The notes beneath the pieces are model-generated. The model saw nothing but the letters and a program-made list of their open reading frames with translations, searched no databases and was not told the DNA's origin. Positions 1-64,000 of a DNA stretch of 64,000 nt are shown piece by piece. This stretch comes from an uncultured Clostridia bacterium (lineage in GTDB: Bacteria; Bacillota; Clostridia; TANB77; CAG-508), in assembly GCA_934177725.1 (NCBI GenBank), contig CAKPPO010000008.1, positions 1,189 through 65,188 on the forward strand. The letters run 5' to 3'. The translations under genes were made by a program, and so were the position numbers. Every line of letters starts with the position of its first letter. The first letter of the stretch is position 1.

Positions 1-138
1 CAATCTTGTTAAATTTATCATTCTTTTTCATATTTAAAGTGCATAATTGTTTTGAAAATGATTGCAAAGGATTTATATAAATTTTTGTAACACTTTTAGT
101 TTTATTGCATATTATTAGTTATACGAGGTGATTTATCT

Positions 139-483
139 ATGAATAATAATGTTAATTCCTCTTTTCCAAACTTTGAAGAATTTGTTTCTTCTTTTAATAA
201 TAATAATACTGATCCAAATTTGAATGATAGTTCAAGTTTTGAAAATAATGCAGAACAAAATAACCCTTTTGGAAATATTGATATGAATACGATTTTAAAA
301 ATAAAACAAGTTATGGAGAAAATGAATAGTAATAAAAATAATCCCAGATCAAATTTACTATTGTCCTTAAAGCCTTATTTAAAGCCTAGTAGAAAGCAAA
401 AAGTTGATCAATATATACAGCTTCTTAATATGAGTTCTATTATGGAAAACTTTGGGCAAATGGGTGGTGAAAAAATGAAATGA
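139..483 (+). CDS. hypothetical Asn-rich protein
   Basis: 114-aa ORF with a GAGGTG RBS about 8 nt upstream of the ATG. It overlaps the next ORF by ATGA. No family recognised. Confidence 0.45.
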   Translation: MNNNVNSSFPNFEEFVSSFNNNNTDPNLNDSSSFENNAEQNNPFGNIDMNTILKIKQVMEKMNSNKNNPRSNLLLSLKPYLKPSRKQKVDQYIQLLNMSSIMENFGQMGGEKMK

Positions 484-977
484 TGAGTATGTATCCTTTT
501 TTTGGTCCTTCGTTTTATAGGAGACCTTCACCTTATTACTCAAATAATGCTTCCATTTATAGTGCAAGGCGCACGGCAGAGCATAATTCAGATTATAATT
601 CTACTTGTAGTACAAGACTCAATTCTACTTATAATTTGAAGCGCAATTCACATTCTGATAATTTACATAATTCAAATCATTTTTCTAACAATAATAGTGA
701 AACACATTGTTCCCCTAGGTTTTCCAATTCAAAGCAACAAGAAAAATTTAGTAATTCTAATTTTTCTTCTAACAATTCTACTAGAAATAATGAAAATTGC
801 TTACCATATATAAATTCGTCTTTTGATGATAATTACTCTGATGAATGTTTTGAAATATTTGGTTTAAAACTTCATTTTGACGATTTGCTTATCATTTGTA
901 TATTATTTTTTCTTTATCAAGAAGATGTAAAAGATACTTATCTTTATATTTCTTTAATTTTATTATTGCTAAGTTAA
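480..977 (+). CDS. hypothetical Ser/Asn-rich low-complexity protein with hydrophobic C-terminal tail
   Basis: 165-aa ORF, translationally coupled to the previous ORF and followed directly by a palindromic terminator. No family recognised. Confidence 0.4.
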   Translation: MMSMYPFFGPSFYRRPSPYYSNNASIYSARRTAEHNSDYNSTCSTRLNSTYNLKRNSHSDNLHNSNHFSNNNSETHCSPRFSNSKQQEKFSNSNFSSNNSTRNNENCLPYINSSFDDNYSDECFEIFGLKLHFDDLLIICILFFLYQEDVKDTYLYISLILLLLS

Positions 978-1002
978 AAAAATCCGCTATAGCGGATTTT
1001 TT
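977..1002. terminator. palindromic intrinsic terminator, copy 1 of 6 (core ATCCGCTATAGCGGAT at 982..997)
   Basis: A-tract, 6-bp GC-containing stem with TATA loop, then T-tract, immediately after the stop at 977. Confidence 0.8.
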
Positions 1003-1103
1003 GTTTTACTATTGATATTTAGGTGTACATAATATATACTACAGACATAAAATTTATATTCTAATCTATTTTTTTCTTACATTATCAAAAGGAGGTATGC
1101 TTA

Positions 1104-1369
1104 TTGCCAATTATTTCTCAGTTCTATGGAATTATTATTCAAATGTTCTTTAACGAAAATCAAAAACATTATAAAGAACATATTCATGTTAGATATATGA
1201 ATATGAAGTTGTATATGATTTAGATGGAAGTATTTTAGAAGGGGATTTACCAGTAAAACAAAGAAAATTAGTAGAAGCTTGGATTGCAATTCATCAAAAT
1301 GATCTAAAAAATTTATGGAATACTATGCAAAATTATGGTAAAATGTTTAAAATAGATCCATTAAAATAA
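1104..1369 (+). pseudogene. DUF4160-family protein, reading frame broken by a 1-nt loss
   Basis: A TTG start 8 nt after GGAGG gives LPIISQFYGIIIQMFFNENQKHYKEHIHVRY, then a stop at 1221..1223. The -1 frame continues EYEVVYDLDGSILEGDLPVKQRKLVEAWIAIHQNDLKNLWN..KIDPLK to 1369. The break lies in the TA-rich run agatatatgaatatg (1191..1205). Confidence 0.6.
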
Positions 1370-1385
1370 AAAAGGGGGCTTATTT

Positions 1386-1631
1386 ATGTACATAGTACCA
1401 AAACCTATAGAAGTTAGGGCTTTAGAAAATTATGATTTATATATAAAATTCGAAGATGGAAAGGAAAAAATTTATAACGTAAAGCATTTAATTGAAAAAT
1501 TTTCTTTTTATGAAAATCTTAAAGATATTAATTATTTTAAATGTGTAAGAGTTTATGGAAATACTGTTGTTTGGAAAAATGGAGAAGATATTGCACCTGA
1601 AAATTTATATTATGATAGTATTTTAGTTTAG
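1386..1631 (+). CDS. DUF2442 domain protein (usual partner of DUF4160)
   Basis: 81 aa with the family pattern: ..V.ALENYDLYIKFEDG...F..L.D..YF..V.V.GNTVVWKNGEDIAPENLY. GGGGG RBS. Confidence 0.7.
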   Translation: MYIVPKPIEVRALENYDLYIKFEDGKEKIYNVKHLIEKFSFYENLKDINYFKCVRVYGNTVVWKNGEDIAPENLYYDSILV

Positions 1632-1641
1632 AATATAGATT

Positions 1642-1670
1642 AAAAAAAATCCGTTGTATCGGATTTTTTT
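1642..1670. terminator. palindromic terminator, variant copy 2 of 6 (core ATCCGTTGTATCGGAT at 1649..1664)
   Basis: A8 tract, hairpin, T7 tract, between convergent genes. Likely bidirectional. Confidence 0.75.
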
Positions 1671-1684
1671 GTTTTCTATCCATT

Positions 1685-2440
1685 TTACAATATCATTAAC
1701 CTTTTTATTATCTTTTCTTTTGGTGTAAATACCATATATTTTATAAAGTATTTTTGTATTGGATTAAAGAAAGTATCTAATAGTAAAATATCTTTTATTC
1801 TAAATTTTATTCCCTTTTTCTCTAAATAATCGCAAGTAAATAATTTACAAGAAATGCATTTTGCACCACATGTATAGTCTTCTTTTAGATATTCGCATAA
1901 AACAAGTTTTGAAAGTGGCCCAATCCATTTATTTTTAAAATGATGGCAACATCCTGTTATAGATGATGTATTCATTTTTTCCCCACATTTATTGTTTTTA
2001 AAATCACACAAGTTTTTTCCATAAAAATAATTATCTAGGTAATTACATACTGTATCATAAATATAATTATATCTTTCATATTTTGTGTTATAAAATATTG
2101 CATTAATGGCTTGAATAAAATCATTATGTTCTTGATTTGTACTATTAAAGTTTATTAAATAGCCAATTATCTTTTTATTATTCTCGAGTGTTCCAATTTC
2201 TATGTTTATTTTTGATGCAATATTTTTTATGAATAGCAATCTTTTTAATATTCTTTTATATTGTTTTTTAGTTATCTTTTCAAAATCTATATTTAGCATA
2301 AGTTTTTTATTTTTTATTACTTTATTTAAATTTAAATTTTGTATATCTACTGCTTTTTTGTCTGTTATTTGTTTATTGTTATTAATGATTTGTATATTAT
2401 AATCATTATCTAACCTTATGCTATCTATTACAGTATTCAT
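1685..2440 (-). CDS. hypothetical cysteine-cluster protein (possibly YkgJ/CxxCxxCC-like metal-binding)
   Basis: 251 aa. The C-terminal half has CDFKNNKCGEK..GCCHHF..LCEYL..CGAKCISCKLFTC. The N-terminal half is Asn/Lys-rich with no recognisable family. Confidence 0.45.
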   Translation of the reverse strand: MNTVIDSIRLDNDYNIQIINNNKQITDKKAVDIQNLNLNKVIKNKKLMLNIDFEKITKKQYKRILKRLLFIKNIASKINIEIGTLENNKKIIGYLINFNSTNQEHNDFIQAINAIFYNTKYERYNYIYDTVCNYLDNYFYGKNLCDFKNNKCGEKMNTSSITGCCHHFKNKWIGPLSKLVLCEYLKEDYTCGAKCISCKLFTCDYLEKKGIKFRIKDILLLDTFFNPIQKYFIKYMVFTPKEKIIKRLMIL

Positions 2441-2468
2441 AATTATTATCTCCCTTTATCAAATTGAT

Positions 2469-2495
2469 GGGATCTGAAAAAATTTTTCAGATCCC
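2469..2495 (-). terminator. hairpin GGGATCTGAAAAAATTTTTCAGATCCC between the small ORF and the Cys-rich ORF
   Basis: Perfect 11-bp stem with only a weak U-tract on the minus strand. May act as an attenuating or partial terminator. Confidence 0.45.
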
Positions 2496-2508
2496 TAGGT
2501 ACTGCTAT

Positions 2509-2682
2509 TTAGTTTTTGTTGTGATACAACTGTCCATTGTTGGAGACATCATTATTGATGCGATAATCACCATCACCTGTAACATACCCAACTCTTTTGT
2601 CGTTTCCGTCATAGACGTCTCCACCTTTTGAATATCCTCCAGGATACTCCCTACGAAAATCACTGCTGTCTTTCCATGCCAT
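2509..2682 (-). CDS. small Gly/Asp/Tyr/Asn-rich protein (57 aa), unknown function
   Basis: AGGAGG RBS before the internal ATG (MAWKDSSDFRREYPGGYSKGGDVYDGNDKRVGYVTGDGDYRINNDVSNNGQLYHNKN). Visibly more GC-rich than its surroundings. Confidence 0.45.
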   Translation of the reverse strand: MAWKDSSDFRREYPGGYSKGGDVYDGNDKRVGYVTGDGDYRINNDVSNNGQLYHNKN

Positions 2683-2805
2683 AATAGCGTCCTCCTTTTT
2701 TACTTTCAACGTGTATTGTACCTTATAGTTAAATTTTACTATTAAATCACATAAATGTCAATAGATATTGTAAAAAAGTGTCAATTTCCGCTATTGCGTA
2801 TTTTT

Positions 2806-3423
2806 TTATTCTACTTCTATTTCATTGTTTTCGTTAATATATGCATATTCATATTTTTTAATTTCTTCTAGTTCTTCTTTTTCGAATTCTTTTATTTTGT
2901 CTGCTATACGTATTTGTGGGCAAGCTATTTTATTTGCTGCTATTATTGCTTCTCTATTTCCTTTTGCTCCTGCATGTGCTAACCCTCTTATTTCTCCTAG
3001 TACTATGACGTTTTCTTCTGCTATTACTTCTGCTCCTGCATTTATATCTCCAAGTACTACAATACTTCCTTCATATTCTACTTTTTGTCCACAACGTAAA
3101 GATGATTTATAAAACATTGTTTCTGATGATTTTATTTCTTGATAGAATCCTTTTTTTATTCCATGAAGTCCTAAAGTTGTTGGACTTTCAAATTCTACTT
3201 CTACATCTATTTTTTCTTTAATTATTTTTTGTATTTCTTCCATTTCTTTGTTCTTTAGTATTTTTCCTTTAACTTTTATAGGTGTAGTATCACCTTTATA
3301 TAACTTTTCTAAGTCTTTTATTTTATCTTTTAGGCACTCTATAATTTCTTTTTCTTCTGTTTCTTCGTCAATTATTATCCATATCTCATCTTTTTTTAGT
3401 TGTATTTTTATACAATTTTTCAT
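2806..3423 (-). CDS. minC: septum site-determining protein MinC
   Basis: C-terminal beta-helix signature LRCGQKVEYEGSIVVLGDINAGAEVIAEENVIVLGEIRGLAHAGAKGN..QIRIA. Sits after mrdA as in other Firmicutes. Confidence 0.85.
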   Translation of the reverse strand: MKNCIKIQLKKDEIWIIIDEETEEKEIIECLKDKIKDLEKLYKGDTTPIKVKGKILKNKEMEEIQKIIKEKIDVEVEFESPTTLGLHGIKKGFYQEIKSSETMFYKSSLRCGQKVEYEGSIVVLGDINAGAEVIAEENVIVLGEIRGLAHAGAKGNREAIIAANKIACPQIRIADKIKEFEKEELEEIKKYEYAYINENNEIEVE

Positions 3424-3497
3424 TTTAGTACCCTCCTACTTAATATGTTTTAATATTCTTATTTTAAGTGTATATTCTTGTGATTTTCTAACCTATT

Positions 3498-5612
3498 TTA
3501 ATTTTGCATTTCTACTGTTGGTATTGCACTCATATCTTCTGTTACTTGGTTTGCATTCATTCCAAAATATTCTGCTATTATGTCTCTTGCTGGAACTGCT
3601 GCTTTTCCTCCTGATTGTCCATTTTCTATCATTACTACTATTGCTATTTCTGGTTCATCATATGGTGCAAATCCTACGAACCATGCATTTGTTATCTTTT
3701 TGCCATTTTCGTCTACTCTTCCTGTTTGTGCAGAACCTGTTTTTCCTCCAACTTCTATATTAAAGTTTTTGAATATTGAGTAAGCTGTTCCTCCTGATTC
3801 CGTAGTAACCCCTTTCATTCCCTCTAGTACTGCATTTAAATTTTCTTGTTTAAATGTTACTTTTTCACTATCGTCTGCTTGTATTCCTAAACGATTTTTT
3901 AAGTATTCGTTTATTTCTTCTCTACTTACTTCTTTTCCACTTTGATCTATTACAGATTTTATTATACTAACATCTACGTCGTTTCCACCATTTGCTAGCA
4001 TACTTGTGTATTTTGCCATTTGAAGTGTTGTAAAACTGTTATTTCCTTGACCTATTGCTGCTGGTAATATGTCTCCTCCGTTCCATGCTTGTCCTAAACT
4101 TTTTGAAGTTTCTGGACTTGCTACATATCCCGCTTCTTCTCCTAAAAGTTCTATTCCTGTTTTTTTACCTAAACCTAATGCTTTAGTATATTTTGCTAAA
4201 CTTTGTATTCCTGACCTATTTCCTACTTCATAGAAGAAATAGTTACAAGAATGAACTATTGCATCTGTTACGTTTAAATACCCATGTCCTCTAATATACC
4301 AACATTTTGGATTATAGTCTGATGAAAATTTATATATTCCTACGTCATTTATTTTTTCTCTTATAGTTATTGCTCCTGTTTCTAGACCTGTAATTGCTGT
4401 TACCATTTTGTAGGTTGACCCTGGTGATGATGGTGAAGATATTGCTCTATTTACAAATGGGTGCATTCTTGCATATTCTGATTCTGCTTCTTTTGTATAA
4501 TATACCCATTTGTCTGTGCTTATTCCCCCTACAAAGTCTTGTGGATTAAAGTCTGGGTAACTTGCCATTGCTAATACTTCGCCTGTTTTTACTTTCATAA
4601 CAACTGCTGATCCACCTGTTACATTTACTCCTTCTGAAGCACTTATACTTTCTATACTATCTTTTAATGTGCTTTCTGTAACTTTTTGTAGGTTTGCATC
4701 TATTGTTAGAATAACATCTGAACCACTTATTGCTTCTTCTGAAATGTATTCGTCTGTAACTGTTCCATCTACTGCCATATCTATTTGTTTTATTCCATTT
4801 TTGCCCTTTAGGTAGTCTTCCATAATGTATTCTATTCCTGTTTTTCCTATTATATCATTTTGTCCATACACATCCTCTTTTCCTTTAAGTTCTTCTGAGG
4901 AAATACTGCTAGTGTAACCTAATATATGTGATGCTAAACTTCCAGATGGATAACTTCTTATTGTTTTTGATGCTATTGTTACTCCTGGAAAGTCTGCATT
5001 TTGTTCATTGAACTGTGCTAAACTATTTTGCCCTAAATTACTTGCTAGTTCTACAGATTTTGTATTGCTATAACCATTTTTTGCTATATAGTAACGAAGT
5101 GTCATTATTTTTCTTGCTTCTTGCACATTCTCGTTTTCTATTTTATATTTTTGTTTTAGTATGTAAAAACATTCTTCTGCTGTTTTGTTTTCATCTATTT
5201 TATTTTGTTTTTTCCACTCTTTTTGTGCTTCTTCGCTTATTGTGAATGAAAATGGCTCTACACTTATTGGTAAATTATCTACATATGCATCTTGGTTTGC
5301 TTCTAGTATTTGTGTTATTTTTAAAAGTGTATTATTTAAAGTTTGTGTATCTATTTTTGTTTTATATAATTGTAAACAACTACCTAAAGTTGTTGTTGCA
5401 AGCTTATTTCCTGATTGATCTGATATGTTTCCTCTAGCTGCTTCTTGTATACTTTCTCTTGTTAATCTTGTATTTGATTGTTCCCTATATTCTTCTCCAT
5501 GTACTATTTGAAGGTTAAATAGTTGAAGTAGTAATACTATTCCTATTATATAAACTAATGTTGATACTATATTGTATCTTAGCTTTTCTTTTTTATCTTT
5601 ACTATAATTCAA
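3498..5612 (-). CDS. mrdA: penicillin-binding protein 2 (elongation transpeptidase)
   Basis: 704 aa with an N-terminal TM segment and the motifs STYK, SCN and KTGS. Follows mreD. Confidence 0.9.
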   Translation of the reverse strand: MNYSKDKKEKLRYNIVSTLVYIIGIVLLLQLFNLQIVHGEEYREQSNTRLTRESIQEAARGNISDQSGNKLATTTLGSCLQLYKTKIDTQTLNNTLLKITQILEANQDAYVDNLPISVEPFSFTISEEAQKEWKKQNKIDENKTAEECFYILKQKYKIENENVQEARKIMTLRYYIAKNGYSNTKSVELASNLGQNSLAQFNEQNADFPGVTIASKTIRSYPSGSLASHILGYTSSISSEELKGKEDVYGQNDIIGKTGIEYIMEDYLKGKNGIKQIDMAVDGTVTDEYISEEAISGSDVILTIDANLQKVTESTLKDSIESISASEGVNVTGGSAVVMKVKTGEVLAMASYPDFNPQDFVGGISTDKWVYYTKEAESEYARMHPFVNRAISSPSSPGSTYKMVTAITGLETGAITIREKINDVGIYKFSSDYNPKCWYIRGHGYLNVTDAIVHSCNYFFYEVGNRSGIQSLAKYTKALGLGKKTGIELLGEEAGYVASPETSKSLGQAWNGGDILPAAIGQGNNSFTTLQMAKYTSMLANGGNDVDVSIIKSVIDQSGKEVSREEINEYLKNRLGIQADDSEKVTFKQENLNAVLEGMKGVTTESGGTAYSIFKNFNIEVGGKTGSAQTGRVDENGKKITNAWFVGFAPYDEPEIAIVVMIENGQSGGKAAVPARDIIAEYFGMNANQVTEDMSAIPTVEMQN

Positions 5613-5651
5613 CTAATCACCTCCTGCTTTCTTATATTTTATTTTTCTCAT

Positions 5652-6185
5652 TTAAAAATACCTTGTTAATATTTTTTGTACTTTAAAGGTTTCTTCTATT
5701 TTGTAACCTAATTTTTGCATTAGTGGATAGAATATTATTATTAAAATTGTATTATACATTGCTTCTATAAGAAGTATTTTTATAAAGTCCATTATTTCTA
5801 CATTTATTGATTGCTCTATTATTTGTATAATATAACTTCCTATTTCGAATATGAATGTACTTCCTATTACCATTAAAATTATTGTTATTTTGCTTTCTTT
5901 TGAAAAGTTTTTATCGAAATAGCCACCTATTATGCCTATTACACCGAACATTATTGCATATGTTCCTAAGTTTTTTCCAAGTAATATATCTAAAAATAGC
6001 CCTGATATTCCTCCAAATGGAATTCCTACTTTTACCCCTGCATATAAGCTTACAAATAATATAAATACTATGAAAAAGTTTGGCTTTACTCCTGCTATTG
6101 TGAACCAATTGAAGAAGTTTGCTTGAAGGAAATATATTATTAAAAATGCAATTATTAATAGTATTATTGTAAGTGTTTTTTTCAT
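5652..6185 (-). CDS. mreD: rod shape-determining protein MreD
   Basis: 177-aa polytopic membrane protein between mreC and mrdA. Confidence 0.75.
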   Translation of the reverse strand: MKKTLTIILLIIAFLIIYFLQANFFNWFTIAGVKPNFFIVFILFVSLYAGVKVGIPFGGISGLFLDILLGKNLGTYAIMFGVIGIIGGYFDKNFSKESKITIILMVIGSTFIFEIGSYIIQIIEQSINVEIMDFIKILLIEAMYNTILIIIFYPLMQKLGYKIEETFKVQKILTRYF

Positions 6186-6256
6186 TTTTCCTTTATATAA
6201 TATATTTGTAAAAATATATTATATTGAACTCCTTTCTTTAAATTGGTTTATTTATT

Positions 6257-7070
6257 CTATTTAATTACTAAAACTGTTTCTAGCTTTTCAAAGTTTACTG
6301 CTGTTTCTATAATTGCATATCTATCTGTTATGTTTTTTGTATTTACAACTTTTTTTATTGTTCCTATATGAATTCCTTTTGGATATATTCCTCCAAGTCC
6401 TGATGTTTCTATTTTGTCTCCTTCTAGTATTGTTGCTTTTGTTGGTATAAATGTTGCTTTTAATGTAGAACTACTATTTAATGTTCCCCTTGCTATAAGT
6501 GCATCTCTTGATGTTGTTATTAAACAACTTGTTGTACTTGCTGTATCTATAATTGTTTGAACTTTTGCTGTACTTTCTGTTACTGATATTATATGTCCTA
6601 CTAAACCTTTTTCTGAAATTACTGGCATATTTACTGCAACACCATCTTTTGAACCCACATTTATTATTATTGTATCATTGTAATTGCTTATGTCTTTGTT
6701 TATTACATATGCTGGTACTGTTTGGAATTCATTATATTTTTCTTTTAAATTTACGTATTCTTTTAATGTGTTGTTTTCAGATTTTATTATTTCTAGTTCT
6801 CTTAGTGATTGTTCTAGTTCACTGTTTTTTTGTTTTAGTTTTTCATTTTCTTCTTGTAATGTGTTTATATTTGTAAAAAAGCTATTATTTCCGTGAAATC
6901 CAATTTTTAAAGTAAGTTAATCCATTTTGAATTGGCATTACAAGCACACCTACACCACTTTCTAAGTGTGTAACGTTTTCTATTTTTATATTAGATACTA
7001 TTACAATAATAATTAGTACTACTATTGTAATTATTATTCCTATTATGCTTGTTTTCTTACTTTTGCGCAC
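6257..7070 (-). CDS. mreC: rod shape-determining protein MreC, interrupted at an in-frame CGG (6893..6891) and continuing in the +1 frame
   Basis: The N-terminal TM ORF (6885..7070) ends ..NWIS CGG AAA TAA. The +1 frame from GGA (6892..6890) reads GNNSFFTNINTLQEENEKLKQKNSELEQ.. (coiled coil), then the beta-barrel domain down to 6257. Confidence 0.8.
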
Positions 7071-7129
7071 TTTTGGTTCCTACCTTTCTTTTTATAGAAG
7101 ATAGTTATGGTAGATTTATATTTAGTGTT

Positions 7130-8207
<1,078 letters not shown>

Positions 8208-8219
8208 TTATATTTCTTT

Positions 8220-8894
8220 TTAAGCTAATGCTAATATACTTTTATAATCTCCATCGCCAATTATTATATGGTCTAGCAATTTTAGTCCTAATAATTCTGC
8301 ACCTTTTTTTATATCTTTTGTTACTTTTATATCATTCATACTTGGCGTTACATCTCCACTAGGATGATTATGTACTAAAATGAAGTTGCTCATTCCTGTT
8401 TTTAGAATTTCTTCAAAAATTCTTTTTGGTTCTATGTGTGCGGAGAATGTGTTTCCGATAGAAATATCTACAATCTTTTGTACTACATTTTTTGTGTTTA
8501 ATATTAGAATTTTTACTATTTCGTTTTTTTCGTATCTCAGTTCTTCCATAAGCAAGTTTGCTACGTCTTTTGAGCCTTTTATTTGTGTACTTAAACTTTG
8601 TGGTCTTGACATTCTTTTTGCAAGTTCACATACGGCTTTTATTTGAATAGCTTTTACTTTGCCTATTCCCTTTATTTTTTGTAATTCTTTTATAGAAATT
8701 TCTTGAAGATCTCTAATATTCTGTCTTTCTATTAATGCTAGCACTTGCTGTGCTACTGCCACAGCTGTTTGGTTTTTTGTGCCTGTTTTTAGTATAATAG
8801 CAAGAAGTTCAGAATTAGAAAGAGCTTTTTCTCCATACATTTCCATTTTTTCATAGGGTCTTTCAGAATTTGGTAATTGTTTTAAGGTTAACAT
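8220..8894 (-). CDS. radC: RadC-family JAMM protein (UPF0758)
   Basis: HNHPSGDVTPS JAMM motif and an N-terminal HhH region. Lies upstream of mreB as is usual. Confidence 0.85.
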   Translation of the reverse strand: MLTLKQLPNSERPYEKMEMYGEKALSNSELLAIILKTGTKNQTAVAVAQQVLALIERQNIRDLQEISIKELQKIKGIGKVKAIQIKAVCELAKRMSRPQSLSTQIKGSKDVANLLMEELRYEKNEIVKILILNTKNVVQKIVDISIGNTFSAHIEPKRIFEEILKTGMSNFILVHNHPSGDVTPSMNDIKVTKDIKKGAELLGLKLLDHIIIGDGDYKSILALA

Positions 8895-8930
8895 TTCTTT
8901 CCTTTCTTTAAGCCCCTATTTATTTTTAAA

Positions 8931-9188
8931 CTACACTTTTCTATAAACTATTATTGCAACTATCATTCCTATTATACTTGATATATTTATTTTAAACATT
9001 AGACCAAATGATATTTGTACAACACTTAGATCTAGCTGTATTGGTGATGATAGTCCAAAGCTTTGTCCATAGCCAAGCCACCATAGGAAATCTACTTTTC
9101 CTGCTAGTTCTCCTAATAGTCCCCCTATAACTATTCCTGACAAAATAAATAATAATAATATCCATACATTTTTTTCTCTTGTAGCCAT
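8931..9188 (-). CDS. DUF4321 small membrane protein
   Basis: GGAG RBS before the internal ATG. MATREKNVWILLLFILSGIVIGGLLGE..LDLSVVQISFGLMFKINISSIIG fits the DUF4321 pattern. Confidence 0.65.
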   Translation of the reverse strand: MATREKNVWILLLFILSGIVIGGLLGELAGKVDFLWWLGYGQSFGLSSPIQLDLSVVQISFGLMFKINISSIIGMIVAIIVYRKV

Positions 9189-9523
9189 ATTTTTCTCCTT
9201 TTCTATTTCTTTTGTTTCGCTTTTCATATTATATATGCATTTTTGCTTTTTTTCAAGAAAAGTTGGTAAAAAATACAAATTTTTATGCCTTTTTCTCTTT
9301 TCTTTTTTTAGTTAATGTGCTATTATATTCCTTACCTAAAATTATTATTTAAAAGTGTGCCTTTTTATTTTTATAAATATGTGGACACCCCTTTAAAGTA
9401 AGCGTATTGCATGGAACAATTTTTTTGATTGTTCATATCATATATTAATTACCAAATATTACTCATTTCTTTTGTTGCAGTATAGTGCTATAATAAAATT
9501 ATAAACAATTAGGAGGATGTCAA

Positions 9524-10162
9524 ATGCGTTTTGAAAAGTTAAATGAAGATAAAATTAGAATCACATTAAGTATTGAAGATTTAGAAAAAAAGGACATAGA
9601 TTTTCATTCTTTTATGTCTAATTCTATTGAATCTCAGGATTTATTTTTTGATATGTTAGAGGAAGCTGAAAAGGAAATTGGTTTTTCTACAAAGGATTAT
9701 TTGATTCGTATTGAAGCTTTAGCAATGGCTGGTGGAGATTTTGTTTTAACTGTGACTAGAAGTCTTCCACAAAAATTGAAAGAAAATACGCAAAAAACTC
9801 CTACTAGAAAAAAAGTACATATTAAAAGAAAAAAATTTAATAATGAAGTTACTCAAGTAATCTATTCTTTTGCTTCTTTTGAAGATTATTGTGATTTTAT
9901 AGATTTTTTCAATAAGAATGGTTTTAAAGCTGTTGGTTTAGCTAAAAATGTAGCTTTATATGAATACAAAAATACATATTATCTTTGCATTTCTCAAATT
10001 AATCTTGCTTATCCTAATTTAAAGAAATTGTTTTCTTGTATTCCTGAATTTGCAAGTTTCGTAAGTCATTCTGATGTTTTTATTAGAAAGTTTTTAGAAT
10101 CTGGCAATTTGATTATAAAACATAATGCTATTCTTACTTCATTAAAGCATTTTTCAAAGTAA
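9524..10162 (+). CDS. mecA: adaptor protein MecA
   Basis: MRFEKLNEDKIRITLSIEDLEKKDIDFHSF..DLFFDMLEEAEKEIGF matches the typical MecA N-terminus. AGGAGG RBS. Confidence 0.8.
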   Translation: MRFEKLNEDKIRITLSIEDLEKKDIDFHSFMSNSIESQDLFFDMLEEAEKEIGFSTKDYLIRIEALAMAGGDFVLTVTRSLPQKLKENTQKTPTRKKVHIKRKKFNNEVTQVIYSFASFEDYCDFIDFFNKNGFKAVGLAKNVALYEYKNTYYLCISQINLAYPNLKKLFSCIPEFASFVSHSDVFIRKFLESGNLIIKHNAILTSLKHFSK

Positions 10163-10180
10163 GAAGTTTAGTACTATATC

Positions 10181-10216
10181 AAAAAGATAGAAAACTTAAA
10201 TGTTTTCTATCTTTTT
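10181..10216. terminator. bidirectional intrinsic terminator
   Basis: AAAAAGATAGAAAAC-ttaaat-GTTTTCTATCTTTTT between convergent mecA and the M23 peptidase gene. Confidence 0.75.
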
Positions 10217-10224
10217 AGTTTATT

Positions 10225-11232
10225 TTAATATAAATAATTTTGTGGGTTTTGTGCCACTCCATTTACTCTTATTTCTAAGTGTAAGTGGTTTCCATATGAA
10301 TTTCCTGTGTTTCCAACATATGCTATAACTTGACCTTGAGATACTGTTTGACCTGCACTTACATTTAAGCTATTGCAGTGTCCATATAAAGTTTGAACTC
10401 CATTTCCGTGTGAAATCATAACATAATTTCCATAACCGCCACTGTATCCATATTGTGCAACTGTAACTGTTCCTGATGCTGCAGCTTTTATTGGTGTTCC
10501 TTTGGCTGCTCCTATATCTAAGCCTTTGTGACTTCTACCCCATCTAGCACCAAATCTTGATGTAACTGTTCCTGAAACAGGTCTTATTAGAGAAATTCCT
10601 AAGTTTATTTTTTGACTAGATGTATTTACTCCTGTTGCTGCTACTGCATATGATGCCTTTTTTACTACCTTTTTAACATATAAGTCTGCAACACATGTTT
10701 CTACATCTGTAAATTCTTTTAATTCTGTTTCATATTTTTCATTAATTGATAGTTTATCTTTATTATTACTATTTTTTTCTTTTAGTTCATTTACTACTGC
10801 TTCTGCTTCTTCAAATGTAGATACATATGCCTTTTCTTCGTCATCTACACTTATTGCATAGTATTTGTAATATGGTTTACCTTGATCAATTATTTTATTG
10901 AATATTTCTTCATCATTATATGAAACATCTCTTTTTAAGAAACAAAGTTTATATTCTGGCAATTCATTTATTTCTACGAATGCTATATTGTTTCCATTAC
11001 CTTTTTCTATGTATTCATTTATTCTTTCTTGTAATTTACTTTTATTTTCACTATATCCAATAAACTCTCCATTTAGTGTTACACTATATGTTGGTTTATA
11101 AATATAAGTTATTGCCCCTATCATTAAAAAAGCTGCAAGTGTTATTAATATAGTAAATTTTGTCCATGTACGCAAATGTACAATAGTTTTCTTTATCTTA
11201 TTAATTTTAAAACAACTCCTATCTTTTTTCAT
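10225..11232 (-). CDS. M23 family metallopeptidase (LytM-like)
   Basis: HKGLDIGA and HLHLEI motifs with an N-terminal TM segment. The start is taken at the ATG at 11232. The longer GTG-initiated extension has no RBS and contains an in-frame CGG. Confidence 0.8.
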   Translation of the reverse strand: MKKDRSCFKINKIKKTIVHLRTWTKFTILITLAAFLMIGAITYIYKPTYSVTLNGEFIGYSENKSKLQERINEYIEKGNGNNIAFVEINELPEYKLCFLKRDVSYNDEEIFNKIIDQGKPYYKYYAISVDDEEKAYVSTFEEAEAVVNELKEKNSNNKDKLSINEKYETELKEFTDVETCVADLYVKKVVKKASYAVAATGVNTSSQKINLGISLIRPVSGTVTSRFGARWGRSHKGLDIGAAKGTPIKAAASGTVTVAQYGYSGGYGNYVMISHGNGVQTLYGHCNSLNVSAGQTVSQGQVIAYVGNTGNSYGNHLHLEIRVNGVAQNPQNYLY

Positions 11233-11364
11233 AATCCGATAGGTTAATTTTATATTATTTAGCACTTTTTAACAAATTTTATATAGGGTTATTTTTTACG
11301 TTTTTTGCTATTTCCGTAGAATTATCTCTGTTTTTTTCTGCTATTCTCACTTTTTCTTGCATAT

Positions 11365-11402
11365 AAAAGCCACAAAATATTATGCAATATTTTGTGGCTT
11401 TT
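11365..11402 (-). terminator. intrinsic terminator downstream of the CotF-like gene
   Basis: AAAAGCCACAAAATATT-atgc-AATATTTTGTGGCTTTT. Confidence 0.7.
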
Positions 11403-11413
11403 ACTTAAGTATT

Positions 11414-11659
11414 TTATTGTTGTAATTCATTTTTCACATTTTGAATTTCATTCATACTCGCAGGTGCAGCTGGTTTATAATAACCTTTTATTTGTGCAAC
11501 CTTGAATAATTCATATTGGAAACTTTCGTCATTATTACGAATTTGTTGAATTGTTTGTCTTAACTGCATATTTTCTGTTTCTGTTATAACTCCTTGATAT
11601 GTTGTAAGGCTTGATTTTACCCCATCTAATATATCATTTACCATTGTTTTTTCGTCCAC
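11414..11659 (-). CDS. CotF-family spore coat protein
   Basis: Coat F-like sequence (..LTTYQGVITETENMQLRQTIQQIRNNDESFQYELFKVAQIKGYY). AAGGAG RBS precedes a GTG at 11659; an ATG at 11644 is an alternative start. Confidence 0.6.
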   Translation of the reverse strand: MDEKTMVNDILDGVKSSLTTYQGVITETENMQLRQTIQQIRNNDESFQYELFKVAQIKGYYKPAAPASMNEIQNVKNELQQ

Positions 11660-11677
11660 TTTATTGTTCTCCTTTCT

Positions 11678-11760
11678 CAATTAGGGCCTGTCCCTAATTG
11701 TTACCTTTTCCCAGTTAGGGAATGTCTCTAATTGCTACTTTTTCACAATTTGTGACATTT
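11678..11760. repeat. tandem REP-like hairpins (CAATTAGGG-cctgt-CCCTAATTG; CAGTTAGGGaatgtCTCTAATTG; CACAAATTTGTG-type)
   Basis: Palindromes read directly in the intergenic gap between the two coat genes. The CAATTAGGGAC motif recurs at 34288..34310. Confidence 0.6.
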
Positions 11761-11771
11761 CCAAAATTATT

Positions 11772-11960
11772 TTAATCATTTAAAAATGACATTAATTTTT
11801 GTTTTGCATTTAAAGAGTCTTGTGCTGATTTTGTAAATATTTGCTTTATTTGTGGATCTACTGCTTGTGAAGCATATGTGTTTAGTTTTTGATATGTTGT
11901 CTCATGTGCTCCTATTAGATGTCTTAAATTTTGTAATTCTACTTGTGATAAGTTTGCCAT
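11772..11960 (-). CDS. small spore-coat-associated protein (CotF-like partner)
   Basis: 62-aa helical protein (..LRHLIGAHETTYQKLNTYASQAVDPQIKQIF..), adjacent to the CotF-like gene as in other Clostridia/Bacilli. Confidence 0.5.
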   Translation of the reverse strand: MANLSQVELQNLRHLIGAHETTYQKLNTYASQAVDPQIKQIFTKSAQDSLNAKQKLMSFLND

Positions 11961-12129
11961 TTTTATCCTCCTTTTCTTTTCATAGATATTTTTATTATTT
12001 ACTTGTTTTTTTATTTTTATTCAAAGTTTCTTACAATATAAAAATAGAAATTTCCTATAATATAAAAAAGTCCTCCTTTAAAGAGAACTTTTTTATTTTG
12101 AATGTCTTTTTATTTCAATTATACAAATT

Positions 12130-12693
12130 TTAATTTTGTAATAGTATTTTTTCTATGTCTTTCCATCCATTTACACGAATTGCACCTTTTTGCTTTAATT
12201 CTTCATTTGTTATATCTTTATTGTGATATGCATCAAATAGTAATTTTGTTTCCGCATTTCCTTCTAAATTTGAAAGTTTATCATCTATTTTTATTTCGCA
12301 GTTTATTATTTCTTTATTTGATGTAAATATGTAATTTTGTGGTGGTATAAATGGTAAGTTATCATATAAATATATAAATTTATTTTTTAAATTATTTGCT
12401 GAATATTCTTCATTATCTCTGAAAATATATGCTGTTACTACATATAATTCATATTCTTTAGACAATTTTTCCATAACTTCGTAGGCATTTAATAACATTT
12501 CACAATAATCATATACATTTTTCGTATTAAAAAATTCTGACCATTCTTTATATCTCTCTTTTGGAATTAAATCTTGTATGTAATATGTCTTTATATCTTC
12601 TTTTTGATAACTTGTACCTAAAAATTGATTTACTAAACTTAAGAACCCTCCATCACATATTACATCATCCATGTCTATCATTATTTTTTTCAT
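12130..12693 (-). CDS. HAD-family 5'(3')-deoxyribonucleotidase-like protein
   Basis: N-terminal DMDDV (DxDxV) motif. Length and pattern match the NT5C/YorS family. Confidence 0.6.
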   Translation of the reverse strand: MKKIMIDMDDVICDGGFLSLVNQFLGTSYQKEDIKTYYIQDLIPKERYKEWSEFFNTKNVYDYCEMLLNAYEVMEKLSKEYELYVVTAYIFRDNEEYSANNLKNKFIYLYDNLPFIPPQNYIFTSNKEIINCEIKIDDKLSNLEGNAETKLLFDAYHNKDITNEELKQKGAIRVNGWKDIEKILLQN

Positions 12694-12747
12694 AGTTTAC
12701 TCCTGTTTTCTATTCCATATATTTTTTATATTAACGTTATCTGACTT

Positions 12748-15078
12748 TTATCCTATTATTTCTAAACCGGCATATTTTGCCATTAAGCGTTTATGTCCTG
12801 CTTTGTCAAAGTTGATGTCTACTTTTGCATCTTCGCCTTCTTGTTCTATAGAATTTATAGTTCCTTCGCCAAATTTCTTATGGTATACTCTCATTCCTGA
12901 TTGATATTTTGAAATGTCTACATCTTGTTTTGGTTTGTTTAAAGAATTTAGGAAACTTTCTGCAGTTCTAAACGCAAAACCGGAATTGTTATCCACTTTT
13001 TGTGCTTTAGGTGTGGATATGCTTCCTGCAACATTGTATGTTTTTGCATCTGTTTCATTAAATTTATATGTTTTTACTTTTCCAGCGTAATTTGTTCCAT
13101 ATGCCCAGCCATAGTTTGAATCTTCAAATGTCTCTTCCCTATTTCCGTTTATCTCACTATATCCCTCTAGTAATTCTTCTGGAATTTCTTTAACAAAGCG
13201 AGATATTGCATTGTAACTTGTTGAGCCAAATATTGTTCTGTGTTTAGCACATGTTAAATATAAGTATTGTTTTGCTCTTGTAATTCCTACATAGAATAAA
13301 CGTCTTTCTTCTTCTAATTCTTTTGGCTCTCCTATTGATTTGTAACCTGGGAATATTCCTTCTTCCATTCCTACTAGAAATACAACCGGAAACTCTAGAC
13401 CTTTTGCACTATGAAGCGTCATTAATGTAACACTTTCGTCTGTCTCTTGTAAGTTATCTACATCACTAGATAATGTGATACTTTCTAGGAATTCATTTAA
13501 TGAATTTTCTGCATATTCTTCTTCGAATTCCATTGCTACTGTTAATAACTCGTCCAAGTTTTGAATTCTACTTTCTGCTTCTACTGTATTTTCTAATTCT
13601 AAAGCTTTTGTGTAGCCACTTTTGTTTAATACCATTTTTATTAATTCTGATATTTGTGTTTCATCTTTCTTGCTTTTTAATTCTTCTATTAGTTCTATAA
13701 ATTCTCTTGAATTTACAAATACTCTATTTAATCCATACTTATCTGCATGTTTTATTACCTCATACATTGAGTTTCCTGTCTGGTAACTAATTTCTTCAAC
13801 GTTGTCTAAACTTGTTTTTCCTATTCCACGTTTTGGCTCATTTATAATTCTTTTTAGAGATATATTATCTGATTGATTTGCAATTAAACGCAAATATGCA
13901 ATTGTATCTTTTATTTCTTTTCTTTCATAGAATTTTAGCCCACCTACTACTTTGTATGGTATATCTTCTCTTAATAAAATATCTTCTATTGCTCTTGATT
14001 GTGAGTTCATTCTATATAGAATTGAGAAGTCTGAATATTTAAAATACTCCTCTGTTTTTAAATAATTTATTTGTTCAACTATGTATCTCGCTTCGTCATA
14101 TTCGTCGTCGCCTTGATAAATTGCTGGTAACTTTCCTTCTTCATTTTCTGTCCATAGTTTTTTCTCATATTTTGTTTCATTATTTTTTATTACATAATTT
14201 GCTGCTTTTAAAATATTTCCTGTGCAACGATAGTTTTGCTCTAATTTAATTATTTTTGTTCCTGGAAAGTCTTTTTCAAAGTTTAATATATTAGAAATAT
14301 CTGCTCCACGGAAGCTATAGATTCCTTGGTCATTGTCCCCTACAACTGTAATGTTTCCATATCTTGAGGCTAAAATTGTTACTAATGTAAATTGAGCTTT
14401 GTTTGTATCTTGGTATTCGTCTACTAATACATATTTGAATTTCTCTGTATAATATTCTAGTGCATCTGGATTTTCTGTTAATATTTTTATTGTATAATTT
14501 ATTATATCATCAAAATCTATTGCATTATTTTCTTTTAAACGTTTTTGATATAGAGTATATATTTCTCCTATTTTTGCTTTTCTAAAGTCTGCTTGATATT
14601 TAACGCAGTATTGCGTAGGTTCTAACATTTCGTTTTTTGCATTGCTTATTTCTGATAAAACGCTTCTGTCCGTAAATATTTTATCGTCTATATTTAATGC
14701 TTTTAAACATTCTTTTACTAATGTTCTTTGATCTTGAGTATCAAATATTAGAAATGATGAATCGAAACCTATTCTGTCTATATATTTTCTTAAAATACGC
14801 ACGCAAATAGAGTGGAATGTTCCCATCCATATATCTTTTGCAACTTCTCCTACTAGTCCTTCTATTCTTTCTTTCATTTCGTTAGCTGCTTTATTTGTAA
14901 ATGTTATTGCTAGTATATTCCATGGTGCTATGTTCTTTTCGGCTATTAAGTATGCTATTTTGTGTGTTAATACCTTTGTTTTACCACTTCCTGCACCTGC
15001 TATTACCAAACATGGTCCTTCTGTTTCTAACACCGCTTCTTTTTGTTTATTGTTTAATCCTTCTATTAACTCTTGCAT
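12748..15078 (-). CDS. pcrA: ATP-dependent DNA helicase PcrA (UvrD family)
   Basis: AGAGSGKT, DEYQDTN and the remaining SF1 motifs. Start taken at the ATG (MQELIEGLNNKQKEAV) with GGAG upstream. Confidence 0.9.
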   Translation of the reverse strand: MQELIEGLNNKQKEAVLETEGPCLVIAGAGSGKTKVLTHKIAYLIAEKNIAPWNILAITFTNKAANEMKERIEGLVGEVAKDIWMGTFHSICVRILRKYIDRIGFDSSFLIFDTQDQRTLVKECLKALNIDDKIFTDRSVLSEISNAKNEMLEPTQYCVKYQADFRKAKIGEIYTLYQKRLKENNAIDFDDIINYTIKILTENPDALEYYTEKFKYVLVDEYQDTNKAQFTLVTILASRYGNITVVGDNDQGIYSFRGADISNILNFEKDFPGTKIIKLEQNYRCTGNILKAANYVIKNNETKYEKKLWTENEEGKLPAIYQGDDEYDEARYIVEQINYLKTEEYFKYSDFSILYRMNSQSRAIEDILLREDIPYKVVGGLKFYERKEIKDTIAYLRLIANQSDNISLKRIINEPKRGIGKTSLDNVEEISYQTGNSMYEVIKHADKYGLNRVFVNSREFIELIEELKSKKDETQISELIKMVLNKSGYTKALELENTVEAESRIQNLDELLTVAMEFEEEYAENSLNEFLESITLSSDVDNLQETDESVTLMTLHSAKGLEFPVVFLVGMEEGIFPGYKSIGEPKELEEERRLFYVGITRAKQYLYLTCAKHRTIFGSTSYNAISRFVKEIPEELLEGYSEINGNREETFEDSNYGWAYGTNYAGKVKTYKFNETDAKTYNVAGSISTPKAQKVDNNSGFAFRTAESFLNSLNKPKQDVDISKYQSGMRVYHKKFGEGTINSIEQEGEDAKVDINFDKAGHKRLMAKYAGLEIIG

Positions 15079-15098
15079 TTTTGTTTCTCCATTCCTTA

Positions 15099-15127
15099 TT
15101 GACATATTTAACATTTTTGTTTATAAT
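15099..15127 (+). promoter_or_regulatory. consensus sigma-A promoter TTGACA-N17-TATAAT on the plus strand
   Basis: TTGACA at 15099..15104 and TATAAT at 15122..15127, with exactly 17 nt between them. Lies antisense to the pcrA upstream/5' region (just upstream of the 15078 start used here). Confidence 0.5.
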
Positions 15128-15133
15128 ATATTT

Positions 15134-15216
15134 AGAAAATGAGAAACCACAAACGTGGTTGCCTAAGATATGTTTTAACAACACATTGCTCGGGAAAGCT
15201 AGATGTGTTGTTTTTT
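15134..15216 (+). ncRNA. predicted small RNA, convergent with the 39-aa hydrophobic ORF
   Basis: Bounded by the consensus promoter and a plus-oriented terminator (AACAACACAT..ATGTGTTGTT followed by T6). Contains the hairpin AACCACAAACGTGGTT and has no ORF. Confidence 0.4.
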
Positions 15217-15221
15217 ATTGG

Positions 15222-15341
15222 TTATTTGCTTTTGCTCAAAATAATAACTAGTGCTATTATCAAGGCTATGGCAATGATAGTTATAAATATTAAAGAATAA
15301 AATAATATGTATATTATGCTCACTAATACTGATTCTATCAT
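15222..15341 (-). CDS. 39-aa hydrophobic peptide (type I toxin-like small membrane protein)
   Basis: MIESVLVSIIYILFYSLIFITIIAIALIIALVIILSKSK with an AGGAGGTG RBS. The SD can pair with an upstream CCTCC. Too short to appear in the ORF track. Confidence 0.35.
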   Translation of the reverse strand: MIESVLVSIIYILFYSLIFITIIAIALIIALVIILSKSK

Positions 15342-15450
15342 AAGCCTCACCTCCTTTAATTGGAGGCAACCACATCTTTGCTTAATCTCATTTTCTATGT
15401 TATTTAGTCTATACTATTTTTTATATATTGTCTAGCGAACATTCAAAATT

Positions 15451-15918
15451 TTATAAAAAATTTGTTTGTATTTTTTCAATTATTTTTATTAAACACTTTT
15501 CTATTTCTTCCGCGCAATTTTGATATACATTCATGTCATATCCCCATGGATCTTTTATATCCATATCTTGTCCATTTTTATCTAACTCTGCATATTCCTT
15601 CATTGTAAATACTTTTTCTTTTAGTTCTGGGTACATATATAATACGCTTTGTTTATGAGATTCTGTAGCACATAAAATTATATCCATTTCTTTAATTTTA
15701 GATCTTCTTATATTTGTTGCTCTATGTCCTTCTATATTTACATCATAATATTTTGCCGCTTCCATAGCATTATAAGTTGCATAGTCACCATCTTCAGCAT
15801 ATATTCCACATGAACATATGTCCAAATCCAAATTATTATCTTTTGCTAGTTTTTTCATCATTCCTTCTGCCATTGCACTTCTACATATATTACCTGTACA
15901 TATAAACATTATTTTCAT
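15451..15918 (-). CDS. low-molecular-weight protein tyrosine/arginine phosphatase
   Basis: The CTGNICRS (CX5R-S) P-loop at the N-terminus and the 155-aa length are typical. Confidence 0.8.
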   Translation of the reverse strand: MKIMFICTGNICRSAMAEGMMKKLAKDNNLDLDICSCGIYAEDGDYATYNAMEAAKYYDVNIEGHRATNIRRSKIKEMDIILCATESHKQSVLYMYPELKEKVFTMKEYAELDKNGQDMDIKDPWGYDMNVYQNCAEEIEKCLIKIIEKIQTNFL

Positions 15919-16039
15919 ATCTTGTCCCTCTTCTTAACCATTTTTATATTATTATAATTGTTATACTAACTTTTGTCTATAATATATATAAGATTATTAA
16001 ATTTCATACCTTACAATGCCTTTTTATAAATTGTATGCT

Positions 16040-16136
16040 CCAAAAGGGACAGATTAACCAAAAGGATTTTTTAGTCGTTCGAGCTGAAAGCGAGTTACGA
16101 ATAAAATATGCAGAGGCAACGTCCCTAAAGGTAATT
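16040..16136. repeat. REP-like element: CCAAAAGGGACAGATTAACCAAAAGG .. 55-nt GC-richer core .. AACGTCCCTAAAGGTAATT
   Basis: The end modules are identical or near-identical to 37698..37741 and to the reverse complement of 59868..59916. The core resembles the centre of the 39961..40210 element. It abuts the stop codon of the ZIP transporter gene. Confidence 0.6.
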
Positions 16137-16878
16137 AGAGTGACATTGCGAGCATGCCTAGTAGGAAGCCGGCTATGTTTCCTATTGCTGTCATTCTTCC
16201 GTGATATAAGATATTTGATTCTGGTATTAGTTCGCCTGATACTATGTATAGCATTGCCCCTGCTGCAAAACTTAAACACATTGCTATTACTTCTTGTGAT
16301 ATTCCTCCAAGTATTGCTCCGAAAAATGCCCCTATTCCTGTTGTTATTCCTGATAATATTACATAGAAAATTACTTTTCCTTTTTTCATGCCCCCATTTT
16401 TCATAGGTACTGCCATGCTTATTCCTTCTGGTACATCATGCAGACATATTGCAATTGCTAGTGAATAACCTAATGTTAGTGATGCTCCAAAGCCTGAACC
16501 TATTGCCAAACCTTCTGGAAAGTTATGAAGTGCTAGACCTATGCTTACTATTATTCCTGTTTTTAATAAATTGCTTGTTGTATTTGTATTCATTTTACTT
16601 GTATTAAACTTTTTTTGTACTAATACGTCACATATTATCATTATTATTATTCCTGCAATAATTCCCATAAGTACACTGAAAATGTTTGCTATTTCCATTG
16701 CTTCTGGTATTAAATCAAAGCATATTATTGCTAGCATTAAGCCTGATGCAAATGCTAAAATAAAACTTAAAAATTTATTTGACTTTCTTTTGAAGCATAC
16801 TCCTATTATTCCTCCAATTGTTGTTCCAAATGTCCCAAAAAATAAGCCTATTAATGTTGTTTTTAATATCTCGCTCAA
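16135..16878 (-). CDS. zupT: ZIP family metal (zinc) transporter
   Basis: HNFPEGLAIG and HDVPEG motifs in a polytopic membrane protein. Confidence 0.75.
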   Translation of the reverse strand: MSEILKTTLIGLFFGTFGTTIGGIIGVCFKRKSNKFLSFILAFASGLMLAIICFDLIPEAMEIANIFSVLMGIIAGIIIMIICDVLVQKKFNTSKMNTNTTSNLLKTGIIVSIGLALHNFPEGLAIGSGFGASLTLGYSLAIAICLHDVPEGISMAVPMKNGGMKKGKVIFYVILSGITTGIGAFFGAILGGISQEVIAMCLSFAAGAMLYIVSGELIPESNILYHGRMTAIGNIAGFLLGMLAMSL

Positions 16879-17027
16879 ATTAAAACACTCCTTAAAATTA
16901 AACTTTTTATTAGTTTATTTTTAAGAAGTGTGATTTATTCGTTTTATGTTTTTATTTTAATCATATGTAAATATTGTAATATTACTTGCTTTCTTAAATT
17001 TATCATATATTTTAAGTTTTCTAATCT

Positions 17028-18038
17028 TTATCTTTCTTCATCTTCTTGAACCTTTATTTGTCCTTTTTTTATCATTTCCTCAAATCCTGGCGTACTTCTT
17101 ACATATCCTCTTAAATTACAATACATGCTTGGTTGCGTATCATATGTAAGTTTTCTTCCATAATGTTTTTCATACATACATTTACAAAATTCAAAATTTT
17201 CATTTCTCATTGCTATTGTATTTTCATTAAGTGATTTATTTTCTTGTGGAAATATTGGTTTACCCATATAAATTGTATATAAAGCTGAATTTTCTTTTTC
17301 AGTATGACCTACAAACATTGGAATAACAGGAACATTAGATTCTGTTGCCCATCTATATGCACCATATTTCATTGGCTTTGGTTTATGATAATTTTCCCAC
17401 ATTGCTTGTTCTGCACATACTAAAACAAGATTTCCATTGTCTAAAAGCTTTTTTAAACTATCCAAAAACATTCTCATAGTATCTTTATTTTGGCTTAATG
17501 GTAATGTTCTTCCATATTTAAAGTAATCAGCAATAGGTCCTTCTGGGAAATTGGTATAATTTCCTTCTCTAACAACCTTAAATAATTTTTTATCTATACC
17601 AACATTATGAATAGCTGTTTCTACAGCAAATGTATCCAACGGATTAAAGTGATTCATAGTAATTATCGCACCTTGACTTTGTTCCTTTAGTATATCAAGG
17701 TTGTCTGTACCTTCTATACCTTCTATCTTAAGTGTTCCATTTGATATGGTGTCTCTAATAAAATCTTCTGCCCATTTATTTACATTATAATATTTTTCTT
17801 GTTTTTCTGGTTTTTCTTTTAGGTAATCTAAGTCGGAATCATCTGGCATCAGAATTTTTGTTGGTGGATCTAAATTTACATCAACATCGAATACTCCAAT
17901 TGTCTCAAGATATTGTATTCTTTTTTCAACTGGTAAATTATAAAAACCTAAATTCTTTAAAAATTCAATTCTTTGTAATACAGTCAAGTTATAAAAAGAT
18001 TTTAATTTTTTTCTATTTATTTCCTTAAATGTTTTCAA
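17028..18038 (-). CDS. lysophospholipid/glycerolipid acyltransferase family protein
   Basis: NHFNPLD (HX4D) motif. 336 aa. Confidence 0.55.
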   Translation of the reverse strand: MKTFKEINRKKLKSFYNLTVLQRIEFLKNLGFYNLPVEKRIQYLETIGVFDVDVNLDPPTKILMPDDSDLDYLKEKPEKQEKYYNVNKWAEDFIRDTISNGTLKIEGIEGTDNLDILKEQSQGAIITMNHFNPLDTFAVETAIHNVGIDKKLFKVVREGNYTNFPEGPIADYFKYGRTLPLSQNKDTMRMFLDSLKKLLDNGNLVLVCAEQAMWENYHKPKPMKYGAYRWATESNVPVIPMFVGHTEKENSALYTIYMGKPIFPQENKSLNENTIAMRNENFEFCKCMYEKHYGRKLTYDTQPSMYCNLRGYVRSTPGFEEMIKKGQIKVQEDEER

Positions 18039-18296
18039 TTATAAGTTCTCCTTTCATTGATTTACATTTGTTTTTTATTTTTTTTAACATAAATTATTAT
18101 ATCATAAAAATAGCTTTTTTTCAAGATTTTGCCCCTCTTTATGCATATATGATAAGAATTATATTAAAAAAAGAGTTGTTTTGTATATAACCTAAATTTT
18201 TTAAGTTACTTACATAATTCAACTCTTTTTCTTTTTTAGTCTACTGACTTTAATGCTTCTAGCATATCTACATTTTTTAATTTGTTATTTACAACG

Positions 18297-18325
18297 AAAA
18301 AAATCCGCTATAGCGGATTTTTTTT
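18297..18325. terminator. palindromic terminator, copy 3 of 6 (core 18303..18318)
   Basis: AAAAAAATCCGCTATAGCGGATTTTTTTT, 5 nt after the stop of the surface protein gene. Confidence 0.8.
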
Positions 18326-18329
18326 ATTT

Positions 18330-19586
18330 CTATTTTATCATTTTTAATTTTTTATATTTTATATATGCAATTATAGTAGTTCCTATTAGTACCACTATCA
18401 TAATTGTTAATCCTATTCCTACTCCTGTTTGTGGTATTGTTCCTGTTGCTATCGTTTTATCTTCTTCTCCATTTGTTGATGTGTTGTTGTTTGTGCTACC
18501 ATTTGCATTTCCTTGGTTATTATTATTGTTGTTATTTGAAGCTGCTACAACTGTTACTGTACATGTTGCTTTTTTGTTTCCATCTTTGGATACAACTGTA
18601 ATAATTGTAGATCCTATTTTTTTAGGTGTTACTGTTCCATTATTATCTACTGTTGCTACACTTTCATCGCTAGAACTCCATGTAACTATTTTGTTTGTTG
18701 CTTTTTCTGGATTAAATGTTGGTGTTAATTTTAGTGTTTTTCCTAACTCAACTTTTTCTGTTCCTGGCAAAGATATACTTTCCAATGCTACGTCTGGTTG
18801 TAAGTTATCTACTAATATATAACCATATAAGTCTCTAGTATTCTCTCCTCCTTGAAAGTATAACCACATATAATATAAGCCACTATCTGGAACATTCACT
18901 GTTTTTTCTGTATAACCAAAACCTATCTTATTAGAACTTCCATATCCATTCCAATATCCCCAACTTTTCCAATTTGCTGTTGGTACTTTTGTTTTAAGTA
19001 ATGATGCTAATTCTAAATAATTACCATTTTTACTTTTTATTTCTTTATATTTATTTATCAATGTTTCATCTGTTATTTTTTCATATTGATAAAATGGTTT
19101 ACTATTTTTTGAATTCCAGTAATTTACATTTATGCATTCAGCCTCTTTTGTGCTAAATTGTTTTCCATTATTTATTACAGTATAATTGGTTACTTTTAGA
19201 AATGGTATAGATAAATCTACTTGAAAATGATCTAAAATAATACTATCTGTTGTTTTGTCTTTTATAGTTATATAACCTTTTTCAACAGCTGTTATTACAT
19301 CTGTAAATTTTACATTATCTCCTGTAATTTCAATGTTTGCTGTTGATTCTGTATAGTCTGTTATTAAATACCACTCTCCATCTTTAACTTGTGTTGCTGC
19401 TGTTTTTGTAAGTCCAAATTGATACTCGTGTCCTTTATCTAATGTTAGACCTGAAAAATAGAATTTTTGAGTTCCAGTAGTGTTAGGATCTTTTTCTACA
19501 CTTACTGCTGCATTTGCAATGTTAGGTATTAATACCATTGCTAGTGCTATAATAGATAATATCAATATTCTTTTTACTTTTGTCAT
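18330..19586 (-). CDS. cell-wall-anchored surface protein with Big_2 (Ig-like) domain
   Basis: GGAGGTG RBS and signal peptide MTKVKRILILSIIALAMVLIPNIANA. Big_2 segment LKLTPTFNPEKATNKIVTWSSSDESVATVDNNGTVTPKKIGSTIITV. Poly-Asn linker, then IPQTG plus TM segment plus KYKK sorting signal. Confidence 0.7.
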   Translation of the reverse strand: MTKVKRILILSIIALAMVLIPNIANAAVSVEKDPNTTGTQKFYFSGLTLDKGHEYQFGLTKTAATQVKDGEWYLITDYTESTANIEITGDNVKFTDVITAVEKGYITIKDKTTDSIILDHFQVDLSIPFLKVTNYTVINNGKQFSTKEAECINVNYWNSKNSKPFYQYEKITDETLINKYKEIKSKNGNYLELASLLKTKVPTANWKSWGYWNGYGSSNKIGFGYTEKTVNVPDSGLYYMWLYFQGGENTRDLYGYILVDNLQPDVALESISLPGTEKVELGKTLKLTPTFNPEKATNKIVTWSSSDESVATVDNNGTVTPKKIGSTIITVVSKDGNKKATCTVTVVAASNNNNNNNQGNANGSTNNNTSTNGEEDKTIATGTIPQTGVGIGLTIMIVVLIGTTIIAYIKYKKLKMIK

Positions 19587-19623
19587 TTTTTCACCTCCTT
19601 CATCTTCTGTATTATATTTTAAT

Positions 19624-19950
19624 TTATTGTTCATCAATTTTTTTACCAAATATAGACATTGCAAGTTTTCCTACTACTGGTAATTCTGGATCTTCTTCTT
19701 TGTTTGCTTTTACTATACCTATTATGACTAGTACAATATATAAGCCATATACTATTGTTGAGAAAAATGGAATATAGATAGGAATTATTCTGTATATTGC
19801 ATAAATAATCATATAACCTATACCTATAATTATTGCTTGAGCTGCATGTATTTTTGTATTTCTTTGGTTATCTTTCATACCATATAATACTATAAGCCCA
19901 CCTATCCAAGTAAATACATATGCTAAAATTGCTTTACCTTTTTCACTCAT
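19624..19950 (-). CDS. DUF4870-like small membrane protein
   Basis: 108 aa with 3 TM segments. The AILAYVFTWIGGLIVLYGMKDNQ..HAAQAI pattern fits the family. Confidence 0.5.
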   Translation of the reverse strand: MSEKGKAILAYVFTWIGGLIVLYGMKDNQRNTKIHAAQAIIIGIGYMIIYAIYRIIPIYIPFFSTIVYGLYIVLVIIGIVKANKEEDPELPVVGKLAMSIFGKKIDEQ

Positions 19951-20224
19951 CTTACCTTTTCTCCTTTCTAAAAAAATTGTATAAATAAATTCTTTTTTGT
20001 AGAATTCTGCAATTAATATATCATTTAAAAATATAAATGTAAATAGTTTTTCATATATTTATGTGTTTATATATTTATATATATTATGTCCTTTTATTTC
20101 TAAAATATATTGCAAAAGATTTATTATTAATTATCTAATAGAAGAAAATATTAATTGTATTAAATGTAAAGTATAATATCTGGTAAATAAAAAAATAGAG
20201 AGAATAAAAAATGAAAAAGCAAAG

Positions 20225-20250
20225 AAAAAATCCGCCATAGCGGATTTTTT
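20225..20250. terminator. palindromic terminator, variant copy 4 of 6 (core ATCCGCCATAGCGGAT at 20230..20245)
   Basis: A-tract, hairpin and T-tract downstream of rdgB. Confidence 0.75.
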
Positions 20251-20277
20251 CTGTTTTTCATTTTTTATAGCCTTTAT

Positions 20278-20865
20278 TTAGCGTTCTACTTCTTGTTCAA
20301 GCAGTTTATGTTTCATACATTCTAATGCTATTTTTCTTGCACTTATCTTATTTTTTTCTTCTTGTGTTAATTCTGCTAAAGTTTTTCCATTTTCTAATTC
20401 AAATATTTCATCAAAGCCAAATCCGTTTTCTCCTCTTGGTGTTTCTGTTACATATCCTTGTATATTTCCTTCTTCGCAGATTGTTACTTTCCCATCTGAT
20501 AAAGCAATGGCTGTAACAAATTTTATTTGTCTTTTTTCTTTTGGTATACCTTTCATTTTTTCTATTATTGCTAGATTTCTTTCTCTATCTGTTCCTTTAT
20601 GCCATCTTTTTGTAAATACCCCTGGAAAACCATTTAAACATTCTATCTGTATTCCTGAATCATCAGCAATACACATCTTTCCATTAAGCTCTTTTGCTAT
20701 TTCTTTTGCTTTTTTTATCGCATTTTCTCTAAATGTTTCTTGGTCTTCTTCAATATCGACCTCTATTCCAAGTTCCTCCATTGAAACTATTTTATATCCT
20801 TTTAATATTTCTTGAGTTTCCTTTATTTTTCCCTTATTACCTGAAGCAATTACTATTTCTTTCAT
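20278..20865 (-). CDS. rdgB: XTP/dITP diphosphatase (RdgB/HAM1)
   Basis: MKEIVIASGNKGKIKE.. and ..GFGFDEIF.. motifs. Start taken at the internal ATG. Confidence 0.85.
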   Translation of the reverse strand: MKEIVIASGNKGKIKETQEILKGYKIVSMEELGIEVDIEEDQETFRENAIKKAKEIAKELNGKMCIADDSGIQIECLNGFPGVFTKRWHKGTDRERNLAIIEKMKGIPKEKRQIKFVTAIALSDGKVTICEEGNIQGYVTETPRGENGFGFDEIFELENGKTLAELTQEEKNKISARKIALECMKHKLLEQEVER

Positions 20866-20881
20866 TTTTATAATCCTTTCT

Positions 20882-21640
20882 TTATACCCAGTTACTTGTA
20901 AAATCTTCATTAAATTTATACCTATTTGATGGTCTATATGCAGATTCTTTTACAACTTTTTCTGTTTTCTTTACCATTGGTTCTATTTTTTTCCTAAAGT
21001 TTGCTGGTACTAATTTTTTATCTAATATTATTTCATAAACTTGTTGTAACTCAGAAATTGCAAACTCTTCATCTAAAAAACTAAATGCTATATTTGTATT
21101 TTCAATTCTGTTTCTTAATCTTTTTATTCCTGTATGTATTATAATTGCGTTTAATTCGCTAATATCAGATTTTCCTACCAATTTATTAATATATTCTATA
21201 CTTTCTCTTTGCCTTTTTGCAATTGTTTCTATTTCATATTGTATTTTTCTGTTTTCATTGTTTAATGTAATTTTTTGCACCCTTGTTTCCTTTTCGTTTT
21301 CAATATATATATCATAAAACTTCAAATTAACAGGCATATCTTTAATATTTTTCTTATTTATTATTACTAAATATGTAATTATTATTTCTGACTCTTTTGT
21401 GTAATAATTCGGATCACCCCAAGTATATAATTGTTCTATATAAAATCTTGATGTTCCAAATAGATTTTCAATTTGTTTTTCTGCTAATTTTTTTATATAT
21501 TCTTTATTATTTATTTTAAATATAGGAAAATTATAATTTTCATCTAATACTATTTGTAATTTTTTATCTTTTAATCTTCTCACATCTTTTCGTTCTTCGT
21601 TATCTGTACTAAATATTATTAGGTTACCTTTAATATTCAT
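20882..21640 (-). CDS. NrtR-like protein: degenerate Nudix fold plus C-terminal winged-helix domain
   Basis: EQLYTWGDPNY..IITYLVII (Nudix-related core without a catalytic Nudix box), and a C-terminal FAISELQQVYEIILDKKLVPANFRKKI that matches the NrtR WH signature. Confidence 0.45.
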   Translation of the reverse strand: MNIKGNLIIFSTDNEERKDVRRLKDKKLQIVLDENYNFPIFKINNKEYIKKLAEKQIENLFGTSRFYIEQLYTWGDPNYYTKESEIIITYLVIINKKNIKDMPVNLKFYDIYIENEKETRVQKITLNNENRKIQYEIETIAKRQRESIEYINKLVGKSDISELNAIIIHTGIKRLRNRIENTNIAFSFLDEEFAISELQQVYEIILDKKLVPANFRKKIEPMVKKTEKVVKESAYRPSNRYKFNEDFTSNWV

Positions 21641-21709
21641 TTTTAGTCTTTTCCTCCTTTAAATTATCCACCAAGTTATAATCCAAATTTTAACAATTTC
21701 ATCTTATTT

Positions 21710-22711
21710 CTATTTAGTATATTTTATACATTCTTGTTGTTTTCTGCAATCCTTGTATGATATAAATTCTCCATTATGCTCGATTTTTATTGATGGCTTT
21801 GGAGTTCTATCAATCTTTAAGTTTTCTATGTCTTTTGGATGGCAACCAACACTACTTCTATCTTTTAAATAATCAATTTGTGACATTACACAATAATCAC
21901 ATCCAATATTACATGGCTTATTTTCTGACCAAGAAAACCACCCTGATGTAAATTCATAATTATGATTATCAATTGTAGTAATCTTATTTAATCTCGAAAT
22001 TAGTTTTTTAGTATATGGTATAGACTCGGTGATAACTCTAACTAAATTCAAATCGCCTGCAGATGCTTGAGAAAGTACAATCTTATTATCAAGTACTTCA
22101 TATTCGTACCCAAGTTTATCTAAAATTTCTAGATTTCTTGGAGTATTTTTCTCAAAACCATGTACTTTACAAATTGTATCAAATTTATCTGCTACAGCAC
22201 AAGATGTTTTATTAAAAAATTTTACTCCATTTGCTTTGCAACACTCTATAAAATATTGTTTTGTTTCATCTTCTAGTTGTTTAATCAGTTTATTATTATG
22301 CAATCCACCCATTATAATTCTATTTCCATGGGTTGCTGCGACCTTAACAATATTTTCAATATTTTCTTTGCTATCATTTCTTCCTTTTATTAATGGTCTA
22401 AGTAAAATGGTTACATCTCCAAAAATTGAATATAATCTATCTATTGCATTAACTCTTTCCTCAAATGTATACTTTCCTTCATTTAGTCCGGTTAGTGAAT
22501 ATGATAAAAATAAATTTTTCTTCTGCTTTTCTGTTAAATTTTCTAGTAACGAAAATGCATATTCACTTGGAACAGCTTTTGTACAAACATGAAAAATATT
22601 TGAAAATCCTTCTAAAGATTTTATTTTTAATACAGTGTTTTCTATTTGATTGTCTATTAATGGATCTCCATTATTATTGATGTTTACAGGTATTTTTTCA
22701 AACCACTTCAT
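21710..22711 (-). CDS. radical-SAM-like protein with CX3CX2C motif near the C-terminus (possible circular permutation)
   Basis: The N-terminal two thirds look like the distal part of a radical-SAM/SplB-type barrel (..LSYSLTGLNEG..RVNAIDRL..ILLRPLIKGRNDS..VKVAATHG..). GWFSWSENKPCNIGCDYC appears only around residue 270. AAGGAG RBS before the ATG at 22711. Confidence 0.4.
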   Translation of the reverse strand: MKWFEKIPVNINNNGDPLIDNQIENTVLKIKSLEGFSNIFHVCTKAVPSEYAFSLLENLTEKQKKNLFLSYSLTGLNEGKYTFEERVNAIDRLYSIFGDVTILLRPLIKGRNDSKENIENIVKVAATHGNRIIMGGLHNNKLIKQLEDETKQYFIECCKANGVKFFNKTSCAVADKFDTICKVHGFEKNTPRNLEILDKLGYEYEVLDNKIVLSQASAGDLNLVRVITESIPYTKKLISRLNKITTIDNHNYEFTSGWFSWSENKPCNIGCDYCVMSQIDYLKDRSSVGCHPKDIENLKIDRTPKPSIKIEHNGEFISYKDCRKQQECIKYTK

Positions 22712-22933
22712 ATATACCATCTCCTTTTACTTATTATATTTTTTATATTAAGTAGCTACAGTTGCATTATATTCATTTGTGTATCTTTTGTCAATACTTT
22801 TTATAAAAAATATAATAAGTGCTCTGAAATATCTTTATACTTTTTGTGTAATTTACTAAATACTAATTTCTAAAAAATTTTTTATTACATACAAAAAAAC
22901 AAGATATTTTTGTATCCTGTTTTTTTACATTTT

Positions 22934-23995
22934 CTATTCTTCTTCACCTTTTAATTTTTCTGCTCTATCTGCTGCAATTAAGTTATCTATCATTTCATCT
23001 AAGTTACCATTTAGGAAATCTTCAAATTGGTATACGTTCATTCCTATTCTGTGGTCTGTTATACGGCCTTGTGGATAGTTATATGTACGTATTTTCTCAC
23101 TTCTGTCTCCACTACCTACTTGGCTTTTTCTTTCATTTGCTATTTGACTATCTCTTTTTTGTTTTTCTATTTCATATAGTCTAGAACGAAGTAATCTCAT
23201 TGCATATTCTCTATTTTGTACTTGTGAACGTTCTGTTTGGCATTCTGCAACTACTCCTGTTGGAACGTGAATTAATCTTACTGCTGATGATGTTTTGTTT
23301 ACGTGTTGTCCTCCAGCACCAGATGCTCTATAAACTTCCATTTTTATATCTGCTGGGTTTATATCTATTTCTACATCTGCTACTTCAGGAAGTACTGCTA
23401 CTGTTGCAGTTGATGTATGAATTCTACCACTACTTTCTGTATCTGGTACACGTTGTACACGATGTACTCCACTCTCGAATTTTAGTCTACTATATGCTCC
23501 TTTTCCTGTAATCATAAAAGATATTTCTTTATATCCTCCAAGACCTGTTTCGTTTTCATTTACCACTTCTAGTTTCCAGTGTTTTTTCTCTGCATACATA
23601 GAATACATTCTAAATAGCGTTCCTGCAAATAGTGCTGCTTCTTCTCCTCCAGCACCTCCACGTATTTCGCATATAACGTTTTTATCATCGTCTGGATCTT
23701 TTGGAATTAAAAGTATTTTTAATTCTTCTTCTATTTTTGGCATAGCTTCTTTATTTGCAAGCATTTCTTCTTCAGCCAAATCTTTCATTTCTGGGTCATT
23801 CATCATTTCTTTTGCTTCTTCGTATGCTTGTTTTGCTTTTTTATATTCTCTGTATTTTTGTACTATTGGTTCTAATTCTGCGTGTTCTTTCATATATTCA
23901 CGCCATTCGTTTGTTCTTGAAATTACTTCTGGATCACTTATTTTTTGTGTTAATTCTTCATAACGTTTTTCTACAGTCTCTAATTTATCAAACAT
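22934..23995 (-). CDS. prfA: peptide chain release factor 1
   Basis: GGQHVNKT motif and typical RF1 sequence over the full length. Confidence 0.95.
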
Positions 23996-24102
23996 AAATA
24001 TTCTCCTTTTTAAATTATATATTCTTTGGTATTATACTACATTTTTATATTTTATTCAATAGAAAAACCGCTCTTTAATTTAAAAAGCGGTTTCTCTTAT
24101 TA

Positions 24103-24468
24103 TTATTTTAATGCTTTTTTTATATCCGTCTGATATTGTTTAATAAGTGAATAAAACAATGGATGAGCTATTTCTTCAGCTTTTTCTACGTCCTCATCAA
24201 GTTTTTGGAAATACCTACCAATTAAAATGTAAAGATCACTCTCGTCTAATTTTTCAATTTCTGTATCTAATACCTTCTTTTCTTCAATTTCCAATGTTGT
24301 AATGTCAGCCAATAAGTCATCAATCCAAATCCAGAATATAGTATTTTCTCTACTCTCTCCTAGTAGTTTCCTCGCATGTTGTCTACCATCACTATACATA
24401 CTCACTTTTGCAGCTAATTCTTCCCGTAGTGCAGATACCTTTTCAACCTGCTCCTCTGTAAATTTCAT
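24103..24468 (-). CDS. hypothetical acidic helical protein
   Basis: 121-aa ORF with RBS GGAGGA and a downstream hairpin (AAACCGCT..AGCGGTTT). No family recognised. Confidence 0.45.
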   Translation of the reverse strand: MKFTEEQVEKVSALREELAAKVSMYSDGRQHARKLLGESRENTIFWIWIDDLLADITTLEIEEKKVLDTEIEKLDESDLYILIGRYFQKLDEDVEKAEEIAHPLFYSLIKQYQTDIKKALK

Positions 24469-24560
24469 ATTTTTTATCCTCCTTCTAATTTAGAATACAA
24501 GATTTTTATAGTTATTATATTTGATATTGTACTATCTCTTTTCATAATTGTCAACAAATA

Positions 24561-24610
24561 AAAAAACAGGTTATAATATGATAATATTTTTATTATAACC
24601 TGTTTTTTTT
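24561..24610 (-). terminator. intrinsic terminator downstream of the yhaN-like gene
   Basis: AAAAAACAGGTTATAAT...ATTATAACCTGTTTTTTTT long hairpin. Confidence 0.7.
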
Positions 24611-24618
24611 AGATTTTA

Positions 24619-26565
24619 TTATAAATTCACTAAATTATATTTAATGTTTTCTTTGTCTAGTATATCTACTTCTCTGTTAGTACATGTAAATATAATTATT
24701 TGATTATTTTCATATTCTTTGCTTATATATGTAAGAATATTTTTTAGTCTTTCTTCATCATAATATGCAAATGCTTCGTCTAAAATTATTGGCATGCTTT
24801 CTTCTGAAAGTTCTTTTATTGCTCCAAATCTTAATGATAAATATAACTGCTCTATTGTTCCTATACTTAACTTTTCGGCTGAAATGTATTCTCCATTTTG
24901 CTTTTCTACTATTATTCCTTCCTCATCATTTATTTTTACTTTTTTGTATTTACCATTAGATATTTTTTCTATGTTTTTAGATAAGTTCTCTGTAAATTTT
25001 GGAGTAACATTTTCTTTCATTTTTGTATATGCTATTTCTAAAACTTCTTTTGCAAGTTCTATTGCAGAATTTTGCTTATTAAGCATTGTTTCTTTTTCAT
25101 TTAGTTCTTGTAGTTGCTCTTCCATACTTGCCAATCTTTCAAGTTTTGGCATTATATTATTTTTATCTAGTTCTAGTGAATGTAGTTCTAATTTATTTTT
25201 ATTTAGTTCTTCTTGCATTTTTTCTATATTATATGAAATATTATTATTAAATTCTGCATTTTCTAATTGGTATATTTCTCTTAATCTATTTAGTCTTTCT
25301 TCTATATTAGAATTAATTTCTTGTTCTTGTTTTTCAATTTCTGCAATTTTTTCTTCTTTAGATCTATTTAGCATTTCTATTTGTGCTTGCATTTTGTCCA
25401 TTTCGTTTTTAGCTAATTGTATTCTTTCTCTTATTTTTATTTGTTGTTCGCTTTCTTCCTTTTTAGGTTCATTATCTTTATTTTTATTTACTAAAGACTC
25501 TATTAATATAGTAAAGCTTGCTGCTCCTATTACAAAAGCAATTACTGATATTAATACATTTTTAATGAATATAATACCTATAGTAATTGATATTACAAAT
25601 AGAATCGCAGTTCCTATCTTTTTAAATTTTGATGCTTTCTTATTTTCTTCTGCTTGATTCTCTGCTTTTTCATTTATAATATTTGTTATTTCTTTATACT
25701 TTGTTTCTATTCCATTTTTTTCTTCTTTTATATTTTCTATTTTTTCTTCATATGATTTTATTAAATTCTGATTTAATTCTAATTTTTGTTCTTCAAGCTT
25801 TTTATCTTCATATATTTTATTTATTTGTTTTAGTACTTCTAATTTTCTTTCGTTTTCTTGTATTTTTGCCTCTAAATTGTTTTTATTTTCTTCTATTGTA
25901 TATCTTTCTTCTTTATATTCTTCTAGTTCTCCAATTTCGTCTTGAAGATTAAATTGCTCTTCTTTCACAATGTTCATTGGTCTCCCTGTTGTTCTTAATG
26001 TTCCTATTTCCTCTATTTGCCTTTTATTTAATTTTTCTAATGCCTTTTTGTATGAAACATTATCTTCTCCTGTCCCTGCCAAGTTTGCCAACTTTTGGAC
26101 TAATATATTTTGCTCTTGCTTTTCTAATTTTACTTCTGTTTGACAAGATACAAATGTAGATAAGAATGTTTCTTCTTCTATTTTTGTTTGCTCTACAAAA
26201 AATTTACTTCCATTTGTTTTGTCTATTGTAAATTCTTTTGAAATGTCTTCTCCTGTTTCATTATATATTTTAGGATTTTTTTTGTTAAAATCTCTAAATA
26301 CTTCATATTTTTTTCCGTCATCTAATGTATATGTTATTTTTCCAGAAAATTCTTCGCTATTCCATGGTTTGTATCTATCATAATCCGAAAATTCTTTTCT
26401 TCTTTTATTTTTGGATATCCCATAAAACATATCCACAATAAATTTAAGAAATGTGGATTTTCCACTTTCGTTATTGCCTTTTATTATATTTATATTTTCA
26501 CTTAGATCTATTTGTTTGCTTTCTAAATTTCCAAAAGCATTTATCTGAGCATTTTCTATTTTCAA
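24619..26565 (-). CDS. YhaN-like AAA/SMC-type ATPase with central membrane hairpin
   Basis: Walker A GNNESGKST, long coiled coils interrupted by two TM helices (IGTAILFVISITIGIIF..VIAFVIGAASFTILI), and a C-terminal signature/Walker B region (PIILDEAF). Confidence 0.7.
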   Translation of the reverse strand: MKIENAQINAFGNLESKQIDLSENINIIKGNNESGKSTFLKFIVDMFYGISKNKRRKEFSDYDRYKPWNSEEFSGKITYTLDDGKKYEVFRDFNKKNPKIYNETGEDISKEFTIDKTNGSKFFVEQTKIEEETFLSTFVSCQTEVKLEKQEQNILVQKLANLAGTGEDNVSYKKALEKLNKRQIEEIGTLRTTGRPMNIVKEEQFNLQDEIGELEEYKEERYTIEENKNNLEAKIQENERKLEVLKQINKIYEDKKLEEQKLELNQNLIKSYEEKIENIKEEKNGIETKYKEITNIINEKAENQAEENKKASKFKKIGTAILFVISITIGIIFIKNVLISVIAFVIGAASFTILIESLVNKNKDNEPKKEESEQQIKIRERIQLAKNEMDKMQAQIEMLNRSKEEKIAEIEKQEQEINSNIEERLNRLREIYQLENAEFNNNISYNIEKMQEELNKNKLELHSLELDKNNIMPKLERLASMEEQLQELNEKETMLNKQNSAIELAKEVLEIAYTKMKENVTPKFTENLSKNIEKISNGKYKKVKINDEEGIIVEKQNGEYISAEKLSIGTIEQLYLSLRFGAIKELSEESMPIILDEAFAYYDEERLKNILTYISKEYENNQIIIFTCTNREVDILDKENIKYNLVNL

Positions 26566-26580
26566 AATATCACCTCTTAT

Positions 26581-27651
26581 TTATGATAAAGAGTTCATTC
26601 CTATTTCTATAGCTTTTTCTATAGTTTCTTTATCTATATTTTCATCTTTTAATTTTTCTAACATTTCTTTAGCAAATATTCCTTTTAATGTGCTGTCATT
26701 TGCTATTTCTTCTAGATTATAGTTAATCTTCGTTTTATCTTTAATTTTTATAATATTTTCAGTTTCTACTAACTTATATAGTTTATAAACATTTATTTCA
26801 AAATTTCTATTTCCTACTAATATAATTTTGTATAAATTTCTCTGCTCTAATTCTAATTCATTTATTTTTTCTGCTAATTCTTCTATTGTTTGAATCTCAC
26901 TAATATCTAGCTCTTGTTCCTTAAATTCTTTTTCGTCTAATGTAATAAATTCTAAATTTAATTTTCCTTTTTCTAAATTTCCTACTACCATTCCGTGTTT
27001 TCCTAATTCGTCAAAACCTAGGGAAATAGTAGAACCTGGATATACTATATTTGTTTTTTCTTCCACATTCTTTTTATGAATATGTCCTATTGCAACATAA
27101 TCAAAGCCAATCTCTTGTAATTTTTTTGAAGATAAATTGTTATATTCCTTTTCTAATTTATCACTTCCATCTAAATTACAGTGTGTTAATAATATATTTA
27201 TTTTCTCTTTGTTTTCCAATTTGATATTTTCTATGTTTGAGTTATTACAATAGAAATCTTCAAATCCATATCCATATAAAATGAAGTCTTCGTTTTCCAC
27301 TTTTTCTACATTTGCTGTGAATATTTTTACATTTTCATTCCAATTATATTTTGCATAATATGAGTTCTTTAAGTATGGATCGTGATTACCTGGAGCAATA
27401 TAAATTTTAGTATTTGGTATCTGTTTAAAGCTATCATTTATAAAACTTATTGTACTCTCTCTTATGTATTCGTTGTCGTATAAATCCCCTGCTATAAATA
27501 AGTAAGGAATTTTACTTTCTTTTATATATTCTATCATTTTTTTGAATGCTTTTCTTTGATCTAGTCTTCTTGTCTCGCCTAAATCTCTTCTATCACTAAG
27601 CATTTTAAATGGCGTATCAAAGTGCATATCTGCTATATGTACAAATTTCAT
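26581..27651 (-). CDS. YhaO-like SbcD/Mre11-family metallophosphoesterase
   Basis: MKFVHIADMHFD, GDLYD, GNHD and GHIH motifs. GGAGG RBS before the internal ATG. Confidence 0.75.
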   Translation of the reverse strand: MKFVHIADMHFDTPFKMLSDRRDLGETRRLDQRKAFKKMIEYIKESKIPYLFIAGDLYDNEYIRESTISFINDSFKQIPNTKIYIAPGNHDPYLKNSYYAKYNWNENVKIFTANVEKVENEDFILYGYGFEDFYCNNSNIENIKLENKEKINILLTHCNLDGSDKLEKEYNNLSSKKLQEIGFDYVAIGHIHKKNVEEKTNIVYPGSTISLGFDELGKHGMVVGNLEKGKLNLEFITLDEKEFKEQELDISEIQTIEELAEKINELELEQRNLYKIILVGNRNFEINVYKLYKLVETENIIKIKDKTKINYNLEEIANDSTLKGIFAKEMLEKLKDENIDKETIEKAIEIGMNSLS

Positions 27652-27809
27652 ATGATTATCCTCCATAATTTCTTTGCTCATTATATCTATTAATAGTAAA
27701 AAAGTCAATACATTTTTGAACGTTTGTTTTGTTGTTTCTAATGTTTAAATGCTATTATTTTAATGTTTTAAACTTGTTCAAGCAATAATCTGGTCTTTTA
27801 GCAGTTATC

Positions 27810-27835
27810 AAAAAATCCGCTATAGCGGATTTTTT
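27810..27835. terminator. palindromic terminator, copy 5 of 6 (core 27815..27830)
   Basis: AAAAAATCCGCTATAGCGGATTTTTT, 6 nt after the stop of the Rpn-like gene. Confidence 0.8.
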
Positions 27836-27840
27836 GATAA

Positions 27841-28704
27841 TTATACGTTTTTCTTTAATTCTAAAATTTGTTTTTCTTGTAACCCTGTTGTTTTTATTAT
27901 ATCTTGTATTGGAATATTTAGTTCAAGCATCTTTTTAGCTACTTGTTCTATTCCTTCTTTTATTCCTTCTTTTATCCCTTCTTCTTTAGCATGTCTTAAT
28001 CCATTTTTTTCATCTCTTATTGCTTTTTCTCTTAATTCTGCTACTCTTCTTAATTCCTTGTCTTTACTTATTTTTTCTAATTCATTCATAGCTTCTTTTA
28101 TTTCTTTATTATCTTCCATTATTTTTGATACCTCGCTTTCGTTAGGGTCATTTATAAACATTACCCATTGTGCTAGTTCATTTTTTGGCTCTTCTTTTAG
28201 CATTCTTCTTGCTTTTGGTATCTCTATTATATATAATTCAAATACATCTGTCAATTCTATTTGCTTGCCTGTTGATACTTCTCTTATTTTCCATTTGGTA
28301 CTTAACTTTTGTACTTCTTTAGTCTTTTCTAACTCATAATCTATTATTATTATGCCTATTACTTTATTCAGTTTTCCATAATCATCACCTTTTACTAATT
28401 GACCTGCATATATTCTACTCCAGTAAAACAAAAATCTTTCTGCTGTATCTTTGTTATCTGCTAGTTGAATTTCTATATCACATATTGTTCCATTATCTAA
28501 TGTTGCTTTTAAATCTACTATCCCTAATTTCTCTTCTGGGTACTTTCCTACAAGATGCTTATCATTATCTAAATTTACTTTTTGTATTTTTTCTTTTGTT
28601 GCAGCTTGAATCATAGCTTTTGTTATTTTTTCATTACCTTCTCTAAATAAGGCATGAAATACTACATCTATTTTTGGCTTTAATAGAGTTAATTTTTCTC
28701 CCAT
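27841..28704 (-). CDS. Rpn-family recombination-promoting nuclease / PD-(D/E)XK putative transposase
   Basis: N-terminal LLKPKIDVVFHALF.. and GIVDLKATLDNGTICDIEIQ (D..E.Q nuclease core), with a repetitive EGIKEGIKEGIE C-terminal tail typical of this family. Confidence 0.7.
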   Translation of the reverse strand: MGEKLTLLKPKIDVVFHALFREGNEKITKAMIQAATKEKIQKVNLDNDKHLVGKYPEEKLGIVDLKATLDNGTICDIEIQLADNKDTAERFLFYWSRIYAGQLVKGDDYGKLNKVIGIIIIDYELEKTKEVQKLSTKWKIREVSTGKQIELTDVFELYIIEIPKARRMLKEEPKNELAQWVMFINDPNESEVSKIMEDNKEIKEAMNELEKISKDKELRRVAELREKAIRDEKNGLRHAKEEGIKEGIKEGIEQVAKKMLELNIPIQDIIKTTGLQEKQILELKKNV

Positions 28705-28978
28705 ATTTTGCTTCCTTTCAAATTATATTTTAAATTTCATAAAATATAGAATTACCTCCTTGTCTTTAGATTTTATTTAACATATTGATTTTTTATAGAT
28801 TTAAATTTTTTTGAATAAAGTTTTTTGTTAAATAATTGTTTTTGATTTTATGTAACTTAATAAATTTATTAAATCATATTTTTATGTAAATCACAAGAAT
28901 TTTTCATCGTAAAATTTCGACAAAATATGATACTAATACAAAGTAAATATATTTCTTTACAAATGATGTTTAAAGAGC

Positions 28979-29004
28979 AAAAAATCCGCTATAGCGGATT
29001 TTTT
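28979..29004. terminator. palindromic terminator, copy 6 of 6 (core 28984..28999)
   Basis: AAAAAATCCGCTATAGCGGATTTTTT downstream of the coupling-protein gene. Confidence 0.8.
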
Positions 29005-29014
29005 ATTCTTTATT

Positions 29015-31133
29015 TTATTCTTCCATTGGCCCAAATAATTCATCAAATTTTGCTTCTAATTCCTTTTGTATATCTTCTGTAAATAGTTGTGGTTTTTTCT
29101 CTTCTTTTTCTTCATCACCTTGTGGTAATGTAGGACTATCAAAATCCTCGAAATCAAATAAGTCTGAAAGTGTTTCTTGTTTTTTAGGCTTTTCTTCTAT
29201 TTCTATATTTTGTTGTTTTGCTGGAGTCTCATCTATTTCTATATTATTTAAAATATCTGATTTTTCTTCTTTTACACTTTCCTCTATATTTGGGATTTCT
29301 TTTGGTATATTTTTTTCTTTTTCGTCATTATCTTCAAATAAGTCATCTAATGATTCTACTTTTAAGTTTTCTGCTGCTTTTTTATCTGTTTCTGGTACAT
29401 ATGGATTATATGGATTGTATTTTCTCCATTCTCCTCTAGTTCCAGCATCAAAATGATTATGGTCTAACTTGTTTTCCTCTAATTCTTTGTACATTTTTTG
29501 ATGTGTGAAATAGTAGTATTTCTTTGCTTTTACTGGTTTTATTCCTTTCTCAAAAATTATACATAAATCATTATCCATTCTACGAAGTTCATCTGGTGTC
29601 ATTAATGCTCTTCCTAGCATTTGTTCAGAGTCGCTGAATCCTTGTTTATGTGCGTGTTTGTCACGATTTGTTGATTTGCTTTGTCTAAATATTGTTTTTT
29701 CTCCCAATGCTTTAGAGAAATATTCTACTGTTTTGTATGAGTTACTTCCTAAAAATACGTGTGTATCACAGTTACCAATTATTGTTTCATAGCTTTTTTC
29801 ATATATAGCTTCTAATTGGTCTAGGTTTTGTAAAATAACACTAAATTGAATTCCTCTACTTCTTGATGTTGATATTTTTTTGTCGAAGTCTGGTATTCTA
29901 CCAATGTTTGCAAACTCATCTAGTATAAAGTATACTGGCATTTGAAGTTTACCACCATTTAAGTCTGCATAATTGTATAATTGTTGTATCATTTGAGAGA
30001 AGAATATTGTAAGTAAGAAATCATATGCTGTGTGTGTATCTGATGATATAACATATACAGCTGTTTTTTTCTTTCCTATATCTTCAAAATTTATTGTATC
30101 TGTTGACGTTACTTCTGCTATATCTTTTGAATCAAATTTTCCTAGTTTTGATTGTAATGAACTTAAAATTGATCCATAAGTTTTTTCTGGTGCTATTTCT
30201 ATTGATTTGTAATACATTCTTGCTGGATGGTCATATGGTAATTGATTTATTAATTCTGTAAGTAAGTTACTTCCACCATTTGTATTTGCTGCTCTTACTA
30301 ATTCAGAACAGCTTGCTAGGTTTTGTTCTTCTTCTGGTCTTGTAGCAATTAGGTAATAAATTAATGCTTTTAATAGCATTTCTGCCATGTCATCCCAATA
30401 TGGATCTGATTTACTTTCTGATGCTTGACCTTTTACTACAGTGTTTGCTATTACGTCTACGTCTAGCTCACTAGCTACGTGCATTAATGGGTTGTACCCA
30501 TCACTATTTACTGGATTTACTAAGTTTAATACTTTTATTTCATAGCCATGTTCTTTTAAGTATCCTGCTGTATCATCATATAGTTCACCTTTTGGGTCTG
30601 TAAATACATATGAACCAAGCATTTGATATGCATTTGGTTTTGAGTATGATGCAGATTTACCAGATCCAGATCCGTCCTACTATAAGTGTATTTACGTTTC
30701 CACGTTTATCTACTGGTAAATAATTATCTTCTGCTAATATAATTCCTTTGTTTTTGCTTAATATTCTATATTGTTCGCCATGCTCGCTCCAATCACTAGA
30801 ACCATGTTCCATGTCATGATATTCACCCTTTGGTTTTGATTTTACAAAACCTATAATAGAACATATTATAAACAAAATTGTATAATTCATTAAGCAACTT
30901 CCAAATGTACTTATGTATTCTGCTGAAAACATTTTTGTTATACTTGAGAAACTTGTAATTGCAGGTATTAATTTTTCAACAAATATATTTGTATTAAATA
31001 CTCCTGTTTTTGAAGCATCTGCAATTGCTTCCGCTATAGGCGAAACAAGTACTATGGCTAAAAATACCCATAGTACTCCTATAATAATTAAAAATCTTTT
31101 ACTTTGTTTTAATGTTCTTTTAAATTTTTCCAT
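29015..31133 (-). CDS. type IV secretion coupling protein (VirD4/TraG/TraD family), interrupted at an in-frame CGG (30674..30672) and continuing in the +1 frame
   Basis: The N-terminal TM ORF ends ..NTLIVG CGG ATC TGG ATC TGG TAA. The +1 frame GGA TCT GGA TCT GGT AAA TCT gives the Walker A GGSGSGKS, then ..YQMLGSYVFTDPKGEL.. and Walker B YFILDEFANIG. Confidence 0.8.
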
Positions 31134-31163
31134 GGCTTTCCACCTTTTCTTTGGTATGAATTT

Positions 31164-31415
31164 CTATCTTGCATTTTCTTTTGATAATGTTAATTTTGTT
31201 TTTCTTGCTTTTCTATTTTCTAATACTTTTTGTTTTTGTTCTTTGCTAAAATTCATTTCGTCCATGTTACATGTTACTGCCTTTATTTCCATTGTTTGTT
31301 CTAAAAAGCTATCTTTTTTATTTGCTTCTGTTACTTTTATCCCTTTTTCGTTTTCTTTTCCAAATGATATACATACTACATCATAGTTTTTTGAATCTCC
31401 ACTTGTTTGACTCAT
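31164..31415 (-). CDS. hypothetical small protein
   Basis: 83-aa ORF upstream of the coupling-protein gene with GAGGAGG RBS. No family recognised. Confidence 0.4.
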   Translation of the reverse strand: MSQTSGDSKNYDVVCISFGKENEKGIKVTEANKKDSFLEQTMEIKAVTCNMDEMNFSKEQKQKVLENRKARKTKLTLSKENAR

Positions 31416-31432
31416 TATTAAACATCCTCCTC

Positions 31433-31948
31433 TTAGTCTTTCTTATCTCGTATTTCAAAAGCGAAATAAGATTTATATGGTTTTAATTTGCATTTACCTT
31501 TTACTTCATTTGTTTTTTCATCCATATATAATACTGGTTTTACTTCTTCTGTTGTTTCTGGGTCTATAATTGATATTGGTCTCTTTAAATTTGGTGTATA
31601 TCCAAATTCTTTATATTCTTCTTTATCTGAATATAAAGTATCAAACTTGATTGGCATAGGTTTTTTAGAAATTTTTACTTTGTCATCTTCTAAAACACCT
31701 GTATTAACAACTACTTTTTCTTTTCCAAATGATAGGAATAGTAATTGTTCTTCATAATCTGGTTCATCTATGAAGAATGTTTTTCTTTTTAAATTTCCTT
31801 TTATTTCTTCAGTAGATACTAATCTTTCTACTGTGTATTTAGGATATTCTTGTAAATACTCTTTTGCTGTTTTGTTTATTCTGTATATTACTGTATTTAC
31901 TCCCGCTGGATCTGTTATACTAAAGTGTTTACCTTGTATACTTTCCAT
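31433..31948 (-). CDS. hypothetical protein
   Basis: 171 aa from the ATG preceded by AAAGGGGTG. No family recognised. Confidence 0.45.
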   Translation of the reverse strand: MESIQGKHFSITDPAGVNTVIYRINKTAKEYLQEYPKYTVERLVSTEEIKGNLKRKTFFIDEPDYEEQLLFLSFGKEKVVVNTGVLEDDKVKISKKPMPIKFDTLYSDKEEYKEFGYTPNLKRPISIIDPETTEEVKPVLYMDEKTNEVKGKCKLKPYKSYFAFEIRDKKD

Positions 31949-32096
31949 GTTACACCCCTTTCTATGAACCAAATTTTCATAGTTTTTCTTTAGTTTGACA
32001 ACTATACATAATTATACAACTAAATGTTCGAAATGTCAATATTTTTCGGGTTCGTGTTAGTTAGAAGTACTAAGTATGTTCTTTTCTACTTTTGAA

Positions 32097-32990
32097 TTAT
32101 GATATTGTTGTTTTGTTTCTTGGTTCAAACTTTGATATATTTTTTAGTTTTTCATAAATTTCTATCTCTTCTTTAGATGGATTTTTAGGTACTACTATTT
32201 TTACTTGCGCTATTAAATCTCCTCTTCCACCTTTTCCGTCTTTGTAGCCTTTTGCTGGTATTTTTATTTTTTCTCCACTTACTACTCCTTGTGGTACATA
32301 TATTTTGCTTTCTCCATCTATTGTTTCTATTTGTGCTTTTGTTCCTAGCACTGCTTCCCAAGGTGTAAGTAATAAATCTGTATATATATCATATCCATGC
32401 AACTTGTAAATATTACTATTTTCTATATTTACTTTTATGAATAAATCTCCGTTTTTTCCTCCATTTTGTCCTTGCTTTCCTTGACCTATTAGGCGTATTT
32501 TTTCACCATTTCTTATTCCTGCTGGTATTTTTACATCAAATGTTGTCATTTTTCCTTCTACTGTACGTAAAGATATTTTTTTATTTGTTCCATAGAATGC
32601 TTGTTTAATTCCAATGTCAATTTGTGTTTCGATATTATCGCCTTTAGTTGGTATTTTTGTTTTTGTTCTTTTTGCCTTCTCTACTTTATTTATTCCAAAT
32701 AGTAAACTCCACAAATCAGTTCTTTTTTCTCTTTCTTCTCTGTCTTTTTGTTTATCTATTTTCTTTCCTACATGAGAATACCAAATTCTATCATATTTTC
32801 TTTTTGATGCGTTATTAGACAATACTCTATATGCTTCATTTATGTCTTTAAATCTTTCTTCTGCTTCTCTTCCATCATTTACATCTGGATGATATTTTTT
32901 AGCTTGGTTGTGAAAAGCTGTTTTTATTTCGTCTATATTTACTTTATTATTTTCTAATCCTAATATTTTATAATAATCTTTGAAAATCAT
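32097..32990 (-). CDS. J-domain protein, CbpA-like (DnaJ without zinc finger)
   Basis: DYYKILGL..KKYHPD J-domain plus DnaJ C-terminal beta domains. No CxxCxGxG repeats. Confidence 0.75.
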   Translation of the reverse strand: MIFKDYYKILGLENNKVNIDEIKTAFHNQAKKYHPDVNDGREAEERFKDINEAYRVLSNNASKRKYDRIWYSHVGKKIDKQKDREEREKRTDLWSLLFGINKVEKAKRTKTKIPTKGDNIETQIDIGIKQAFYGTNKKISLRTVEGKMTTFDVKIPAGIRNGEKIRLIGQGKQGQNGGKNGDLFIKVNIENSNIYKLHGYDIYTDLLLTPWEAVLGTKAQIETIDGESKIYVPQGVVSGEKIKIPAKGYKDGKGGRGDLIAQVKIVVPKNPSKEEIEIYEKLKNISKFEPRNKTTIS

Positions 32991-33064
32991 TTAACATCCT
33001 CCCATTATCAATGGTGGATTTATTATATCAAGTTTAGTGTATTTTTTCAATAGTTTCTGTTGTA

Positions 33065-33166
33065 AATTTTAGAGACGGACCTAAAAATTTGATTAGTACG
33101 TATTAAATGTCCAAAAGGAACACTTTTTAGTGACATTTTTTGTGTCGCTAAAGAGTGTCCCTTCTG
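33065..33166. repeat. REP-like elements: AAATTTTAGAGACGGACCTAAAAATTT hairpin, plus the 56-nt hairpin CCAAAAGGAACACT..AGAGTGTCCCTTCTGG
   Basis: The first part resembles the TAGGGACGG ends of the RayT repeats. The second part (33111..33166) is about 75% identical to 35809..35863, with compensatory stem changes. Confidence 0.6.
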
Positions 33167-33172
33167 GCATAA

Positions 33173-34225
33173 TTATTTTTCCATTGCTAACTCTATTATT
33201 TTATCTAATAAATCTGAATATTTTATTCCTACTGCATCAAATAATTTTGGATACATGCTAATTGCTGTAAATCCTGGTAATGTATTTATTTCGTTTATTA
33301 TTACTTTATTTGTTCCTTTTTCTACAAAGAAATCTACTCTTGAAAGTCCTGAACAACTTACTGCTTTATATGCTTTTATTGCTTGTTTTCTAATTTCTTC
33401 AGATATACTTTCTTCAATATTTGCAGGAATTACTGTTCTTGATTCACTATTTTTATATTTTGAGTCAAAGCTATAAAATTCTTCTGCTGATAAAACTTCT
33501 CCTACACATGATGCAACAACATCTTCATTTCCTAATACTGCGCATTCTATTTCTTTTCCTATTATTCCTTGTTCTACCAATATTTTATTATCATATTTAC
33601 CTGCATAAACTATTGCTTCTTCTAGTTCTTTTTTGTTTTTTACTTTTTTTATTCCTACAGAAGATCCTGAATTAGAAGGCTTTACAAACATTGGATATTC
33701 TAACTTTTCTTCTGTTTTTTTACTCAATTCTTCTAATGTACAAATACTTTCTTCAAAGTTTTCTTCTATATATCTAAATTTTTCTTTATCTTTTCTTATA
33801 TATACATATTTTGCTTGGTTTAGCCCTGCTTTTTCAAATATTACTTTTGCATATACTTTATCCATGCAAACACTTGAAGCTAATACTTTGCATCCAACAT
33901 ATGGAACCTTTAAAAGTTCAAATAAACCTTGTATTGTTCCATCTTCTCCATATAATCCGTGAAGTACTGGAAAAATACAATCCATTTGTTTTAAATAGTT
34001 CATTGGATCATCAAGTTTTTCTATTTCATCTAATTTATCTCCAACTTCTATTGTTCCTATCTTTTCTATTTTTTTAGTATATTTATACCAATTTCCTTCG
34101 CCATCTATGTATATTGGATATATATCATATTTATCTTGTTTTAAATTTTTAATAATGGATGTTCCTGAAACAATTGATACATCATGTTCAGTAGACATTC
34201 CACCAAATATTACTGCTAATTTCAT
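33173..34225 (-). CDS. ddl: D-alanine--D-alanine ligase
   Basis: MKLAVIFGGMSTEHDVSIVSG.. and the ATP-grasp region. GGAGGT RBS before the internal ATG. Confidence 0.9.
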   Translation of the reverse strand: MKLAVIFGGMSTEHDVSIVSGTSIIKNLKQDKYDIYPIYIDGEGNWYKYTKKIEKIGTIEVGDKLDEIEKLDDPMNYLKQMDCIFPVLHGLYGEDGTIQGLFELLKVPYVGCKVLASSVCMDKVYAKVIFEKAGLNQAKYVYIRKDKEKFRYIEENFEESICTLEELSKKTEEKLEYPMFVKPSNSGSSVGIKKVKNKKELEEAIVYAGKYDNKILVEQGIIGKEIECAVLGNEDVVASCVGEVLSAEEFYSFDSKYKNSESRTVIPANIEESISEEIRKQAIKAYKAVSCSGLSRVDFFVEKGTNKVIINEINTLPGFTAISMYPKLFDAVGIKYSDLLDKIIELAMEK

Positions 34226-34287
34226 ATTTTTTACCTCCATATTAAAATCTTTTATAATTAACACTGTTCCAAATTGAGAAATTGTTA

Positions 34288-34310
34288 CAATTGTGGACTG
34301 TCCCTAATTG
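34288..34310. repeat. REP-like imperfect palindrome CAATTGTGGACTGTCCCTAATTG overlapping the murF stop codon
   Basis: Same CAATTAGGGAC/GTCCCTAATTG motif as at 11678..11700. Confidence 0.5.
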
Positions 34311-35698
34311 TGAATTTTCTCTATTATTTCACCAAATTTCATTCCATTTGATGCTTTGAATAAAATACAATCATTTTCTTTTTTTATTTTATTTAATATT
34401 TTTGCCGCTTCTTCATTTGATTCACATTCTATTATATTTTCTTTATCCATTTCTGTCTTAGCTATATTTGCAATATATTTTGCTTCTTTGCCTACTACTA
34501 TTAATATATCAATTTTATTTTTTATTACTTCTTTTCCTACTTTTTCATGTAATTCTTTAGAATATTTACCAAGTTCTAGCATATCTCCTAATACTGCTAT
34601 TTTTCTTTTGTTCTCTATTTTTCCCAAATATTCTAAAGCTGCTTTCATAGAGTCATAATTTGCATTATAACAATCATTTATAATTGTTATATTTTCTTTT
34701 ATCTTTGTAATGTCCATTCTCTTTTTAGTTAATTCAAAACTTTCTATTCCATGTTTTATTTTTTCTATTGGTATTTCAAAAATGCTTCCTACTGCTATTG
34801 CACATAAACTATTTAGTACAAAGTGATTTCCTCCTACGGGAACATGTATTTTTGTATTTGTGCCTTTTAATATATATGTGCTTCCATCTTCTTTTGACTC
34901 GATATTTTCTGCTGAAAAATCGCTTTCATTTTCTATTCCATATGTAATTATTTTGTATTTTTCTTTATTTTCTAGATACCATTTATGTAATAAATCATTA
35001 TCATTGTTTATAACTATTGTTCCGCTATTTTCCATTCCTTCTAGTATTTCTAGTTTTGCTTTTAATATGTTTTTTCTTGATCCTAAGTTACCAATATGTG
35101 CAGTTCCTATATTGGTAATTACGCAAACTGTTGGCTTTGCAATTTTAGTTAGCGTACTTATTTCTCCAAAATGATTCATTCCCATTTCAATAGTTAATGC
35201 TTCTTCATTTTTTAATCTAAAAATTGTAAGTGGCACACCTATGTGATTATTGTAATTGCCTTCTGTTTTCAATGTATTAAATTTTTGTTTCATTACATTT
35301 GCAACTATATCTTTTGTACTTGTTTTTCCAACGCTTCCTGTAATTGCTACTACTGGTATGTTATACATTTTTCTTTTATATGTTGCTATTTGTTGCATTG
35401 CTTTTATAGTGTCATCCACTATAATAATAAATTTATCTTTATATTTTTCTTTTTGTTCCTCAGTTATTTGAATATTTTGCAAAATCGCACCTTTAGCTCC
35501 TTTTGCGAATGCTTCTTCAAAATAGATACTACCATTAATAGTTTCTCCTTGAATTCCTAAGTAGATATCTCCTTCCTTTACTTCCCTTGAATCTCTCTCA
35601 AAATTTTGACAAAGATAGTTTTCTTCTCCTGTTACTAGCTTTCCATCCGTAACATCTAAAATTTCCCTTACACTTATTTTATGGTCTTTTTTTTCCAT
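34304..35698 (-). CDS. murF: UDP-N-acetylmuramoyl-tripeptide--D-alanyl-D-alanine ligase
   Basis: GSVGKTSTK P-loop, Mur ligase central and C-terminal domains. Lies upstream of ddl. Confidence 0.9.
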   Translation of the reverse strand: MEKKDHKISVREILDVTDGKLVTGEENYLCQNFERDSREVKEGDIYLGIQGETINGSIYFEEAFAKGAKGAILQNIQITEEQKEKYKDKFIIIVDDTIKAMQQIATYKRKMYNIPVVAITGSVGKTSTKDIVANVMKQKFNTLKTEGNYNNHIGVPLTIFRLKNEEALTIEMGMNHFGEISTLTKIAKPTVCVITNIGTAHIGNLGSRKNILKAKLEILEGMENSGTIVINNDNDLLHKWYLENKEKYKIITYGIENESDFSAENIESKEDGSTYILKGTNTKIHVPVGGNHFVLNSLCAIAVGSIFEIPIEKIKHGIESFELTKKRMDITKIKENITIINDCYNANYDSMKAALEYLGKIENKRKIAVLGDMLELGKYSKELHEKVGKEVIKNKIDILIVVGKEAKYIANIAKTEMDKENIIECESNEEAAKILNKIKKENDCILFKASNGMKFGEIIEKIHN

Positions 35699-35808
35699 AA
35701 TTTTCTTTTCCTCCGATTATATTTTTATGTTTAGGAGATTAAATATATTTATATTTTAATCTTCTATATTATATGACAATTGTTTTTTATTTGCAATATG
35801 AAAATGAC

Positions 35809-35863
35809 GCAAAAGGAGCGCTCCTTGTTGACACTTTTGGTGTCACTAAAGAGCGCCCTTTTG
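35809..35863. repeat. REP-like hairpin CAAAAGGAGCGCTC..GACACttttgGTGTC..GAGCGCCCTTTTG
   Basis: Paralogue of 33111..33166, in the same orientation, upstream of murF. Confidence 0.6.
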
Positions 35864-35894
35864 ACAACTTTTTTGGCAAAAATCTTTATTTTAA

Positions 35895-36068
35895 CTATTC
35901 TACACTTCTATTTGCGATTTCTATTGCTTTTGATACTATATTTCCGCAAGTTTTAGAAGATACATTTTGCCATCCTCCGTCTTGTTTTACTTGTTCATAT
36001 ACACCTAATTCTCTTGCAATTTCCTCTTTTAAATTTTCAGACATAATATTTGAGCTTCTTCTTCCCAT
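35895..36068 (-). CDS. alpha/beta-type small acid-soluble spore protein
   Basis: 57 aa, MGRRSSNIMSENLKEEIARELGVYEQVKQDGGWQNVSSKTCGNIVSKAIEIANRSVE, with GGAGGT RBS. Below the ORF-track size cut-off. The 108-aa plus-strand ORF listed here is antisense noise. Confidence 0.8.
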   Translation of the reverse strand: MGRRSSNIMSENLKEEIARELGVYEQVKQDGGWQNVSSKTCGNIVSKAIEIANRSVE

Positions 36069-36200
36069 TGTATATTACCTCCAAATTCTCAAAGTCTAGA
36101 TTTAGAAAATAAATTTATTTTCTAATTATATTATGTGCAATTTAGTTTGCAAAATACTAATAATATTTTCCTGTTTTTTTTGCTCCGTCCCCAAAAACAG

Positions 36201-37604
36201 TTACATTGTTAAAGTTCCGTTCGGTGTATTTTTTATTACTAATATATCTTCTTCTGCTCCTGTTTCTGCATTTATATATACTAAAAATTCTGTATCATCT
36301 ACTTTTCCTTTGAATTCCCAACAAAATATTTCTGTTTTAAATTCTGTTGGAATTATTGCCATTCCTTCACTTTCTATTTGTAAACTTTTATTTAAATTTT
36401 CTTTTGCTTTTTCTTTAGTTATTTTAGCTGTTGGTATATTTCTTTCATAGTGTGAATTTAAATATCCTGTTGTTTCTATTCCTAGTATTTCGCCATTATC
36501 TAATGCAACTTTTACTTTTATTAAATCTGGATATACTACAACATCTCCGCTTGTACTTTTTTGATTATATGCATAATTTATTGTAACTACTCCATTTTGT
36601 TTTAGATAATACGTTTCTTTCATGTTTGGAAATCCCTTACTATTTAAGAAATCTTTTCCTATTTCATCCGCTCTTTCTTGTGATATACTTTCGGCTTCGA
36701 CATTTCTATTGTAATTCATAAATATTATATGTCCACCTTTTTTGCTTACAGATACTGTTATTATTTCATTTTTATTATTTTTTGCTTTTATGCTAAAATC
36801 ATATGAAGGTATATCTGTGTCTTCTGATACCCCATTTGAATTTATTTCTCCTATTTTGTCATTTCCTATAAAATCAGTTGCTATTTTCTTTGCCTCTTCT
36901 TCGCTTATTTCTTCTCCTGTTAAGCCTTTTTTCTCTACTGACGTCATATGCTCTGAAAATGCGCCATCATATATTAACCCTGAATATTCATGAAAATTTT
37001 CCTCTAAATTGTCAAAGCTATCTTTTGAAATATTGCTTACCTGTGTTAAAAATACACTACTTCCTTTGTTTGTTAGTTCTCCCCATTTTATTCTTCCATC
37101 ATTTATATCTGCTGATAATTGATTAAGTGTATTTTCTAAGTCTACGCTGTATGTGTGTAATTCCTTTAAGTTATTGAAATCATCATCTGTTAAATTTTGA
37201 TTATTTATATTTTTTCTTGATAGTGAAAAGCTGTAATCACTTACTTGGTTTAAAAATTTTGATGTGTTTGCAAGTTCTTGTGAACCCATTGGAAGTCTTG
37301 CTAAGTAACTTTGTGCTAAATTTGCTTCTCTCCACACATGTGTTAGAGTTTCTGCTCCATGTTCTGGAGTACTAGATATTAATGATTTTGCTAAATATGT
37401 TTCTACATTTTCTACATAACTAACTAATTCAAAAAATGCCATATTGTAATTGTTTTCTGCAGTTTGTCTAAATTGTCTTTCTCTTTTATAAGTATAGAGC
37501 CCTAAAACTGCTATAACAGTAACTAAAGTTACTACTAAACTAAGCATATGTCTATCTTTTAAACGATCTTTCCAATCATATAATTTTGATTTTATTTTTC
37601 CCAT
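36201..37604 (-). CDS. ypeB: germination protein YpeB
   Basis: N-terminal TM segment, a YpeB-type N-domain (..NNYNMAFFELVSYVENVETYLAK..LTHVWREANLAQSYL) and C-terminal PepSY repeats. Lies downstream of sleB. Confidence 0.8.
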   Translation of the reverse strand: MGKIKSKLYDWKDRLKDRHMLSLVVTLVTVIAVLGLYTYKRERQFRQTAENNYNMAFFELVSYVENVETYLAKSLISSTPEHGAETLTHVWREANLAQSYLARLPMGSQELANTSKFLNQVSDYSFSLSRKNINNQNLTDDDFNNLKELHTYSVDLENTLNQLSADINDGRIKWGELTNKGSSVFLTQVSNISKDSFDNLEENFHEYSGLIYDGAFSEHMTSVEKKGLTGEEISEEEAKKIATDFIGNDKIGEINSNGVSEDTDIPSYDFSIKAKNNKNEIITVSVSKKGGHIIFMNYNRNVEAESISQERADEIGKDFLNSKGFPNMKETYYLKQNGVVTINYAYNQKSTSGDVVVYPDLIKVKVALDNGEILGIETTGYLNSHYERNIPTAKITKEKAKENLNKSLQIESEGMAIIPTEFKTEIFCWEFKGKVDDTEFLVYINAETGAEEDILVIKNTPNGTLTM

Positions 37605-37630
37605 TTTTCTCTTCTCCTTTATTAATTAAT

Positions 37631-37741
37631 GTACCAAAAGGGACACTTTCACCTTTGGGGACGTTTCCTTTTGGAGTATTGTACAAAATAAAATATCCAA
37701 AAGGGACAGATTAACCAAAATGAAACGTCCCAAAAGGTAAT
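37631..37741. repeat. cluster of REP-like modules (CCAAAAGGGACAC..CCTTTGGGGACGTTTCCTTTTGG; CCAAAAGGGACAGATTAACCAAAATGAAACGTCCCAAAAGGTAATT)
   Basis: Lies between sleB and ypeB. The modules are shared with 16040..16136 and 59808..59916. Confidence 0.65.
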
Positions 37742-38215
37742 TTATTTGCAAAATCTGTGTTTTCCTATTGTTTTTATTAGTGGTCTTGACCATATCCATT
37801 TGTTTGTGGCAGTTGCTGGATTAAAATAATATATTGCTCCTCCTGTTGGGTCCCAGCCATTTAATGCATCTTGTGCTGCTTTTACTACTGTTGAATCTTC
37901 TGCTATCGGGTGGTTTATTTGTCCATCTGAAACTGCTGTAAATGCTCCGCTTTGATATATTACTCCTGCTATTGTGTTAGGAAAATTTGGATCTTTTACT
38001 CTATTTAAAATTACCGCACCAACTGCAACTTGCCCCTCATATGGCTCTCCTCTTGCCTCTCCATTTATTGCTCTTGCTATTAATTGAACGTTTGATGTTG
38101 AACCTGCATTTGCTGCATATACTTCTGTTTGATTATTTTTAGGTAAATTAAAAATCGCGATTATTCCCATTAACAAAATCATTATAATTAATAATATTTT
38201 GCATATTTTTTTCAC
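37742..38215 (-). CDS. sleB: spore cortex-lytic enzyme, SleB/CwlJ family
   Basis: ARAINGEARGEPYEGQVAVGAVILNRVKDPNFPNTIAGVIYQSGAFTAV (Hydrolase_2 domain) with a signal/TM segment. Confidence 0.8.
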   Translation of the reverse strand: MKKICKILLIIMILLMGIIAIFNLPKNNQTEVYAANAGSTSNVQLIARAINGEARGEPYEGQVAVGAVILNRVKDPNFPNTIAGVIYQSGAFTAVSDGQINHPIAEDSTVVKAAQDALNGWDPTGGAIYYFNPATATNKWIWSRPLIKTIGKHRFCK

Positions 38216-38432
38216 TTTATTTCTCCTTTTAACTTATAGTATTTCATTTATATTTTGTATATTTTTTTATGTTTTATTCTTTTTTTTATTTATTTTTGTT
38301 ATTTTTTTGAAATTTTATCTTTTTTATGGTAAAATTTAAAAAACATTTTATGATTGGAGTGGAATTGAAAGGATAAAAAGCTTTCATGACTACATGTACC
38401 TTTTATTTAAACAAGAAAGGACTGAAATTTTT

Positions 38433-39563
38433 ATGAAGAAAATTTTGATTTTTTACGCATCTTATGGGGGAGGACATCTATCTGCTGCAAAATCTATTAA
38501 ACAATATATTGATGAAAATTATACTGATGTTCAAACTGAAATAATTGATTGTGTTAAATATATTAATAAAGCTTTAGATAAAGTAACTACTGCTGCTTAC
38601 AGAGAGATGGCAAAAAAAGCACCATGGGCTTGGGAAAAAGTTTATTATAAATCTCAAAATGGTCTTTTATCAAAGGTGAGCACTTCTTCTAACAAAATTA
38701 TGGCTGTAAAAATAGCTAAATTATTTCGTGATTTTAATCCAGACATTGTAATTTCCACTCATCCATTTGGTTCACAAATGACTAGTTATTTAAAGCAGAA
38801 AGGAAAAACTAATTGTTTGCTTGCAACTATTATGACTGATTTTGCACCACATGAGCAATGGCTTATTGGAAATAAATTTGTAGATTTCTATTTTGTATCA
38901 AATTCTTCTATGAAGGATAAAATGATTCAAGAGTCTATTGATGAAAATAAAATTTTTGTTACAGGAATCCCTATTTCTAATAGATTTTTACAAACTTATG
39001 ATAAAAAAGAAATTTGCAATTTATTTGAATTAGATCAAAATAAAAAAATTGTTTTATTTTTTGCTGGTGGTGAATATGGACTTGGCAAAGATAAAACTGT
39101 AGCAATTTTAGATTGTTTATCTGATTTTAATGATATTCAAGTTATTGCTATTGCTGGTAAAAATGAAAAGATGAAAAAAGAATTTGAGGAAATAGTTACT
39201 AAAAAGCATAAAGAATCTACTATTAAGGTTCTTCCTTTTACAGATAAAGTTCCTGAACTTATGTCTATTTCCGATTTAGTTATAACTAAGCCTGGCGGAT
39301 TAACCACAAGTGAAAGCTTAGCTTCTTCTCTTCCTTTTATTATAATTAACCCTATTCCTGGTCAAGAAGAAGAAAATGCTACATTTTTAGAAGATTCTGG
39401 TTGTGCTGTTTGGCTTAAAAAACATGATAACCCAAAGGAAGTTTTAGAAAGAGTTTTGTTTAATGATGATGTTTTATATAAAATGAAAGAAAACTCTATT
39501 AAGCTTTCTAAAAGAAATTCAACTGAAGATATTTGCACTACTATACTTTCTAAAAATATATAA
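38433..39563 (+). CDS. MGDG-synthase/UgtP-type glycolipid glycosyltransferase (GT28)
   Basis: MKKILIFYASYGGGHLSAA.. N-terminus and a C-terminal GT-B domain (..ITKPGGLTTSESL..). Confidence 0.7.
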   Translation: MKKILIFYASYGGGHLSAAKSIKQYIDENYTDVQTEIIDCVKYINKALDKVTTAAYREMAKKAPWAWEKVYYKSQNGLLSKVSTSSNKIMAVKIAKLFRDFNPDIVISTHPFGSQMTSYLKQKGKTNCLLATIMTDFAPHEQWLIGNKFVDFYFVSNSSMKDKMIQESIDENKIFVTGIPISNRFLQTYDKKEICNLFELDQNKKIVLFFAGGEYGLGKDKTVAILDCLSDFNDIQVIAIAGKNEKMKKEFEEIVTKKHKESTIKVLPFTDKVPELMSISDLVITKPGGLTTSESLASSLPFIIINPIPGQEEENATFLEDSGCAVWLKKHDNPKEVLERVLFNDDVLYKMKENSIKLSKRNSTEDICTTILSKNI

Positions 39564-39657
39564 AGATTTTTTATTTAGAATATTTAGTGTTGAAATTATC
39601 TTTTGAAGTAATACAAATTACTATTTAATAAAATAAATATGTTTAGGAGGAAAAACA

Positions 39658-39948
39658 ATGACAAGTAAAGAAAGAGCTTACTTAAGAGGTCTTGCAAATA
39701 CTATAGATCCTATTTTTCAAGTAGGAAAAGGTGGTATTTCTGATGTTTTAATAGAACAATTAAATAATGCAATTGAAGCAAGGGAATTAATTAAAATTAC
39801 CGTTTTAGAAACTGCTCCTGGAAATGCTAAAGAGTTAGCAAATGAAATTGCTGATAGTACAAATTCTGAAGTAGTACAAACAGTTGGAAATAAAATCACT
39901 TTATTTAGGCAAAAGAAAAAAAATAGTAAAATAGAATTTCCTAGATAA
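39658..39948 (+). CDS. yhbY: YhbY-family (CRM domain) RNA-binding protein
   Basis: LTSKERAYLRGLANTIDPIFQVGKGGISD..ARELIKI pattern. 96 aa. Confidence 0.8.
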   Translation: MTSKERAYLRGLANTIDPIFQVGKGGISDVLIEQLNNAIEARELIKITVLETAPGNAKELANEIADSTNSEVVQTVGNKITLFRQKKKNSKIEFPR

Positions 39949-39960
39949 AAATAATTTTTA

Positions 39961-40210
39961 AATTTTAGGGACGGGCTTTTTACAATTTGCATCTTATTAA
40001 ATAGTTTATTCTTAAAACTTTATAATATATTGTTTTTTATACCTTGGTGTCGCGGTCAGCAGTTTAAAAAATTACTAGTACGTTGACCGCTCCATTCGCA
40101 CTCGCTTTAGCTTGTTTGGTCGCTTACGCGGTATTGCAAAACAATATATTATAAAATTTCTAATTAAATAGTAAATAGCTGCAAATTGTAAAAAGCTCGT
40201 CCCTAAAATT
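39961..40210. repeat. 250-nt nested inverted-repeat element with REP-type ends and a GC-richer core
   Basis: The ends AATTTTAGGGACGGGCTTTTTACAATTTGCA (39961..39991) and TGCAAATTGTAAAAAGCTCGTCCCTAAAATT (40180..40210) are inverted, with 1 mismatch. A second inner inverted pair is TTATAATATATTGTTTT. The core is 40047..40140. Confidence 0.65.
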
Positions 40211-40230
40211 TACTTTTTTTGCTATTTTTG

Positions 40231-40259
40231 TTGACAAGTTTTAAAAAAAGTGCTATTAT
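40231..40259 (+). promoter_or_regulatory. sigma-A promoter for tRNA-Arg (TTGACA-N17-TGcTATTAT)
   Basis: TTGACA at 40231..40236 and an extended -10 TGCTATTAT ending at 40259, 20 nt before the tRNA. Confidence 0.55.
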
Positions 40260-40279
40260 AATTACTGCAGTTAGCAAAT

Positions 40280-40356
40280 GGTTCAGTAGCTCAGCTGGAT
40301 AGAGCAACGGATTTCTAATCCGTGGGTCGGGGGTTCGAATCCCTCCTGGATCACCA
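40280..40356 (+). tRNA. tRNA-Arg (anticodon UCU)
   Basis: 77-nt cloverleaf folded by hand: acceptor GGTTCAG/CTGGATC, anticodon loop TT-TCT-AA, T-loop GGTTCGAATCC, encoded CCA. Confidence 0.85.
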
Positions 40357-40360
40357 TAGT

Positions 40361-40405
40361 AAAAAATCGCTAAAAGTTAGTATTAAACTATTTTAGCGAT
40401 TTTTT
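40361..40405 (+). terminator. intrinsic terminator after tRNA-Arg
   Basis: AAAAAATCGCTAAAA..TTTTAGCGATTTTTT. Confidence 0.7.
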
Positions 40406-40521
40406 CATTTTTACTTTTATTATTTTTTTCAAGTCGTATTTGTCATATAAATATTTTATTTAGGGTGTCAAAAGGGTGTCAGTACATCGATAAGTGTTTC
40501 TTTATTTCATACTTTTTATAT

Positions 40522-41946
40522 TTAATTCTCCCAAAAAGCTTTATATGCTCTGTGAGCTTCATATATATCAAATTTACTTGTTACTTCATATGGAGCATGC
40601 ATTGAAAGTACTGGTACACCTGCATCTATTACATCTACACCTTTATTAGCTAAAATGTAGGCAATTGTGCCTCCACCACCAATATCTATTCTTCCTAATT
40701 CTGCAAATTCATATGCTACATCTTCTTTTTCAAATATATTTCTAATCATAGCTACAAATTCTGCATTTGCGTCTGAAGCGCCAGATTTGCCTCTTGCACC
40801 AGTATATTTGTTAAGTCCTAATCCTCTTCCTAAATATCCTGCATTATTTTTTTCATAAGCTGATGCATATATTGGATCATATGCTGCATCTACGTCTGCA
40901 GATAACATTTTTGAATTGCAGAATACTTTATCTAATAAGTTTGGTCTATTTATTCCTAATTTATTTAATATTTCTGAAACAAATGTATCAAATACATTAG
41001 ATTCCATTCCTGTATTTCCCATGCTTCCGATTTCTTCTTTATCAGAAATAATGCATACCGCTGTTGTTTTTGGATTTTCTAAATTTAATAATGCTGTTAA
41101 TGAAGTATATACACATACTTTATCATCTTGTCCATATGCTGCAACCATACTACTATCAAATCCCATGCTTCTTGCACGGAATGCAGGTACTATTTCTATT
41201 TCTGAACTTACAAAATCCATTTCTGTAATTCCATATTTTTGATTTAATATATTCATTATATTTAATTTTACAGAATCTGCACCTTTTTCTCCTTCAAATG
41301 GAATACTTCCTATTAAAAGATCTAAATCTTCTCCTTTAATTCCTTCTTTTAATTTTCTTTCCATTTGTTCAGATGCTAAATGTGGTAATAAATCTGTAAT
41401 TGTAAAAATAGGATCTGATTCATCTTCACCAATTTTTACTTCGATTTTTTCTCCACTTGGTTTTACTATAACTCCATGAATTGCAAGAGGTATTGTTGTC
41501 CATTGATATTTTTTTATTCCTCCATAATAATGTGTTTTTAAATATGCTAATCCTGTATCTTCATATAATGGATTTGGCTTTAAGTCTAATCTTGGAGAAT
41601 CTGCATGGCTTCCTATAATATTTATTCCATTTTCTATAGAATTTTGACCTATTATTGCTAGATACATACTTTTATCTCTATTTATATAATATATTTTATC
41701 TCCTGCCTTTAAGTTTTCAAATTCACATATATTTTTAAAGCCATTCTTTTCTGCTAATTCTTTTGAACTTTTTACAATTTCTCTTTCAGTTTTTGAATTA
41801 TTTAAAAAGTTCATATAATCTGCACAATATGAAAAAATTTCTTCTTTCTTTTTACTTTCTATTCCTTCCCAACCTGTATTCGTTTTGCGGAATAGTTTTT
41901 CCTTTAAACTCTCTTTTTCTGTCAATTCTTTTAGCATTTTCATCAT
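40522..41946 (-). CDS. M18 family aminopeptidase
   Basis: 474 aa, typical of aminopeptidase 1 / aspartyl aminopeptidase-like proteins (..IIGSHADSPRLDLKP.., ..DKEEIGS.., ..SMHAPYE..). The start may be one of three nearby ATGs. Confidence 0.75.
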   Translation of the reverse strand: MMKMLKELTEKESLKEKLFRKTNTGWEGIESKKKEEIFSYCADYMNFLNNSKTEREIVKSSKELAEKNGFKNICEFENLKAGDKIYYINRDKSMYLAIIGQNSIENGINIIGSHADSPRLDLKPNPLYEDTGLAYLKTHYYGGIKKYQWTTIPLAIHGVIVKPSGEKIEVKIGEDESDPIFTITDLLPHLASEQMERKLKEGIKGEDLDLLIGSIPFEGEKGADSVKLNIMNILNQKYGITEMDFVSSEIEIVPAFRARSMGFDSSMVAAYGQDDKVCVYTSLTALLNLENPKTTAVCIISDKEEIGSMGNTGMESNVFDTFVSEILNKLGINRPNLLDKVFCNSKMLSADVDAAYDPIYASAYEKNNAGYLGRGLGLNKYTGARGKSGASDANAEFVAMIRNIFEKEDVAYEFAELGRIDIGGGGTIAYILANKGVDVIDAGVPVLSMHAPYEVTSKFDIYEAHRAYKAFWEN

Positions 41947-42215
41947 CCTTTCTTTTGTTTTTTTAATTATATCATTGCTATTTATTTTTTTCTACCTTTT
42001 TTTAATATCTCCTTTTTAATATTTCCAATTTTTATCAAATTATTATAAGTTTAAGAATACCTGAAAATTTTTTAAATATAATATAACAATATCTTTACAA
42101 ATTAATCTTTTTAGTATTTAATATTATAAGGATTTTTGTATTTTTTTGTAAAAATTTGAAGTTTATTATAACAAAAGGAGGAAAAGTTAGTTTAAAAACT
42201 AACTTACTATATATT

Positions 42216-44145
42216 ATGGGAAAAAGTAAGAAAAATTCAAACAAGCCTAAAAAGCAAGTTAATACAGAGACTGTAAGTGATATTCTTTTAGAGGATAAAA
42301 ACAATATTAGTGATGCAGCTACCGACGCCATGAAAAATGTAGATAGCGTTGCTTATGCTAATAATTTAGTAGAACCTTCTAAATCTTCTAAGAGCATAAG
42401 AAAACTTGATATAAAAGAAAAGGAAGAAAAAACTGAGACTGTAGACTTAAAAAGCGATAATAGTGCAGAAGAAATAGATTCAGTAGATGAAATAGTAGAT
42501 GATATTGCTGAAAAAAATGCTAACAATTCAACTTCTTCTGAAAATGCTTTAATTGAAATTAATAATAAAGATAAAGAATATAAAGTAGTAGATCAAAAGA
42601 AATCTTATAAAACAGCAATTATCCTTTCTATAGCTTTCATAATTATAGTTCTTTTATTTTTATTATTTTCAACTATTTTTGCTTTAATAGCATCAAATAA
42701 ATCAACTATTATTAGTGGTATCAGCATCAAAGATATTGATGTTTCTAATCTAACTAAGGAACAAGCTTTAGAAAAAATTTCAAATGCATTTAGTAAAAAG
42801 TCTGCTCAAACTATTACTTTAAAGCATAATAATTTTGAACAAGCTGTTTTACCTGAGCAATTAGAAGTTTCATTTTCTTTAAATGACGCTATTAATATTG
42901 CATATAGTAAAGGTCGTTCACGGAAATATCTTCGAAAACAATTATGAAATTCTAGTATCTTTGCTTTCAGGGGTTAAAATTAATCCAGGTTTTTCTTATA
43001 GTGAAGAAACTTTAAATTCCTTAATTAATGAAATGGAAACTAATTTTGAAGATAGGCTAATAGAGCCAAGTTATTACATAGAAGAAAATAATTTAATTTT
43101 GTCTAAAGGAAAAAATGGAGTTGTTATAAATAGAGAAAAATTAAAGTCTGAAATTATGTATTTGCTTAATAATTTAGATTGTAATAGCACTATTATAGAT
43201 ATTCCAGTTGAAGAGAAAGTTGCAAGTACATTAGATTTAAATAAGATTCATGAAGAAATAAGTAAAGAGCCTCAAGATGCCTACTATACTACTAATCCTT
43301 ATGTTGTTCATCCTCATGTTGATGGTATAGATTTTGCTATAACTATGGAAGAAGCTACAGATATTTTCAATAATTGTGAGGATTCATGTAGTATTCCTTT
43401 AAAAGTAGTTTCTCCAAATGTGACAACTAATGATATTGGACCAGAGGCATTTCCTGATTTATTAGGTGCATACTCTACTACATATAGTACTAGAAATGCT
43501 AACAGAAGTACAAACATAAGATTAGCATCTCAAAAAGTAAATGGTACTGTAATTATGCCTGGTGAAGTTTTCTCTTATAATACAACAGTTGGTAAAAGAA
43601 CTGCTGCCGCTGGATTCAAAAGTGCTGCTGTGTATGCAGGTGGAGAAGTTACTACTGGAATTGGAGGCGGAATTTGCCAAGTATCTTCTACTTTATATAA
43701 TGCTGTTTTACTTTCTAATTTGGAAATTGTAGAAAGATATAATCATGGATTTAATCCTGGATATGTACCAGCTGGTAGAGATGCTACTGTTTCTTGGGGT
43801 GGTCCTGATTTTAAATTTAAAAATAACAGAACTTATCCTGTAAAAATTATATGTTCTGGAACAGGTGGAACAATTAACTTTAAGATTTTCGGATTACTTG
43901 AAGAAAATGAGTATGAAGTAGAAATTCAATCATATATAACAAAATATATTTCTTATAGAACTATAACAAAAAATGATTCTAGTTTAGCAAAAGGTCAAAC
44001 TAAAGTATTGCAAAATGGTTCTAATGGATGTAAGTCTGAAGCTTATCGAATATTAAAACAAAATGGTGAAGTAGTTTCAAAGATACTTCTTTCACAAGAC
44101 ACTTATAATCCTCACAACAAAATAGTTGCCGTAGGAACAAGATAA
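42216..44145 (+). CDS. VanW-family protein with C-terminal G5 domain, interrupted at an in-frame CGG (42921..42923) and continuing in the +1 frame
   Basis: The upstream ORF ends ..YSKGRS CGG AAA TAT..TGA. The +1 frame GGA AAT ATC.. gives GNIFENNYEILVSLLSG.., then the VanW core (..GGGICQVSSTLYNAV..) and G5. The start is uncertain (ATG at 42216 or TTG at 42156). Confidence 0.75.
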
Positions 44146-44177
44146 TTTGCATTACTATTATATAAATTAAAATAACA

Positions 44178-44219
44178 AAGCCATGTAAAAAGTTGACATA
44201 CCAACACTTACATGGCTTT
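44178..44219. terminator. hairpin AAAGCCATGTAA..TTACATGGCTTT between vanW and tRNA-Arg(ACG)
   Basis: 12-bp stem with a large loop and flanking A/T tracts, between convergent genes. Confidence 0.55.
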
Positions 44220-44225
44220 ATTATT

Positions 44226-44302
<77 letters not shown>

Positions 44303-44488
44303 AATTAAAGTTCATTTAAAATAATAGCACATTCTATAAAAAAAGTCAATTGTAGCAACTATATTTTTTACTACAAACTGCCTTTCTTTTTTACTATATA
44401 GATCTTATATTTTTGTACCCTATAACTATTTCTTTTATAATTTTCTATAACATTTAATTGCAATTTTAATAACTTACGTTACAACTCC

Positions 44489-44845
44489 TTATTCTATTGC
44501 TTGTTTTATGTGATTTATATTTACTTTTCCATTTTTCATATACACTTCTATTACATCTATTCTAATAAAACATTTTTCGTATTTTTTAATATATATGTAA
44601 TATTTTATTGCACTCAATAGATGTTTTTGCTTATTCTCATTTACCGCTTCTGAAGCAAATCCATATTTCTTATTTGTTCTAGTTTTTATTTCTATAAAAA
44701 CTATTTCATTTTTGTCTTTTGCAATAATATCTATTTCTCCTTGATGACAATTAAAATTTCTATCTAATATTTTATACCCTTGTCTTTCTAAATATTTACT
44801 TGCTATTTCTTCTCCACTTCTTCCTGTTTCTTGTTTATAATACAT
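44489..44845 (-). CDS. yraN: YraN family endonuclease-like protein (UPF0102)
   Basis: GEEIASKYLERQGYKILDRNF..GEIDIIAKD..IVFIEIKTR pattern. Confidence 0.8.
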   Translation of the reverse strand: MYYKQETGRSGEEIASKYLERQGYKILDRNFNCHQGEIDIIAKDKNEIVFIEIKTRTNKKYGFASEAVNENKQKHLLSAIKYYIYIKKYEKCFIRIDVIEVYMKNGKVNINHIKQAIE

Positions 44846-44957
44846 CTATTATCTGCCTTTCTCTATTATTTTAAATCTGCTTATGCTTTTTCCTCCTCTT
44901 ACATACTTGTTTGGATTTTACATCAATTATATTTATGCCATTATGAAACTTTTTAGT

Positions 44958-45833
44958 CTAATCCTTTATTTGTACAACATTTCCTGGTAACATTTCTATT
45001 AATCCTTCCAATTCCATTAGAGTTAATTTTTGATTGATTTGAACTATAGTCTGATTTAAACTCCTTGCTAATTCATTTATCCCTATTTTTCCTTCTTCTA
45101 ATTTTTCGTAAATTTCTTTATATTCGTTTGGTATTTTAAACTCTGTTTTTTCATTTTCCTCTGTTTCTTTTTCCACATTTTCTCCTATTTGTGTTAATAT
45201 CTCATTTGGATTTGTGACTAATATTGCTCCTTCTTTTATTAAGTTATTAGTTCCTACTCCTGTTGTTACACCTATTTGGTTTGGTAAACAAAAGACTTTC
45301 TTATTTTGCTCAAATGCGTATTTAGCTGTAACTCCACTTCCACTTCTATGTCTTGCCTCTACAATTAAAACTCCCTCTGAAAGTGCAGATATAATTCTAT
45401 TTCTAAAAGGAACTTCTTTTAAATTTATATCTGTATCCGGAGAATATTGACTAACTATACATCCTCCATCTTCTATTATTTCATTGAATAATTCTTCATT
45501 TTCTTTTGGGTAAACATGATTAAATCCACATCCTAAAACAGCTATTGTTCTTCCTTTTTCTTGTTTAGAATTTTGGTGCGCAACAGTATCTATTCCTTTT
45601 GCTAATCCACTTATTATTGTTATTCCTTTTTTGGATATTTCTTTTGCAAATTTTGCAGCATAATATTCCCCATATGTTGTACTTATTCTTGATCCTACTA
45701 TTGCAATAGATTTATTATTTAATAATTCTATATTTCCAACTGCATATACTTTATTAGGTCTATCTTTTATTTGTAGTAATTTTTTTGGATAAAGTTTGTC
45801 CATTTCATTTATTTCATATATTTTATTTATCAT
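44958..45833 (-). CDS. dprA: DNA-processing protein DprA (Smf)
   Basis: Rossmann-like DprA core (..AIVGSRISTTYG..GLAKGIDTVAHQ..) plus a C-terminal winged helix. Confidence 0.85.
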   Translation of the reverse strand: MINKIYEINEMDKLYPKKLLQIKDRPNKVYAVGNIELLNNKSIAIVGSRISTTYGEYYAAKFAKEISKKGITIISGLAKGIDTVAHQNSKQEKGRTIAVLGCGFNHVYPKENEELFNEIIEDGGCIVSQYSPDTDINLKEVPFRNRIISALSEGVLIVEARHRSGSGVTAKYAFEQNKKVFCLPNQIGVTTGVGTNNLIKEGAILVTNPNEILTQIGENVEKETEENEKTEFKIPNEYKEIYEKLEEGKIGINELARSLNQTIVQINQKLTLMELEGLIEMLPGNVVQIKD

Positions 45834-45846
45834 TTATTGCCTCCTT

Positions 45847-47386
45847 TTAATAATTTCTCCAATATTTTTTATCTAAATTCCTATATTGAATTGCTTCTGT
45901 AATATGAGCTATTTCTATATTTTCTTTTTCATCTAAATCTGCTATTGTTCTAGCAACTTTTAGAATTCTATCATGTGCTCTTGCACTTAACCCTAATGTA
46001 TCAAAAGCTTTCTTTAAAATTTGTTTTTCTTTTTCTCCTAACTCGCAATACTTTTCTATTAAAGTTGGTGTTAATTGAGAATTAGAATGTATTTCTAATT
46101 CTTTATATCTGTTTTGTTGGATTTTTCTTGCTTTATTTACTCTTTCTTTTATTTTTGCAGATGTTTCTATTTTTTCGTTTCCCTGTAATTTTTCATATTT
46201 TACGGGTGTTACCTCTACTTGTATGTCTATTCTATCTAAAAGCGGTCCACTTATTTTTCCCATATATTTTTGTATTGCTTGTGGTGTACATGTACATTCT
46301 TTTTCTTTTGATCCATAGAACCCACAAGGACATGGATTCATTGAAGCAACAAGCATAAAATTGCATGGATAACTAAGTGTAGCATTTATTCTACTTATTG
46401 TAACTACTCTATCCTCTAAAGGTCCTCTAAGTACCTCTAATGTATTTTTATTAAATTCTGGTAATTCATCTAAAAATAATACTCCATTATGTGCTAAACT
46501 TATTTCACCTGGTTTTGGTATTTTTCCGCCACCTACAAGTGATACTGGTGAAATTGTATGATGAGGTGCTCTATATGGTCTTACTGTTATAAGTGGTGTA
46601 TTTTTTGAAAGCACACCAGCTACACTATGTATTTTAGTTGTTTCCAATGCTTCTTCAAAACTCAAACTAGGTAAAATTGATGGAATCCTTCTTGCCATCA
46701 TTGTTTTTCCGAGAACCTGGCGTTCCTATTAAAAGACAATTGTGCCCACCTGCCGCAGCAATTTCTAATGCTCTTTTTATATTTTCTTGTCCTTTTACTT
46801 CTGAAAAATCTAACAATGTTTCAAATTGCTTTTCAAATATTTTATTTATTTCTATTTTTTGCATATGGATTTCTTTTTTAGAATTTAAATAATCTATAAC
46901 TTGATTTAAATTTTTTGCACCTAATATTTCTATTCCTTCTACAACTGCCGCTTCTTTTGCATTTTCCAAAGGAATTATAATTTTTGTTATGCCAAGCCTT
47001 TTTGCTTCTATACACATTGGAAGAATTCCATTTACTGAGTTTAATTTTCCGTCTAGCGATAATTCACCTATAAACACTACTTTTTCTATTTTTTCTTTAT
47101 CAACTTCACCTAGACTTGCAAGTATTCCTACAGCTATTGGCAAATCAAAAAATGAACCTTCTTTTTTAGTATCTGCTGGTGCTAAATTTACTAATATTTT
47201 TCTACTTTGGAGCTCATAACCTGAATTTCTAATTGCAGTTTTCACTCTTTCCTTTGCTTCTTTTATACTTGTATCTGGAAGTCCTACTATTTCAAATCCA
47301 GGCATGCCTGAAGAAATGTCTACTTGCACAGAAACTAAATATCCATCTAGTCCTATTAATGACATACTTTTTACTATTGATAACAT
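45847..47386 (-). CDS. comM: YifB/ComM Mg-chelatase-like AAA+ protein, interrupted at an in-frame CGG (46711..46709) and continuing in the +1 frame
   Basis: The upstream ORF reads ..[20 protein letters not shown].. and stops after 14 more codons. The +1 frame GGA AAA ACA ATG.. restores the P-loop [21 protein letters not shown].. and the rest of the protein. Confidence 0.85.
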
Positions 47387-47576
47387 ATTTCCTTCTTTCT
47401 TTTTGGATTTAATTTTAGAATTAATTTCTATTCGAATAAAAAACATTTTAAATAAATTTTCTTATTTATATCATAATTTATTTTATTTGTAAACATAAAG
47501 TCGATAATTCTTTTAAGAAATTATCGACTCTATGTTATATTTTTCGACTTTTTTATCTAATTTTATCTATAAATTT

Positions 47577-49775
47577 TTATTTTTTTAATCTTAACGCATT
47601 TAGTGTTACCGTTAAACTGCTTACCACCATTGCCAAGCTTGCCCACATTGGATTTATTGAAATTCCAATTGGTTTTAGTATTCCTATTGCTATTGGTATC
47701 ATTAAAATATTATAGAAAAATGCCCAGAATAAATTTTGTTTTATATTTCTTATCGTTCTTTTACTTATTTCTATTAATTTTAATATTGAGTTTAAGTCAT
47801 TTTTTGTTAATATTACATCTGCTGAATCCATTGCTATGTCTGTTCCACTTTTTACACTTACTCCTATATTTGCTTTTGTAATGGCTAAACTGTCATTTAT
47901 CCCGTCTCCGCACATCATTACCATTTTTTTCTCTTGTTGTAAATTTTCTACTATTTCAGCTTTTTGAACTGGTAATACATTTGATATTACTTTTGTAATT
48001 CCTAGCTCGCTTGCTATTTTTTCTGCTGTTTGGTTATTATCTCCTGTAAGCATAATTGTTTGTATATTTTTATTATTCATTTTTTCTATTACTTCTTTTG
48101 CATTTTCTCTTACTATGTCATTTACCCCAATTAAAGCAATAATTTTTTTATTTCTTATTACATAAATTATACTATTTCCATCTAATGTTAATCTATTTTC
48201 ATCTTCTATATGTTCATTTTGAATATTATATTTTTCTACAATTTTTCTGTTTCCTAATATTATTTCATCATTTTCTATTGTTCCTACAATTCCATATCCT
48301 GCAACATTTTCAAATGTTTTTACTTCTTTTTTTTCTTGTTTTTTAGCTTCCATATAGTCTGTAAAAGCTTTTCCTATAGGATGTGTTGATTTTTCTTCTA
48401 TACTACCAACTATTTGTATTAATTGGTCGTTATCTAATTCACTATAATTATATATTTTGGAAATTTTTAATTTTCCATAAGTTAAAGTTCCTGTTTTATC
48501 AAATACTATAGTATTTGTTTTTGAAGCATTTTCTAATACTTCACTTTTCTTTACTAATATTCCATTATTTACACATACTCCCTCGCTTACAACTATTGCA
48601 AGTGGTGTTGCTAAACCTAAACTGCATGGGCATGCAACTACTAATATAGTAACAAATGTGCTTATTGCTACTGATATATCATATCCTAATATTAAATATA
48701 TTATAAAAGTTATTATTGCTATTAAAATAACTACTGGTACAAAATAGCCTGAAATTTTATCTGCTATTTTTGCTATTGGAGCTTTGGTATTACTTGCTTC
48801 TATTACTAATCTTACTATTTCTGATATTGTTGATTCTTTTCCAATTTTTTCTGCTTTATATTTTATAAATCCATCATAATTTAGACTTCCTGCAATTACT
48901 TTTTCTCCTATTTCTTTATTTACTGGCTTACTTTCTCCTGTTATAAAAGATTCATCTAAATGTGCTTTTCCTTCTATTATTTCTCCATCTACTGCTATTT
49001 TTTCCCCTGGTTTTGCAATTAATATATTACCTTTTTTAATTTCATCTAGTGTTACTTGTTTTTGCTCTCCATCTATTTCAATAGTTGCCGTGCTTGGTGT
49101 TATTTCTACCAATTTTTTTATAGCTTCTCTTGTTTTGTCTTTGCTAATTCCATCTATATATCTTCCTAATTTTATAAAATAAATTATAATTGCTGCAGAT
49201 TCGAAATATAAATTCATTACAAAATGATGATTTCCATTAAATATTTCATACATTCCAAATACACTATAACCCAAGCTACTTAACACACCAATTGTAACTA
49301 ATGTATCCATATTTGGAATTAGATGTATTAAATTTTTAAATCCATTTTTTAAAATATCATATCCATACACTAAGAATGTAATTGTTAATATAAATAATGT
49401 TATTGCATAATTTATTGGATTATTATGAGGATCTAATAAATTAATTGTTGGTAAATTTATCATATGTCCCATTGAAATATACATCAATATAATTGCTAAA
49501 ATAGTAAATATAATAAATTTTATTTTTTCTGTTTTATTTTTATTTTCTATTTTGAATTCCTTGAATATACCTGTACTTTTAAAACCTGCCTGTTTTACAT
49601 ATTTCTCAATTTTTTCTTGATTTAATATATTTTCATCATAATAGATTGTAGCATTTGCCATTACTAAATTTACGCTAGCCTCTATTATTCCGTTTTGTTT
49701 ATTTAAATATTTTTCCAGTCCATTTGAACAAGCACTACAAGTCATTCCTTCTATACCTAAAATAATGTTTTTCAT
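47577..49775 (-). CDS. copA: copper-translocating P-type ATPase
   Basis: N-terminal GMTCSAC HMA domain, CPC, DKTGTLT and GDGIND motifs. Confidence 0.9.
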   Translation of the reverse strand: MKNIILGIEGMTCSACSNGLEKYLNKQNGIIEASVNLVMANATIYYDENILNQEKIEKYVKQAGFKSTGIFKEFKIENKNKTEKIKFIIFTILAIILMYISMGHMINLPTINLLDPHNNPINYAITLFILTITFLVYGYDILKNGFKNLIHLIPNMDTLVTIGVLSSLGYSVFGMYEIFNGNHHFVMNLYFESAAIIIYFIKLGRYIDGISKDKTREAIKKLVEITPSTATIEIDGEQKQVTLDEIKKGNILIAKPGEKIAVDGEIIEGKAHLDESFITGESKPVNKEIGEKVIAGSLNYDGFIKYKAEKIGKESTISEIVRLVIEASNTKAPIAKIADKISGYFVPVVILIAIITFIIYLILGYDISVAISTFVTILVVACPCSLGLATPLAIVVSEGVCVNNGILVKKSEVLENASKTNTIVFDKTGTLTYGKLKISKIYNYSELDNDQLIQIVGSIEEKSTHPIGKAFTDYMEAKKQEKKEVKTFENVAGYGIVGTIENDEIILGNRKIVEKYNIQNEHIEDENRLTLDGNSIIYVIRNKKIIALIGVNDIVRENAKEVIEKMNNKNIQTIMLTGDNNQTAEKIASELGITKVISNVLPVQKAEIVENLQQEKKMVMMCGDGINDSLAITKANIGVSVKSGTDIAMDSADVILTKNDLNSILKLIEISKRTIRNIKQNLFWAFFYNILMIPIAIGILKPIGISINPMWASLAMVVSSLTVTLNALRLKK

Positions 49776-49834
49776 TTTATTATTCCTTTCGCATTTTGTT
49801 CTTTGGTTCACTTGCTTAAAAATATTTTATCTTA

Positions 49835-50041
49835 TTATTCCTTTACTTCAAAACCTAATTCGTCAATTCTATCTTTTATTTCATTTATGTCTGCTTCATC
49901 TTCCATTTTTATTATTACTTTATTATTTTCGTGATTTGCTGTTACTTCCTTAACATTTTTAATTTCTTTCAAAGAGTTTTCCACCCTTTTTTCACAACCT
50001 GTGCAAACCATTCCCTCTACATTTAAAATAATTTCTTTCAT
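49835..50041 (-). CDS. copZ: copper chaperone CopZ
   Basis: 68-aa HMA fold with GMVCTGC. Confidence 0.85.
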   Translation of the reverse strand: MKEIILNVEGMVCTGCEKRVENSLKEIKNVKEVTANHENNKVIIKMEDEADINEIKDRIDELGFEVKE

Positions 50042-50058
50042 TTTTTAATCTCCCTTCT

Positions 50059-50352
50059 TTATTTATTAAATTTTTTAAATAAACTTATTAATTCATCTAT
50101 TATCTCCATATTTCCATTTTCTAAATCTTTTGTCACACAAGAATATAGATGATTTTCCAAAATATAATTTGATAAACTCTTTACAGAATTTTCTACTGCT
50201 GATAATTGAATTAATACATCATTACAATAAGTATCGCTTTCAATCATCTTTTTTATACCTTTTAATTGTCCTTCTATTCTGTTTATTCTATTATTTATTA
50301 ACTTTTTTTCATTTTCTCCTCTTATTGTTTTTTTATTACAACATTCTTCCAT
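50059..50352 (-). CDS. csoR: CsoR-family copper-sensing repressor
   Basis: RINRIEGQLKGIKKMIE..YCNDVLIQLSAV..H..C pattern. First gene of the cop operon. Confidence 0.85.
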   Translation of the reverse strand: MEECCNKKTIRGENEKKLINNRINRIEGQLKGIKKMIESDTYCNDVLIQLSAVENSVKSLSNYILENHLYSCVTKDLENGNMEIIDELISLFKKFNK

Positions 50353-50380
50353 TTTTTCACCTTCTTTTTGTTTTTCATAT

Positions 50381-50420
50381 TATATACCCTGTATGGTATT
50401 TTGTAAATATAGGGGTATAC
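50381..50420 (-). promoter_or_regulatory. putative CsoR operator (ATACCC..GGGGTAT type)
   Basis: TATATACCCTGTATGGTAT..ATATAGGGGTATAC directly upstream of csoR. Resembles known GC-tract pseudo-palindromic CsoR boxes. Confidence 0.4.
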
Positions 50421-50787
50421 ATTCAATTTTTGCTTAGTTACTGTACTTTTTGAGTATAGTTTTTAATTCAATAATTAAAACTTACTTGATCATATAAAGT
50501 ATTTTTATCAGTACCCAATATTAATGAAAATGAAAAGATACTATTTATACATGCTAAATATATGGAAAATTAATACATATTTCTTTGTAATTAACATAAT
50601 TTGTTGTATATAAGAAAGGAAGTTGAACCTAAAAGTTCAGCTTCTTTCTTTTTCTTGAAGAGAATAAGAAAATTTTCTCAACTCAAAAAAATTATGCTAT
50701 TCTTCACTTTTATTGAAAAATAGCATAATTTATAACTTTCAAATTTCTATAAATTCTCTTAAATTCCCTTGAGAAAAGGGCAAAATA

Positions 50788-50863
50788 TGGTCGAGGTGAC
50801 AGGGATCGAACCTGCGACCTCATGGTCCCAAACCACGCGCGCTACCAACTGCGCTACACCTCG
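50788..50863 (-). tRNA. tRNA-Pro (anticodon UGG)
   Basis: 76-nt cloverleaf on the minus strand: acceptor CGAGGTG/CACCTCG, anticodon loop TT-TGG-GA, T-loop GGTTCGATCC, encoded CCA. A TTGCAT-N17-TATTAT promoter lies upstream (50893..50921). Confidence 0.85.
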
Positions 50864-51023
50864 AAATATACATTTTTTTCAAATGCTTATTTATAATACC
50901 ACATTTTTTTTTGGAATGCAATACTTTTTTTAATTTTTCTCTGTTATGTTGACCTTTTTTGTGTTTTTTGTTATAATTGTTTTGTAATTACTTTATAGTG
51001 TTTATTTAAAAGGAGGTCTTGAT

Positions 51024-51443
51024 ATGACTATTAATGAGTTTAATTCAGTTTTTTCTCCTAATTCAGAATGCAGTGAAAAACGGAATTTAAGTAATTTCAC
51101 TTTCTATTTTTCTAAAGAAAATATTATTATGGAGGGAATGATTCCTTTTTCTCTTTTATTACAACTACGTGATGAGAGTCTTGATATTCTGGCTGATCTT
51201 GATGACTTTTCTAGTCCAAAACTAGATGGTGCTTTAAAAAGTTTCAATGCTTTTACAGAGTTCTCTTGTGACTCTCACAAATATTATACTGAACAGTATA
51301 ATATTTATCGTAAAGAAGTATTTGAAGGAATTATCTCCAATGGAGACACCGACGATTTGGTATTAAAAAAGCTGACTTTCCCCAGTGATAAATCCATATT
51401 GGATAAAATAGTAAGTGTAATCAAACTTTATTATTCTGAATAG
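51024..51443 (+). CDS. hypothetical protein
   Basis: 139-aa ORF with AGGAGG RBS and a downstream terminator. Contains the only clear in-frame CGG outside the five split genes (51081..51083). Confidence 0.5.
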   Translation: MTINEFNSVFSPNSECSEKRNLSNFTFYFSKENIIMEGMIPFSLLLQLRDESLDILADLDDFSSPKLDGALKSFNAFTEFSCDSHKYYTEQYNIYRKEVFEGIISNGDTDDLVLKKLTFPSDKSILDKIVSVIKLYYSE

Positions 51444-51449
51444 TAACAC

Positions 51450-51479
51450 AAAAAGCATTTCAAATTGAAATGCTTTTTA
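51450..51479. terminator. bidirectional terminator AAAAAGCATTTCAAATTGAAATGCTTTTT
   Basis: Perfect hairpin with A and T tracts between convergent genes. Confidence 0.8.
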
Positions 51480-51481
51480 TT

Positions 51482-53041
51482 TTATTTTTCTATATCTATT
51501 TTTTCCAAATCTTTAATTGCTGGGTCATATATTTGTTTTCCTTCGTAATTAAATCTTGAACCATGACATGGGCAATCCCATGTTTTATCTAAATTATTCC
51601 AAGAAAGCATGCATCCTAAATGACTGCAATATGGTTTTATTAAAAATAATTCTCCGTTTTCATTTCTATATGCCCCTACTTTTTTACCATCTATTTCTAT
51701 TATTTTACCTTCCCCCTGCTTTACATCTTTTACATATTCTTCTATATCTTTCAATTTATTAATAACTAATGAATAACTTACTTCTTTTAATATATTTCCT
51801 AATTCTTCATGATTTTTAATTGGCTTTAATCTTGTTGAATTAAAAACTTCTTCATAATTGTTTTCTCTTCCTAAAATTTTATCTGTAATTATATTTGCTG
51901 CAATATTTGAGCTCGTCATACCCCATTTTTTATAACCTGTTGCTACATATACATTTGGCATTAAGTTTGAAAATTCTCCTATATATGGAATTTTATCTAA
52001 TGAAATACAATCTTCTGTATCCCATTTATATAGTACTTTGCTATCTGGATAAAGGCTCTTTGCAACTTCTTCTAATTTTTTATAACTATCTTTTAAATCT
52101 ATTTTTGCTCCTGTTTTGTGTTTCATTCCTCCTACTAATAATAAACGTTTGTCTCCATATTTTGCTGTTCTTAAAGAAATAGTTGGTTCTTCCGTATTTA
52201 TATACATTCCTTCAAATAATGGTTCATTAGTCTCTACTCCTATTAGATATGATGTCTCTTGATACATTTTCATAAAATAAAATCCCGGAAAAGTTATTAT
52301 TGGATAATGTGATGCAAGTATAACTATTTTTGCATTTACTTTTGCATCATCTGTTATAATTTCATATCCCTTTTCATTTTTCTTAACGTCTAAAACTTTT
52401 GTGTTTTCAAATATTTTTCCTTTTCTTTCTTCTATTTTATTTGCTAAACCTTCTGCATATAAACATGGATTAAATTGCGCTTGATTTTTATATTTTATTG
52501 CTGCCAATACTTTCTTTTCTATACTTATATAATTTTCAGTAGATTCTTTTCCTTTATCTTTTATTGGCAGTGGTATTTCTTTTACCAATTCACATGAAAA
52601 ATCTAAATATTCTAATGCTTCTACTTCCTTTTCTATTTTTTCTACTTCTTCTTGCTTTTGTGTAAAAATATATGCGTCTTGTCTTTCAAAATCACATTTA
52701 ATGTTTTCTTCTTCTACTATTTTAGCTATATTTTCTATTGCTTTTTCATTTGCATCTAAATATTGTTTAGCTTTATCTCTTCCCTCTGATTGTAATAAAT
52801 AATTATAAAATAAACCATGTCCACTTGTTATTTTTCCTGTAGTATTTCCACTTGTATGGCTACAAATTGTATTTTTCTCTAGTATAACTACATCCTTGTT
52901 TTCTTTGCTCAAATAATACCCGCAGCTAAGTCCTGTTAAACCTCCTCCTATAATTGCAACCTCTGTTTCAATTTCTCCTTGTAATTTTTTATATTCTTTT
53001 TTATTATCTTTTACAGAAGAAATCCAATATGAATTATCCAT
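51482..53041 (-). CDS. FAD-dependent oxidoreductase with C-terminal Rieske [2Fe-2S] domain
   Basis: GGGLTGLS dinucleotide-binding motif and CSHLGC..CPCHGS Rieske motif. Confidence 0.8.
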   Translation of the reverse strand: MDNSYWISSVKDNKKEYKKLQGEIETEVAIIGGGLTGLSCGYYLSKENKDVVILEKNTICSHTSGNTTGKITSGHGLFYNYLLQSEGRDKAKQYLDANEKAIENIAKIVEEENIKCDFERQDAYIFTQKQEEVEKIEKEVEALEYLDFSCELVKEIPLPIKDKGKESTENYISIEKKVLAAIKYKNQAQFNPCLYAEGLANKIEERKGKIFENTKVLDVKKNEKGYEIITDDAKVNAKIVILASHYPIITFPGFYFMKMYQETSYLIGVETNEPLFEGMYINTEEPTISLRTAKYGDKRLLLVGGMKHKTGAKIDLKDSYKKLEEVAKSLYPDSKVLYKWDTEDCISLDKIPYIGEFSNLMPNVYVATGYKKWGMTSSNIAANIITDKILGRENNYEEVFNSTRLKPIKNHEELGNILKEVSYSLVINKLKDIEEYVKDVKQGEGKIIEIDGKKVGAYRNENGELFLIKPYCSHLGCMLSWNNLDKTWDCPCHGSRFNYEGKQIYDPAIKDLEKIDIEK

Positions 53042-53125
53042 AAAAACCTCCTTTTATATTTTGATTTTTTTTGTTTATCACAAAAAGTTTCAAGTACTTT
53101 TAAAATAAATTAGGAAATAAAAGTG

Positions 53126-54256
53126 TTATTTTCTACCTAATGTTACTTTCACTTGTTGTTCTTTATTATTTCTTAAAATTGTAAGATTAACTTCATCTCC
53201 CGGCTTTTTAGTGTATATATAACATCTTAAATCGCACATTTTATTTAGTTTCAAATCATCTATTTTTGTAATTACATCTCCTATTTTTAATCCTGTTTTT
53301 GCTGCATTTGAATCTAGTGCAATTTGTCCTACATAAATTCCTTGCGTTACTTCCGCTTTTTCATCTATATACGGAATTATGTTTTTGTCATATGCAAATA
53401 TTCCTAGTGTAGCCTCTTCAAATTTATCTTCTTTCATATATGATTCTATTATTGGTTTTGTTATATTTATAGGAACTGCAAATCCTATTCCTTCAGCAGA
53501 AGTAATTTTTACAGATGTAATTCCTATTACATTGCCATCTAAATTGATAAGAGGTCCCCCGCTATTTCCAGGGTTTATTGTTGCATCTGTTTGAATTAAA
53601 TCTTCCATATACACACTTTGGTCGTTCTCGTCTATTCTAACTGTTCTATTTGTTGCGCTAATTATTCCCGAGGTTACTGTCCTTTGAAATTCATATCCAA
53701 TTGGATTCCCTATCGCATATACTTGTTCTCCAACATGCACATTACTTGAATCTCCTAAATTTGCATATGGTAAATTTTTTACGCTAATTTTACATATTGA
53801 TAAATCTAAGCTAGAGTCTGACCATACTACATTTGCCGTATAGTTTCTTCCATTTTCTAAAGTTACGTAGCAATTGCTATATTTACTTCCTGTAACATGT
53901 TCATTGGATAAAATGTAACCATTTTCAGATACTATCACTCCTGTTCCTAATCCCAATTGACTTGCACCATCTTTTAAAAATATTGTGCTTCCTGCATTTT
54001 TTATTTTAGAAATTCCCACAACACATGAAGTAACTTTTTCAATAACTTCTGTTATTTCTTTTCCTTGTTCTTTCATTGTTTCTACACTTTTTATTGTCTT
54101 TGTTGCTTCTGTACCTTGTGTTTCGTATGTATTTATTTGAATTCCTTCATATATTTTGTAACAAAAAATACTACTTATAGATGTTAATACCATAATCACA
54201 AAAATAAGGGCTAAATTTTTTAATTTTTGTTTTGAGCTTTTTTTACATTTATACAT
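53126..54256 (-). CDS. htrA: HtrA/DegP-family serine protease with PDZ domain
   Basis: N-terminal TM segment, catalytic NEHV / D / GNSGGPL, C-terminal PDZ. Confidence 0.85.
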   Translation of the reverse strand: MYKCKKSSKQKLKNLALIFVIMVLTSISSIFCYKIYEGIQINTYETQGTEATKTIKSVETMKEQGKEITEVIEKVTSCVVGISKIKNAGSTIFLKDGASQLGLGTGVIVSENGYILSNEHVTGSKYSNCYVTLENGRNYTANVVWSDSSLDLSICKISVKNLPYANLGDSSNVHVGEQVYAIGNPIGYEFQRTVTSGIISATNRTVRIDENDQSVYMEDLIQTDATINPGNSGGPLINLDGNVIGITSVKITSAEGIGFAVPINITKPIIESYMKEDKFEEATLGIFAYDKNIIPYIDEKAEVTQGIYVGQIALDSNAAKTGLKIGDVITKIDDLKLNKMCDLRCYIYTKKPGDEVNLTILRNNKEQQVKVTLGRK

Positions 54257-54381
54257 TTAAAATCTCCTCCCTTTATTATTTTCATTTTTTCCCATTTTTG
54301 TTATTTTAAACATGTAGTTGATATTTTGTATAAAAATGTAGTATAATATTTATGTAATATTTTTGTGTATGGGAGGTTTAT

Positions 54382-55038
54382 ATGGAAGATTATTCAAACA
54401 AAAAAAAGTTTTTCTTTGATATTCCTGATGAAGCTTTATCTGCTGATAGTTCACAAGCACTAATTAATTTTTTTGAAGATGAAGTAGATAAAAAAGATCA
54501 TTACACAAAATGCCATTGTAATAGAGTTTCTGAATATTGTGTCTTAATCGGTAAGAAGTTAGGCTTACCTCAGGAAGATTTAGATAAATTACGTATAGGT
54601 GGTCTTTTCCACGACATTGGAAAAATAGGTATTCCAGATAATATTTTAAAAAAGGAATCTAAACTTACAAATGAAGAGTATGATGAGATTCAAACTCATA
54701 CTTCACTTGGAGTTGATATTTTAACAAGAAATAAAGTCTTTAAAGAGATTATACCTATTGTTGAATATCACCACGAAAAATATGATGGAAATGGTTATCC
54801 TTTTAAGTTAAAAGGTGATGAAATTCCTTTAGCAGCTAGAATTACAGCTGTTGCAGATACTTTTGATGCTATGACATCTAAAAGAAGTTATAGAGATCCT
54901 ATTCCTTTAACAGATGTTGTTGAAGAATTTAAAAAATGTTCTGGAACACAATTTGATCCAAACATTGTAAATACATTTCTAGATATCATAAATAATGAAT
55001 ATGATGTAATAGAAGAAATTCAGCAAAAATATAATTAA
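54382..55038 (+). CDS. HD-GYP domain phosphodiesterase (c-di-GMP-related)
   Basis: HD (LFHDIGK) and HHEKYDGNGYP motifs. Confidence 0.8.
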   Translation: MEDYSNKKKFFFDIPDEALSADSSQALINFFEDEVDKKDHYTKCHCNRVSEYCVLIGKKLGLPQEDLDKLRIGGLFHDIGKIGIPDNILKKESKLTNEEYDEIQTHTSLGVDILTRNKVFKEIIPIVEYHHEKYDGNGYPFKLKGDEIPLAARITAVADTFDAMTSKRSYRDPIPLTDVVEEFKKCSGTQFDPNIVNTFLDIINNEYDVIEEIQQKYN

Positions 55039-55040
55039 TA

Positions 55041-55085
55041 AAAAAAGAACTTGTAATGTATTAACTTTACAAGTTCTTTTTTTAT
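55041..55085. terminator. bidirectional terminator AAAAAAGAACTTGTAA..TTACAAGTTCTTTTTTT
   Basis: Hairpin with flanking A/T tracts between convergent genes. Confidence 0.75.
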
Positions 55086-57244
55086 TATATTTTCATACTT
55101 AATTTTACCTTTTGTCTTTCCATATCTATTGCTATAACTTTTACTTTTACAACATCACCTACTGAAACTATTTCAGATGGATTTTTAACAAACTTGTCAC
55201 TCATTTCAGATATGTGTACTAATCCATCATGTTTTACTCCAACATCTACAAATGCTCCAAAATCTATTACATTTCTTACTGTTCCTGTTAATATTTGTCC
55301 TTCTCTTAAGTCTTCAAATTTTAAAACATCACTACGAAGAACTGGCTTTGGCATTTCTTCTCTTGGGTCTCTTCCCGGTTTTGAAAGCTCATCTATAATG
55401 TCTTTTAATGTCATGCTTCCTACTTGCAATTCTTTACTAGTATTTTCTACATTTACTCTTGCTAATTTTTCTTTTATTTCTTTTAAAGAATCTTTATTTA
55501 ATAAATCTTCCTTTTTGTATCCTATAGATTTTAATAAACTTTCTGCTACTTCATAGCTTTCTGGGTGAACACTTGTTATTTCTAATGGATTTTTTCCGTT
55601 AAATACTCTTATAAATCCTGCACATTGCTCAAATGCTACTTTTCCTAATTTTGGAACCTTTAAAAGTTCTTTTCTTTCTTTTAGTTTTCCATTTTCATCT
55701 CTATATTTTACAATGTTATTTGCAATAGTTTTATTTATTCCAGACACATAAGATAAAAGTGATGGTGTTGCAGTGTTAACATCTACACCTACTTTATTTA
55801 CTGCATCTTCAACAACACCTGTTAAACTTTCTCCTAATTTCTTTTGATCTACATCATGTTGATATTGTCCTACACCTATTGCTTTTGGCTCTATTTTTAC
55901 AAGTTCAGCAAGCGGATCTTGCAATCTTCTTGCTATTGAAATTGCTCCTCTTAAAGAAACATTTATATCTGGGTATTCTTCTGTTGCAAGCTTAGATGCA
56001 GAATATACTGATGCTCCCGCTTCTGAAACAATTGCATAATGTACTTCTTTTCCATATTTTTCTTTAACTTCTTTTATAACATCTGCTACAAACATTTCAG
56101 ATTCACGAGAAGCTGTTCCATTTCCAATTGCAAACATATCTACATTGTATTTTGCAATTAAATTAATTAAAACTTTTTTAGCACCTTCAACATCATTTTG
56201 AGGTTCTGTTGGGTAAATTGTTGTTGTGTCTAATAATTTTCCAGTTTCATCAATTACTGCAATTTTGCAACCTGTTCTATAAGCAGGGTCAAATCCAATA
56301 ACAGTTAAACCTAAAAGTGGTGCTCCAAGTAATAATTGTTTAGCATTTTGTCCAAATACTTTTATTGCTTGTTCTTCTGCTTTTTCAGTTAAATCTGAAC
56401 GAATTTCTCTTTCTATTGATGGTTCAATTAATCGTTTCCAACTATCTAAAATTGTATTTTTTAACATTTCTGTAAATTGTGTATTTCCTTTTATAATGTC
56501 TTTTTCCATTATTTCTAGTATTTTTTCTTCAGGCTTTGTTATTTTTACTTTTAAAAATTCTTCTTTTTCTCCACGATTAATTGCCAAAATTCTATGGCTT
56601 GGAATTCTATTTACTTTTTCACTAAAATCATAATACATCTCATAATTTGATTTTTCATTTTCTTTAGCTGCTTTTGTTTCAATTATTCCATCTCTATATG
56701 TAAGTCTTTTTATTTGTTTTCTATATTCGGCATTATCTGAAATATTTTCTGCAATTATATCTAATGCTCCTGCAATTGCCTCTTCTACAGAATTTACTTC
56801 TTTTTCTTCATTTAAGTATTCTTTTGCTTTATCGTAAATAGGTGTTTTTTCTTGTTGCATATAAATAATATTAGCTAAAGGTTCTAATCCTTTTTCTTTA
56901 GCTATAGTTGCTCTTGTCCTCTTCTTTTGTTTATATGGTCTATAAATATCTTCAACTTCTGCTAAAGTTTTTGCAATTTGCAATGCTATAACAATCTCAT
57001 CTGTTAACTTTCCTTGGCCTTCAATTGAATTTACAACCTCTTGTTTTCTTGTCTCCAAATTTCTTAAATATGTAAGTCTTTCTCCTAAATCTCTTAAAGT
57101 TTCATCTGAAAGCCCACCTGTAACCTCTTTTCTATAACGTGCAATAAATGGTATTGTATTTCCTTCATCTATCAACGCTACTGTCTTTTCAACTTGGCTC
57201 TCCTTTATATTTAATTCTTCTGCTATTTGTTTATTTATATTCAT
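55085..57244 (-). CDS. tex: Tex-like transcription accessory protein (YqgF/HhH/S1 domains)
   Basis: N-terminal ..TIPFIARYRKE.. signature and a C-terminal S1 domain. GGAGG RBS before the internal ATG. Confidence 0.9.
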   Translation of the reverse strand: MNINKQIAEELNIKESQVEKTVALIDEGNTIPFIARYRKEVTGGLSDETLRDLGERLTYLRNLETRKQEVVNSIEGQGKLTDEIVIALQIAKTLAEVEDIYRPYKQKKRTRATIAKEKGLEPLANIIYMQQEKTPIYDKAKEYLNEEKEVNSVEEAIAGALDIIAENISDNAEYRKQIKRLTYRDGIIETKAAKENEKSNYEMYYDFSEKVNRIPSHRILAINRGEKEEFLKVKITKPEEKILEIMEKDIIKGNTQFTEMLKNTILDSWKRLIEPSIEREIRSDLTEKAEEQAIKVFGQNAKQLLLGAPLLGLTVIGFDPAYRTGCKIAVIDETGKLLDTTTIYPTEPQNDVEGAKKVLINLIAKYNVDMFAIGNGTASRESEMFVADVIKEVKEKYGKEVHYAIVSEAGASVYSASKLATEEYPDINVSLRGAISIARRLQDPLAELVKIEPKAIGVGQYQHDVDQKKLGESLTGVVEDAVNKVGVDVNTATPSLLSYVSGINKTIANNIVKYRDENGKLKERKELLKVPKLGKVAFEQCAGFIRVFNGKNPLEITSVHPESYEVAESLLKSIGYKKEDLLNKDSLKEIKEKLARVNVENTSKELQVGSMTLKDIIDELSKPGRDPREEMPKPVLRSDVLKFEDLREGQILTGTVRNVIDFGAFVDVGVKHDGLVHISEMSDKFVKNPSEIVSVGDVVKVKVIAIDMERQKVKLSMKI

Positions 57245-57262
57245 TATTTTTCCTCCGAACAA

Positions 57263-57310
57263 TAGGGACGGTCTTTTTCGTTCCGAATTCGGAACACTTG
57301 GGACACTCCT
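57263..57310. repeat. RayT left inverted repeat TAGGGACGGTCTTTTTCGTTCCGAATTCGGAACACTTGGGACACTCCT
   Basis: Read directly from the sequence. Lies between the tex start and the RayT stop. Confidence 0.8.
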
Positions 57311-57315
57311 TATGT

Positions 57316-58098
57316 CTAATCTTTCTTTTTTATTTCTCTATAATCGTTTAATATTTTACTTAATTTTATTCTACTTATTCCTATATTTTCTGCTAATTTT
57401 GTTTTTGTCGGTTTCAACTCCATTGAATTATACAATTTTTTTATCAATCTTTTGTCTTCTTGTAATTCTTTTAATGTTATCTCTTCTTTTTTTATAAACT
57501 TATCTATTTCTTCTTGTACTTTTTCTTCTGTAATTTCTTCTTTTTCTAATTCTTTAAATAGTTTTTCATCATATTCGATCTTTAAAAATTCTTTTAAATA
57601 ATTATATTTTGAATTGAATATCTTTTGTATTATTTCTTTTGTAATAATTCCTTTTTTATTTATATAATCATTATAACTTGAATATTTATATTCTTTCTCT
57701 AATCTTACAATTCCAGCTTTTACTGGATTCATATGCACATATTTAATACACTTTGTTAAATAATCTTGATTATATATTTCCTTACATTCAAATCTATTTC
57801 TGAATACATATCCTACTCTTTTTTCCTCTTTATTGTAGTTTATTGCATATGTTGTATTTAATTTTCTCATAAATATAGTAAGCTCATTTATATCTTCTGT
57901 ATATATAATTATATGTACATGATTTTCCATTACACAAAAACTTATAATGTCTATTTTTTGCTTTTCTTTAAAAAATTTCATCAAATAAATATACTTTTCT
58001 TTATACTTATTATTATAAAATATCTTTTCTTTTTTTATTCCTTGGACCATTACATGAAAAAATCCATTCACTAAATCTTTTCTTGCTTTACGGGGCAT
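57316..58098 (-). CDS. IS200-like Y1 (HUH) transposase of the RayT / COG1943 type with C-terminal HTH-like extension
   Basis: MPRKARK.. N-terminus, HUH motif ENHVHIII and catalytic-Tyr region YVHMNPVKAG. 260 aa, longer than IS200 TnpA. Confidence 0.8.
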   Translation of the reverse strand: MPRKARKDLVNGFFHVMVQGIKKEKIFYNNKYKEKYIYLMKFFKEKQKIDIISFCVMENHVHIIIYTEDINELTIFMRKLNTTYAINYNKEEKRVGYVFRNRFECKEIYNQDYLTKCIKYVHMNPVKAGIVRLEKEYKYSSYNDYINKKGIITKEIIQKIFNSKYNYLKEFLKIEYDEKLFKELEKEEITEEKVQEEIDKFIKKEEITLKELQEDKRLIKKLYNSMELKPTKTKLAENIGISRIKLSKILNDYREIKKKD

Positions 58099-58158
58099 AA
58101 TACTACCTTCTTTCTTTTTATTATTTAGCCCCTATTTCATTTTTTCCTTTTTTATTAA

Positions 58159-58206
58159 AGGAGCGTCCCTCATGTTCCGAATTCGGAACGAAAAGGACCG
58201 TCCCTA
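58159..58206. repeat. RayT right inverted repeat AGGAGCGTCCCTCATGTTCCGAATTCGGAACGAAAAGGACCGTCCCTA
   Basis: Reverse complement of the left repeat with 5 mismatches. Confidence 0.8.
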
Positions 58207-58209
58207 GTG

Positions 58210-59790
58210 TTACTCGATTCCTAAATATTCATTATAAGTTACTTCTCTATCTACAACTCTATCTAGTTTTATATCTATTATTCTATTTGCTACTGTTTGT
58301 GTTAGTTGATGGTCGTGTGATGTAAATATAATATTTCCTTTAAATTTTGTCATTCCTTCATTTAATGCTGTTATACTTTCCATGTCAAGATGGTTTGTTG
58401 GTTCATCCATTATTAAGAAATTTGCTCCTGAAAGCATCATTTTTGAAAGTACACATCTTACTTTTTCTCCACCTGATAGTACTTTTACATATTTAAGTGC
58501 TTCTTCACCAGAGAATAGCATTCTTCCTAGGAAACTTCTTACATATGTTTCGTCTGGGTCTTTTGAATATTGACGAAGCCAATCTGTTATTGTCATATCT
58601 TCTTCAAATAAATAGTTGTTGTCTTTAGGGAAATATGTATTTGTAATTGTAGTTCCCCATTCAATTTCACCTTCGTCTGGCTCTAGTTCTCCAGCTATTA
58701 TTTGGAATAATACTGTTTTTGCATTTTCATTATCTGCTAAAAATGCTATTTTATCATCTGCTTTTACTACAAATGAAACATTATCTAATAATTTTTCTCC
58801 ATTTATAGTTTTTGAAATATTTTTAACTTTTAATATTTCTTTTCCAGGTTCTCTATCTGGTTTGAAATCTATGTATGGATATCTTCTATTTGATGGTTTT
58901 ATTTCATCTAATTCTATTTTTTCCAATGATTTTTTTCTTGATGTTGCTTGTTTTGATTTTGAAGCATTTGCACTAAATCTTGCAATAAATGCTTGTAATT
59001 CTTTTATTTTTTCTTCTTTCTTCTTATTTTGTTCTTTCATTTGTTTTGCTAAAAGTTGGCTTGATTCATACCAGAAATCATAGTTTCCTGGATATACTTT
59101 TATTTGTCCAAAGTCAACATCTGCAATATGTGTACATACTTTATTTAAGAAATATCTATCGTGTGATACTACTATCACTGTGTTTTCAAAATTAATTAAG
59201 AATTCTTCAAGCCATGCTATGCTTTTTAAATCTAAGTCGTTTGTAGGTTCGTCCAATAGTAATATATCTGGATTTCCAAATAATGCTTGGGCTAAAAGTA
59301 CTTTTACTTTTTCTTTTGCTTCTAGTTCACTCATTAATTTATAATGATTTTCTGTTTCTATTCCTAAATCATTTAAAAGTGCAGCTGCATCAGATTCTGC
59401 ATTCCATCCATCTAATTCTGCAAATCTTTCTTCTAATTTTGCAGCTTTCATTCCATCTTCTTCACTAAAATCTGGTTTTGCATAAATAGCATCTTTTTCT
59501 TTCATTATATTATATAATTCTTGGTTTCCCATTATAACTGTATCCATTACAGTATATTCTTCGTAAGCAAAGTGATCTTGTTTTAAAACAGATAGTCTTT
59601 CTGTTTTTTCCATTGTTACTTCACCTTTGCTTGGTTCTAATTCTCCTGATAAAACTTTTAAAAATGTTGATTTTCCTGCACCATTTGCACCAATTATTCC
59701 ATAGCAACATCCTTTATTAAATTTAATATTTACGTCTTCAAATAGTGTTCTTTTTCCAAATCTAATAGTAACACCTATAGCATTTAACAT
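58210..59790 (-). CDS. ABC-F family ATPase (translation-associated, YbiT-like)
   Basis: Two ABC cassettes (GANGAGKST; LSGGEKVR) joined by a charged linker, with no TM domains. Confidence 0.85.
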   Translation of the reverse strand: MLNAIGVTIRFGKRTLFEDVNIKFNKGCCYGIIGANGAGKSTFLKVLSGELEPSKGEVTMEKTERLSVLKQDHFAYEEYTVMDTVIMGNQELYNIMKEKDAIYAKPDFSEEDGMKAAKLEERFAELDGWNAESDAAALLNDLGIETENHYKLMSELEAKEKVKVLLAQALFGNPDILLLDEPTNDLDLKSIAWLEEFLINFENTVIVVSHDRYFLNKVCTHIADVDFGQIKVYPGNYDFWYESSQLLAKQMKEQNKKKEEKIKELQAFIARFSANASKSKQATSRKKSLEKIELDEIKPSNRRYPYIDFKPDREPGKEILKVKNISKTINGEKLLDNVSFVVKADDKIAFLADNENAKTVLFQIIAGELEPDEGEIEWGTTITNTYFPKDNNYLFEEDMTITDWLRQYSKDPDETYVRSFLGRMLFSGEEALKYVKVLSGGEKVRCVLSKMMLSGANFLIMDEPTNHLDMESITALNEGMTKFKGNIIFTSHDHQLTQTVANRIIDIKLDRVVDREVTYNEYLGIE

Positions 59791-59807
59791 GTTTTTTCCT
59801 CCTTATG

Positions 59808-59916
59808 TTCCTTTTTGGACATTTTCTTAATTATAGTTTTTCCATTTGGACGTTTTATTTTAGGCAGTACCCAAAAGGAAACGTCCCCAAAGGTTAATCT
59901 GTCCCTTTTGGTAATT
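59808..59916. repeat. cluster of REP-like modules in the ABC-F upstream region
   Basis: The reverse complement reads CCAAAAGGGACAGATTAACCTTTGGGGACGTTTCCTTTTGG..AAACGTCCAAATGG..ATGTCCAAAAAGG. The modules are shared with 16040.. and 37631... Confidence 0.65.
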
Positions 59917-60023
59917 TATTCTTTGGTATTATATACAATTTTTTGACTTTTGTAAAGGAATATTACGGACAAAAGGATTTTCAATGCTTTACCAAAAAAT
60001 GAAAGTCATTTCGACTTTCATTT

Positions 60024-60215
60024 CTAATCTTTATTAAATATTAACTTAATTCCCCATAAACCTGAGATTCCAACTAAAATATAAATTATTCTAGTTATAA
60101 CAGATAATCCACCAAATATTGCTTCTACTAAATTGAAGTTAAATATTCCTACTAATCCCCAGTTTATAGCACCAATAATGATTAAAACAAGTGCAATTGT
60201 ATCTATTACCTTCAT
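60024..60215 (-). CDS. DUF378 small membrane protein
   Basis: IGAINWGLVGIFNFNLV signature. 63 aa. Confidence 0.7.
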   Translation of the reverse strand: MKVIDTIALVLIIIGAINWGLVGIFNFNLVEAIFGGLSVITRIIYILVGISGLWGIKLIFNKD

Positions 60216-60373
60216 AGCTTTTTCCTTCCTTTTCTATAATTTTAATCATATTATATGCATTTTTTACCTTTTTATACAAAAATGCAAATTATATAAAGTT
60301 TTTATATAATTTGCATTTTACTTTTTGTTTTAAAAATTACTTAAAAAATATCTGGACCTTATGGGTAATTTAA

Positions 60374-61333
60374 TTAGTCTAACATATCTTTCTTTTTTAG
60401 CCAAATCATAGCTATAACTCCTAATATTATTGAAAATAATACTACTCCGTAAAATGCCCAAGGCGAATGGCTAAATTCCATAGGAACCTCAACATTCATT
60501 CCCCAATAACTTGCAATCATTGTTGGTATTGCTAAAATTATTGTTATTGATGTTAAAAATTTCATAACTCCATTTAAGTTATTTGAAATTATAGACGCAT
60601 ATGCATCCATTGTTCCATTTAAAATATCGCTATATATTTTTGACATTTCCATAGCTTGTTTATTCTCTATAATTGCATCTTCTAGTATATCTTCATCTTC
60701 CTCATATAATTTTATTATTTTTCCTCTTAAAGTTTTCTCCATGACTACTTCGTTTGATTTTAATGATGTTGTAAAATATACCAAACTTTTTTCTAAAGCA
60801 AGCATTTTTAATAATTCCTTATTTTTTAAAGATGTTTTTAGTACACTTTCTGCTATTTCTGTTTCTTTGTTTATTCTTTTTAGATTTTTTAAGTATAATT
60901 CTGCGTTTTTGTAGAATATTTGTAAAATCATTCTACTTTTTTTATAAGTAATTATATTATTTTTTGTTTTATTTTTTTCTAATTCTGAAATTACTTTATT
61001 TTGTTTCAAAGATACCGTAATAAAATAGTCATCTCTTACTATTATCATTCCAAGAGGCATTGTAGAATATACTTGTTCGTTACTTTCTTTTTCCATTATA
61101 GGTACATCTATAATAAATAATGTTGTATTGTCATCGTCCTCTACGTCAATTCTGGCTTTTTCTTCATAGTCTAGTGAATAGCGTATGAAATCTTCTTTTA
61201 TTTTTATTTTTTTACATACTTTTTCAATTTCTTCTTCTGTCGGGGCAATCATATTTATCCAATTTCCTTTTTTAAATTCATTTACTTCTTCTGTTATATT
61301 TGTCTCCATATCTGTGTTATACATTTTTATCAT
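60374..61333 (-). CDS. corA: CorA-family magnesium/cobalt transporter
   Basis: YWGMNV (GMN) motif before two C-terminal TM helices. Confidence 0.8.
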   Translation of the reverse strand: MIKMYNTDMETNITEEVNEFKKGNWINMIAPTEEEIEKVCKKIKIKEDFIRYSLDYEEKARIDVEDDDNTTLFIIDVPIMEKESNEQVYSTMPLGMIIVRDDYFITVSLKQNKVISELEKNKTKNNIITYKKSRMILQIFYKNAELYLKNLKRINKETEIAESVLKTSLKNKELLKMLALEKSLVYFTTSLKSNEVVMEKTLRGKIIKLYEEDEDILEDAIIENKQAMEMSKIYSDILNGTMDAYASIISNNLNGVMKFLTSITIILAIPTMIASYWGMNVEVPMEFSHSPWAFYGVVLFSIILGVIAMIWLKKKDMLD

Positions 61334-61434
61334 ATAATATTCACCCCTTTTTACTCTTTTACTATTATAGCCTTTTTTTTATATTTATGCAACAAAAAAC
61401 AGCTACAGCTGCTTTTTGTTTATACTTTATCTTT

Positions 61435-62088
61435 CTATTTATTTTTTAATGTATATTGACTTATATCTGGTTCAACAAATATTGTATCTTCTACATTATT
61501 AAATTCATATTCTCTATCTGAAACAGTTTCATCTTCGATTACTTTAACTAAAAGACCTGTATCTTTGTCAATATATATTTTAGTTCCTTTAGAGGTTAAT
61601 GATGTTGTAGAAGTAAATCCTTTTATAACATAACATTCTTTGTCGTTGCATTTTTCAGATTTTATATTAGAAATTATACTTCCTATAAATGTTTGCCATT
61701 TATTATCTGTTTCTAATTGATTATAAATATTTACTGACATTAGTGTTGAAGTATCTAATTGAGCTATTTTTGAGTCTTTTGTTTCTGTAAAAATATCTAC
61801 TCTTTCTCCATTATTATACATAGATATTTTTATTTCATTTTCGTTTGAAGTTTTTTCTAGAAAAACTGCTTGTTTATTATCTTTTTGATAATATTTCATT
61901 ATTATTTTTGTTCCATCTTCTTTTGTTGATTCTGATTTTACAAAATAATTTGTACTATTTGAATATTTAGATATTTTATTTTGTAAATTTCTAATTATTA
62001 TATAATTTCTTATTGTATGAATTAAAGTAAGAACTAGTAAAATTATTAATATGATTCCTATTACTTTTAATATTTTTTTAGTCCTCAT
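61435..62088 (-). CDS. hypothetical membrane-anchored extracytoplasmic protein
   Basis: AAAGGAGTG RBS and N-terminal anchor MRTKKILKVIGIILIILLVLTLI. Preceded by a c-di-GMP-I riboswitch. No family recognised. Confidence 0.55.
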   Translation of the reverse strand: MRTKKILKVIGIILIILLVLTLIHTIRNYIIIRNLQNKISKYSNSTNYFVKSESTKEDGTKIIMKYYQKDNKQAVFLEKTSNENEIKISMYNNGERVDIFTETKDSKIAQLDTSTLMSVNIYNQLETDNKWQTFIGSIISNIKSEKCNDKECYVIKGFTSTTSLTSKGTKIYIDKDTGLLVKVIEDETVSDREYEFNNVEDTIFVEPDISQYTLKNK

Positions 62089-62104
62089 AAAAATCACTCC
62101 TTTT

Positions 62105-62187
62105 CTTTCGTGCAACCTAGCTATCATGAGCACTCAGCTTTTAGACCTATGGCTTTGCGTCATAAACTTTCGTTTATTTTGCCTTTA
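62105..62187 (-). promoter_or_regulatory. c-di-GMP-I (GEMM-I) riboswitch
   Basis: The minus strand reads AAAGGCAAA-AUAAAC-GAAA-GUUUAU-GACGCAAAGCCAUAGGUCUAAAAGC..GAUAGCUAGGUUGCACG. The GGCAAA, GNRA hairpin, GACGCAAAGC.AU.GGUCUAA and GGUUGC blocks match the class consensus. It ends about 15 nt before the RBS. Confidence 0.7.
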
Positions 62188-62371
62188 TACAAATTCTATG
62201 TCTATTATAACATAATTTTACATAATTTACAATATTTAACTAACTTTACCTTTGCACATAAAAAAGCGAGCCTAAAATTTTCTATCAAATGTAAATTTTA
62301 AGAAAATTTAAGGCTCGCCATATTTATCTAGTACAGAAATTCCTCCTACAAGGAGAACTTTCTTACTATAT

Positions 62372-62406
62372 AAAAAAAATCAGCTACAAAAATAGCTGAT
62401 TTTTTA
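62372..62406 (-). terminator. intrinsic terminator AAAAAAATCAGCTA..TAGCTGATTTTTT
   Basis: Hairpin immediately after the stop of the DUF308 gene. Confidence 0.75.
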
Positions 62407-62949
62407 TTATAATTGTTTTATATTGCGTAAAAATATTACATTTTCTATAATATCCATTACTGCATAAACTAGCATTAAAATTCCTACTGTTACAACAATT
62501 GTACCTTGATTTAGCACAATATATAATCCACAACAGAACATTATAATAGAAATTATTAATGTATATATCCATATATTTGATTTTATTGCTCTTAATTTTA
62601 AAGAAGAACTAGCTCTGACTACACTGCTATAAATTATCCATATTCCTATTATAATACGGAATATACTTCCTATAGTTGCACTATAAATGATAGTAATTAT
62701 TCCTATTACAATTGTCATTACTCCATAAATTAAATGATAATTATATAAGTCATTTTGACCATTTATTTTAATGTAATTTACAATTTGATAAATTCCAACA
62801 ATAATAAGGCCTGCACCTAATATATAAGATATGACTTTTACCGTTTCTTCTGGTTTTGCTATTAAAACCGCTCCTAATATAGCAAATATAATAGATTCAA
62901 CAATTGATGCTTGTCCTGATTTTTTTAATATTTTTTGTAAATATTCCAT
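62407..62949 (-). CDS. HdeD/DUF308 family membrane protein
   Basis: 180 aa with six TM helices in the repeated DUF308 pattern. Confidence 0.6.
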   Translation of the reverse strand: MEYLQKILKKSGQASIVESIIFAILGAVLIAKPEETVKVISYILGAGLIIVGIYQIVNYIKINGQNDLYNYHLIYGVMTIVIGIITIIYSATIGSIFRIIIGIWIIYSSVVRASSSLKLRAIKSNIWIYTLIISIIMFCCGLYIVLNQGTIVVTVGILMLVYAVMDIIENVIFLRNIKQL

Positions 62950-63149
62950 TTTACCACTCCTTCCTTCAATGATAGTGTAAATTTTTTATCAATTATTGTC
63001 AATATTTTTCACTAAAATTACAAAAAATATTATTTTTACGTAAATTTGCGCAAGATAAAAAGAAACCCAAAATTAGTTGGGAGACTTTTTAAAATAAAAA
63101 TTATATGTTATAATTACTCTAACAAATAATATTAGTCGAGGAGATAGTT

Positions 63150-63935
63150 ATGAATAAAAAAAGAAATATTATAGTAGCAACTATTGTTATTTTATTAATC
63201 GTTTTAATTTTATGGATTAGTGGTATAATCCCAAAACAAATTGCAAGAATTTCTGCTACATATTATCTTAAGAAGAATCTTCCAAAAAAACAATTTGAAT
63301 TTGTGGATATAGTGTGGTTTTCTAGTTTTGATGGATATTCAATAAAATTTAAAGATGAAAATGGAAAAGAATTTAGTTTTATAATGAATAATAAGTATTT
63401 TCCAATTAATCCAGGACAAGGAACATTTGCATTAGAAGAAAGCTATAGAATAGAATATGAAGGTATATCAGATATAAATGATTTTTACAATCATAGTATT
63501 ACAAGTAATTATAAAGATATCAGAAATTTACCTAAAAACTATTCTAAGGAACAAGCACAAAATGATAATTGTTTTATAATAGGTGCAATGGTTCATAATG
63601 ATAACTTGTATACTGAGTTTATGAATAAATACAATAAAAAAGAGAATGCATTTATTAGAGTAGTTCAATCAACTATTGAAGGAGATACCATTGTAATTGA
63701 TGTATTATATGAAGCAAGAAATAATAAAATTCATTTAGTTAGAGATTATACAAGAGATAAATTTTCATCACTAGAAGATAGAACTATAAAATATAATACT
63801 TATGAAAAAACTGGTGTATGGAAATATCAGAAGTCTAAATATTGGGTTGTATATAATGGGGAATTACCTGATGGTAATGCTACAGAATATTCTATCAATT
63901 CTAATGAATTATTTATAATTGCAACTATTAACTAA
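63150..63935 (+). CDS. hypothetical membrane-anchored protein (C-terminal part possibly DUF4362-like)
   Basis: N-terminal TM anchor and GAGGAG RBS. The C-terminal ..IRVVQSTIEGDTIVIDVLYEARNNKIHLVRDYTRDKF.. resembles DUF4362. Confidence 0.45.
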   Translation: MNKKRNIIVATIVILLIVLILWISGIIPKQIARISATYYLKKNLPKKQFEFVDIVWFSSFDGYSIKFKDENGKEFSFIMNNKYFPINPGQGTFALEESYRIEYEGISDINDFYNHSITSNYKDIRNLPKNYSKEQAQNDNCFIIGAMVHNDNLYTEFMNKYNKKENAFIRVVQSTIEGDTIVIDVLYEARNNKIHLVRDYTRDKFSSLEDRTIKYNTYEKTGVWKYQKSKYWVVYNGELPDGNATEYSINSNELFIIATIN

Positions 63936-64000
63936 TTTATATAAATTTTAATAAAAGCATTTACCTTAAATGGTAAGTGTTTTTTTATTGGAGGTGAAAA

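What the first reader, a model, noticed from the sequence alone, without database searches (positions are those of the whole stretch)
11678..59916. Dispersed family of GGGAC/GTCCC hairpin repeats occupying intergenic gaps
Related modules recur in the following places.
- 11678..11760
- 16040..16136
- 33065..33166
- 34288..34310
- 35809..35863
- 37631..37741
- 39961..40210
- Both RayT flanks
- 59808..59916

Shared strings include:
- CCAAAAGGGACAGATTAACC, three times;
- CCTTTGGGGACGTTTCCTTTTGG, at 37651.. and as the reverse complement of 59868..;
- AACGTCCC(A/T)AAAGGTAATT, at 16118.. and 37723..;
- TAGGGACGG(G/T)CTTTTT, at 39966.. and the RayT ends;
- GGGACACTC, at the RayT inner end and in 33152..33160 as reverse complement;
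- CAATTAGGGAC, at 11678.. and 34288...

Several copies abut or overlap stop codons (zupT, murF, sleB), as REP elements typically do. In a genome this AT-rich these GC-containing motifs stand out. They are plausible substrates of the RayT at 57316..58098.
Basis: seen in the sequence. Interest (0 to 1): 0.68.

Follow-up and report, generated by a model that had tools for sequence, protein, structure and literature searches.

The report
GGGAC hairpin repeats of RayT-like transposases
The GGGAC/GTCCC hairpins are real, strongly non-random short palindromic repeats in an uncultured gut Clostridia genome. They are best read as end-repeat modules of several RayT-like tyrosine transposases (the known but little-studied TIRYT/TIRtron kind), and the commonest type belongs to a paralogous gene outside this window.

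Summary
GGGAC/GTCCC occurs 28 times in the window, 19 of them in the 16% of sequence that is non-coding (p 1e-9), and every quoted string is present.

It is not one family. At least five sequence families share a GGGAC core:
- **Type A:** the 54-nt inverted arms around the Y1 gene at 57316-58098.
- **Type A':** a 254-bp hairpin element and a mini-palindrome.
- **Type B:** a 44-nt element at three sites.
- **Type C:** two long hairpins, possibly ordinary 3' hairpins.
- **Types D and E:** short palindromes.

The gene is RayT-like: a Y1-HUH fold closest to E. coli TnpA_REP, plus a C-terminal helix-turn-helix (HTH). It is syntenic, under purifying selection and always flanked by type A arms. This matches the published TIRYT/TIRtron class with its GGGGWSAS motif.

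Type B has at least 76 copies in the loci fetched from 11 related genome assemblies (MAGs) plus the window, and 86% are intergenic. It flanks a 35%-identical paralogue near radA, outside the window. More distant homologues are flanked by A'- and D-like repeats.

Compared with a near-identical genome (MAG CAKPAW01), one 63-nt unit is gained or lost and the whole 254-bp element is inverted.

Verdict: a new member of a known kind.

The parts
57316..58098 (-). RayT-like Y1 (HUH) tyrosine transposase gene with a C-terminal HTH, 260 aa ('RayT-A', TIRYT type)
   Evidence: Pfam Y1_Tnp 38 bits. NCBIfam REP_Tyr_transpos 69.7 bits, below the cut-off of 80, against IS200 19.6. A family profile hits PDB 4ER8 TnpA_REP at E 2e-5, with the HUH and Tyr motifs aligned; H60, H62 and Y120 are invariant. 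AF2 model pLDDT 87, best fold match 4ER8. Syntenic between the ABC-F and Tex genes in two other species, dN/dS 0.15-0.21.
57258..57311 (.). Type A arm (Tex-proximal): AACAATAGGGACGGTCTTTTTC-GTTCCGAATTCGGAAC-ACTTGGGACACTCCTT
   Evidence: Inverted repeat I1, 54 nt, 89% complementary to 58158-58211. The same arm flanks the orthologues in L101 and L104. Solo copies exist in L065, L077, L009 and L104.
58158..58211 (.). Type A arm (ABC-F-proximal), inverted partner of 57258-57311
39959..40212 (.). Type A' element: a 254-bp long hairpin (MITE-like) with 41-nt terminal inverted repeats. Its tips TAAATTTTAGGGACGGGCTT match the inverted repeat around the homologue P0058
   Evidence: Inverted repeat I3. 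ssDNA fold -53.5 kcal/mol, z -9.9. Inverted as a whole in CAKPAW01 L033: 248/254 identical when inverted, 191/270 when direct, with identical flanks. Tips match the L109 inverted repeat. Its core shares CGAGCTAAAGCGAGTGCGAAT with the long type B insert.
33065..33089 (.). Type A'-like mini-palindrome AATTTTAGAGACGGACCTAAAAATT
   Evidence: Sequence. Decayed to AATTTAGTAATAAATTAAGAAATT in related contig L118.
16038..16136 (+). Type B, long variant (97-99 nt): a 44-nt element with a ~50-nt structured hairpin inserted; overlaps the zupT stop
   Evidence: In 9 copies from several species the insert hairpin has compensatory changes at 9 of 16 pairs and is 92.6% paired, against 49% or less in slid controls.
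37632..37741 (+). Type B doublet: X'-Y unit (37634-37674), 22-nt spacer, X-U2 unit (37697-37737); abuts the sleB stop
   Evidence: ssDNA fold -23.6 kcal/mol, z -6.2. The first 63 nt (37634-37696) are absent in CAKPAW01 L033.
59869..59916 (-). Type B unit (X-Y form), upstream of the ABC-F gene
   Evidence: At the orthologous intergenic site L101 carries a long type B variant.
59808..59862 (+). Degenerate type B-like copy (TTGGAC for GGGAC), inverted relative to 59869-59916
   Evidence: Sequence comparison only. Below the nhmmer threshold. Weakest assignment in this list.
11678..11757 (+). Type D: two 23-nt palindromes (CAATTAGGGCCTGTCCCTAATTG, CAGTTAGGGAATGTCTCTAATTG) plus the tail CTACTTTTTCACAATTTGTGACA
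   Evidence: z -5.4. D-type copies are in USDF L013, L045, L095, CAADYJ L050 and CANQFS L061. A D-like palindrome forms the inverted repeat around the homologue P0081 (L107).
34265..34310 (-). Type D unit (palindrome plus spacer plus CAATTTGGAACA), overlapping the murF stop
33113..33168 (.). Type C long hairpin just downstream of ddl; arms resemble GGGACACTC(C/T)TTA of the inner part of the type A arm
   Evidence: ssDNA fold z -4.6. L118 has a hairpin at the same place built on GGGTAC/GTACCC. May be an ordinary 3' hairpin.
35809..35863 (.). Type C long hairpin about 32 nt downstream of a small acid-soluble spore protein gene (35895-36068, minus strand)
   Evidence: (z -6.4).
36170..36200 (.).
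   Evidence: z -3.5. The same element is in USDF L065 (about 2706-2736) and USFC L020.

Best explanation
[quoted passage not shown] They are the terminal-inverted-repeat modules of a clade of RayT-like Y1 (HUH) tyrosine transposases that carry a C-terminal HTH domain. This is the arrangement published as TIRYT/TIRtron (TnpA_REP subclass 2.1).

Each enzyme gene sits, single-copy and syntenic, between two inverted copies of its own repeat type:
- Type A around the gene in this window.
- Type B, the abundant 44-nt element, around a paralogue next to radA in the same species.
- A'-like and D-like repeats around more distant homologues.

Most likely mechanism, by analogy with TnpA_REP and IS608 TnpA: the imperfect palindromes extrude as hairpins on single-stranded DNA at the replication fork. 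The cognate enzyme binds them and cuts at a fixed offset through Tyr120, with the His60/His62 metal site. Strand transfer then copies single units or inverted doublets into new, mostly intergenic, sites, while the gene itself stays put.

Shown here: the repeat families, their enrichment and intergenic bias, the gene-between-inverted-copies architecture in four paralogue lineages, the conserved catalytic residues and fold, purifying selection and synteny, and differences at repeats between near-identical genomes (a 63-nt indel, inversions).

Inferred: binding, cleavage and transposition; which enzyme moves which family; and any role of the HTH in reading the GGGAC boxes.
For: **Enrichment.** GGGAC/GTCCC lies outside genes 19 of 28 times (p 1e-9), with 18 observed against 1.7 expected in non-coding DNA. 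Motif hits far exceed shuffles.

**Type B as a dispersed family.** A scan of GTDB species genomes gave 59 stretches in 11 related 27-31% GC uncultured Clostridia MAGs (for example 21 in CAKPAW01 and 18 in USDF01). The hits in unrelated phyla were single. That gives 76 copies with a 44-nt consensus. 65 of 76 are intergenic although 83% of the DNA is coding. The hairpin fold has z -3.2 and -3.6.

**Gene architecture.**
- Window gene: 54-nt inverted repeat.
- Its orthologues (84% and 66% identical) lie at the same ABC-F | gene | Tex locus with the same arms.
- Paralogue in L100: flanked by a 44-nt, 100% complementary type B inverted repeat. In L070 and L061 the upstream flank is a partial unit (Y) and the downstream flank a full unit.
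- P0058 and P0081 are flanked by A'-like and D-like inverted repeats.

**Enzyme.** Y1_Tnp, a near-threshold RayT model hit, a 4ER8 profile hit at E 2e-5, a fold match to 4ER8 at E 4.5e-7, and invariant HUH and Tyr. C-terminal HTH hits include HTH_7, HTH_23 and HTH_28. dN/dS is 0.15-0.21.

**Species-matched variants.** CANRLO copies, including those flanking its paralogue, carry GATTTACC where CAKPAW carries GATTAACC.

**Dynamics.**
- A 63-nt unit is present or absent between the window and CAKPAW01 L033.
- The 254-bp element is inverted.
- The spacer of an inverted doublet is flipped between CAKPAW L059 and USDF L002.
- In-frame copies lie inside DnaE-, AddA- and Mfd-like genes.

**Literature.** TIRYT genes are flanked by inverted repeats sharing GGGG[AT][CG]A[CG] and sometimes have dispersed repeat families (PMC3733652). 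Subclass 2.1 has a C-terminal HTH (PMC6006769). Orthologous type A arms read GGGGACAC.
Against: - No biochemical or read-level evidence of cleavage or transposition.
- Exact element boundaries and target sites could not be defined, because intergenic DNA is too diverged between species.
- In about 229 kb held for this species, type A occurs only as the two arms of the gene. The window's enzyme therefore has no demonstrated dispersed family of its own here, although L104 has 4 arms in 20 kb.
- All family members score below the NCBIfam RayT cut-off.
- Types C and E have no linked enzyme, and type C may be an ordinary conserved 3' hairpin.
- The pairing of A' and D with P0058- and P0081-like genes comes from other organisms. 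Whether this genome holds those paralogues is unknown.
- The loci were fetched by a type B pattern, so copy numbers are lower bounds and density estimates are biased.
- The strand bias is modest: 31 against 14.
Confidence: 0.68

Rival explanations
1. The hairpins are mainly functional RNA or DNA structures (3' mRNA stabilisers, weak terminators, translation modulators or protein-binding sites). On this view they are kept by selection at each site, and the association with Y1 genes is incidental or secondary.
For: - Many copies sit within a few nucleotides of stop codons or directly before ribosome-binding sites.
- Elements lie mostly on the strand opposite to the flanking genes, 31 against 14.
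- The type C hairpin downstream of ddl is kept as a hairpin with a different sequence in L118.
- The long type B insert shows compensatory changes, so its structure is selected.
- The two GGGAC-N3-CC boxes of type A arms change in parallel between species, as expected for a protein-binding site.
Against: - Near-identical 44-nt copies at dozens of unrelated sites, and inside coding regions in frame, indicate copying rather than independent origin.
- No U-tract: 0 terminator-like sites in 33000-40400.
- No Rfam family matches even at E <= 1.
- Copies occur upstream of, downstream of and within genes.
- Four paralogue lineages are each flanked by inverted copies of a repeat.
Confidence: 0.15
2. 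The inverted repeats are recombination sites rather than transposon ends. The Y1-HTH proteins, or the host replication machinery, flip or exchange DNA between GGGAC-tipped inverted repeats, and dispersal is a by-product.
For: - The 254-bp element is inverted between two strains with identical flanks, and the crossover is confined to the outermost 15 nt.
- A 36-nt spacer between inverted type B copies is flipped between CAKPAW and USDF.
- The hairpin loop reads ATTTT or AAAAT in type A arms.
- The middle box of type B is CCAAAAGG in 40 copies and CCTTTWGG in 20 of 60.
- A synteny break falls at the type A arm in USDF L065.
- Identity to L118 drops from about 94% to about 74% at the 33065-33172 cluster.
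Against: - Y1 HUH enzymes act on single strands, and no inversion activity is known for them (my own knowledge of the family).
- The enzyme gene itself is never seen inverted between its arms in three species.
- Inversion of palindromic DNA can arise from replication template switching without any dedicated enzyme.
- Each flip is seen in one pair of assemblies only.
Confidence: 0.1
3. They are ordinary MITEs left by a classical DDE-type insertion sequence, with terminal inverted repeats and target-site duplications. The Y1 genes would merely have been trapped between two copies.
For: - The 254-bp element has the MITE look: 41-nt terminal inverted repeats, no coding capacity and AT-rich flanks.
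- The hexamer AAATTT next to TAGGGAC at both ends could be read as a duplication.
Against: - AAATTT is its own reverse complement, so it is equally part of the inverted repeat.
- No DDE transposase with such ends was seen in the window or in about 550 kb of related loci.
- Y1 genes of four lineages, at different conserved loci, are each bracketed by their own repeat type. Chance trapping does not explain this.
- The 44-nt elements are far shorter than typical MITEs.
Confidence: 0.05

Closest known systems
TIRYT / TIRtron (Di Nocera et al. 2013, PMC3733652), equated with TnpA_REP subclass 2.1 (Quentin et al. 2018, PMC6006769)
   Same: - RayT-like Y1 protein with a C-terminal HTH extension.
- Gene bracketed by long terminal inverted repeats rather than GTAG REPs.
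- The inverted repeats carry the GGGG[AT][CG]A[CG] motif: GGGGACAC in orthologous arms, TGGGACAC and AGGGACAG here.
- Several paralogues per genome, each with its own repeat.
- The repeats are sometimes dispersed as singles, dimers and clusters.
   Different: - The text of those papers that I searched names no Firmicutes or Clostridia example of such repeat families. The figures and supplements were not examined.
- Quentin et al. found no REP-like sequences near subclass 2.1 genes.
- Here one repeat type is a compact 44-nt hairpin with dozens of copies, doublets, in-frame intragenic copies and a structured long variant.
- Placement of these proteins inside subclass 2.1 was not tested by phylogeny.
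REP/BIME-RayT (TnpA_REP) REPtrons and REPIN-RAYT systems of Proteobacteria (Nunvar 2010; Bertels & Rainey 2011; Ton-Hoang 2012)
   Same: - Single-copy, vertically inherited Y1 gene between inverted copies of a short imperfect palindrome that is dispersed in intergenic DNA.
- Inverted doublets with a short spacer, as in REPINs.
- Best structural match is 4ER8.
   Different: - No GTAG tag.
- The protein is about 100 residues longer, because of the HTH.
- It scores below the NCBIfam RayT cut-off.
- The host is a low-GC Gram-positive bacterium.
- Copy numbers shown are dozens, not hundreds.
IS200/IS605 insertion sequences (IS608, ISDra2)
   Same: Y1 HUH fold and catalytic motifs; hairpin-containing ends; expected single-strand mechanism and a strand bias.
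   Different: - The gene is not multi-copy.
- The ends are inverted repeats, which IS200/IS605 lack.
- No tnpB gene.
- The IS200 model scores 19.6 bits against a cut-off of 55.
Rickettsia palindromic elements (RPE) and CGTC-tagged REPs
   Same: Short palindromic repeats found in frame inside genes, including replication and repair genes. CGTC occurs inside ACGTCCC.
   Different: The defining anatomy is an unpaired terminal CGTC, an 8-9 bp stem, a 4-5 nt loop and a CCA tail. It is not present here, and CGTC REPs have no associated transposase.

Membership tests
TIRYT/TIRtron (TnpA_REP subclass 2.1-like) | RayT-like Y1 HUH tyrosine transposase domain | tested here: met
   Pfam Y1_Tnp. The RayT model is the best NCBIfam hit. 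Profile hit to 4ER8 at E 2e-5 with HUH and Tyr aligned. Fold match to 4ER8 at E 4.5e-7, TM 0.72 on the target.
TIRYT/TIRtron (TnpA_REP subclass 2.1-like) | Additional C-terminal helix-turn-helix domain | tested here: met
   260 aa against 165 aa for 4ER8. Weak HTH_3 hit in the window protein. HTH_7, HTH_23, HTH_28 and HTH_Tnp_1_2 hits among 14 family members. Helical C-terminal domain modelled at pLDDT 84-94.
TIRYT/TIRtron (TnpA_REP subclass 2.1-like) | Gene flanked by long terminal inverted repeats | tested here: met
   54-nt arms, 89% complementary. 52 nt at 96% in L104, 44 nt at 100% in L100, 32 nt at 100% in L109, 46 nt at 83% in L107.
TIRYT/TIRtron (TnpA_REP subclass 2.1-like) | Inverted repeat carries the GGGG[AT][CG]A[CG] motif | tested here: met
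   GGGGACAC in the arms of L104, L065, L077 and L009. TGGGACAC and AGGGACGC in the window arms (7 of 8 and 6 of 8 positions). AGGGACAG in type B.
TIRYT/TIRtron (TnpA_REP subclass 2.1-like) | Phylogenetic placement within subclass 2.1 | not tested
REP-RayT REPtron / REPIN-RAYT | Flanking repeat belongs to a high-copy dispersed intergenic family | tested here: inconclusive
   For the window's gene, type A arms have no solo copy in about 229 kb of this species, but 4 arms lie in 20 kb of L104. For the paralogue in L100 the feature is met: at least 27 type B copies in 165 kb of CAKPAW01 loci.
REP-RayT REPtron / REPIN-RAYT | REP of 20-40 nt with a conserved GTAG tag at the 5' foot of the hairpin | tested here: not met
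   No GTAG at the hairpin foot in any type. The conserved core is GGGAC/GTCCC.
REP-RayT REPtron / REPIN-RAYT | Single-copy, vertically inherited transposase gene | tested here: met
   One copy in the window. Same ABC-F | gene | Tex locus at 84% and 66% identity. dN/dS 0.15-0.21. Absent from the orthologous site in USDF L065 and CANRLO L077, where a solo arm remains.
REP-RayT REPtron / REPIN-RAYT | Curated RayT sequence model threshold | tested here: not met
   NF047646 scores 69.7 bits (window), 69.2 (L100 paralogue) and 64-77 (homologues) against a cut-off of 80.
REP-RayT REPtron / REPIN-RAYT | Enzyme binds and cleaves its repeat as single-stranded DNA | not testable with these tools
   Needs biochemistry.
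IS200/IS605 insertion sequence | Multi-copy element with a short TnpA, no terminal inverted repeats and often tnpB | tested here: not met
   IS200 model 19.6 bits against a cut-off of 55. Single copy. 54-nt inverted repeats. No tnpB next to the gene.
Intrinsic (rho-independent) terminator | GC-rich stem followed by a U-tract | tested here: not met
   0 terminator-like sites in 33000-40400, which holds seven of the elements. Type C hairpins are followed by only CCTTTTG, so a weak terminator role for type C is not excluded.
MITE of a DDE transposon | Terminal inverted repeats plus target-site duplication and a cognate full-length IS | tested here: inconclusive
   Inverted repeats are present. 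The flanking AAATTT is palindromic, so it cannot be scored as a duplication. No cognate IS was seen in the sequence held.
Rfam RNA families | Match to a curated covariance model | tested here: not met
   No match at any repeat site at the gathering score or at E <= 1.

The most novel reading that the evidence does not exclude
Two readings are not excluded.

1. The GGGAC-tipped inverted repeats may be substrates for DNA inversion linked to the Y1-HTH proteins. That would explain flips with identical flanks at three scales: a 5-nt hairpin loop, a 36-nt doublet spacer and a 254-bp element. It would give a HUH enzyme family a role in strain-level or phase-like DNA switching.

2. The ~50-nt hairpin carried by the long type B variant has an apex T-CGAGC-N4-5-GCGAG-T(T) with a conserved tandem G.A, and 9 of 16 pairs show compensatory changes. 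The same apex occurs in the 254-bp element and beside a tRNA gene. It may be an undescribed structured RNA or single-stranded-DNA recognition module.
Probability: 0.12. Interest if true: 0.75.

Novelty: new member of a known kind. Interest (0 to 1): 0.5.

Why it matters
TIRYT / subclass 2.1 Y1 proteins are reported in about 15% of sequenced strains (PMC6006769). Their activity has not been shown, and their link to repeats is disputed: one survey found no repeats next to them.

This Clostridia lineage offers an unusually clean case for testing the link:
- Small AT-rich genomes in which the GC-containing repeats stand out.
- At least two paralogue-repeat pairs in one species.
- Further pairs in relatives.
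- Recent differences between near-identical genomes.

That makes the question of whether these enzymes move or rearrange their flanking repeats, and with what specificity, directly testable with short oligonucleotides.

There is also a practical use. These repeats mark synteny breaks, indels, inversions and in-frame insertions in DnaE-, AddA- and Mfd-like genes. They therefore matter for assembling, binning and annotating these gut MAGs.

Tried and rejected
1. **Known RNA families.** The Rfam scan of the whole window, at the gathering score and at E <= 1, gave only three tRNAs, a c-di-GMP-I riboswitch and noise. Nothing fell at any repeat.
2. **Intrinsic terminators.** The consensus scan found none in 33000-40400.
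3. **One family.** An HMM of 60 type B copies finds only three of the listed sites. The idea was dropped in favour of several families with a common core.
4. **A second stem in the type A arm.** I first read GTCC/GGAC changing to CCCC/GGGG as compensatory. The table of ten arms shows instead that two direct boxes change in parallel, and that L065 breaks the supposed pairing. Rejected.
5. **Empty-site comparison.** I tried to define element ends and target sites this way. Alignments across species are too diverged in intergenic DNA. Only the within-species 63-nt indel is clean, and its ends are ambiguous over a 12-nt repeat.
6. **GTAG- or CGTC-tagged REP superfamilies.** The anatomy does not fit.
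7. **Single-sequence search of PDB** found no transposase. A family profile was needed.
9. **Viral contigs** hold no copy of the terminator-like repeat.

Full report
**What the window is.** The window is 27% GC and most genes are on the minus strand. It encodes YpeB, SleB, a small acid-soluble spore protein, Ddl, MurF and ZupT, so it comes from a spore-forming member of the Clostridia. Part of it (37194-44644) is 95-99% identical to contig 11 of CAKPAW01, a MAG of an uncultured human-gut Clostridia bacterium. The identity of the source strain itself is not known.

**The observation.**
- GGGAC/GTCCC occurs 28 times, 19 of them outside genes and tRNAs. Those regions make up 16% of the window (binomial p 1.2e-9).
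- In non-coding DNA it is seen 18 times against 1.7 expected from base composition. Only the Shine-Dalgarno complement is more enriched.
- The elements listed below cover about 956 nt, roughly 9% of the 10.25 kb of non-coding DNA.
- They abut or overlap the stops of zupT, sleB and murF and lie 5 nt from the ddl stop.

**It is not one family.** An HMM built from 60 copies of the commonest type finds only 16036-16136, 37630-37742 and 59866-59915. I distinguish the following types.
- **Type A:** the 54-nt arms at 57258-57311 and 58158-58211.
- **Type A':** the 254-bp hairpin element 39959-40212, whose tips share TAGGGACGGNCTTTTT with type A (4 hits against 0.77 expected), and the mini-palindrome 33065-33089.
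- **Type B:** a 44-nt element, TTACCAAAAGGGACAGATTAACC-[AAAAGG or TTTWGG]-AAACGTCCC-[C/T]AATGGTAA. It occurs at 16038-16136 (long variant), 37632-37741 (doublet) and 59869-59916 (reverse strand). A degenerate copy may lie at 59808-59862.
- **Type C:** long hairpins at 33113-33168 and 35809-35863.
- **Type D:** CAATTAGGGAC-N-GTCCCTAATTG with a spaced third half-site, at 11678-11757 and 34265-34310.

Apart from the type A arm (z -1.5 and -2.0) and the long type B variant (z -1.8 and -1.3), all the elements folded as single strands fold better than shuffles (z -3.2 to -9.9). The mini-palindrome, the 34265-34310 unit and the 59808-59916 units were not folded.

**Type B is a real dispersed family.** I scanned one genome per GTDB species for CCAAAAGGGACANNTTNACC.
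59 of them lie in 11 related 27-31% GC uncultured Clostridia MAGs: 21 in CAKPAW01, 18 in USDF01/UMGS1612 and 9 in CANRLO01.
- The remaining 41 are single hits in unrelated organisms, about what a 17-base pattern gives by chance in 596 Gb.
- In these loci plus the window there are 76 copies with a sharp consensus.
- 65 of 76 are intergenic although 83% of the DNA is in open reading frames.
- Between co-directional genes the element lies on the strand opposite to the genes 31 times against 14.
- Ten copies lie inside long reading frames and keep them open. These include DnaE-like, AddA-like, Mfd-like, U32 peptidase-like and GH15-like genes. The same habit is reported for other REP classes (PMC3733652).
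- Copies occur as singles, as inverted doublets, and as [X-Y]-spacer-[X-U2] doublets that fold into one long hairpin (-23.6 kcal/mol, z -6.2).

**The gene at 57316-58098.**
- It has a Y1_Tnp domain. Its best NCBIfam hit is the RayT model, at 69.7 bits against a cut-off of 80. The IS200 model scores 19.6 against 55.
- A profile of 14 relatives hits E. coli TnpA_REP (4ER8) at E 2e-5, with the HUH and Tyr motifs aligned. H60, H62 and Y120 are invariant.
- An AlphaFold model (pLDDT 87) matches 4ER8 best (E 4.5e-7), followed by the IS608, ISDra2 and IS200 transposases.
- About 100 extra C-terminal residues form a helical domain, with HTH hits across the family.
- Orthologues 84% and 66% identical sit at the same ABC-F | gene | Tex locus, with dN/dS of 0.15-0.21. 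All are bracketed by the same arms.
- In two other relatives (USDF L065, CANRLO L077) the gene is missing and a solo arm remains next to Tex.
- Each arm holds two direct boxes, GGGAC-GGTCC and GGGAC-ACTCC, around a GTTCC-loop-GGAAC hairpin. The two boxes change in parallel between species, to GCCCC and ACCCC. This looks like protein recognition or gene conversion rather than base pairing.

**The key correction.** The abundant type B does not flank this gene.
- A 35%-identical paralogue of 271 aa lies in CAKPAW01, the same species, between a GH15-like gene and radA. It sits between two inverted type B copies that are 44 nt long and 100% complementary.
- The downstream copy supplies the last 16 codons of the paralogue (L100). 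The same arrangement holds in CANRLO01 and CANQFS01, where the upstream flank is a partial unit.
- Species-specific variants match: GATTTACC in all CANRLO copies, including the flanks of its paralogue, against GATTAACC in CAKPAW.
- More distant homologues (46-47% identical) at other loci are flanked by TTTAAATTTTAGGGACGGGCTTAAAAATTTAA, which matches the tips of the window's 254-bp element.
- Another is flanked by an ATTTGGGACAGTCCTAAATTG palindrome, which is type D-like.
- So each repeat type corresponds to the inverted repeat of a different paralogue lineage. Whether the A' and D paralogues exist in this genome is not known.

**Comparison with what is known.**
- Di Nocera et al. (PMC3733652) described RAYT-like genes flanked by long inverted repeats instead of GTAG REPs (TIRYT/TIRtron). 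Many of these share GGGG[AT][CG]A[CG], and some have moderately abundant dispersed repeat families.
- Quentin et al. (PMC6006769) equated these with TnpA_REP subclass 2.1, the subclass with a C-terminal HTH, and found no REP-like sequences near them.
- Bertels et al. (PMC5581495) noted Group 1 RAYTs in Clostridia with low-copy flanking 16-mers.
- The present system meets the features I could test (see the membership table). It does not meet the GTAG-REP definition or the curated RayT threshold.
- I therefore file it as a new member of the TIRYT/TIRtron kind that works like a REP-RayT system. I found no paper describing these Clostridia repeats. The absence rests on the held library only.

**Signs of recent change.**
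- Against CAKPAW01 L033 the window has an extra 63-nt X'-Y unit plus spacer at 37634-37696.
- The 254-bp element is inverted as a whole between the same two genomes. It is 248/254 identical when inverted and 191/270 when direct, and the flanks are identical. Arm-specific bases moved with the element, so the exchange lies within the outermost 15 nt.
- The 36-nt spacer of an inverted type B doublet is flipped between CAKPAW L059 and USDF L002.
- The 5-nt loop of the type A hairpin reads ATTTT in some copies and AAAAT in others.
- The middle box of type B is CCAAAAGG in 40 copies and CCTTTWGG in 20 of 60.
- I cannot say what causes these flips.

**A structured module.** The long type B variant (window 16038-16136 and eight other copies in several species) carries a ~50-nt hairpin.
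- 9 of 16 pairs show changes on both sides, and 92.6% of cells are paired against 49% or less when the partner is slid.
- A G.A mismatch and a tandem G.A are conserved: CGAGC...GCGAG becomes TGAAC...GTGAA.
- The same apex occurs in the 254-bp element, in L059 and L020, and beside a tRNA-Leu gene in L097.
- It matches nothing in Rfam. Its structure is clearly selected. Whether it acts as RNA or as single-stranded DNA is open.

**Limits.**
- Type A has no solo copy in the roughly 229 kb held for this species, although the L104 species has four arms in 20 kb.
- Type C may be an ordinary 3' hairpin. A related contig (L118) has a hairpin at the same place built on GGGTAC.
- No step of catalysis is shown.

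**Verdict.** The REP-like reading is right in kind. The specific link to the RayT in the window is only partly right. The system is a new member of a known but poorly understood kind, with two unexplained features (the flips and the structured hairpin) that deserve follow-up.

Noticed in passing
window 977-1002, 1644-1670, 18298-18323, 20225-20250, 27810-27835, 28979-29004: A second, unrelated repeat: a near-identical bidirectional terminator-like palindrome, AAAAAATCCGCTATAGCGGATTTTTT. Each copy lies a few to about 30 nt downstream of a stop codon, and all six are in the first 29 kb (D2). There is no copy in about 470 kb of related MAG loci and none in viral contigs. Nine metagenome contigs hold it, two of them (L113, L118) 90-97% identical to this window. 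It is unclear why one exact terminator sequence is reused.
   Followed up: partly
window 33065-33172 against L118 10950-11300: Identity to the related metagenome contig L118 is 91-98% over window 18274-33072. It falls to about 74% in ddl immediately beyond the repeat cluster. The repeats therefore mark a recombination or divergence boundary.
   Followed up: partly
L065 2600-3400 (USDF01) against window 57200-58260: In a close relative the Y1 gene is absent, a solo type A arm remains next to Tex, and the next gene looks like a peptide deformylase (def) by eye rather than ABC-F. That is a synteny break at the arm.
   Followed up: no
window 58128-58134 (GCCCCTA on the + strand); L100 about 2453-2460; L101, L104 and L061 upstream regions: A conserved TAGGGGC motif lies 30-60 nt upstream of the start codon of both Y1 paralogue lineages. 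It may be a promoter or autoregulatory site.
   Followed up: no
L013 6600-6720 / L086 5990-6100; L045 2760-2820; L050 3441 / L095 4674: Type B copies lie in frame inside DnaE-like, AddA-like and Mfd-like genes. They encode peptides such as YQKGQINQKETSLK or PKGTDSPLRNVPNG. The gene names are my reading of the translated flanks, not a database result.
   Followed up: partly
L097 2780-2925: Two hairpin modules with the CGAGC...GCGAG apex sit directly upstream of a tRNA-Leu gene. They are preceded by a duplicate of the first 10 nt of the tRNA region (ATGCTGATGT). This looks like an insertion footprint.
   Followed up: no
window 35895-36068 (-): A 57-aa alpha/beta-type small acid-soluble spore protein gene. 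This is my reading of the translation MGRRSSNIMSENLKEEIARELGVYEQVKQDGGWQNVSSKTCGNIVSKAIEIANRSVE. The mechanical ORF 35773-36099 (+) that covers a type C hairpin is spurious.
   Followed up: partly
window 62108-62193 (-): A c-di-GMP-I riboswitch (76.5 bits) upstream of the gene at 61435-62133.
   Followed up: no
window 11678-11757 against L075 about 1390-1440: The same intergenic site, just upstream of an orthologous small gene starting VDEKTMVNDIL, holds type D palindromes in the window and a type B element in CASCUT01. Different repeat types use the same sites.
   Followed up: no

What the first reader, a model, noticed from the sequence alone, without database searches (positions are those of the whole stretch)
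15099..15375. Candidate type I toxin-antitoxin-like locus between pcrA and the LMW phosphatase gene
On the minus strand there is a 39-aa, almost entirely hydrophobic ORF ending in KSK (15341..15222), with an AGGAGGTG SD. The SD (complement of 15350..15354) can pair with an upstream CCTCC (complement of 15362..15366). A 10-nt 5'-UTR segment GTGGTTGCCT (complement of 15364..15373) is perfectly complementary to AGGCAACCAC in the 3' region (complement of 15155..15164), giving a possible 5'-3' lock.

On the plus strand there is a perfect TTGACA-N17-TATAAT promoter (15099..15127). It is followed by about 80 nt with two hairpins and a T6-tailed terminator ending near 15216. This predicts a small RNA convergent with, and overlapping, the 3' UTR of the peptide mRNA. 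The layout resembles Firmicute type I systems such as txpA/RatA or bsrG/SR4.
Basis: partly seen in the sequence, partly recalled or inferred. Interest (0 to 1): 0.62.

Follow-up and report, generated by a model that had tools for sequence, protein, structure and literature searches.

The report
New type I toxin-antitoxin-like family
Between the phosphatase gene and pcrA lies a real, unannotated cassette: a gene for a 39-residue membrane peptide facing a strongly promoted small antisense RNA. It is built like an RNA-controlled toxin-antitoxin pair and belongs to a multi-copy family of uncultured gut Clostridia that matches no family in the libraries and papers searched.

Summary
The feature is not chance: the ~336-bp module (window 15099..15434) belongs to a family of about 100 copies that I collected from relatives.

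Evidence for a real module:
- The peptide ORF is kept open. dN/dS is 0.41-0.58 and codon position 2 varies least.
- The peptide is one helix with an acidic N-terminus and a basic C-terminus.
- Its Shine-Dalgarno sequence is hairpin-sequestered in 93% of leaders.
- A convergent near-consensus promoter is kept in 29/30 and 67/73 copies (chance 0.014 per site).
- Both hairpins of the ~85-nt RNA covary at 17 of 17 pairs.

Evidence for toxin-antitoxin logic:
- At this same pcrA locus, relatives have deleted the peptide gene at least twice while keeping the RNA gene.
- Every intact peptide gene but one has an RNA gene beside it.
- RNA genes without a peptide gene are common.

The 5' half of the small RNA has the same sense as the mRNA leader. 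The leader can therefore pair with the mRNA's own 3' UTR, and this pairing covaries across copies.

Nothing matches in Pfam, NCBIfam, Rfam, phage or plasmid collections.

Verdict: a probable type I toxin-antitoxin module of an undescribed, order-restricted family.

The parts
15406..15434 (-). Promoter of the peptide mRNA: TAGACA (15434..15429), 17 nt, TAGACT (15411..15406). It is sub-consensus. The predicted start is near 15398.
   Evidence: The site scores 9 of 12. In the alignment of 60 distinct copies it lines up with TTGnnn-17-TATAGT/TATACT/TAAAAT. In G019 this promoter is fused directly to pcrA after deletion of the module.
15342..15398 (-). mRNA leader. It holds block A AUAGAAAAUGAGA (15398..15386), block B GUGGUUGCCU (15373..15364), the anti-SD CCUCC (15366..15362) and the SD GGAGG (15354..15350).
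   Evidence: Sequence. The SD-sequestering hairpin is predicted in 93% of 61 distinct leaders, against 5% of controls. Blocks A and B recur in sense orientation in the small RNA.
15222..15341 (-). 39-codon ORF plus stop. The product is a single transmembrane helix with acidic N-terminus and basic C-terminus: the putative toxin.
   Evidence: ORF. Family alignment. dN/dS is 0.41-0.58 and codon position 2 varies least. GRAVY is 2.26. AlphaFold2 predicts a helix over residues 2-38 with pLDDT 96.8. Nothing matches in Pfam or NCBIfam.
15177..15216 (.). Shared bidirectional terminator hairpin (stem arms 15177..15186 and 15203..15212). The T6 run at 15211..15216 ends the small RNA, 6 nt short of the stop codon.
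   Evidence: Fold. All 10 pairs show compensatory changes across 87 distinct sequences. G-U pairs show no strand bias, 27 against 33.
15145..15160 (.). Hairpin AACCAC-AAAC-GTGGTT. It is the internal hairpin of the small RNA. On the mRNA strand it is followed by UUUCUCAUUUUCU, making a second, distal terminator-like site.
   Evidence: Terminator-like site on the minus strand. All 7 pairs show compensatory changes.
15134..15216 (+). Predicted small antisense RNA of about 85 nt, the putative antitoxin. It is fully complementary to the 3' UTR of the peptide mRNA and does not overlap the ORF.
   Evidence: It is defined by a promoter and a terminator. Covariance model R1 scores it at 69.2 bits. The model finds the family in 71 of 201 genomes of the order.
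15099..15127 (+). Promoter of the small RNA: TTGACA-17-TATAAT. Its -35 box lies about 20 nt from the likely pcrA start (15078).
   Evidence: It scores 12 of 12. It is kept in 29 of 30 genus copies, 24 of them perfect, and in 67 of 73 copies in named MAGs. Chance is 0.014 per 220 nt.

Best explanation
This is a chromosomal type I toxin-antitoxin module of a family not found in any library or paper searched.

Proposed mechanism (inferred):
1. A moderately strong promoter makes a ~260-nt mRNA for a 39-residue, single-helix membrane peptide, the putative toxin.
2. The ribosome-binding site of that mRNA is locked in a leader hairpin.
3. A near-perfect convergent promoter makes an ~85-nt small RNA in excess. 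This RNA is fully complementary to the mRNA 3' UTR: the shared terminator, a distal hairpin and the tail.
4. Duplex formation probably marks the mRNA for double-strand-specific cleavage and keeps the peptide from being made.

A special feature is that the mRNA leader carries two blocks that are copies, in the same sense, of the small RNA's 5' half. The mRNA 5' end can therefore pair with its own 3' UTR, and the small RNA competes with the leader for that site.

Shown here: the anatomy, the conservation, the covariation and the pattern of gene decay.
Inferred: transcription of both RNAs, toxicity of the peptide and the mode of neutralisation.
For: Multi-copy family:
- 30 of 41 relatives match, with up to 10 matching places (whole or partial copies) per genome.
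- 128 loci in species genomes encode a relative.
- The small-RNA model finds 1-7 copies in 71 of 201 genomes and 20 of 32 genera of the order.
- Outside the order there was no hit: only 4 of 300 class-wide genomes matched, all from the window's own family.

Peptide:
- The ORF is intact in 75 of 89 non-redundant loci.
- dN/dS is 0.41-0.58 and codon position 2 is the most conserved.
- It forms one helix.
- The N-terminus is acidic in all 71 variants and the C-terminus is basic.

SD sequestration: mean pairing probability is 0.92, against 0.44 in controls.

Antisense promoter: it is conserved while its spacer varies freely, against a chance rate of 0.014.

RNA structure: 17 of 17 pairs have compensatory changes. 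There are 156 double-change cells against 31.6 +/- 4.5 in shuffles and 8-38 in slid controls.

Decay pattern:
- At the orthologous pcrA locus, G011 (99% identical flanks) lacks window 15235..15370, which holds the ORF and SD, but keeps the RNA gene.
- G013 has a different ORF deletion and also keeps the RNA gene.
- G006, G003 and G019 lost more.
- Of the 14 non-redundant small-RNA loci without an intact ATG-started ORF, at least 9 carry a truncated, start-less or internally deleted peptide gene.
- The window's own genome has three orphan RNA genes.
- All 73 intact ORFs found by a peptide-based search have the RNA gene.

Leader and 3' UTR pairing:
- Duplex energy is -38.1 kcal/mol for each copy's own pair, -32.7 for cross pairs and -13.9 +/- 3.4 for shuffles.
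- For block B alone it is -22.1 for own pairs against -18.2 for cross pairs, and 0 of 5000 label permutations reach the observed value.
- The full mRNA folds at -77.3 kcal/mol, z -7.5, with a 5'-3' helix.
Against: - There is no expression data.
- Toxicity is untested.
- One intact peptide copy in this genome (C5:67503-67748) lacks a recognisable cognate RNA promoter and distal hairpin. That is awkward if the peptide is strongly toxic.
- dN/dS of 0.4-0.6 indicates only moderate constraint.
- 40% of modules sit directly upstream of a co-oriented housekeeping gene, so a cis-regulatory role is not excluded.
- The covariation alignment was fitted to the model, which inflates pair counts somewhat.
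Confidence: 0.75

Rival explanations
1. A harmless small membrane protein, for example a modulator of a transporter or sensor, whose synthesis is tuned by a cis-antisense RNA. On this reading the pair is not a toxin-antitoxin system.
For: Nothing here measures toxicity. One intact copy appears to lack its own RNA. Purifying selection on the peptide also fits a useful protein.
Against: The distribution is multi-copy and patchy: 71 of 201 genomes, with 1-7 copies each. The ORF is repeatedly lost while the RNA is kept. There is no conserved protein-coding partner gene, and the flanking genes differ between copies. The combination of a locked SD and a consensus antisense promoter is the usual signature of a product that must be kept off.
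Confidence: 0.13
2. A cis-regulatory leader or insulator of the downstream gene (here pcrA). On this reading the small ORF acts as a leader peptide, and the two terminators plus the antisense promoter set how much read-through reaches the housekeeping gene.
For: In 27 of 67 loci a co-oriented gene starts 14-60 nt beyond the RNA's -35 box. Examples are genes resembling ruvA, fhs, radA and pcrA. In G019, deleting the module fuses the peptide promoter to pcrA.
Against: 60% of copies have no such downstream gene. The downstream genes are functionally unrelated. The second copy in this genome faces a convergent mscL. Selection on the hydrophobic peptide sequence and the orphan RNA genes are not expected of an attenuator.
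Confidence: 0.07
3. A miniature mobile repeat whose ~45-bp inverted ends are the two promoter-proximal blocks. On this reading the ORF and promoters are incidental.
For: The unit is ~330 bp, multi-copy and flanked by inverted similar sequences. It occurs at many different loci.
Against: At the pcrA locus the module is syntenic across species and decays by internal deletions, not clean excision. No target-site duplication or empty site was seen. The ORF, SD hairpin and promoters are under selection. Only two short blocks of the ends are alike, and they covary. There is no match in phage, plasmid or viral collections.
Confidence: 0.04

Closest known systems
bsrG/SR4 (Bacillus subtilis SPbeta), and the wider group of Gram-positive systems with an antisense RNA on the 3' side (TxpA/RatA, BsrE/SR5, YonT/SR6)
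   Same: Both have a small hydrophobic peptide with a charged C-terminus and a convergent small RNA complementary to the 3' part of the mRNA. In both, the SD lies in a double-stranded region of the mRNA. SR4 binding at the 3' end both promotes decay and tightens SD sequestration (PMC3834814). That resembles the remote effect on the SD proposed here. The general layout is described in PMC8594479.
   Different: There is no peptide or RNA homology: Pfam finds nothing and Rfam BsrG scores 13.8 bits against a gathering score of 55. Here the small RNA stops before the stop codon, whereas in those families it overlaps the ORF (PMC8594479). Here the leader is a same-sense copy of the small RNA's 5' half. 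This module is chromosomal and was not seen on prophages.
par (pAD1) Fst / RNA II family
   Same: Both have convergent transcripts that share a bidirectional terminator. In both, the overlap is confined to the 3' UTR (PMC8594479), the leader hairpin hides the SD, and short repeats are shared by the 5' parts of the two RNA genes.
   Different: In par the repeats make the two 5' regions complementary, and the interaction lies outside the overlap (PMC8594479). Here the repeats are inverted on the DNA, so the two 5' regions have the same sense. The small RNA shows no significant complementarity to the toxin 5' region: -29.6 kcal/mol against -25.4 +/- 4.5 in shuffles. No Fst-like peptide match was found.
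hok/Sok and AapA/IsoA (long-distance 5'-3' pairing in the toxin mRNA)
   Same: A long-range helix between the 5' end and the 3' end of the full-length toxin mRNA is predicted here. The same feature is described for hok mRNA (Franch et al. 1997, cited in PMC8594479) and for the H. pylori aapA mRNAs (PMC6733600).
   Different: In those systems the antisense RNA pairs with the 5' region or the ORF, and 3' trimming activates the mRNA. Here the antisense RNA covers the 3' partner of the long-range helix itself. The peptides are unrelated, and those hosts are Gram-negative.
Clostridioides difficile type I modules (CD2517.1/RCd8 and relatives)
   Same: The hosts belong to the same class. Both have small membrane peptides with charged C-termini, antisense RNA antitoxins and multiple copies per genome (PMC6563280).
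   Different: Those peptides are 34-59 residues with a long Lys-rich tail, and their modules lie next to CRISPR arrays and in prophages (PMC6563280). No such context was seen here. Sequence similarity to them was not tested directly.

Membership tests
Type I toxin-antitoxin systems (the kind) | Small (<60 aa) hydrophobic membrane peptide gene | tested here: met
   The peptide has 39 residues, GRAVY 2.26 and a maximum 19-residue hydropathy of 3.55. It forms a single helix over residues 2-38 with pLDDT 96.8. The ORF is conserved.
Type I toxin-antitoxin systems (the kind) | Small non-coding RNA gene with extended complementarity to the toxin mRNA | tested here: met
   A convergent consensus promoter and a terminator define an ~85-nt RNA antisense to the 3' UTR. 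The promoter is conserved and the hairpins covary. This holds at sequence level only. Transcription was not observed.
Type I toxin-antitoxin systems (the kind) | The peptide is toxic when over-produced | not testable with these tools
   The support is indirect only: the ORF is lost while the RNA gene is retained, and almost never the reverse.
Type I toxin-antitoxin systems (the kind) | The RNA prevents toxin synthesis, by blocking translation or promoting mRNA decay | not testable with these tools
   This is inferred from full complementarity over about 85 nt and from modelling.
TxpA/BsrG family (bsrG/SR4, txpA/RatA) | Peptide or RNA homology to family members | tested here: not met
   Pfam and NCBIfam give no hit at E <= 10. 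Rfam BsrG scores 13.8 bits against a gathering score of 55, E 0.8.
TxpA/BsrG family (bsrG/SR4, txpA/RatA) | The antisense RNA overlaps the 3' end of the ORF | tested here: not met
   The T-run of the small RNA ends at 15216 and the stop codon lies at 15222..15224. The family feature is taken from PMC8594479.
Fst/RNA II (par) | The 5' regions of the two RNAs are complementary through direct repeats, and the interaction lies outside the overlap | tested here: not met
   The repeats are inverted, so the two 5' regions have the same sense. The duplex of the small RNA with the toxin 5' region is no better than shuffles.
Fst/RNA II (par) | Fst-type peptide | tested here: not met
   No Pfam family matched.
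hok/Sok, AapA/IsoA | Long-distance 5'-3' pairing in the full-length toxin mRNA | tested here: met
   This is a prediction only. The leader paired with its own 3' UTR gives -38.1 kcal/mol against -13.9 +/- 3.4 for shuffles. The pairing covaries, with 0 of 5000 permutations reaching the observed value. Mean pairing probability is 0.68 in 31 copies.
hok/Sok, AapA/IsoA | The antisense RNA targets the 5' region or ORF; peptide homology to family members | tested here: not met
   The small RNA is antisense to the 3' UTR only. No Pfam hit was found.

The most novel reading that the evidence does not exclude
The small RNA may be more than a plain antisense antitoxin. It may act as a molecular mimic of the toxin leader.

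Proposed switch:
1. In the free mRNA, the 3' UTR captures the leader through blocks A and B.
2. Block B overlaps the anti-SD strand, so this capture loosens the SD hairpin. The 3' UTR thus acts as an internal activator of translation.
3. The small RNA carries the same two blocks, so it displaces the leader from the 3' UTR.
4. The SD hairpin, about 190 nt from the bound 3' UTR, then snaps shut, and the new duplex is cut.

Modelling gives partial support. Across 31 copies, the probability of anti-SD:SD pairing rises from 0.46 to 0.85 when the 3' UTR is blocked, and it rises by more than 0.3 in 19 of the 31. Total SD pairing hardly changes, at 0.87 against 0.93.
Probability: 0.3. Interest if true: 0.75.

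Novelty: new variant of a known kind. Interest (0 to 1): 0.55.

Why it matters

What this adds:
- This family is abundant in small-genome, uncultured gut Clostridia: about a third of sampled genomes of the order, with several copies each.
- It is invisible to gene callers. Only 5 called proteins exist among 5.8 billion clusters.
- It matches no curated protein or RNA family.
- About 100 natural variants are available, which is an unusually rich covariation record for a toxin mRNA.
- It has a leader that copies the antitoxin, so the toxin mRNA can pair with itself at the very site the antitoxin binds.

If confirmed, it would extend the catalogue of RNA-controlled toxins to a major uncultured gut lineage. 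It would also provide a compact system for studying how binding at a 3' UTR controls a distant ribosome-binding site. Because the module sits directly upstream of genes such as pcrA and ruvA, it also bears on how those housekeeping genes are transcribed.

Tried and rejected
- Rfam on the region gave only sub-threshold noise: LhrC 19.3 bits against 110, BsrG 13.8 against 55.
- Pfam and NCBIfam on three peptide variants gave nothing meaningful.
- The MAFFT plus RNAalifold consensus failed, finding only 3 pairs, because indels misaligned the terminator. I replaced it with a covariance-model alignment.
- G-U strand bias cannot say which strand's hairpins are selected: 27 against 33.
- Upstream ORFs in the leader are not conserved. 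These are the AUG of block A and the AUG in GAUGUGG, which gives MWLPP.. in this window. They have no SD, and their frame and stop differ between copies and are absent from long-leader variants. I rejected them as coding.
- The GUG at 15350 as start codon is rejected. It lies inside the SD, and the family aligns from the AUG.
- A LexA-box reading of GTTCGC next to the -35 box is rejected. The motif has no palindromic partner and occurs in only 22 of 60 copies.
- Direct pairing of the small RNA with the toxin 5' region, as in Fst or SprA1, is no better than shuffles.
- Carriage on mobile elements: no match in phages, plasmids or IMG/VR viral contigs.
- The peptide search needed at least 40 residues, so I repeated it with the 42-codon GUG form.

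Full report
OBSERVATION

The region was read on both strands.

The minus strand carries, in 5'-to-3' order:
- a sub-consensus promoter, TAGACA-17-TAGACT, at 15434..15406;
- a ~57-nt leader;
- the SD AAAGGAGGTGA, with the GGAGG core at the complement of 15350..15354;
- an ATG at 15341;
- 39 codons encoding MIESVLVSIIYILFYSLIFITIIAIALIIALVIILSKSK;
- a TAA at 15224..15222.

The plus strand carries:
- TTGACA-17-TATAAT at 15099..15127, scoring 12 of 12;
- a hairpin at 15145..15160;
- a terminator hairpin at 15177..15212 with a T6 run ending at 15216.

Pfam confirms the neighbours as a PcrA/UvrD helicase and a low-molecular-weight phosphotyrosine phosphatase. Only 27 perfect TTGACA-17-TATAAT sites exist in the whole 1.39-Mb, 27% G+C genome.

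A MULTI-COPY FAMILY

A DNA search of 41 related genomes found the ~330-bp unit in 30 of them, with up to 10 matching places (whole or partial copies) per genome. This genome holds a second peptide copy, 74% identical, at C5:67503-67748.

I fetched 42 loci from relatives. A peptide-pattern scan of species genomes gave 80 more, out of 128 confirmed. The record titles are uncultured Clostridia or Clostridium MAGs from human, mouse, rabbit and goat gut, including 'Clostridium sp. CAG:245' and 'CAG:354'. From memory, these names belong to the GTDB order TANB77. I did not test that.

A covariance model of the small RNA finds 1-7 copies in 71 of 201 sampled genomes and 20 of 32 genera of the order. 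Outside the order there was no hit. Only 4 of 300 class-wide genomes matched, all from the window's own family.

There is no match in GenBank phages, PLSDB plasmids or IMG/VR. Gene callers almost never call the peptide: 5 proteins among 5.8 billion clusters, none with a Pfam domain.

THE PEPTIDE GENE IS REAL

- Of 89 non-redundant loci, 75 keep an intact ORF preceded by an SD.
- Within length classes, dN/dS is 0.41-0.58. Control frames give 0.54-0.78 in the +1 frame and 1.1-1.7 in the +2 frame.
- Codon position 2 is the least variable. That is the signature of selection for hydrophobic residues.
- All 71 distinct variants have an acidic residue in the first six positions. They carry 113 basic against 7 acidic residues in the last six.
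- AlphaFold2 gives a single helix over residues 2-38 with pLDDT 96.8.
- Pfam and NCBIfam give no match.
- A shorter second class, MVEFLLILIIGFMISITINVALLSIMYVIWTNKE, uses the same RNA scaffold. It occupies this same pcrA locus in G016.

THE ANTISENSE RNA GENE IS REAL AT SEQUENCE LEVEL

- In 29 of 30 genus copies, a TTGACA/TTGACT, 15-18 nt, TATAAT-like promoter faces the ORF from downstream. 24 of these are perfect TTGACA-17-TATAAT. The spacer sequence varies freely.
- In the independently ascertained named MAGs, 67 of 73 intact ORFs have this promoter by pattern. All 73 have the RNA by covariance model.
- The chance rate of the loose pattern is 0.014 per 220 nt.
- On a model-based alignment of 94 hits (87 distinct), all 17 pairs of the two helices show compensatory changes.
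- 92% of cells are paired, against 77.3% in shuffles.
- There are 156 double-change cells, against 31.6 +/- 4.5 in shuffles and 8-38 when partners are slid.
- The alignment was fitted to the model, which favours the structure. The size of the effect, and the many distinct stem sequences visible by eye, make the conclusion safe.
- G-U pairs show no strand preference, 27 against 33. This fits a bidirectional terminator and hairpins that are used on both strands.

THE mRNA LEADER

In 61 distinct leaders the SD core has a mean pairing probability of 0.92, against 0.44 when the upstream part is shuffled. 93% of leaders exceed 0.8, against 5% of controls.

Two leader types exist. The short type pairs GCCUCC with GGAGGU. 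The long type has an inserted hairpin that itself covaries, and pairs CUACCAC with GUGGUGC.

The peptide promoter is conserved but sub-consensus: TTGnnn or TAGACA, 17 nt, then TATAGT, TATACT or TAAAAT. A weaker toxin promoter facing a consensus antitoxin promoter is the usual arrangement for type I systems, according to established knowledge of those systems.

LEADER AND SMALL RNA ARE SAME-SENSE COPIES

Both RNAs begin with AUAGAAAAUGAGA. About 10 nt later, both carry GUGGUU(U)GCC. The leader is therefore complementary to the mRNA's own 3' UTR.

- Duplex energy between the leader and its own 3' UTR averages -38.1 kcal/mol. Cross pairs average -32.7 and shuffles -13.9 +/- 3.4.
- For block B alone, own pairs give -22.1 and cross pairs -18.2. 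None of 5000 label permutations reaches the observed value.
- The matched variants are GUGGUUUGCC, GUGCUACCA, GUGUGUUGCC, GUGUUACC, GUGCUAUCAC and GCUUACCU. Each occurs in both the leader and the small RNA of the same copy.
- The sequence between the two blocks differs between leader and small RNA. Gene conversion is therefore an unlikely cause, and selection for pairing is the simplest reading. This is an inference.
- The full-length window mRNA folds at -77.3 kcal/mol (z -7.5), with a 14-bp plus 9-bp 5'-3' helix.
- In 31 non-redundant copies, the first 40 nt of the leader pair with the 3' UTR with mean probability 0.68.
- The small RNA has no significant complementarity to the toxin 5' region. 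The Fst or SprA1 mode of action therefore does not apply.

DECAY PATTERN

The same pcrA locus in related species shows these states:
- G014, G004 and G024 have intact modules.
- G011 has 99-100% identical flanks but lacks window 15235..15370, which holds the ORF and SD. It keeps the RNA gene and both promoters.
- G013 has a different ORF deletion and keeps the RNA gene.
- G006 shares G013's right-hand junction and has also lost the RNA gene.
- G003 keeps only the peptide promoter.
- G019 lacks everything between the two -10 boxes, so the peptide promoter now abuts pcrA.

Elsewhere, 14 non-redundant small-RNA loci lack an intact ATG-started ORF. At least 9 of them carry a 5'-truncated, start-codon-less or internally deleted peptide gene; one more has GTG in place of ATG. 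This genome has three orphan RNA genes.

The reverse case, an intact ORF without the RNA gene, was seen once in about 100 copies: this genome's C5 copy. This asymmetry is what a toxin with its antidote predicts. It is the main indirect argument for toxicity.

MECHANISM

The best-supported reading is a type I toxin-antitoxin module, with confidence 0.75:
1. The consensus promoter supplies an excess of an ~85-nt RNA.
2. That RNA forms a perfect duplex with the mRNA 3' UTR.
3. The duplex leads to cleavage or decay of the mRNA.
4. The leader hairpin keeps the SD closed meanwhile.

The boldest reading that the evidence does not exclude has probability about 0.3. In it, the 3' UTR captures the leader and loosens the SD hairpin, because block B overlaps the anti-SD strand. 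The small RNA, which mimics the leader, then reverses this.

Modelling gives partial support for that reading:
- Anti-SD:SD pairing rises from 0.46 to 0.85 when the 3' UTR is blocked.
- It rises by more than 0.3 in 19 of 31 copies.
- Total SD pairing barely changes, at 0.87 against 0.93.

The alternative is that the 5'-3' helix simply makes a stable, inert mRNA, as in hok or aapA.

COMPARISON WITH KNOWN SYSTEMS

- The layout follows the Gram-positive pattern of an antisense RNA on the 3' side (PMC8594479).
- As in Fst/RNA II and SprA1, the overlap excludes the ORF. Unlike them, the 5' regions are not complementary.
- As with SR4, binding at the 3' end might act on the SD at a distance (PMC3834814).
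- As in hok and aapA, there is long-range 5'-3' pairing (PMC8594479, PMC6733600). Here, however, the antisense RNA targets the 3' partner of that helix.
- The C. difficile modules (PMC6563280) share only general traits.
- No membership in any known family was found.
- A full-text search for characteristic peptide strings found no paper.

Earlier notes of this scan report the same family in other genomes. They agree with this analysis but are not independent evidence.

VERDICT

This is a new family, and a new regulatory variant, of a known kind. Transcription and toxicity still need experiments.

Noticed in passing
G000 contigs C17:39488-39580, C29:32-81, C5:70116-70213 (outside the window): These are orphan small-RNA genes of the same family with no peptide ORF. 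The C17 and C29 copies have promoters close to consensus (TTGACT, about 17 nt, TATAAT). The C17 copy keeps a Lys-stop remnant (AAATAA) next to the terminator.
   Followed up: partly
G000 C5:67503-67748 (locus L132 724..876 minus strand): This is a second intact peptide copy, MIEIELLSIIYILFCGLLEMTIIAIALVIALAIILSKSK. It lies directly downstream of spo0A and convergent with mscL. It lacks the distal hairpin and the consensus antisense promoter. Only a TTAAAA-18-TATAAT site faces it.
   Followed up: partly
window 15078..15135 and family loci L043-L122: In 27 of 67 family loci, a co-oriented housekeeping gene starts only 14-60 nt beyond the small RNA's -35 box. Examples resemble ruvA, fhs, radA and a topoisomerase gene; here it is pcrA. 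Those genes are probably transcribed through the module. In G019, deletion of the module fuses the peptide promoter to pcrA.
   Followed up: partly
window 15435..15440 (minus strand GTTCGC, directly upstream of the -35 box): GTTCGC abuts the -35 box of the peptide promoter in 22 of 60 distinct copies. It is not a palindromic LexA-type box. It could be a regulator half-site or part of an UP-like element.
   Followed up: partly
L022 (G016:C4, same pcrA locus), L021, L039, L040, L041: A second, shorter peptide class (34-35 aa, MVEFLLILIIGFMISITINVALLSIMYVIWTNKE) uses a homologous leader, small RNA and promoters. It replaces the 39-aa class at the orthologous locus.
   Followed up: partly
L032 (G009:C44), L010, L094, L016: L032 holds two complete modules about 470 nt apart. 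L010 and L094 each have an extra small-RNA gene next to a module. One variant (L016) has a 7-residue internal duplication in the peptide (46 aa) and a ~60-nt insertion in the leader.
   Followed up: no
window 15078..15114: The longest pcrA ORF starts at 15114. The family-typical N-terminus, MQELIEGLNNKQ, starts at 15078 behind GGAG. The small RNA's -35 box (15099..15104) lies between the two, so the longer start is unlikely.
   Followed up: no
window 6885-6898, 7986-7994, 30657-30677 (from earlier notes): Other readers flagged genes in this genome that are interrupted at CGG codons (mreB, mreC, a coupling protein), which suggests +1 reading at CGG. The 39-codon ORF contains no CGG, so this does not affect the present finding.
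   Followed up: no

What the first reader, a model, noticed from the sequence alone, without database searches (positions are those of the whole stretch)
57263..58206. RayT-type transposase flanked by 48-nt inverted repeats with an embedded perfect palindrome
The 260-aa protein has the HUH (NHVHII) and catalytic Tyr (YVHMNPVKAG) regions of IS200-like Y1 transposases, with the longer RayT/COG1943 architecture. The gene is bracketed by TAGGGACGGTCTTTTTCGTTCCGAATTCGGAACACTTGGGACACTCCT and its reverse complement, matching at 43 of 48 positions. Each repeat contains GTTCCGAATTCGGAAC plus two GGGAC motifs. This is the REP/RayT layout described mainly in Gammaproteobacteria, seen here in a very AT-rich spore-forming Firmicute. 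It is wedged tightly between tex and an ABC-F gene.
Basis: partly seen in the sequence, partly recalled or inferred. Interest (0 to 1): 0.7.

Follow-up and report, generated by a model that had tools for sequence, protein, structure and literature searches.

The report
Domesticated RayT-type transposase with cognate repeats
A single-copy, vertically inherited relative of the REP-associated tyrosine transposases sits between two housekeeping genes of an uncultured gut Clostridium, flanked by inverted copies of a ~60-nt repeat that related genomes carry at many other gene ends; it is a new example of a known kind of system.

Summary
ORF 57316-58098(-) encodes a 260-aa HUH/Tyr protein. It is bracketed by 54-nt inverted repeats (89% match), and each arm holds the palindrome GTTCCGAATTCGGAAC and two GGGAC boxes.

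- **Protein.** Sequence profiles and a predicted structure place it nearest E. coli TnpA_REP (PDB 4ER8), not IS200/IS605 transposases. It has the class-2 Y---NP signature, the downstream Ser motif and a C-terminal helix-turn-helix.
- **Gene.** It is not a multicopy IS. Orthologues at 99-66% identity all lie between abcF and tex. Their dS equals that of the neighbours, and dN/dS is 0.15-0.26.
- **Arms.** They co-evolve: the GGGAC boxes are invariant, and the hairpin stem changes by compensatory substitutions in both arms.
- **Dispersal.** A scan of genome collections found at least 134 copies in about 40 Clostridia MAGs, mostly without a gene nearby. Most lie 5-11 nt after a stop codon. The window's own species has at least 2 solo copies and its sister species at least 8.
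- **Matching.** Solo copies match the arms of their own clade in 45 of 45 cases.

This is the RAYT/REP layout, and more precisely the "TIRYT/TIRtron" variant of Di Nocera 2013 (subclass 2.1-like, Quentin 2018). It is a new member of a known kind. That the protein acts on the repeats is inferred, not shown.

The parts
57316..58098 (-). RayT/TIRYT gene, 260 aa. N-terminal HUH-Y1 nuclease domain (H60, H62, Y120, N124-P125, S140-S141) and a C-terminal helix-turn-helix of about 65 aa.
   Evidence: ORF. Pfam Y1_Tnp E=1.8e-9. NCBIfam REP_Tyr_transpos 69.7 bits. Invariant residues in 25 homologues. PDB profile hit 4ER8. AF2 pLDDT 86.9 and Foldseek top hit 4ER8. C-terminal HTH.
58154..58212 (-). Upstream repeat unit (right arm), GGGAC-sense on the minus strand. 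It starts 4 nt after the abcF stop codon and has the same orientation as abcF and rayT.
   Evidence: nhmmer E=3.1e-18, inverted repeat I1, conserved in L001, L005, L012 and L017.
57257..57314 (+). Downstream repeat unit (left arm), GGGAC-sense on the plus strand, so inverted relative to the gene. Its 5' GAAC abuts the tex Shine-Dalgarno sequence, and its 3' end overlaps the rayT stop region.
   Evidence: nhmmer E=1.6e-18, inverted repeat I1, orthologous loci.
57280..57295 (.). Perfect 16-nt palindrome GTTCCGAATTCGGAAC: the inner hairpin of the left unit.
   Evidence: The stem covaries across 139 unique units.
58174..58189 (.). Perfect 16-nt palindrome GTTCCGAATTCGGAAC: the inner hairpin of the right unit.
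57264..57275 (+). GGGAC box 1 of the left unit (AGGGACGGTCTT).
   Evidence: Sequence. AGGGACG is invariant in all copies found, although the search pattern required it.
57300..57311 (+). GGGAC box 2 of the left unit (GGGACACTCCTT). It corresponds to the published TIRYT motif GGGGWSAS, matching 7 of 8 here and 8 of 8 in L012.
   Evidence: PMC3733652.
58194..58205 (-). GGGAC box 1 of the right unit (AGGGACGGTCCT).
58158..58169 (-). GGGAC box 2 of the right unit (GGGACGCTCCTT).
58128..58137 (-). AAATAGGGGC motif about 30 nt upstream of the rayT ATG, conserved in all four orthologous loci. It may be a promoter or operator element; its function is not tested.
58210..59790 (-). abcF (ABC-F ATPase), the upstream synteny anchor.
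55085..57244 (-). tex, the downstream synteny anchor. The start is taken as the ATG at 57244, not the TTG at 57262.

Best explanation
This is a domesticated class-2 HUH/Y1 single-strand DNA nuclease-ligase, a RAYT (TnpA_REP) of the TIR-flanked "TIRYT" type. It is fixed at one chromosomal site between abcF and tex in a lineage of uncultured, AT-rich gut Clostridia, together with two inverted copies of its cognate repeat of about 60 nt.

**Anatomy of the unit.** (G)AAC-N3-4-[A/G]GGGAC-R-NNCC-TTTT(C), then a 5-7 bp hairpin, then N3-4-GGGAC-R-NNCC-TT. That is two direct GGGAC boxes around a stem whose sequence is free to change as long as it still pairs.

**Shown**
- The gene is single-locus, inherited vertically and under purifying selection.
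- The same units occur as solo copies at many other intergenic sites in related genomes. Most lie 5-11 nt after a stop codon, in the orientation of the upstream gene.
- The solo copies carry the clade-specific variant of their own RayT's arms.

**Inferred mechanism**
- The N-terminal domain recognises the hairpin plus GGGAC box on single-stranded DNA. It cleaves and rejoins there through Tyr120 and the H60/H62 metal site, as E. coli TnpA_REP does on REP. In this way it disseminates and homogenises the units in trans.
- The gene itself cannot move, because its two arms are inverted. On any one strand only one arm shows the recognised sense.
- The C-terminal HTH probably adds binding to the GGGAC boxes.
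- Units persist where they do no harm or are useful. As RNA in the GGGAC sense they fold into a stable three-tier hairpin at mRNA 3' ends.
For: **Protein identity**
- Pfam Y1_Tnp.
- NCBIfam REP_Tyr_transpos 69.7 bits against IS200 19.6 bits.
- H60, H62, Y120, N124, P125 and S140 are invariant in 25 homologues at 39-83% identity. Y---NP is the class-2 signature (PMC6006769).
- The profile hits 4ER8 at E=2.5e-4 and ISDra2 at 0.5.
- The AF2 model (pLDDT 86.9) has 4ER8 as top Foldseek hit: E=1.6e-6, TM 0.72.
- The C-terminal HTH is supported.

**Fixed locus**
- The exact protein, and orthologues at 84, 73 and 66% identity, all lie between abcF and tex.
- dS(rayT) is 0.55/0.81/1.21. dS(abcF) is 0.66/0.57/1.12 and dS(tex) is 0.68/0.79/1.06. 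dN/dS is 0.15-0.26.
- Relatives that lack rayT at this site also lack the repeats there.
- Paralogue clades sit at other fixed housekeeping sites (recD2|comF, pyk|recJ). Each has its own inverted GGGAC-box repeats.

**Repeats**
- The arms are conserved in orthologous loci with coordinated stem changes in both arms: GTTCC..GGAAC, then GTTCCATTTTGGAAC, then GTGC..GCAC.
- 119 of 139 unique units have a perfect stem of at least 5 bp, against 3% of shuffles. At least 12 different stem sequences occur. RNAalifold finds 3 inner-stem pairs with double compensatory changes.
- The genome scan returned at least 119 stretches holding 134 copies. Only about 12 loci hold a RayT homologue.
- Lower-bound copy numbers are 17, 14, 9, 9 and 8 per MAG. 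UMGS1612 (RayT 98.5% identical, the same species) has 2 arms and 2 solo copies. UMGS1663 has 9 copies by the pattern (1 arm plus 8 solo; its other arm is not caught).
- 58 of 84 clean intergenic copies lie just after a co-oriented gene's stop codon.
- Solo copies best match the arms of their own clade in 45 of 45 cases.
- A filled site (L038, L040, L130) can be compared with the empty site in the window at 45834-45846.

**Not carried by mobile vectors**
- The pattern has 0 hits in viral contigs.
- No full-length homologue was found on plasmids or phages.
Against: - Nothing here shows that the protein binds or cuts the units.
- The window itself has no extra full copy. The full genome of the window's organism was not available.
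- The NCBIfam equivalog cut-off (80 bits) is not reached.
- The GTAG head that E. coli TnpA_REP reads is not conserved here.
- Many solo copies sit at orthologous positions in sister species. Much of the dispersal is therefore old, and recent mobility is not demonstrated.
- No clean 60-nt empty/filled pair was found.
- The outer two stems show only GC<->GU changes. This would fit selection on RNA structure that is independent of the protein.
Confidence: 0.72

Rival explanations
1. It is an ordinary autonomous IS200/IS605-type insertion sequence that happens to be seen once in this window.
For: Pfam Y1_Tnp hit. The gene is bracketed by repeats. AT content is higher than in the neighbours (GC 0.19-0.22 against about 0.30).
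Against: - It occupies the same abcF|tex position from 99% down to 66% identity, with dS equal to that of the neighbours.
- Its ends are inverted, not two same-strand hairpins.
- It is 260 aa with an HTH, and there is no tnpB.
- The IS200 model scores 19.6 bits against a cut-off of 55.
- Of 119 repeat-bearing loci, about 107 have no gene.
- Nothing was found on plasmids, phages or viral contigs.
Confidence: 0.03
2. The units are host RNA elements (3'-end stabilisers, terminators or translational operators) that spread and persist by selection on RNA structure. The RayT gene merely sits between two of them and does nothing to them.
For: - 58 of 84 copies lie right after a co-oriented stop codon.
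- The GGGAC-sense RNA folds to -24.7 and -30.5 kcal/mol (z = -3.9 and -4.7). This is stronger than the antisense (-19.3, z = -2.1) and much stronger than DNA.
- The outer and middle stems vary only by GC<->GU.
Against: - Every RayT paralogue clade examined has its own pair of inverted GGGAC-box repeats.
- Arms and solo copies co-vary by clade, 45 of 45.
- Relatives without rayT lack the units at this locus.
- GGGGWSAS-type TIRs flank TIRYT genes in unrelated phyla (PMC3733652).
- No terminator-like T-tract is present in the window copies.
- Twenty-five copies face the wrong way for a 3'-end role.
Confidence: 0.12
3. The whole module (arms plus gene) is still an autonomous but rarely moving transposon, a "TIRtron". 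The solo copies are footprints or abortive products rather than elements mobilised in trans.
For: - The module is absent from the abcF|tex site in more distant relatives, so it did arrive as a unit once.
- Paralogue modules exist at other sites.
- Inverted pairs 100-370 bp apart (L060, L123, L128, L136) look like internally deleted modules.
Against: - No second copy of any module was seen.
- The module shows long co-divergence with its neighbours.
- Y1 enzymes act on one strand, and inverted ends do not give two same-sense ends.
- The internal sequence of the short pairs shows no rayT remnant.
Confidence: 0.08
4. The protein has been recruited as a sequence-specific DNA-binding regulator or organiser. 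Its HTH reads double-stranded GGGAC boxes near gene starts and ends, and catalysis is secondary.
For: - A C-terminal HTH is conserved across the family.
- The GGGAC boxes are invariant while the stem is free to change.
- Twenty-five copies abut a gene start or RBS, including tex.
- GGGAC is about 9-fold enriched in non-coding DNA of the window.
Against: The HUH, Tyr, NP and Ser catalytic residues are invariant at 39-83% identity, so catalysis is under selection. There are no expression data.
Confidence: 0.05

Closest known systems
TIRYT / TIRtron (TIR-associated tyrosine transposase; Di Nocera, De Gregorio & Rocco 2013, PMC3733652)
   Same: - A RAYT-like gene is flanked by long inverted repeats rather than classical GTAG REPs.
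- The TIR carries a GGGGWSAS-type motif. Box 2 is GGGGACAC in L012 and TGGGACAC in the window.
- The protein is longer than classical RAYTs.
- TIR copies form moderately abundant dispersed families, arranged as singles, dimers and clusters.
   Different: - The published examples are Proteobacteria, Acidobacteria and others. The paper's main text does not mention Clostridia or Firmicutes.
- Here each arm has two direct GGGAC boxes around a covarying hairpin.
- Synteny and dS show long vertical inheritance.
- The units show a strong preference for the first 5-11 nt after a stop codon.
TnpA_REP / RAYT with REP/BIME or REPIN (E. coli YafM, PDB 4ER8; Nunvar 2010; Ton-Hoang 2012; Bertels & Rainey 2011; Bertels 2017, PMC5581495)
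   Same: - A class-2 HUH-Y1 fold. It is the best PDB match by sequence profile and by structure.
- A single-copy, vertically inherited gene.
- The gene is flanked by inverted copies of a palindromic repeat that is dispersed in intergenic DNA.
- Repeat variants track the cognate gene.
- Several paralogue/repeat pairs can exist per lineage.
   Different: - Only 16% identity to 4ER8.
- No conserved GTAG head.
- An extra C-terminal HTH.
- Copy numbers seen here are tens per genome as lower bounds, not hundreds.
- The host is a Firmicute. RAYT Group 1 was noted in Clostridia but not described further.
TnpA_Y1 subclass 2.1 / 2.1.2 (Quentin et al. 2018, PMC6006769)
   Same: - Y---NP motif.
- Serine motif after the catalytic Tyr.
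- Long protein with a C-terminal HTH. Family members hit HTH_23 and HTH_28.
- 20 of 26 published TIRYTs fall in this subclass.
   Different: - That study found no REP-like sequences near subclass 2.1 genes. Here a dispersed cognate repeat family is evident.
- No Bac_DnaA_C similarity was detected.
- Tree placement was not tested.
IS200/IS605 family TnpA (IS608, ISDra2)
   Same: The HUH/Y1 catalytic core and hairpin-containing ends. This is the likely ancestry.
   Different: - Those are short dimeric proteins of about 130-155 aa.
- They are multicopy and mobile.
- Their LE and RE hairpins lie on the same strand.
- They are often paired with tnpB.

None of these features applies here.

Membership tests
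RAYT / TnpA_REP (class 2 HUH-Y1) | HUH motif and catalytic Tyr in a Y1_Tnp core | tested here: met
   NHVHI and Y120. H60, H62 and Y120 are invariant in 25 homologues.
RAYT / TnpA_REP (class 2 HUH-Y1) | Class-2 Tyr signature Y---NP (PMC6006769) | tested here: met
   YVHMNP. N124 and P125 are invariant.
RAYT / TnpA_REP (class 2 HUH-Y1) | Closer to TnpA_REP than to IS200/IS605 TnpA | tested here: met
   NCBIfam 69.7 against 19.6 bits. PDB profile: 4ER8 at 2.5e-4 against 2XM3 at 0.5. Foldseek rank 1 is 4ER8, with TMt 0.72.
RAYT / TnpA_REP (class 2 HUH-Y1) | Reaches the curated cut-off of NCBIfam NF047646 (REP_Tyr_transpos equivalog, 80 bits) | tested here: not met
   69.7 bits. It is a relative of that equivalog group, not a member.
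RAYT / TnpA_REP (class 2 HUH-Y1) | Single or low copy number, vertical inheritance, housekeeping-like behaviour | tested here: met
   The same abcF|tex site from 99 to 66% identity. dS equals that of the neighbours and dN/dS is 0.15-0.26. Only one hit in the window.
RAYT / TnpA_REP (class 2 HUH-Y1) | Gene flanked by inverted copies of a palindromic repeat that is dispersed in the genome | tested here: met
   Arms. At least 134 copies in about 40 MAGs, mostly solo. The same species (UMGS1612) has at least 2 solo copies. No extra copy in the 64-kb window.
RAYT / TnpA_REP (class 2 HUH-Y1) | Conserved 5' GTAG head on the repeat (GTAG-REP type) | tested here: not met
   The two bases before AGGGAC vary (AT, CT, GG, GT, AA and others). 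The conserved head is GGGAC instead.
RAYT / TnpA_REP (class 2 HUH-Y1) | Binds and cleaves its REP as single-stranded DNA | not testable with these tools
   Needs biochemistry.
TIRYT / TIRtron (PMC3733652) | RAYT-like gene flanked by long terminal inverted repeats | tested here: met
   54-nt arms, 89% complementary. Conserved in orthologues and present in paralogues.
TIRYT / TIRtron (PMC3733652) | GGGGWSAS motif in the TIR | tested here: inconclusive
   Window box 2 is TGGGACAC or AGGGACGC (7 of 8 and 6 of 8). Orthologue L012 and most Lapin-clade copies have GGGGACAC (8 of 8).
TnpA_Y1 subclass 2.1.2 (PMC6006769) | C-terminal HTH-type domain (Bac_DnaA_C, HTH_23 or HTH_28) | tested here: inconclusive
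   An HTH is clearly present. The profile hits DeoR and sigma region-4 HTHs. HTH_23 is hit by 4 of 21 members and HTH_28 by 2 of 21. There is no Bac_DnaA_C hit. The window protein itself gets only sub-threshold HTH_3, HTH_Crp_2 and HTH_26 hits.
TnpA_Y1 subclass 2.1.2 (PMC6006769) | Conserved serine motif just after the catalytic Tyr helix | tested here: met
   Y137-x-x-S140-S141, with S140 invariant. It aligns with WPFST of 4ER8.
TnpA_Y1 subclass 2.1.2 (PMC6006769) | Placement inside the 2.1 clade of the published tree or MCL clustering | not testable with these tools
RAYT Groups 1-5 (Bertels 2017, PMC5581495) | MCL cluster membership | not testable with these tools
   No supplementary sequences are held. 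Group 1 is the only group the paper reports in Clostridia.
IS200/IS605 insertion sequence | Multiple near-identical copies of gene plus ends; presence on plasmids or phages | tested here: not met
IS200/IS605 insertion sequence | LE and RE hairpins on the same strand (direct orientation); short TnpA of about 130-155 aa; IS200 model above its cut-off | tested here: not met
   The arms are inverted. The protein is 260 aa. NF033573 scores 19.6 bits against a cut-off of 55.

The most novel reading that the evidence does not exclude
Gut Clostridia may host a multi-family RayT/GGGAC-box network comparable to the REPIN-RAYT system of Pseudomonas.
- Several RayT paralogues would each be fixed at its own housekeeping locus. 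Each would maintain its own population of two-box hairpin units by combined HTH (box) and Y1-domain (hairpin) recognition.
- The host would have co-opted the units as mRNA 3'-end structures that even supply stop codons. The window's 254-bp element at 39959-40212 and its other intergenic GGGAC elements would belong to sister families.
- A bolder extension: genes bounded by two same-sense units next to rayT (the GNAT gene in L012, the 185-aa ORF in L017) are moved in trans like IS608 cargo.
Probability: 0.25. Interest if true: 0.6.

Novelty: new member of a known kind. Interest (0 to 1): 0.42.

Why it matters
REP/RAYT systems have been studied almost only in Proteobacteria. Subclass 2.1 (TIRYT) proteins, the ones with an extra HTH, were reported to have no recognisable REP nearby. 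This locus offers three things:
- a clean Firmicute example with strong comparative support: synteny, equal dS, compensatory changes in both arms, and clade-matched solo copies;
- a simple, testable substrate, namely two GGGAC boxes plus a free-sequence hairpin;
- a hint that the units double as RNA structures at gene ends.

It would be a convenient system for asking how a domesticated Y1 enzyme and its repeats co-evolve outside Proteobacteria. It does not reveal a new kind of system.

Tried and rejected
1. **Single-sequence phmmer against the PDB** found no Y1 protein. A family profile was needed.
2. **Rfam.** Neither the arms nor the other GGGAC elements match a known family. Only long-hairpin noise came up.
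3. **Extra copies inside the window.** nhmmer with a 139-unit profile found only the two arms. It also gave weak partial hits at 39966-81, 40190-205, 33149-67 and 34263-307.
4. **Cargo-cassette idea.**
   - In UMGS1663 a Zn-ribbon gene lies between abcF and rayT, between two direct units.
   - Its homologues sit next to abcF in relatives that have no rayT and no units.
   - It is therefore ancestral, and was probably lost in the window lineage by recombination between the direct units. This example is rejected as evidence for cargo mobilisation.
   - The GNAT gene and the 185-aa ORF remain untested.
5. **Clean empty/filled sites.** A systematic flank BLAST among the fetched loci found none, because only repeat-bearing loci had been fetched. 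One informative site was found by hand, but it differs by more than the unit.
6. **Terminator reading.** The consensus scan finds no terminator at the arms.
7. **Placement in published RAYT groups or subclasses.** The reference sequences are not held.
8. **GTAG head.** TAGGGAC recalls the GTAGGGAC REPs of Pasteurellaceae in Quentin's Table S1. The TA is not conserved among copies, so I treat this as coincidence.
9. **"Family C" repeats** (CCAAAAGGGAC...). I first suspected they were solo copies. They turn out to be a separate element in the abcF 5'UTR.
Full report
**1. The observation**

- ORF 57316..58098(-) encodes 260 aa with ENHVHIIIY and KYVHMNPVKAG.
- The repeat finder reports one outstanding inverted repeat. 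Its arms are 57258-57311 and 58158-58211: 54 nt, 89% complementary, 846 nt apart.
- The palindrome GTTCCGAATTCGGAAC occurs twice in 64 kb even with 3 mismatches allowed. Shuffles give 0.02 expected.
- The neighbours are tex and an ABC-F gene.
- The abcF stop codon is 4 nt from the right arm. The tex Shine-Dalgarno sequence (57252-57256) touches the left arm. The tex start is taken as the ATG at 57244, as in the orthologues.

**2. The protein**

- Pfam gives Y1_Tnp at E=1.8e-9, plus a sub-threshold HTH.
- NCBIfam ranks REP_Tyr_transpos (69.7 bits, cut-off 80) far above IS200/IS605 (19.6 bits, cut-off 55).
- In an alignment of 25 homologues at 39-83% identity, H60, H62, Y120, N124, P125 and S140 are invariant. 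Y---NP is the stated signature of class 2 (TnpA_REP). The serine motif after the Tyr helix is stated for subclasses 2.1, 2.2, 2.3 and 2.6 (PMC6006769).
- A profile of the alignment finds E. coli TnpA_REP (4ER8) at E=2.5e-4 and ISDra2 TnpA only at 0.5.
- An AlphaFold2 model (pLDDT 86.9) has 4ER8 as its best Foldseek match (E=1.6e-6, TM 0.72 on the target). IS608, IS200 and ISDra2 transposases come next.
- The last 65 or so residues are a helix-turn-helix. The profile hits DeoR and sigma region-4 HTHs. Family members hit HTH_7, HTH_Tnp_1_2, HTH_23 and HTH_28.

**3. Not a multicopy IS**

- The exact protein is found only in the abcF-rayT-tex context, in several human-gut assemblies.
- Orthologues at 84%, 73% and 66% identity (P0009, P0026, P0041) sit in the same place.

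Between the window and these three loci, rayT diverges at the same synonymous rate as its neighbours:

| Gene | dS vs L005 | dS vs L017 | dS vs L012 |
|---|---|---|---|
| rayT | 0.55 | 0.81 | 1.21 |
| abcF | 0.66 | 0.57 | 1.12 |
| tex | 0.68 | 0.79 | 1.06 |

- dN/dS for rayT is 0.15-0.26. The gene has co-diverged with its neighbours under purifying selection.
- More distant relatives have abcF-(Zn-ribbon)-(PhD/ParE)-tex, with neither rayT nor the repeats. Gene plus arms therefore arrived once as a unit.
- Paralogue clades occupy other fixed housekeeping sites. P0081 and P0103 lie between recD2 and a comF-like gene. P0058 lies between pyk and recJ. Each has its own inverted GGGAC-box repeats.
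- No full-length homologue is on plasmids or phages.

**4. The arms co-evolve and have a defined anatomy**

In the orthologous loci both arms are kept. The GGGAC boxes never change, and the central stem changes in both arms together:
- window and L005: GTTCCGAATTCGGAAC
- L012: GTTCCATTTTGGAAC
- L017: GTGC-loop-GCAC

Alignment of many copies sets the unit at about 60 nt: (G)AAC-N3-4-AGGGACG-NNCC-TTTT(C), then stem-loop-stem, then N3-4-GGGAC-R-NNCC-TT.
- The few bases before box 1 repeat the 3' half of the stem. The unit is therefore two direct repeats of [half-stem, spacer, GGGAC box], with the complementary half-stem between them.
- In GC-rich Oscillospiraceae and Clostridiales MAGs the same box forms tandem arrays of 2-3 modules, GGAACGG-AGGGACGGTCYTTTTC-GTTCC. 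In two cases the array lies next to a RayT homologue of 27% identity.
- Of 139 unique units, 119 have a perfect stem of at least 5 bp. Only 3% of shuffles do. At least 12 different stem sequences occur.
- RNAalifold on 24 diverse units predicts a three-tier hairpin. The inner stem has three pairs with double compensatory changes. The two outer tiers vary only by GC<->GU.

**5. The repeat is dispersed**

The window has no further full copy.
- These hold 134 copies, almost all in uncultured gut Clostridia or Clostridiaceae MAGs. One hit, in Isoptericola, is probably chance.
- Only about 12 loci hold a RayT homologue.

Lower-bound counts per MAG:

| MAG | Copies | Note |
|---|---|---|
| Lapin-024 bin16 | 17 | |
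| Lapin-001 bin26 | 14 | includes 4 at the rayT locus |
| UMGS1663 | 9 | RayT 92% identical; 1 arm + 8 solo (second arm not matched by the pattern) |
| Lapin-012 | 9 | |
| Lapin-002 | 8 | |
| UMGS1612 | 4 | 2 arms and 2 solo copies |

- UMGS1612 is 97-98% identical to the window in DNA, and its RayT is 98.5% identical. It is the window's species.
- Oriented by the repeat, 58 of 84 clean intergenic copies have a co-oriented gene ending 5-11 nt upstream. The stop codon often overlaps the unit's first bases. Another 25 abut a gene start on the other strand, as the left arm does at tex. Only 1 lies between divergent genes.
- Within a genome, copies are 87-92% identical. Every solo copy best matches the rayT arms of its own clade, 45 of 45 across four clades.
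- At window 45834-45846 two genes are 13 nt apart. At the same site three other species carry a unit that supplies a TAG stop.
- In L012 a unit follows the corA stop. The window and L005 have a different palindromic element at that position.
- The pattern has no hit in viral contigs.

**6. How it most likely works**

*Shown:* a conserved, catalytically intact class-2 Y1 protein at a fixed locus, flanked by inverted copies of a repeat whose solo copies track it by clade.

*Inferred, by analogy with E. coli TnpA_REP/REP and IS608:*
- The enzyme binds the hairpin and a GGGAC box on single-stranded DNA and cuts and rejoins there. This spreads and homogenises the units in trans.
- Because the two arms are inverted, only one arm per strand presents the recognised sense. 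The gene itself is therefore immobile.
- The HTH probably reads the invariant GGGAC boxes.

*A second layer* is suggested by folding.
- The GGGAC-sense RNA forms a stable three-tier hairpin: -24.7 kcal/mol (z = -3.9) for the window's right arm, and -30.5 (z = -4.7) for the rabbit-clade consensus.
- This is stronger than the antisense (-19.3, z = -2.1). Single-stranded DNA folds only the inner hairpin.
- Together with the position after stop codons and the GC<->GU-only variation in the outer stems, this fits a role as an mRNA 3' structure.
- No canonical terminator is predicted.

**7. Comparison with what is known**

- Di Nocera et al. 2013 named RAYT-like genes flanked by long inverted repeats TIRYT/TIRtron. 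Many of those TIRs share GGGGWSAS, and some form moderately abundant dispersed families (PMC3733652). Box 2 here is GGGGACAC in L012 and TGGGACAC in the window.
- Quentin et al. 2018 placed 20 of 26 TIRYTs in subclass 2.1. These are long proteins with a C-terminal HTH, and no REP-like sequence was found near them (PMC6006769).
- Bertels et al. 2017 noted RAYT Group 1 in Clostridia, with flanking 16-mers at about 12 copies (PMC5581495).
- The present case is therefore a new member of this known kind. It adds a Firmicute lineage, a well-defined two-box unit, strong evidence of co-evolution, and a clear dispersed family for a subclass-2.1-like protein.
- It is not a member of the NCBIfam gammaproteobacterial equivalog, because it scores below the cut-off. 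It also lacks the GTAG head.

**8. Limits**

- No biochemistry was done, and there is no complete genome of the source organism.
- The counts are lower bounds from an exact pattern, a truncated scan and incomplete MAGs.
- Many solo copies are at orthologous positions in sister species, so recent mobility is unproven.
- Group and subclass placement could not be computed.

**9. Verdict**

It is a new member of a known kind and of moderate interest.

Noticed in passing
window 39959-40212: A 254-bp MITE-like element with 41-nt inverted arms (90% complementary) and a GC-rich core, next to tRNA-Arg(tct) at 40280-40356. Its termini, TAAATTTTAGGGACG(G/A)GCTT, are identical to the inverted repeats flanking a different RayT paralogue clade (P0058, between pyk and recJ; locus L144). 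It has no Rfam match. It is probably a non-autonomous, REPIN-like member of a sister repeat family whose RayT is not in the window.
   Followed up: partly
window 16022-16135, 37627-37740, 59871-59918: A repeat family, CCAAAAGGGACAGATTAACC...GTCCC(A/T)AAGG. Some copies carry a GC-rich insert of about 50 nt. The copy at 59871-59918 lies in the abcF 5'UTR between a TATAAT box and the RBS. It is present there in L005 and L017 but absent in L012. No Rfam family matches. It may be a leader RNA or another GGGAC-box element.
   Followed up: partly
window 976-1011, 1643-1678, 18297-18332, 20224-20259, 27809-27844, 28978-29013: Six copies of the hairpin AAAAAATCCGCTATAGCGGATTTTTT, which has A- and T-tracts on both sides. 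It looks like a repeated bidirectional terminator family.
   Followed up: no
window, whole: GGGAC/GTCCC is concentrated in non-coding DNA. Twenty of 28 occurrences fall in the 19% of the window that is non-coding (about 2.3 expected from base composition). Coding DNA has 8 against about 15 expected. Besides the items above, GGGAC-headed palindromes lie at 11680-11730 (two TTAGGG-N-GTCCCTAA sites), 33122-33161 (11 nt after a stop codon) and 34263-34307 (a degenerate arm-like copy overlapping a TAG stop).
   Followed up: partly
window 58128-58137 (-): The motif AAATAGGGGC lies about 30 nt upstream of the rayT start. It is conserved in all four orthologous loci, although the spacer around it has diverged. 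It may be a promoter or operator element.
   Followed up: no
L062 5395-6060 (UMGS1663); L012 6776-7577; L017 6787-7753: Extra genes sit beside rayT between two same-sense copies of the unit. They are a Zn-ribbon gene (L062), a GNAT acetyltransferase (L012), and 51-aa plus 185-aa ORFs (L017). The Zn-ribbon gene is ancestral next to abcF in rayT-less relatives. The window lineage therefore probably lost it by recombination between the direct units. The other two were not examined.
   Followed up: partly
L054 992-1741 and 6161-6934; L028 2814-3563: Some related MAGs carry a second RayT paralogue (38-40% identity) about 4.4 kb from the abcF|tex orthologue. It is flanked by its own inverted repeats, ACTAAAAGGGACGGCCCTTTTTC...ACTAAAAGGGACAGTCC.
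   Followed up: partly
units in Lapin MAGs (e.g. L039, L043, L086): Within otherwise identical units, the hairpin loop occurs in both orientations (ATTTT and AAAAT) in the same genome. This is what loop inversion by intrastrand template switching would produce, or recombination between inverted copies.
   Followed up: no
window 62108-62193 (-): A c-di-GMP-I riboswitch (76.5 bits), upstream of the 232-aa ORF at 61435..62133(-).
   Followed up: no
window 40430-40470: Downstream of gene 40522..41946(-) the window has the direct repeat AGGGTGTCAAAAGGGTGTCA. Two rabbit-gut MAGs (L030, L085) carry a full unit at the orthologous site. It may be a decayed or variant box.
   Followed up: no
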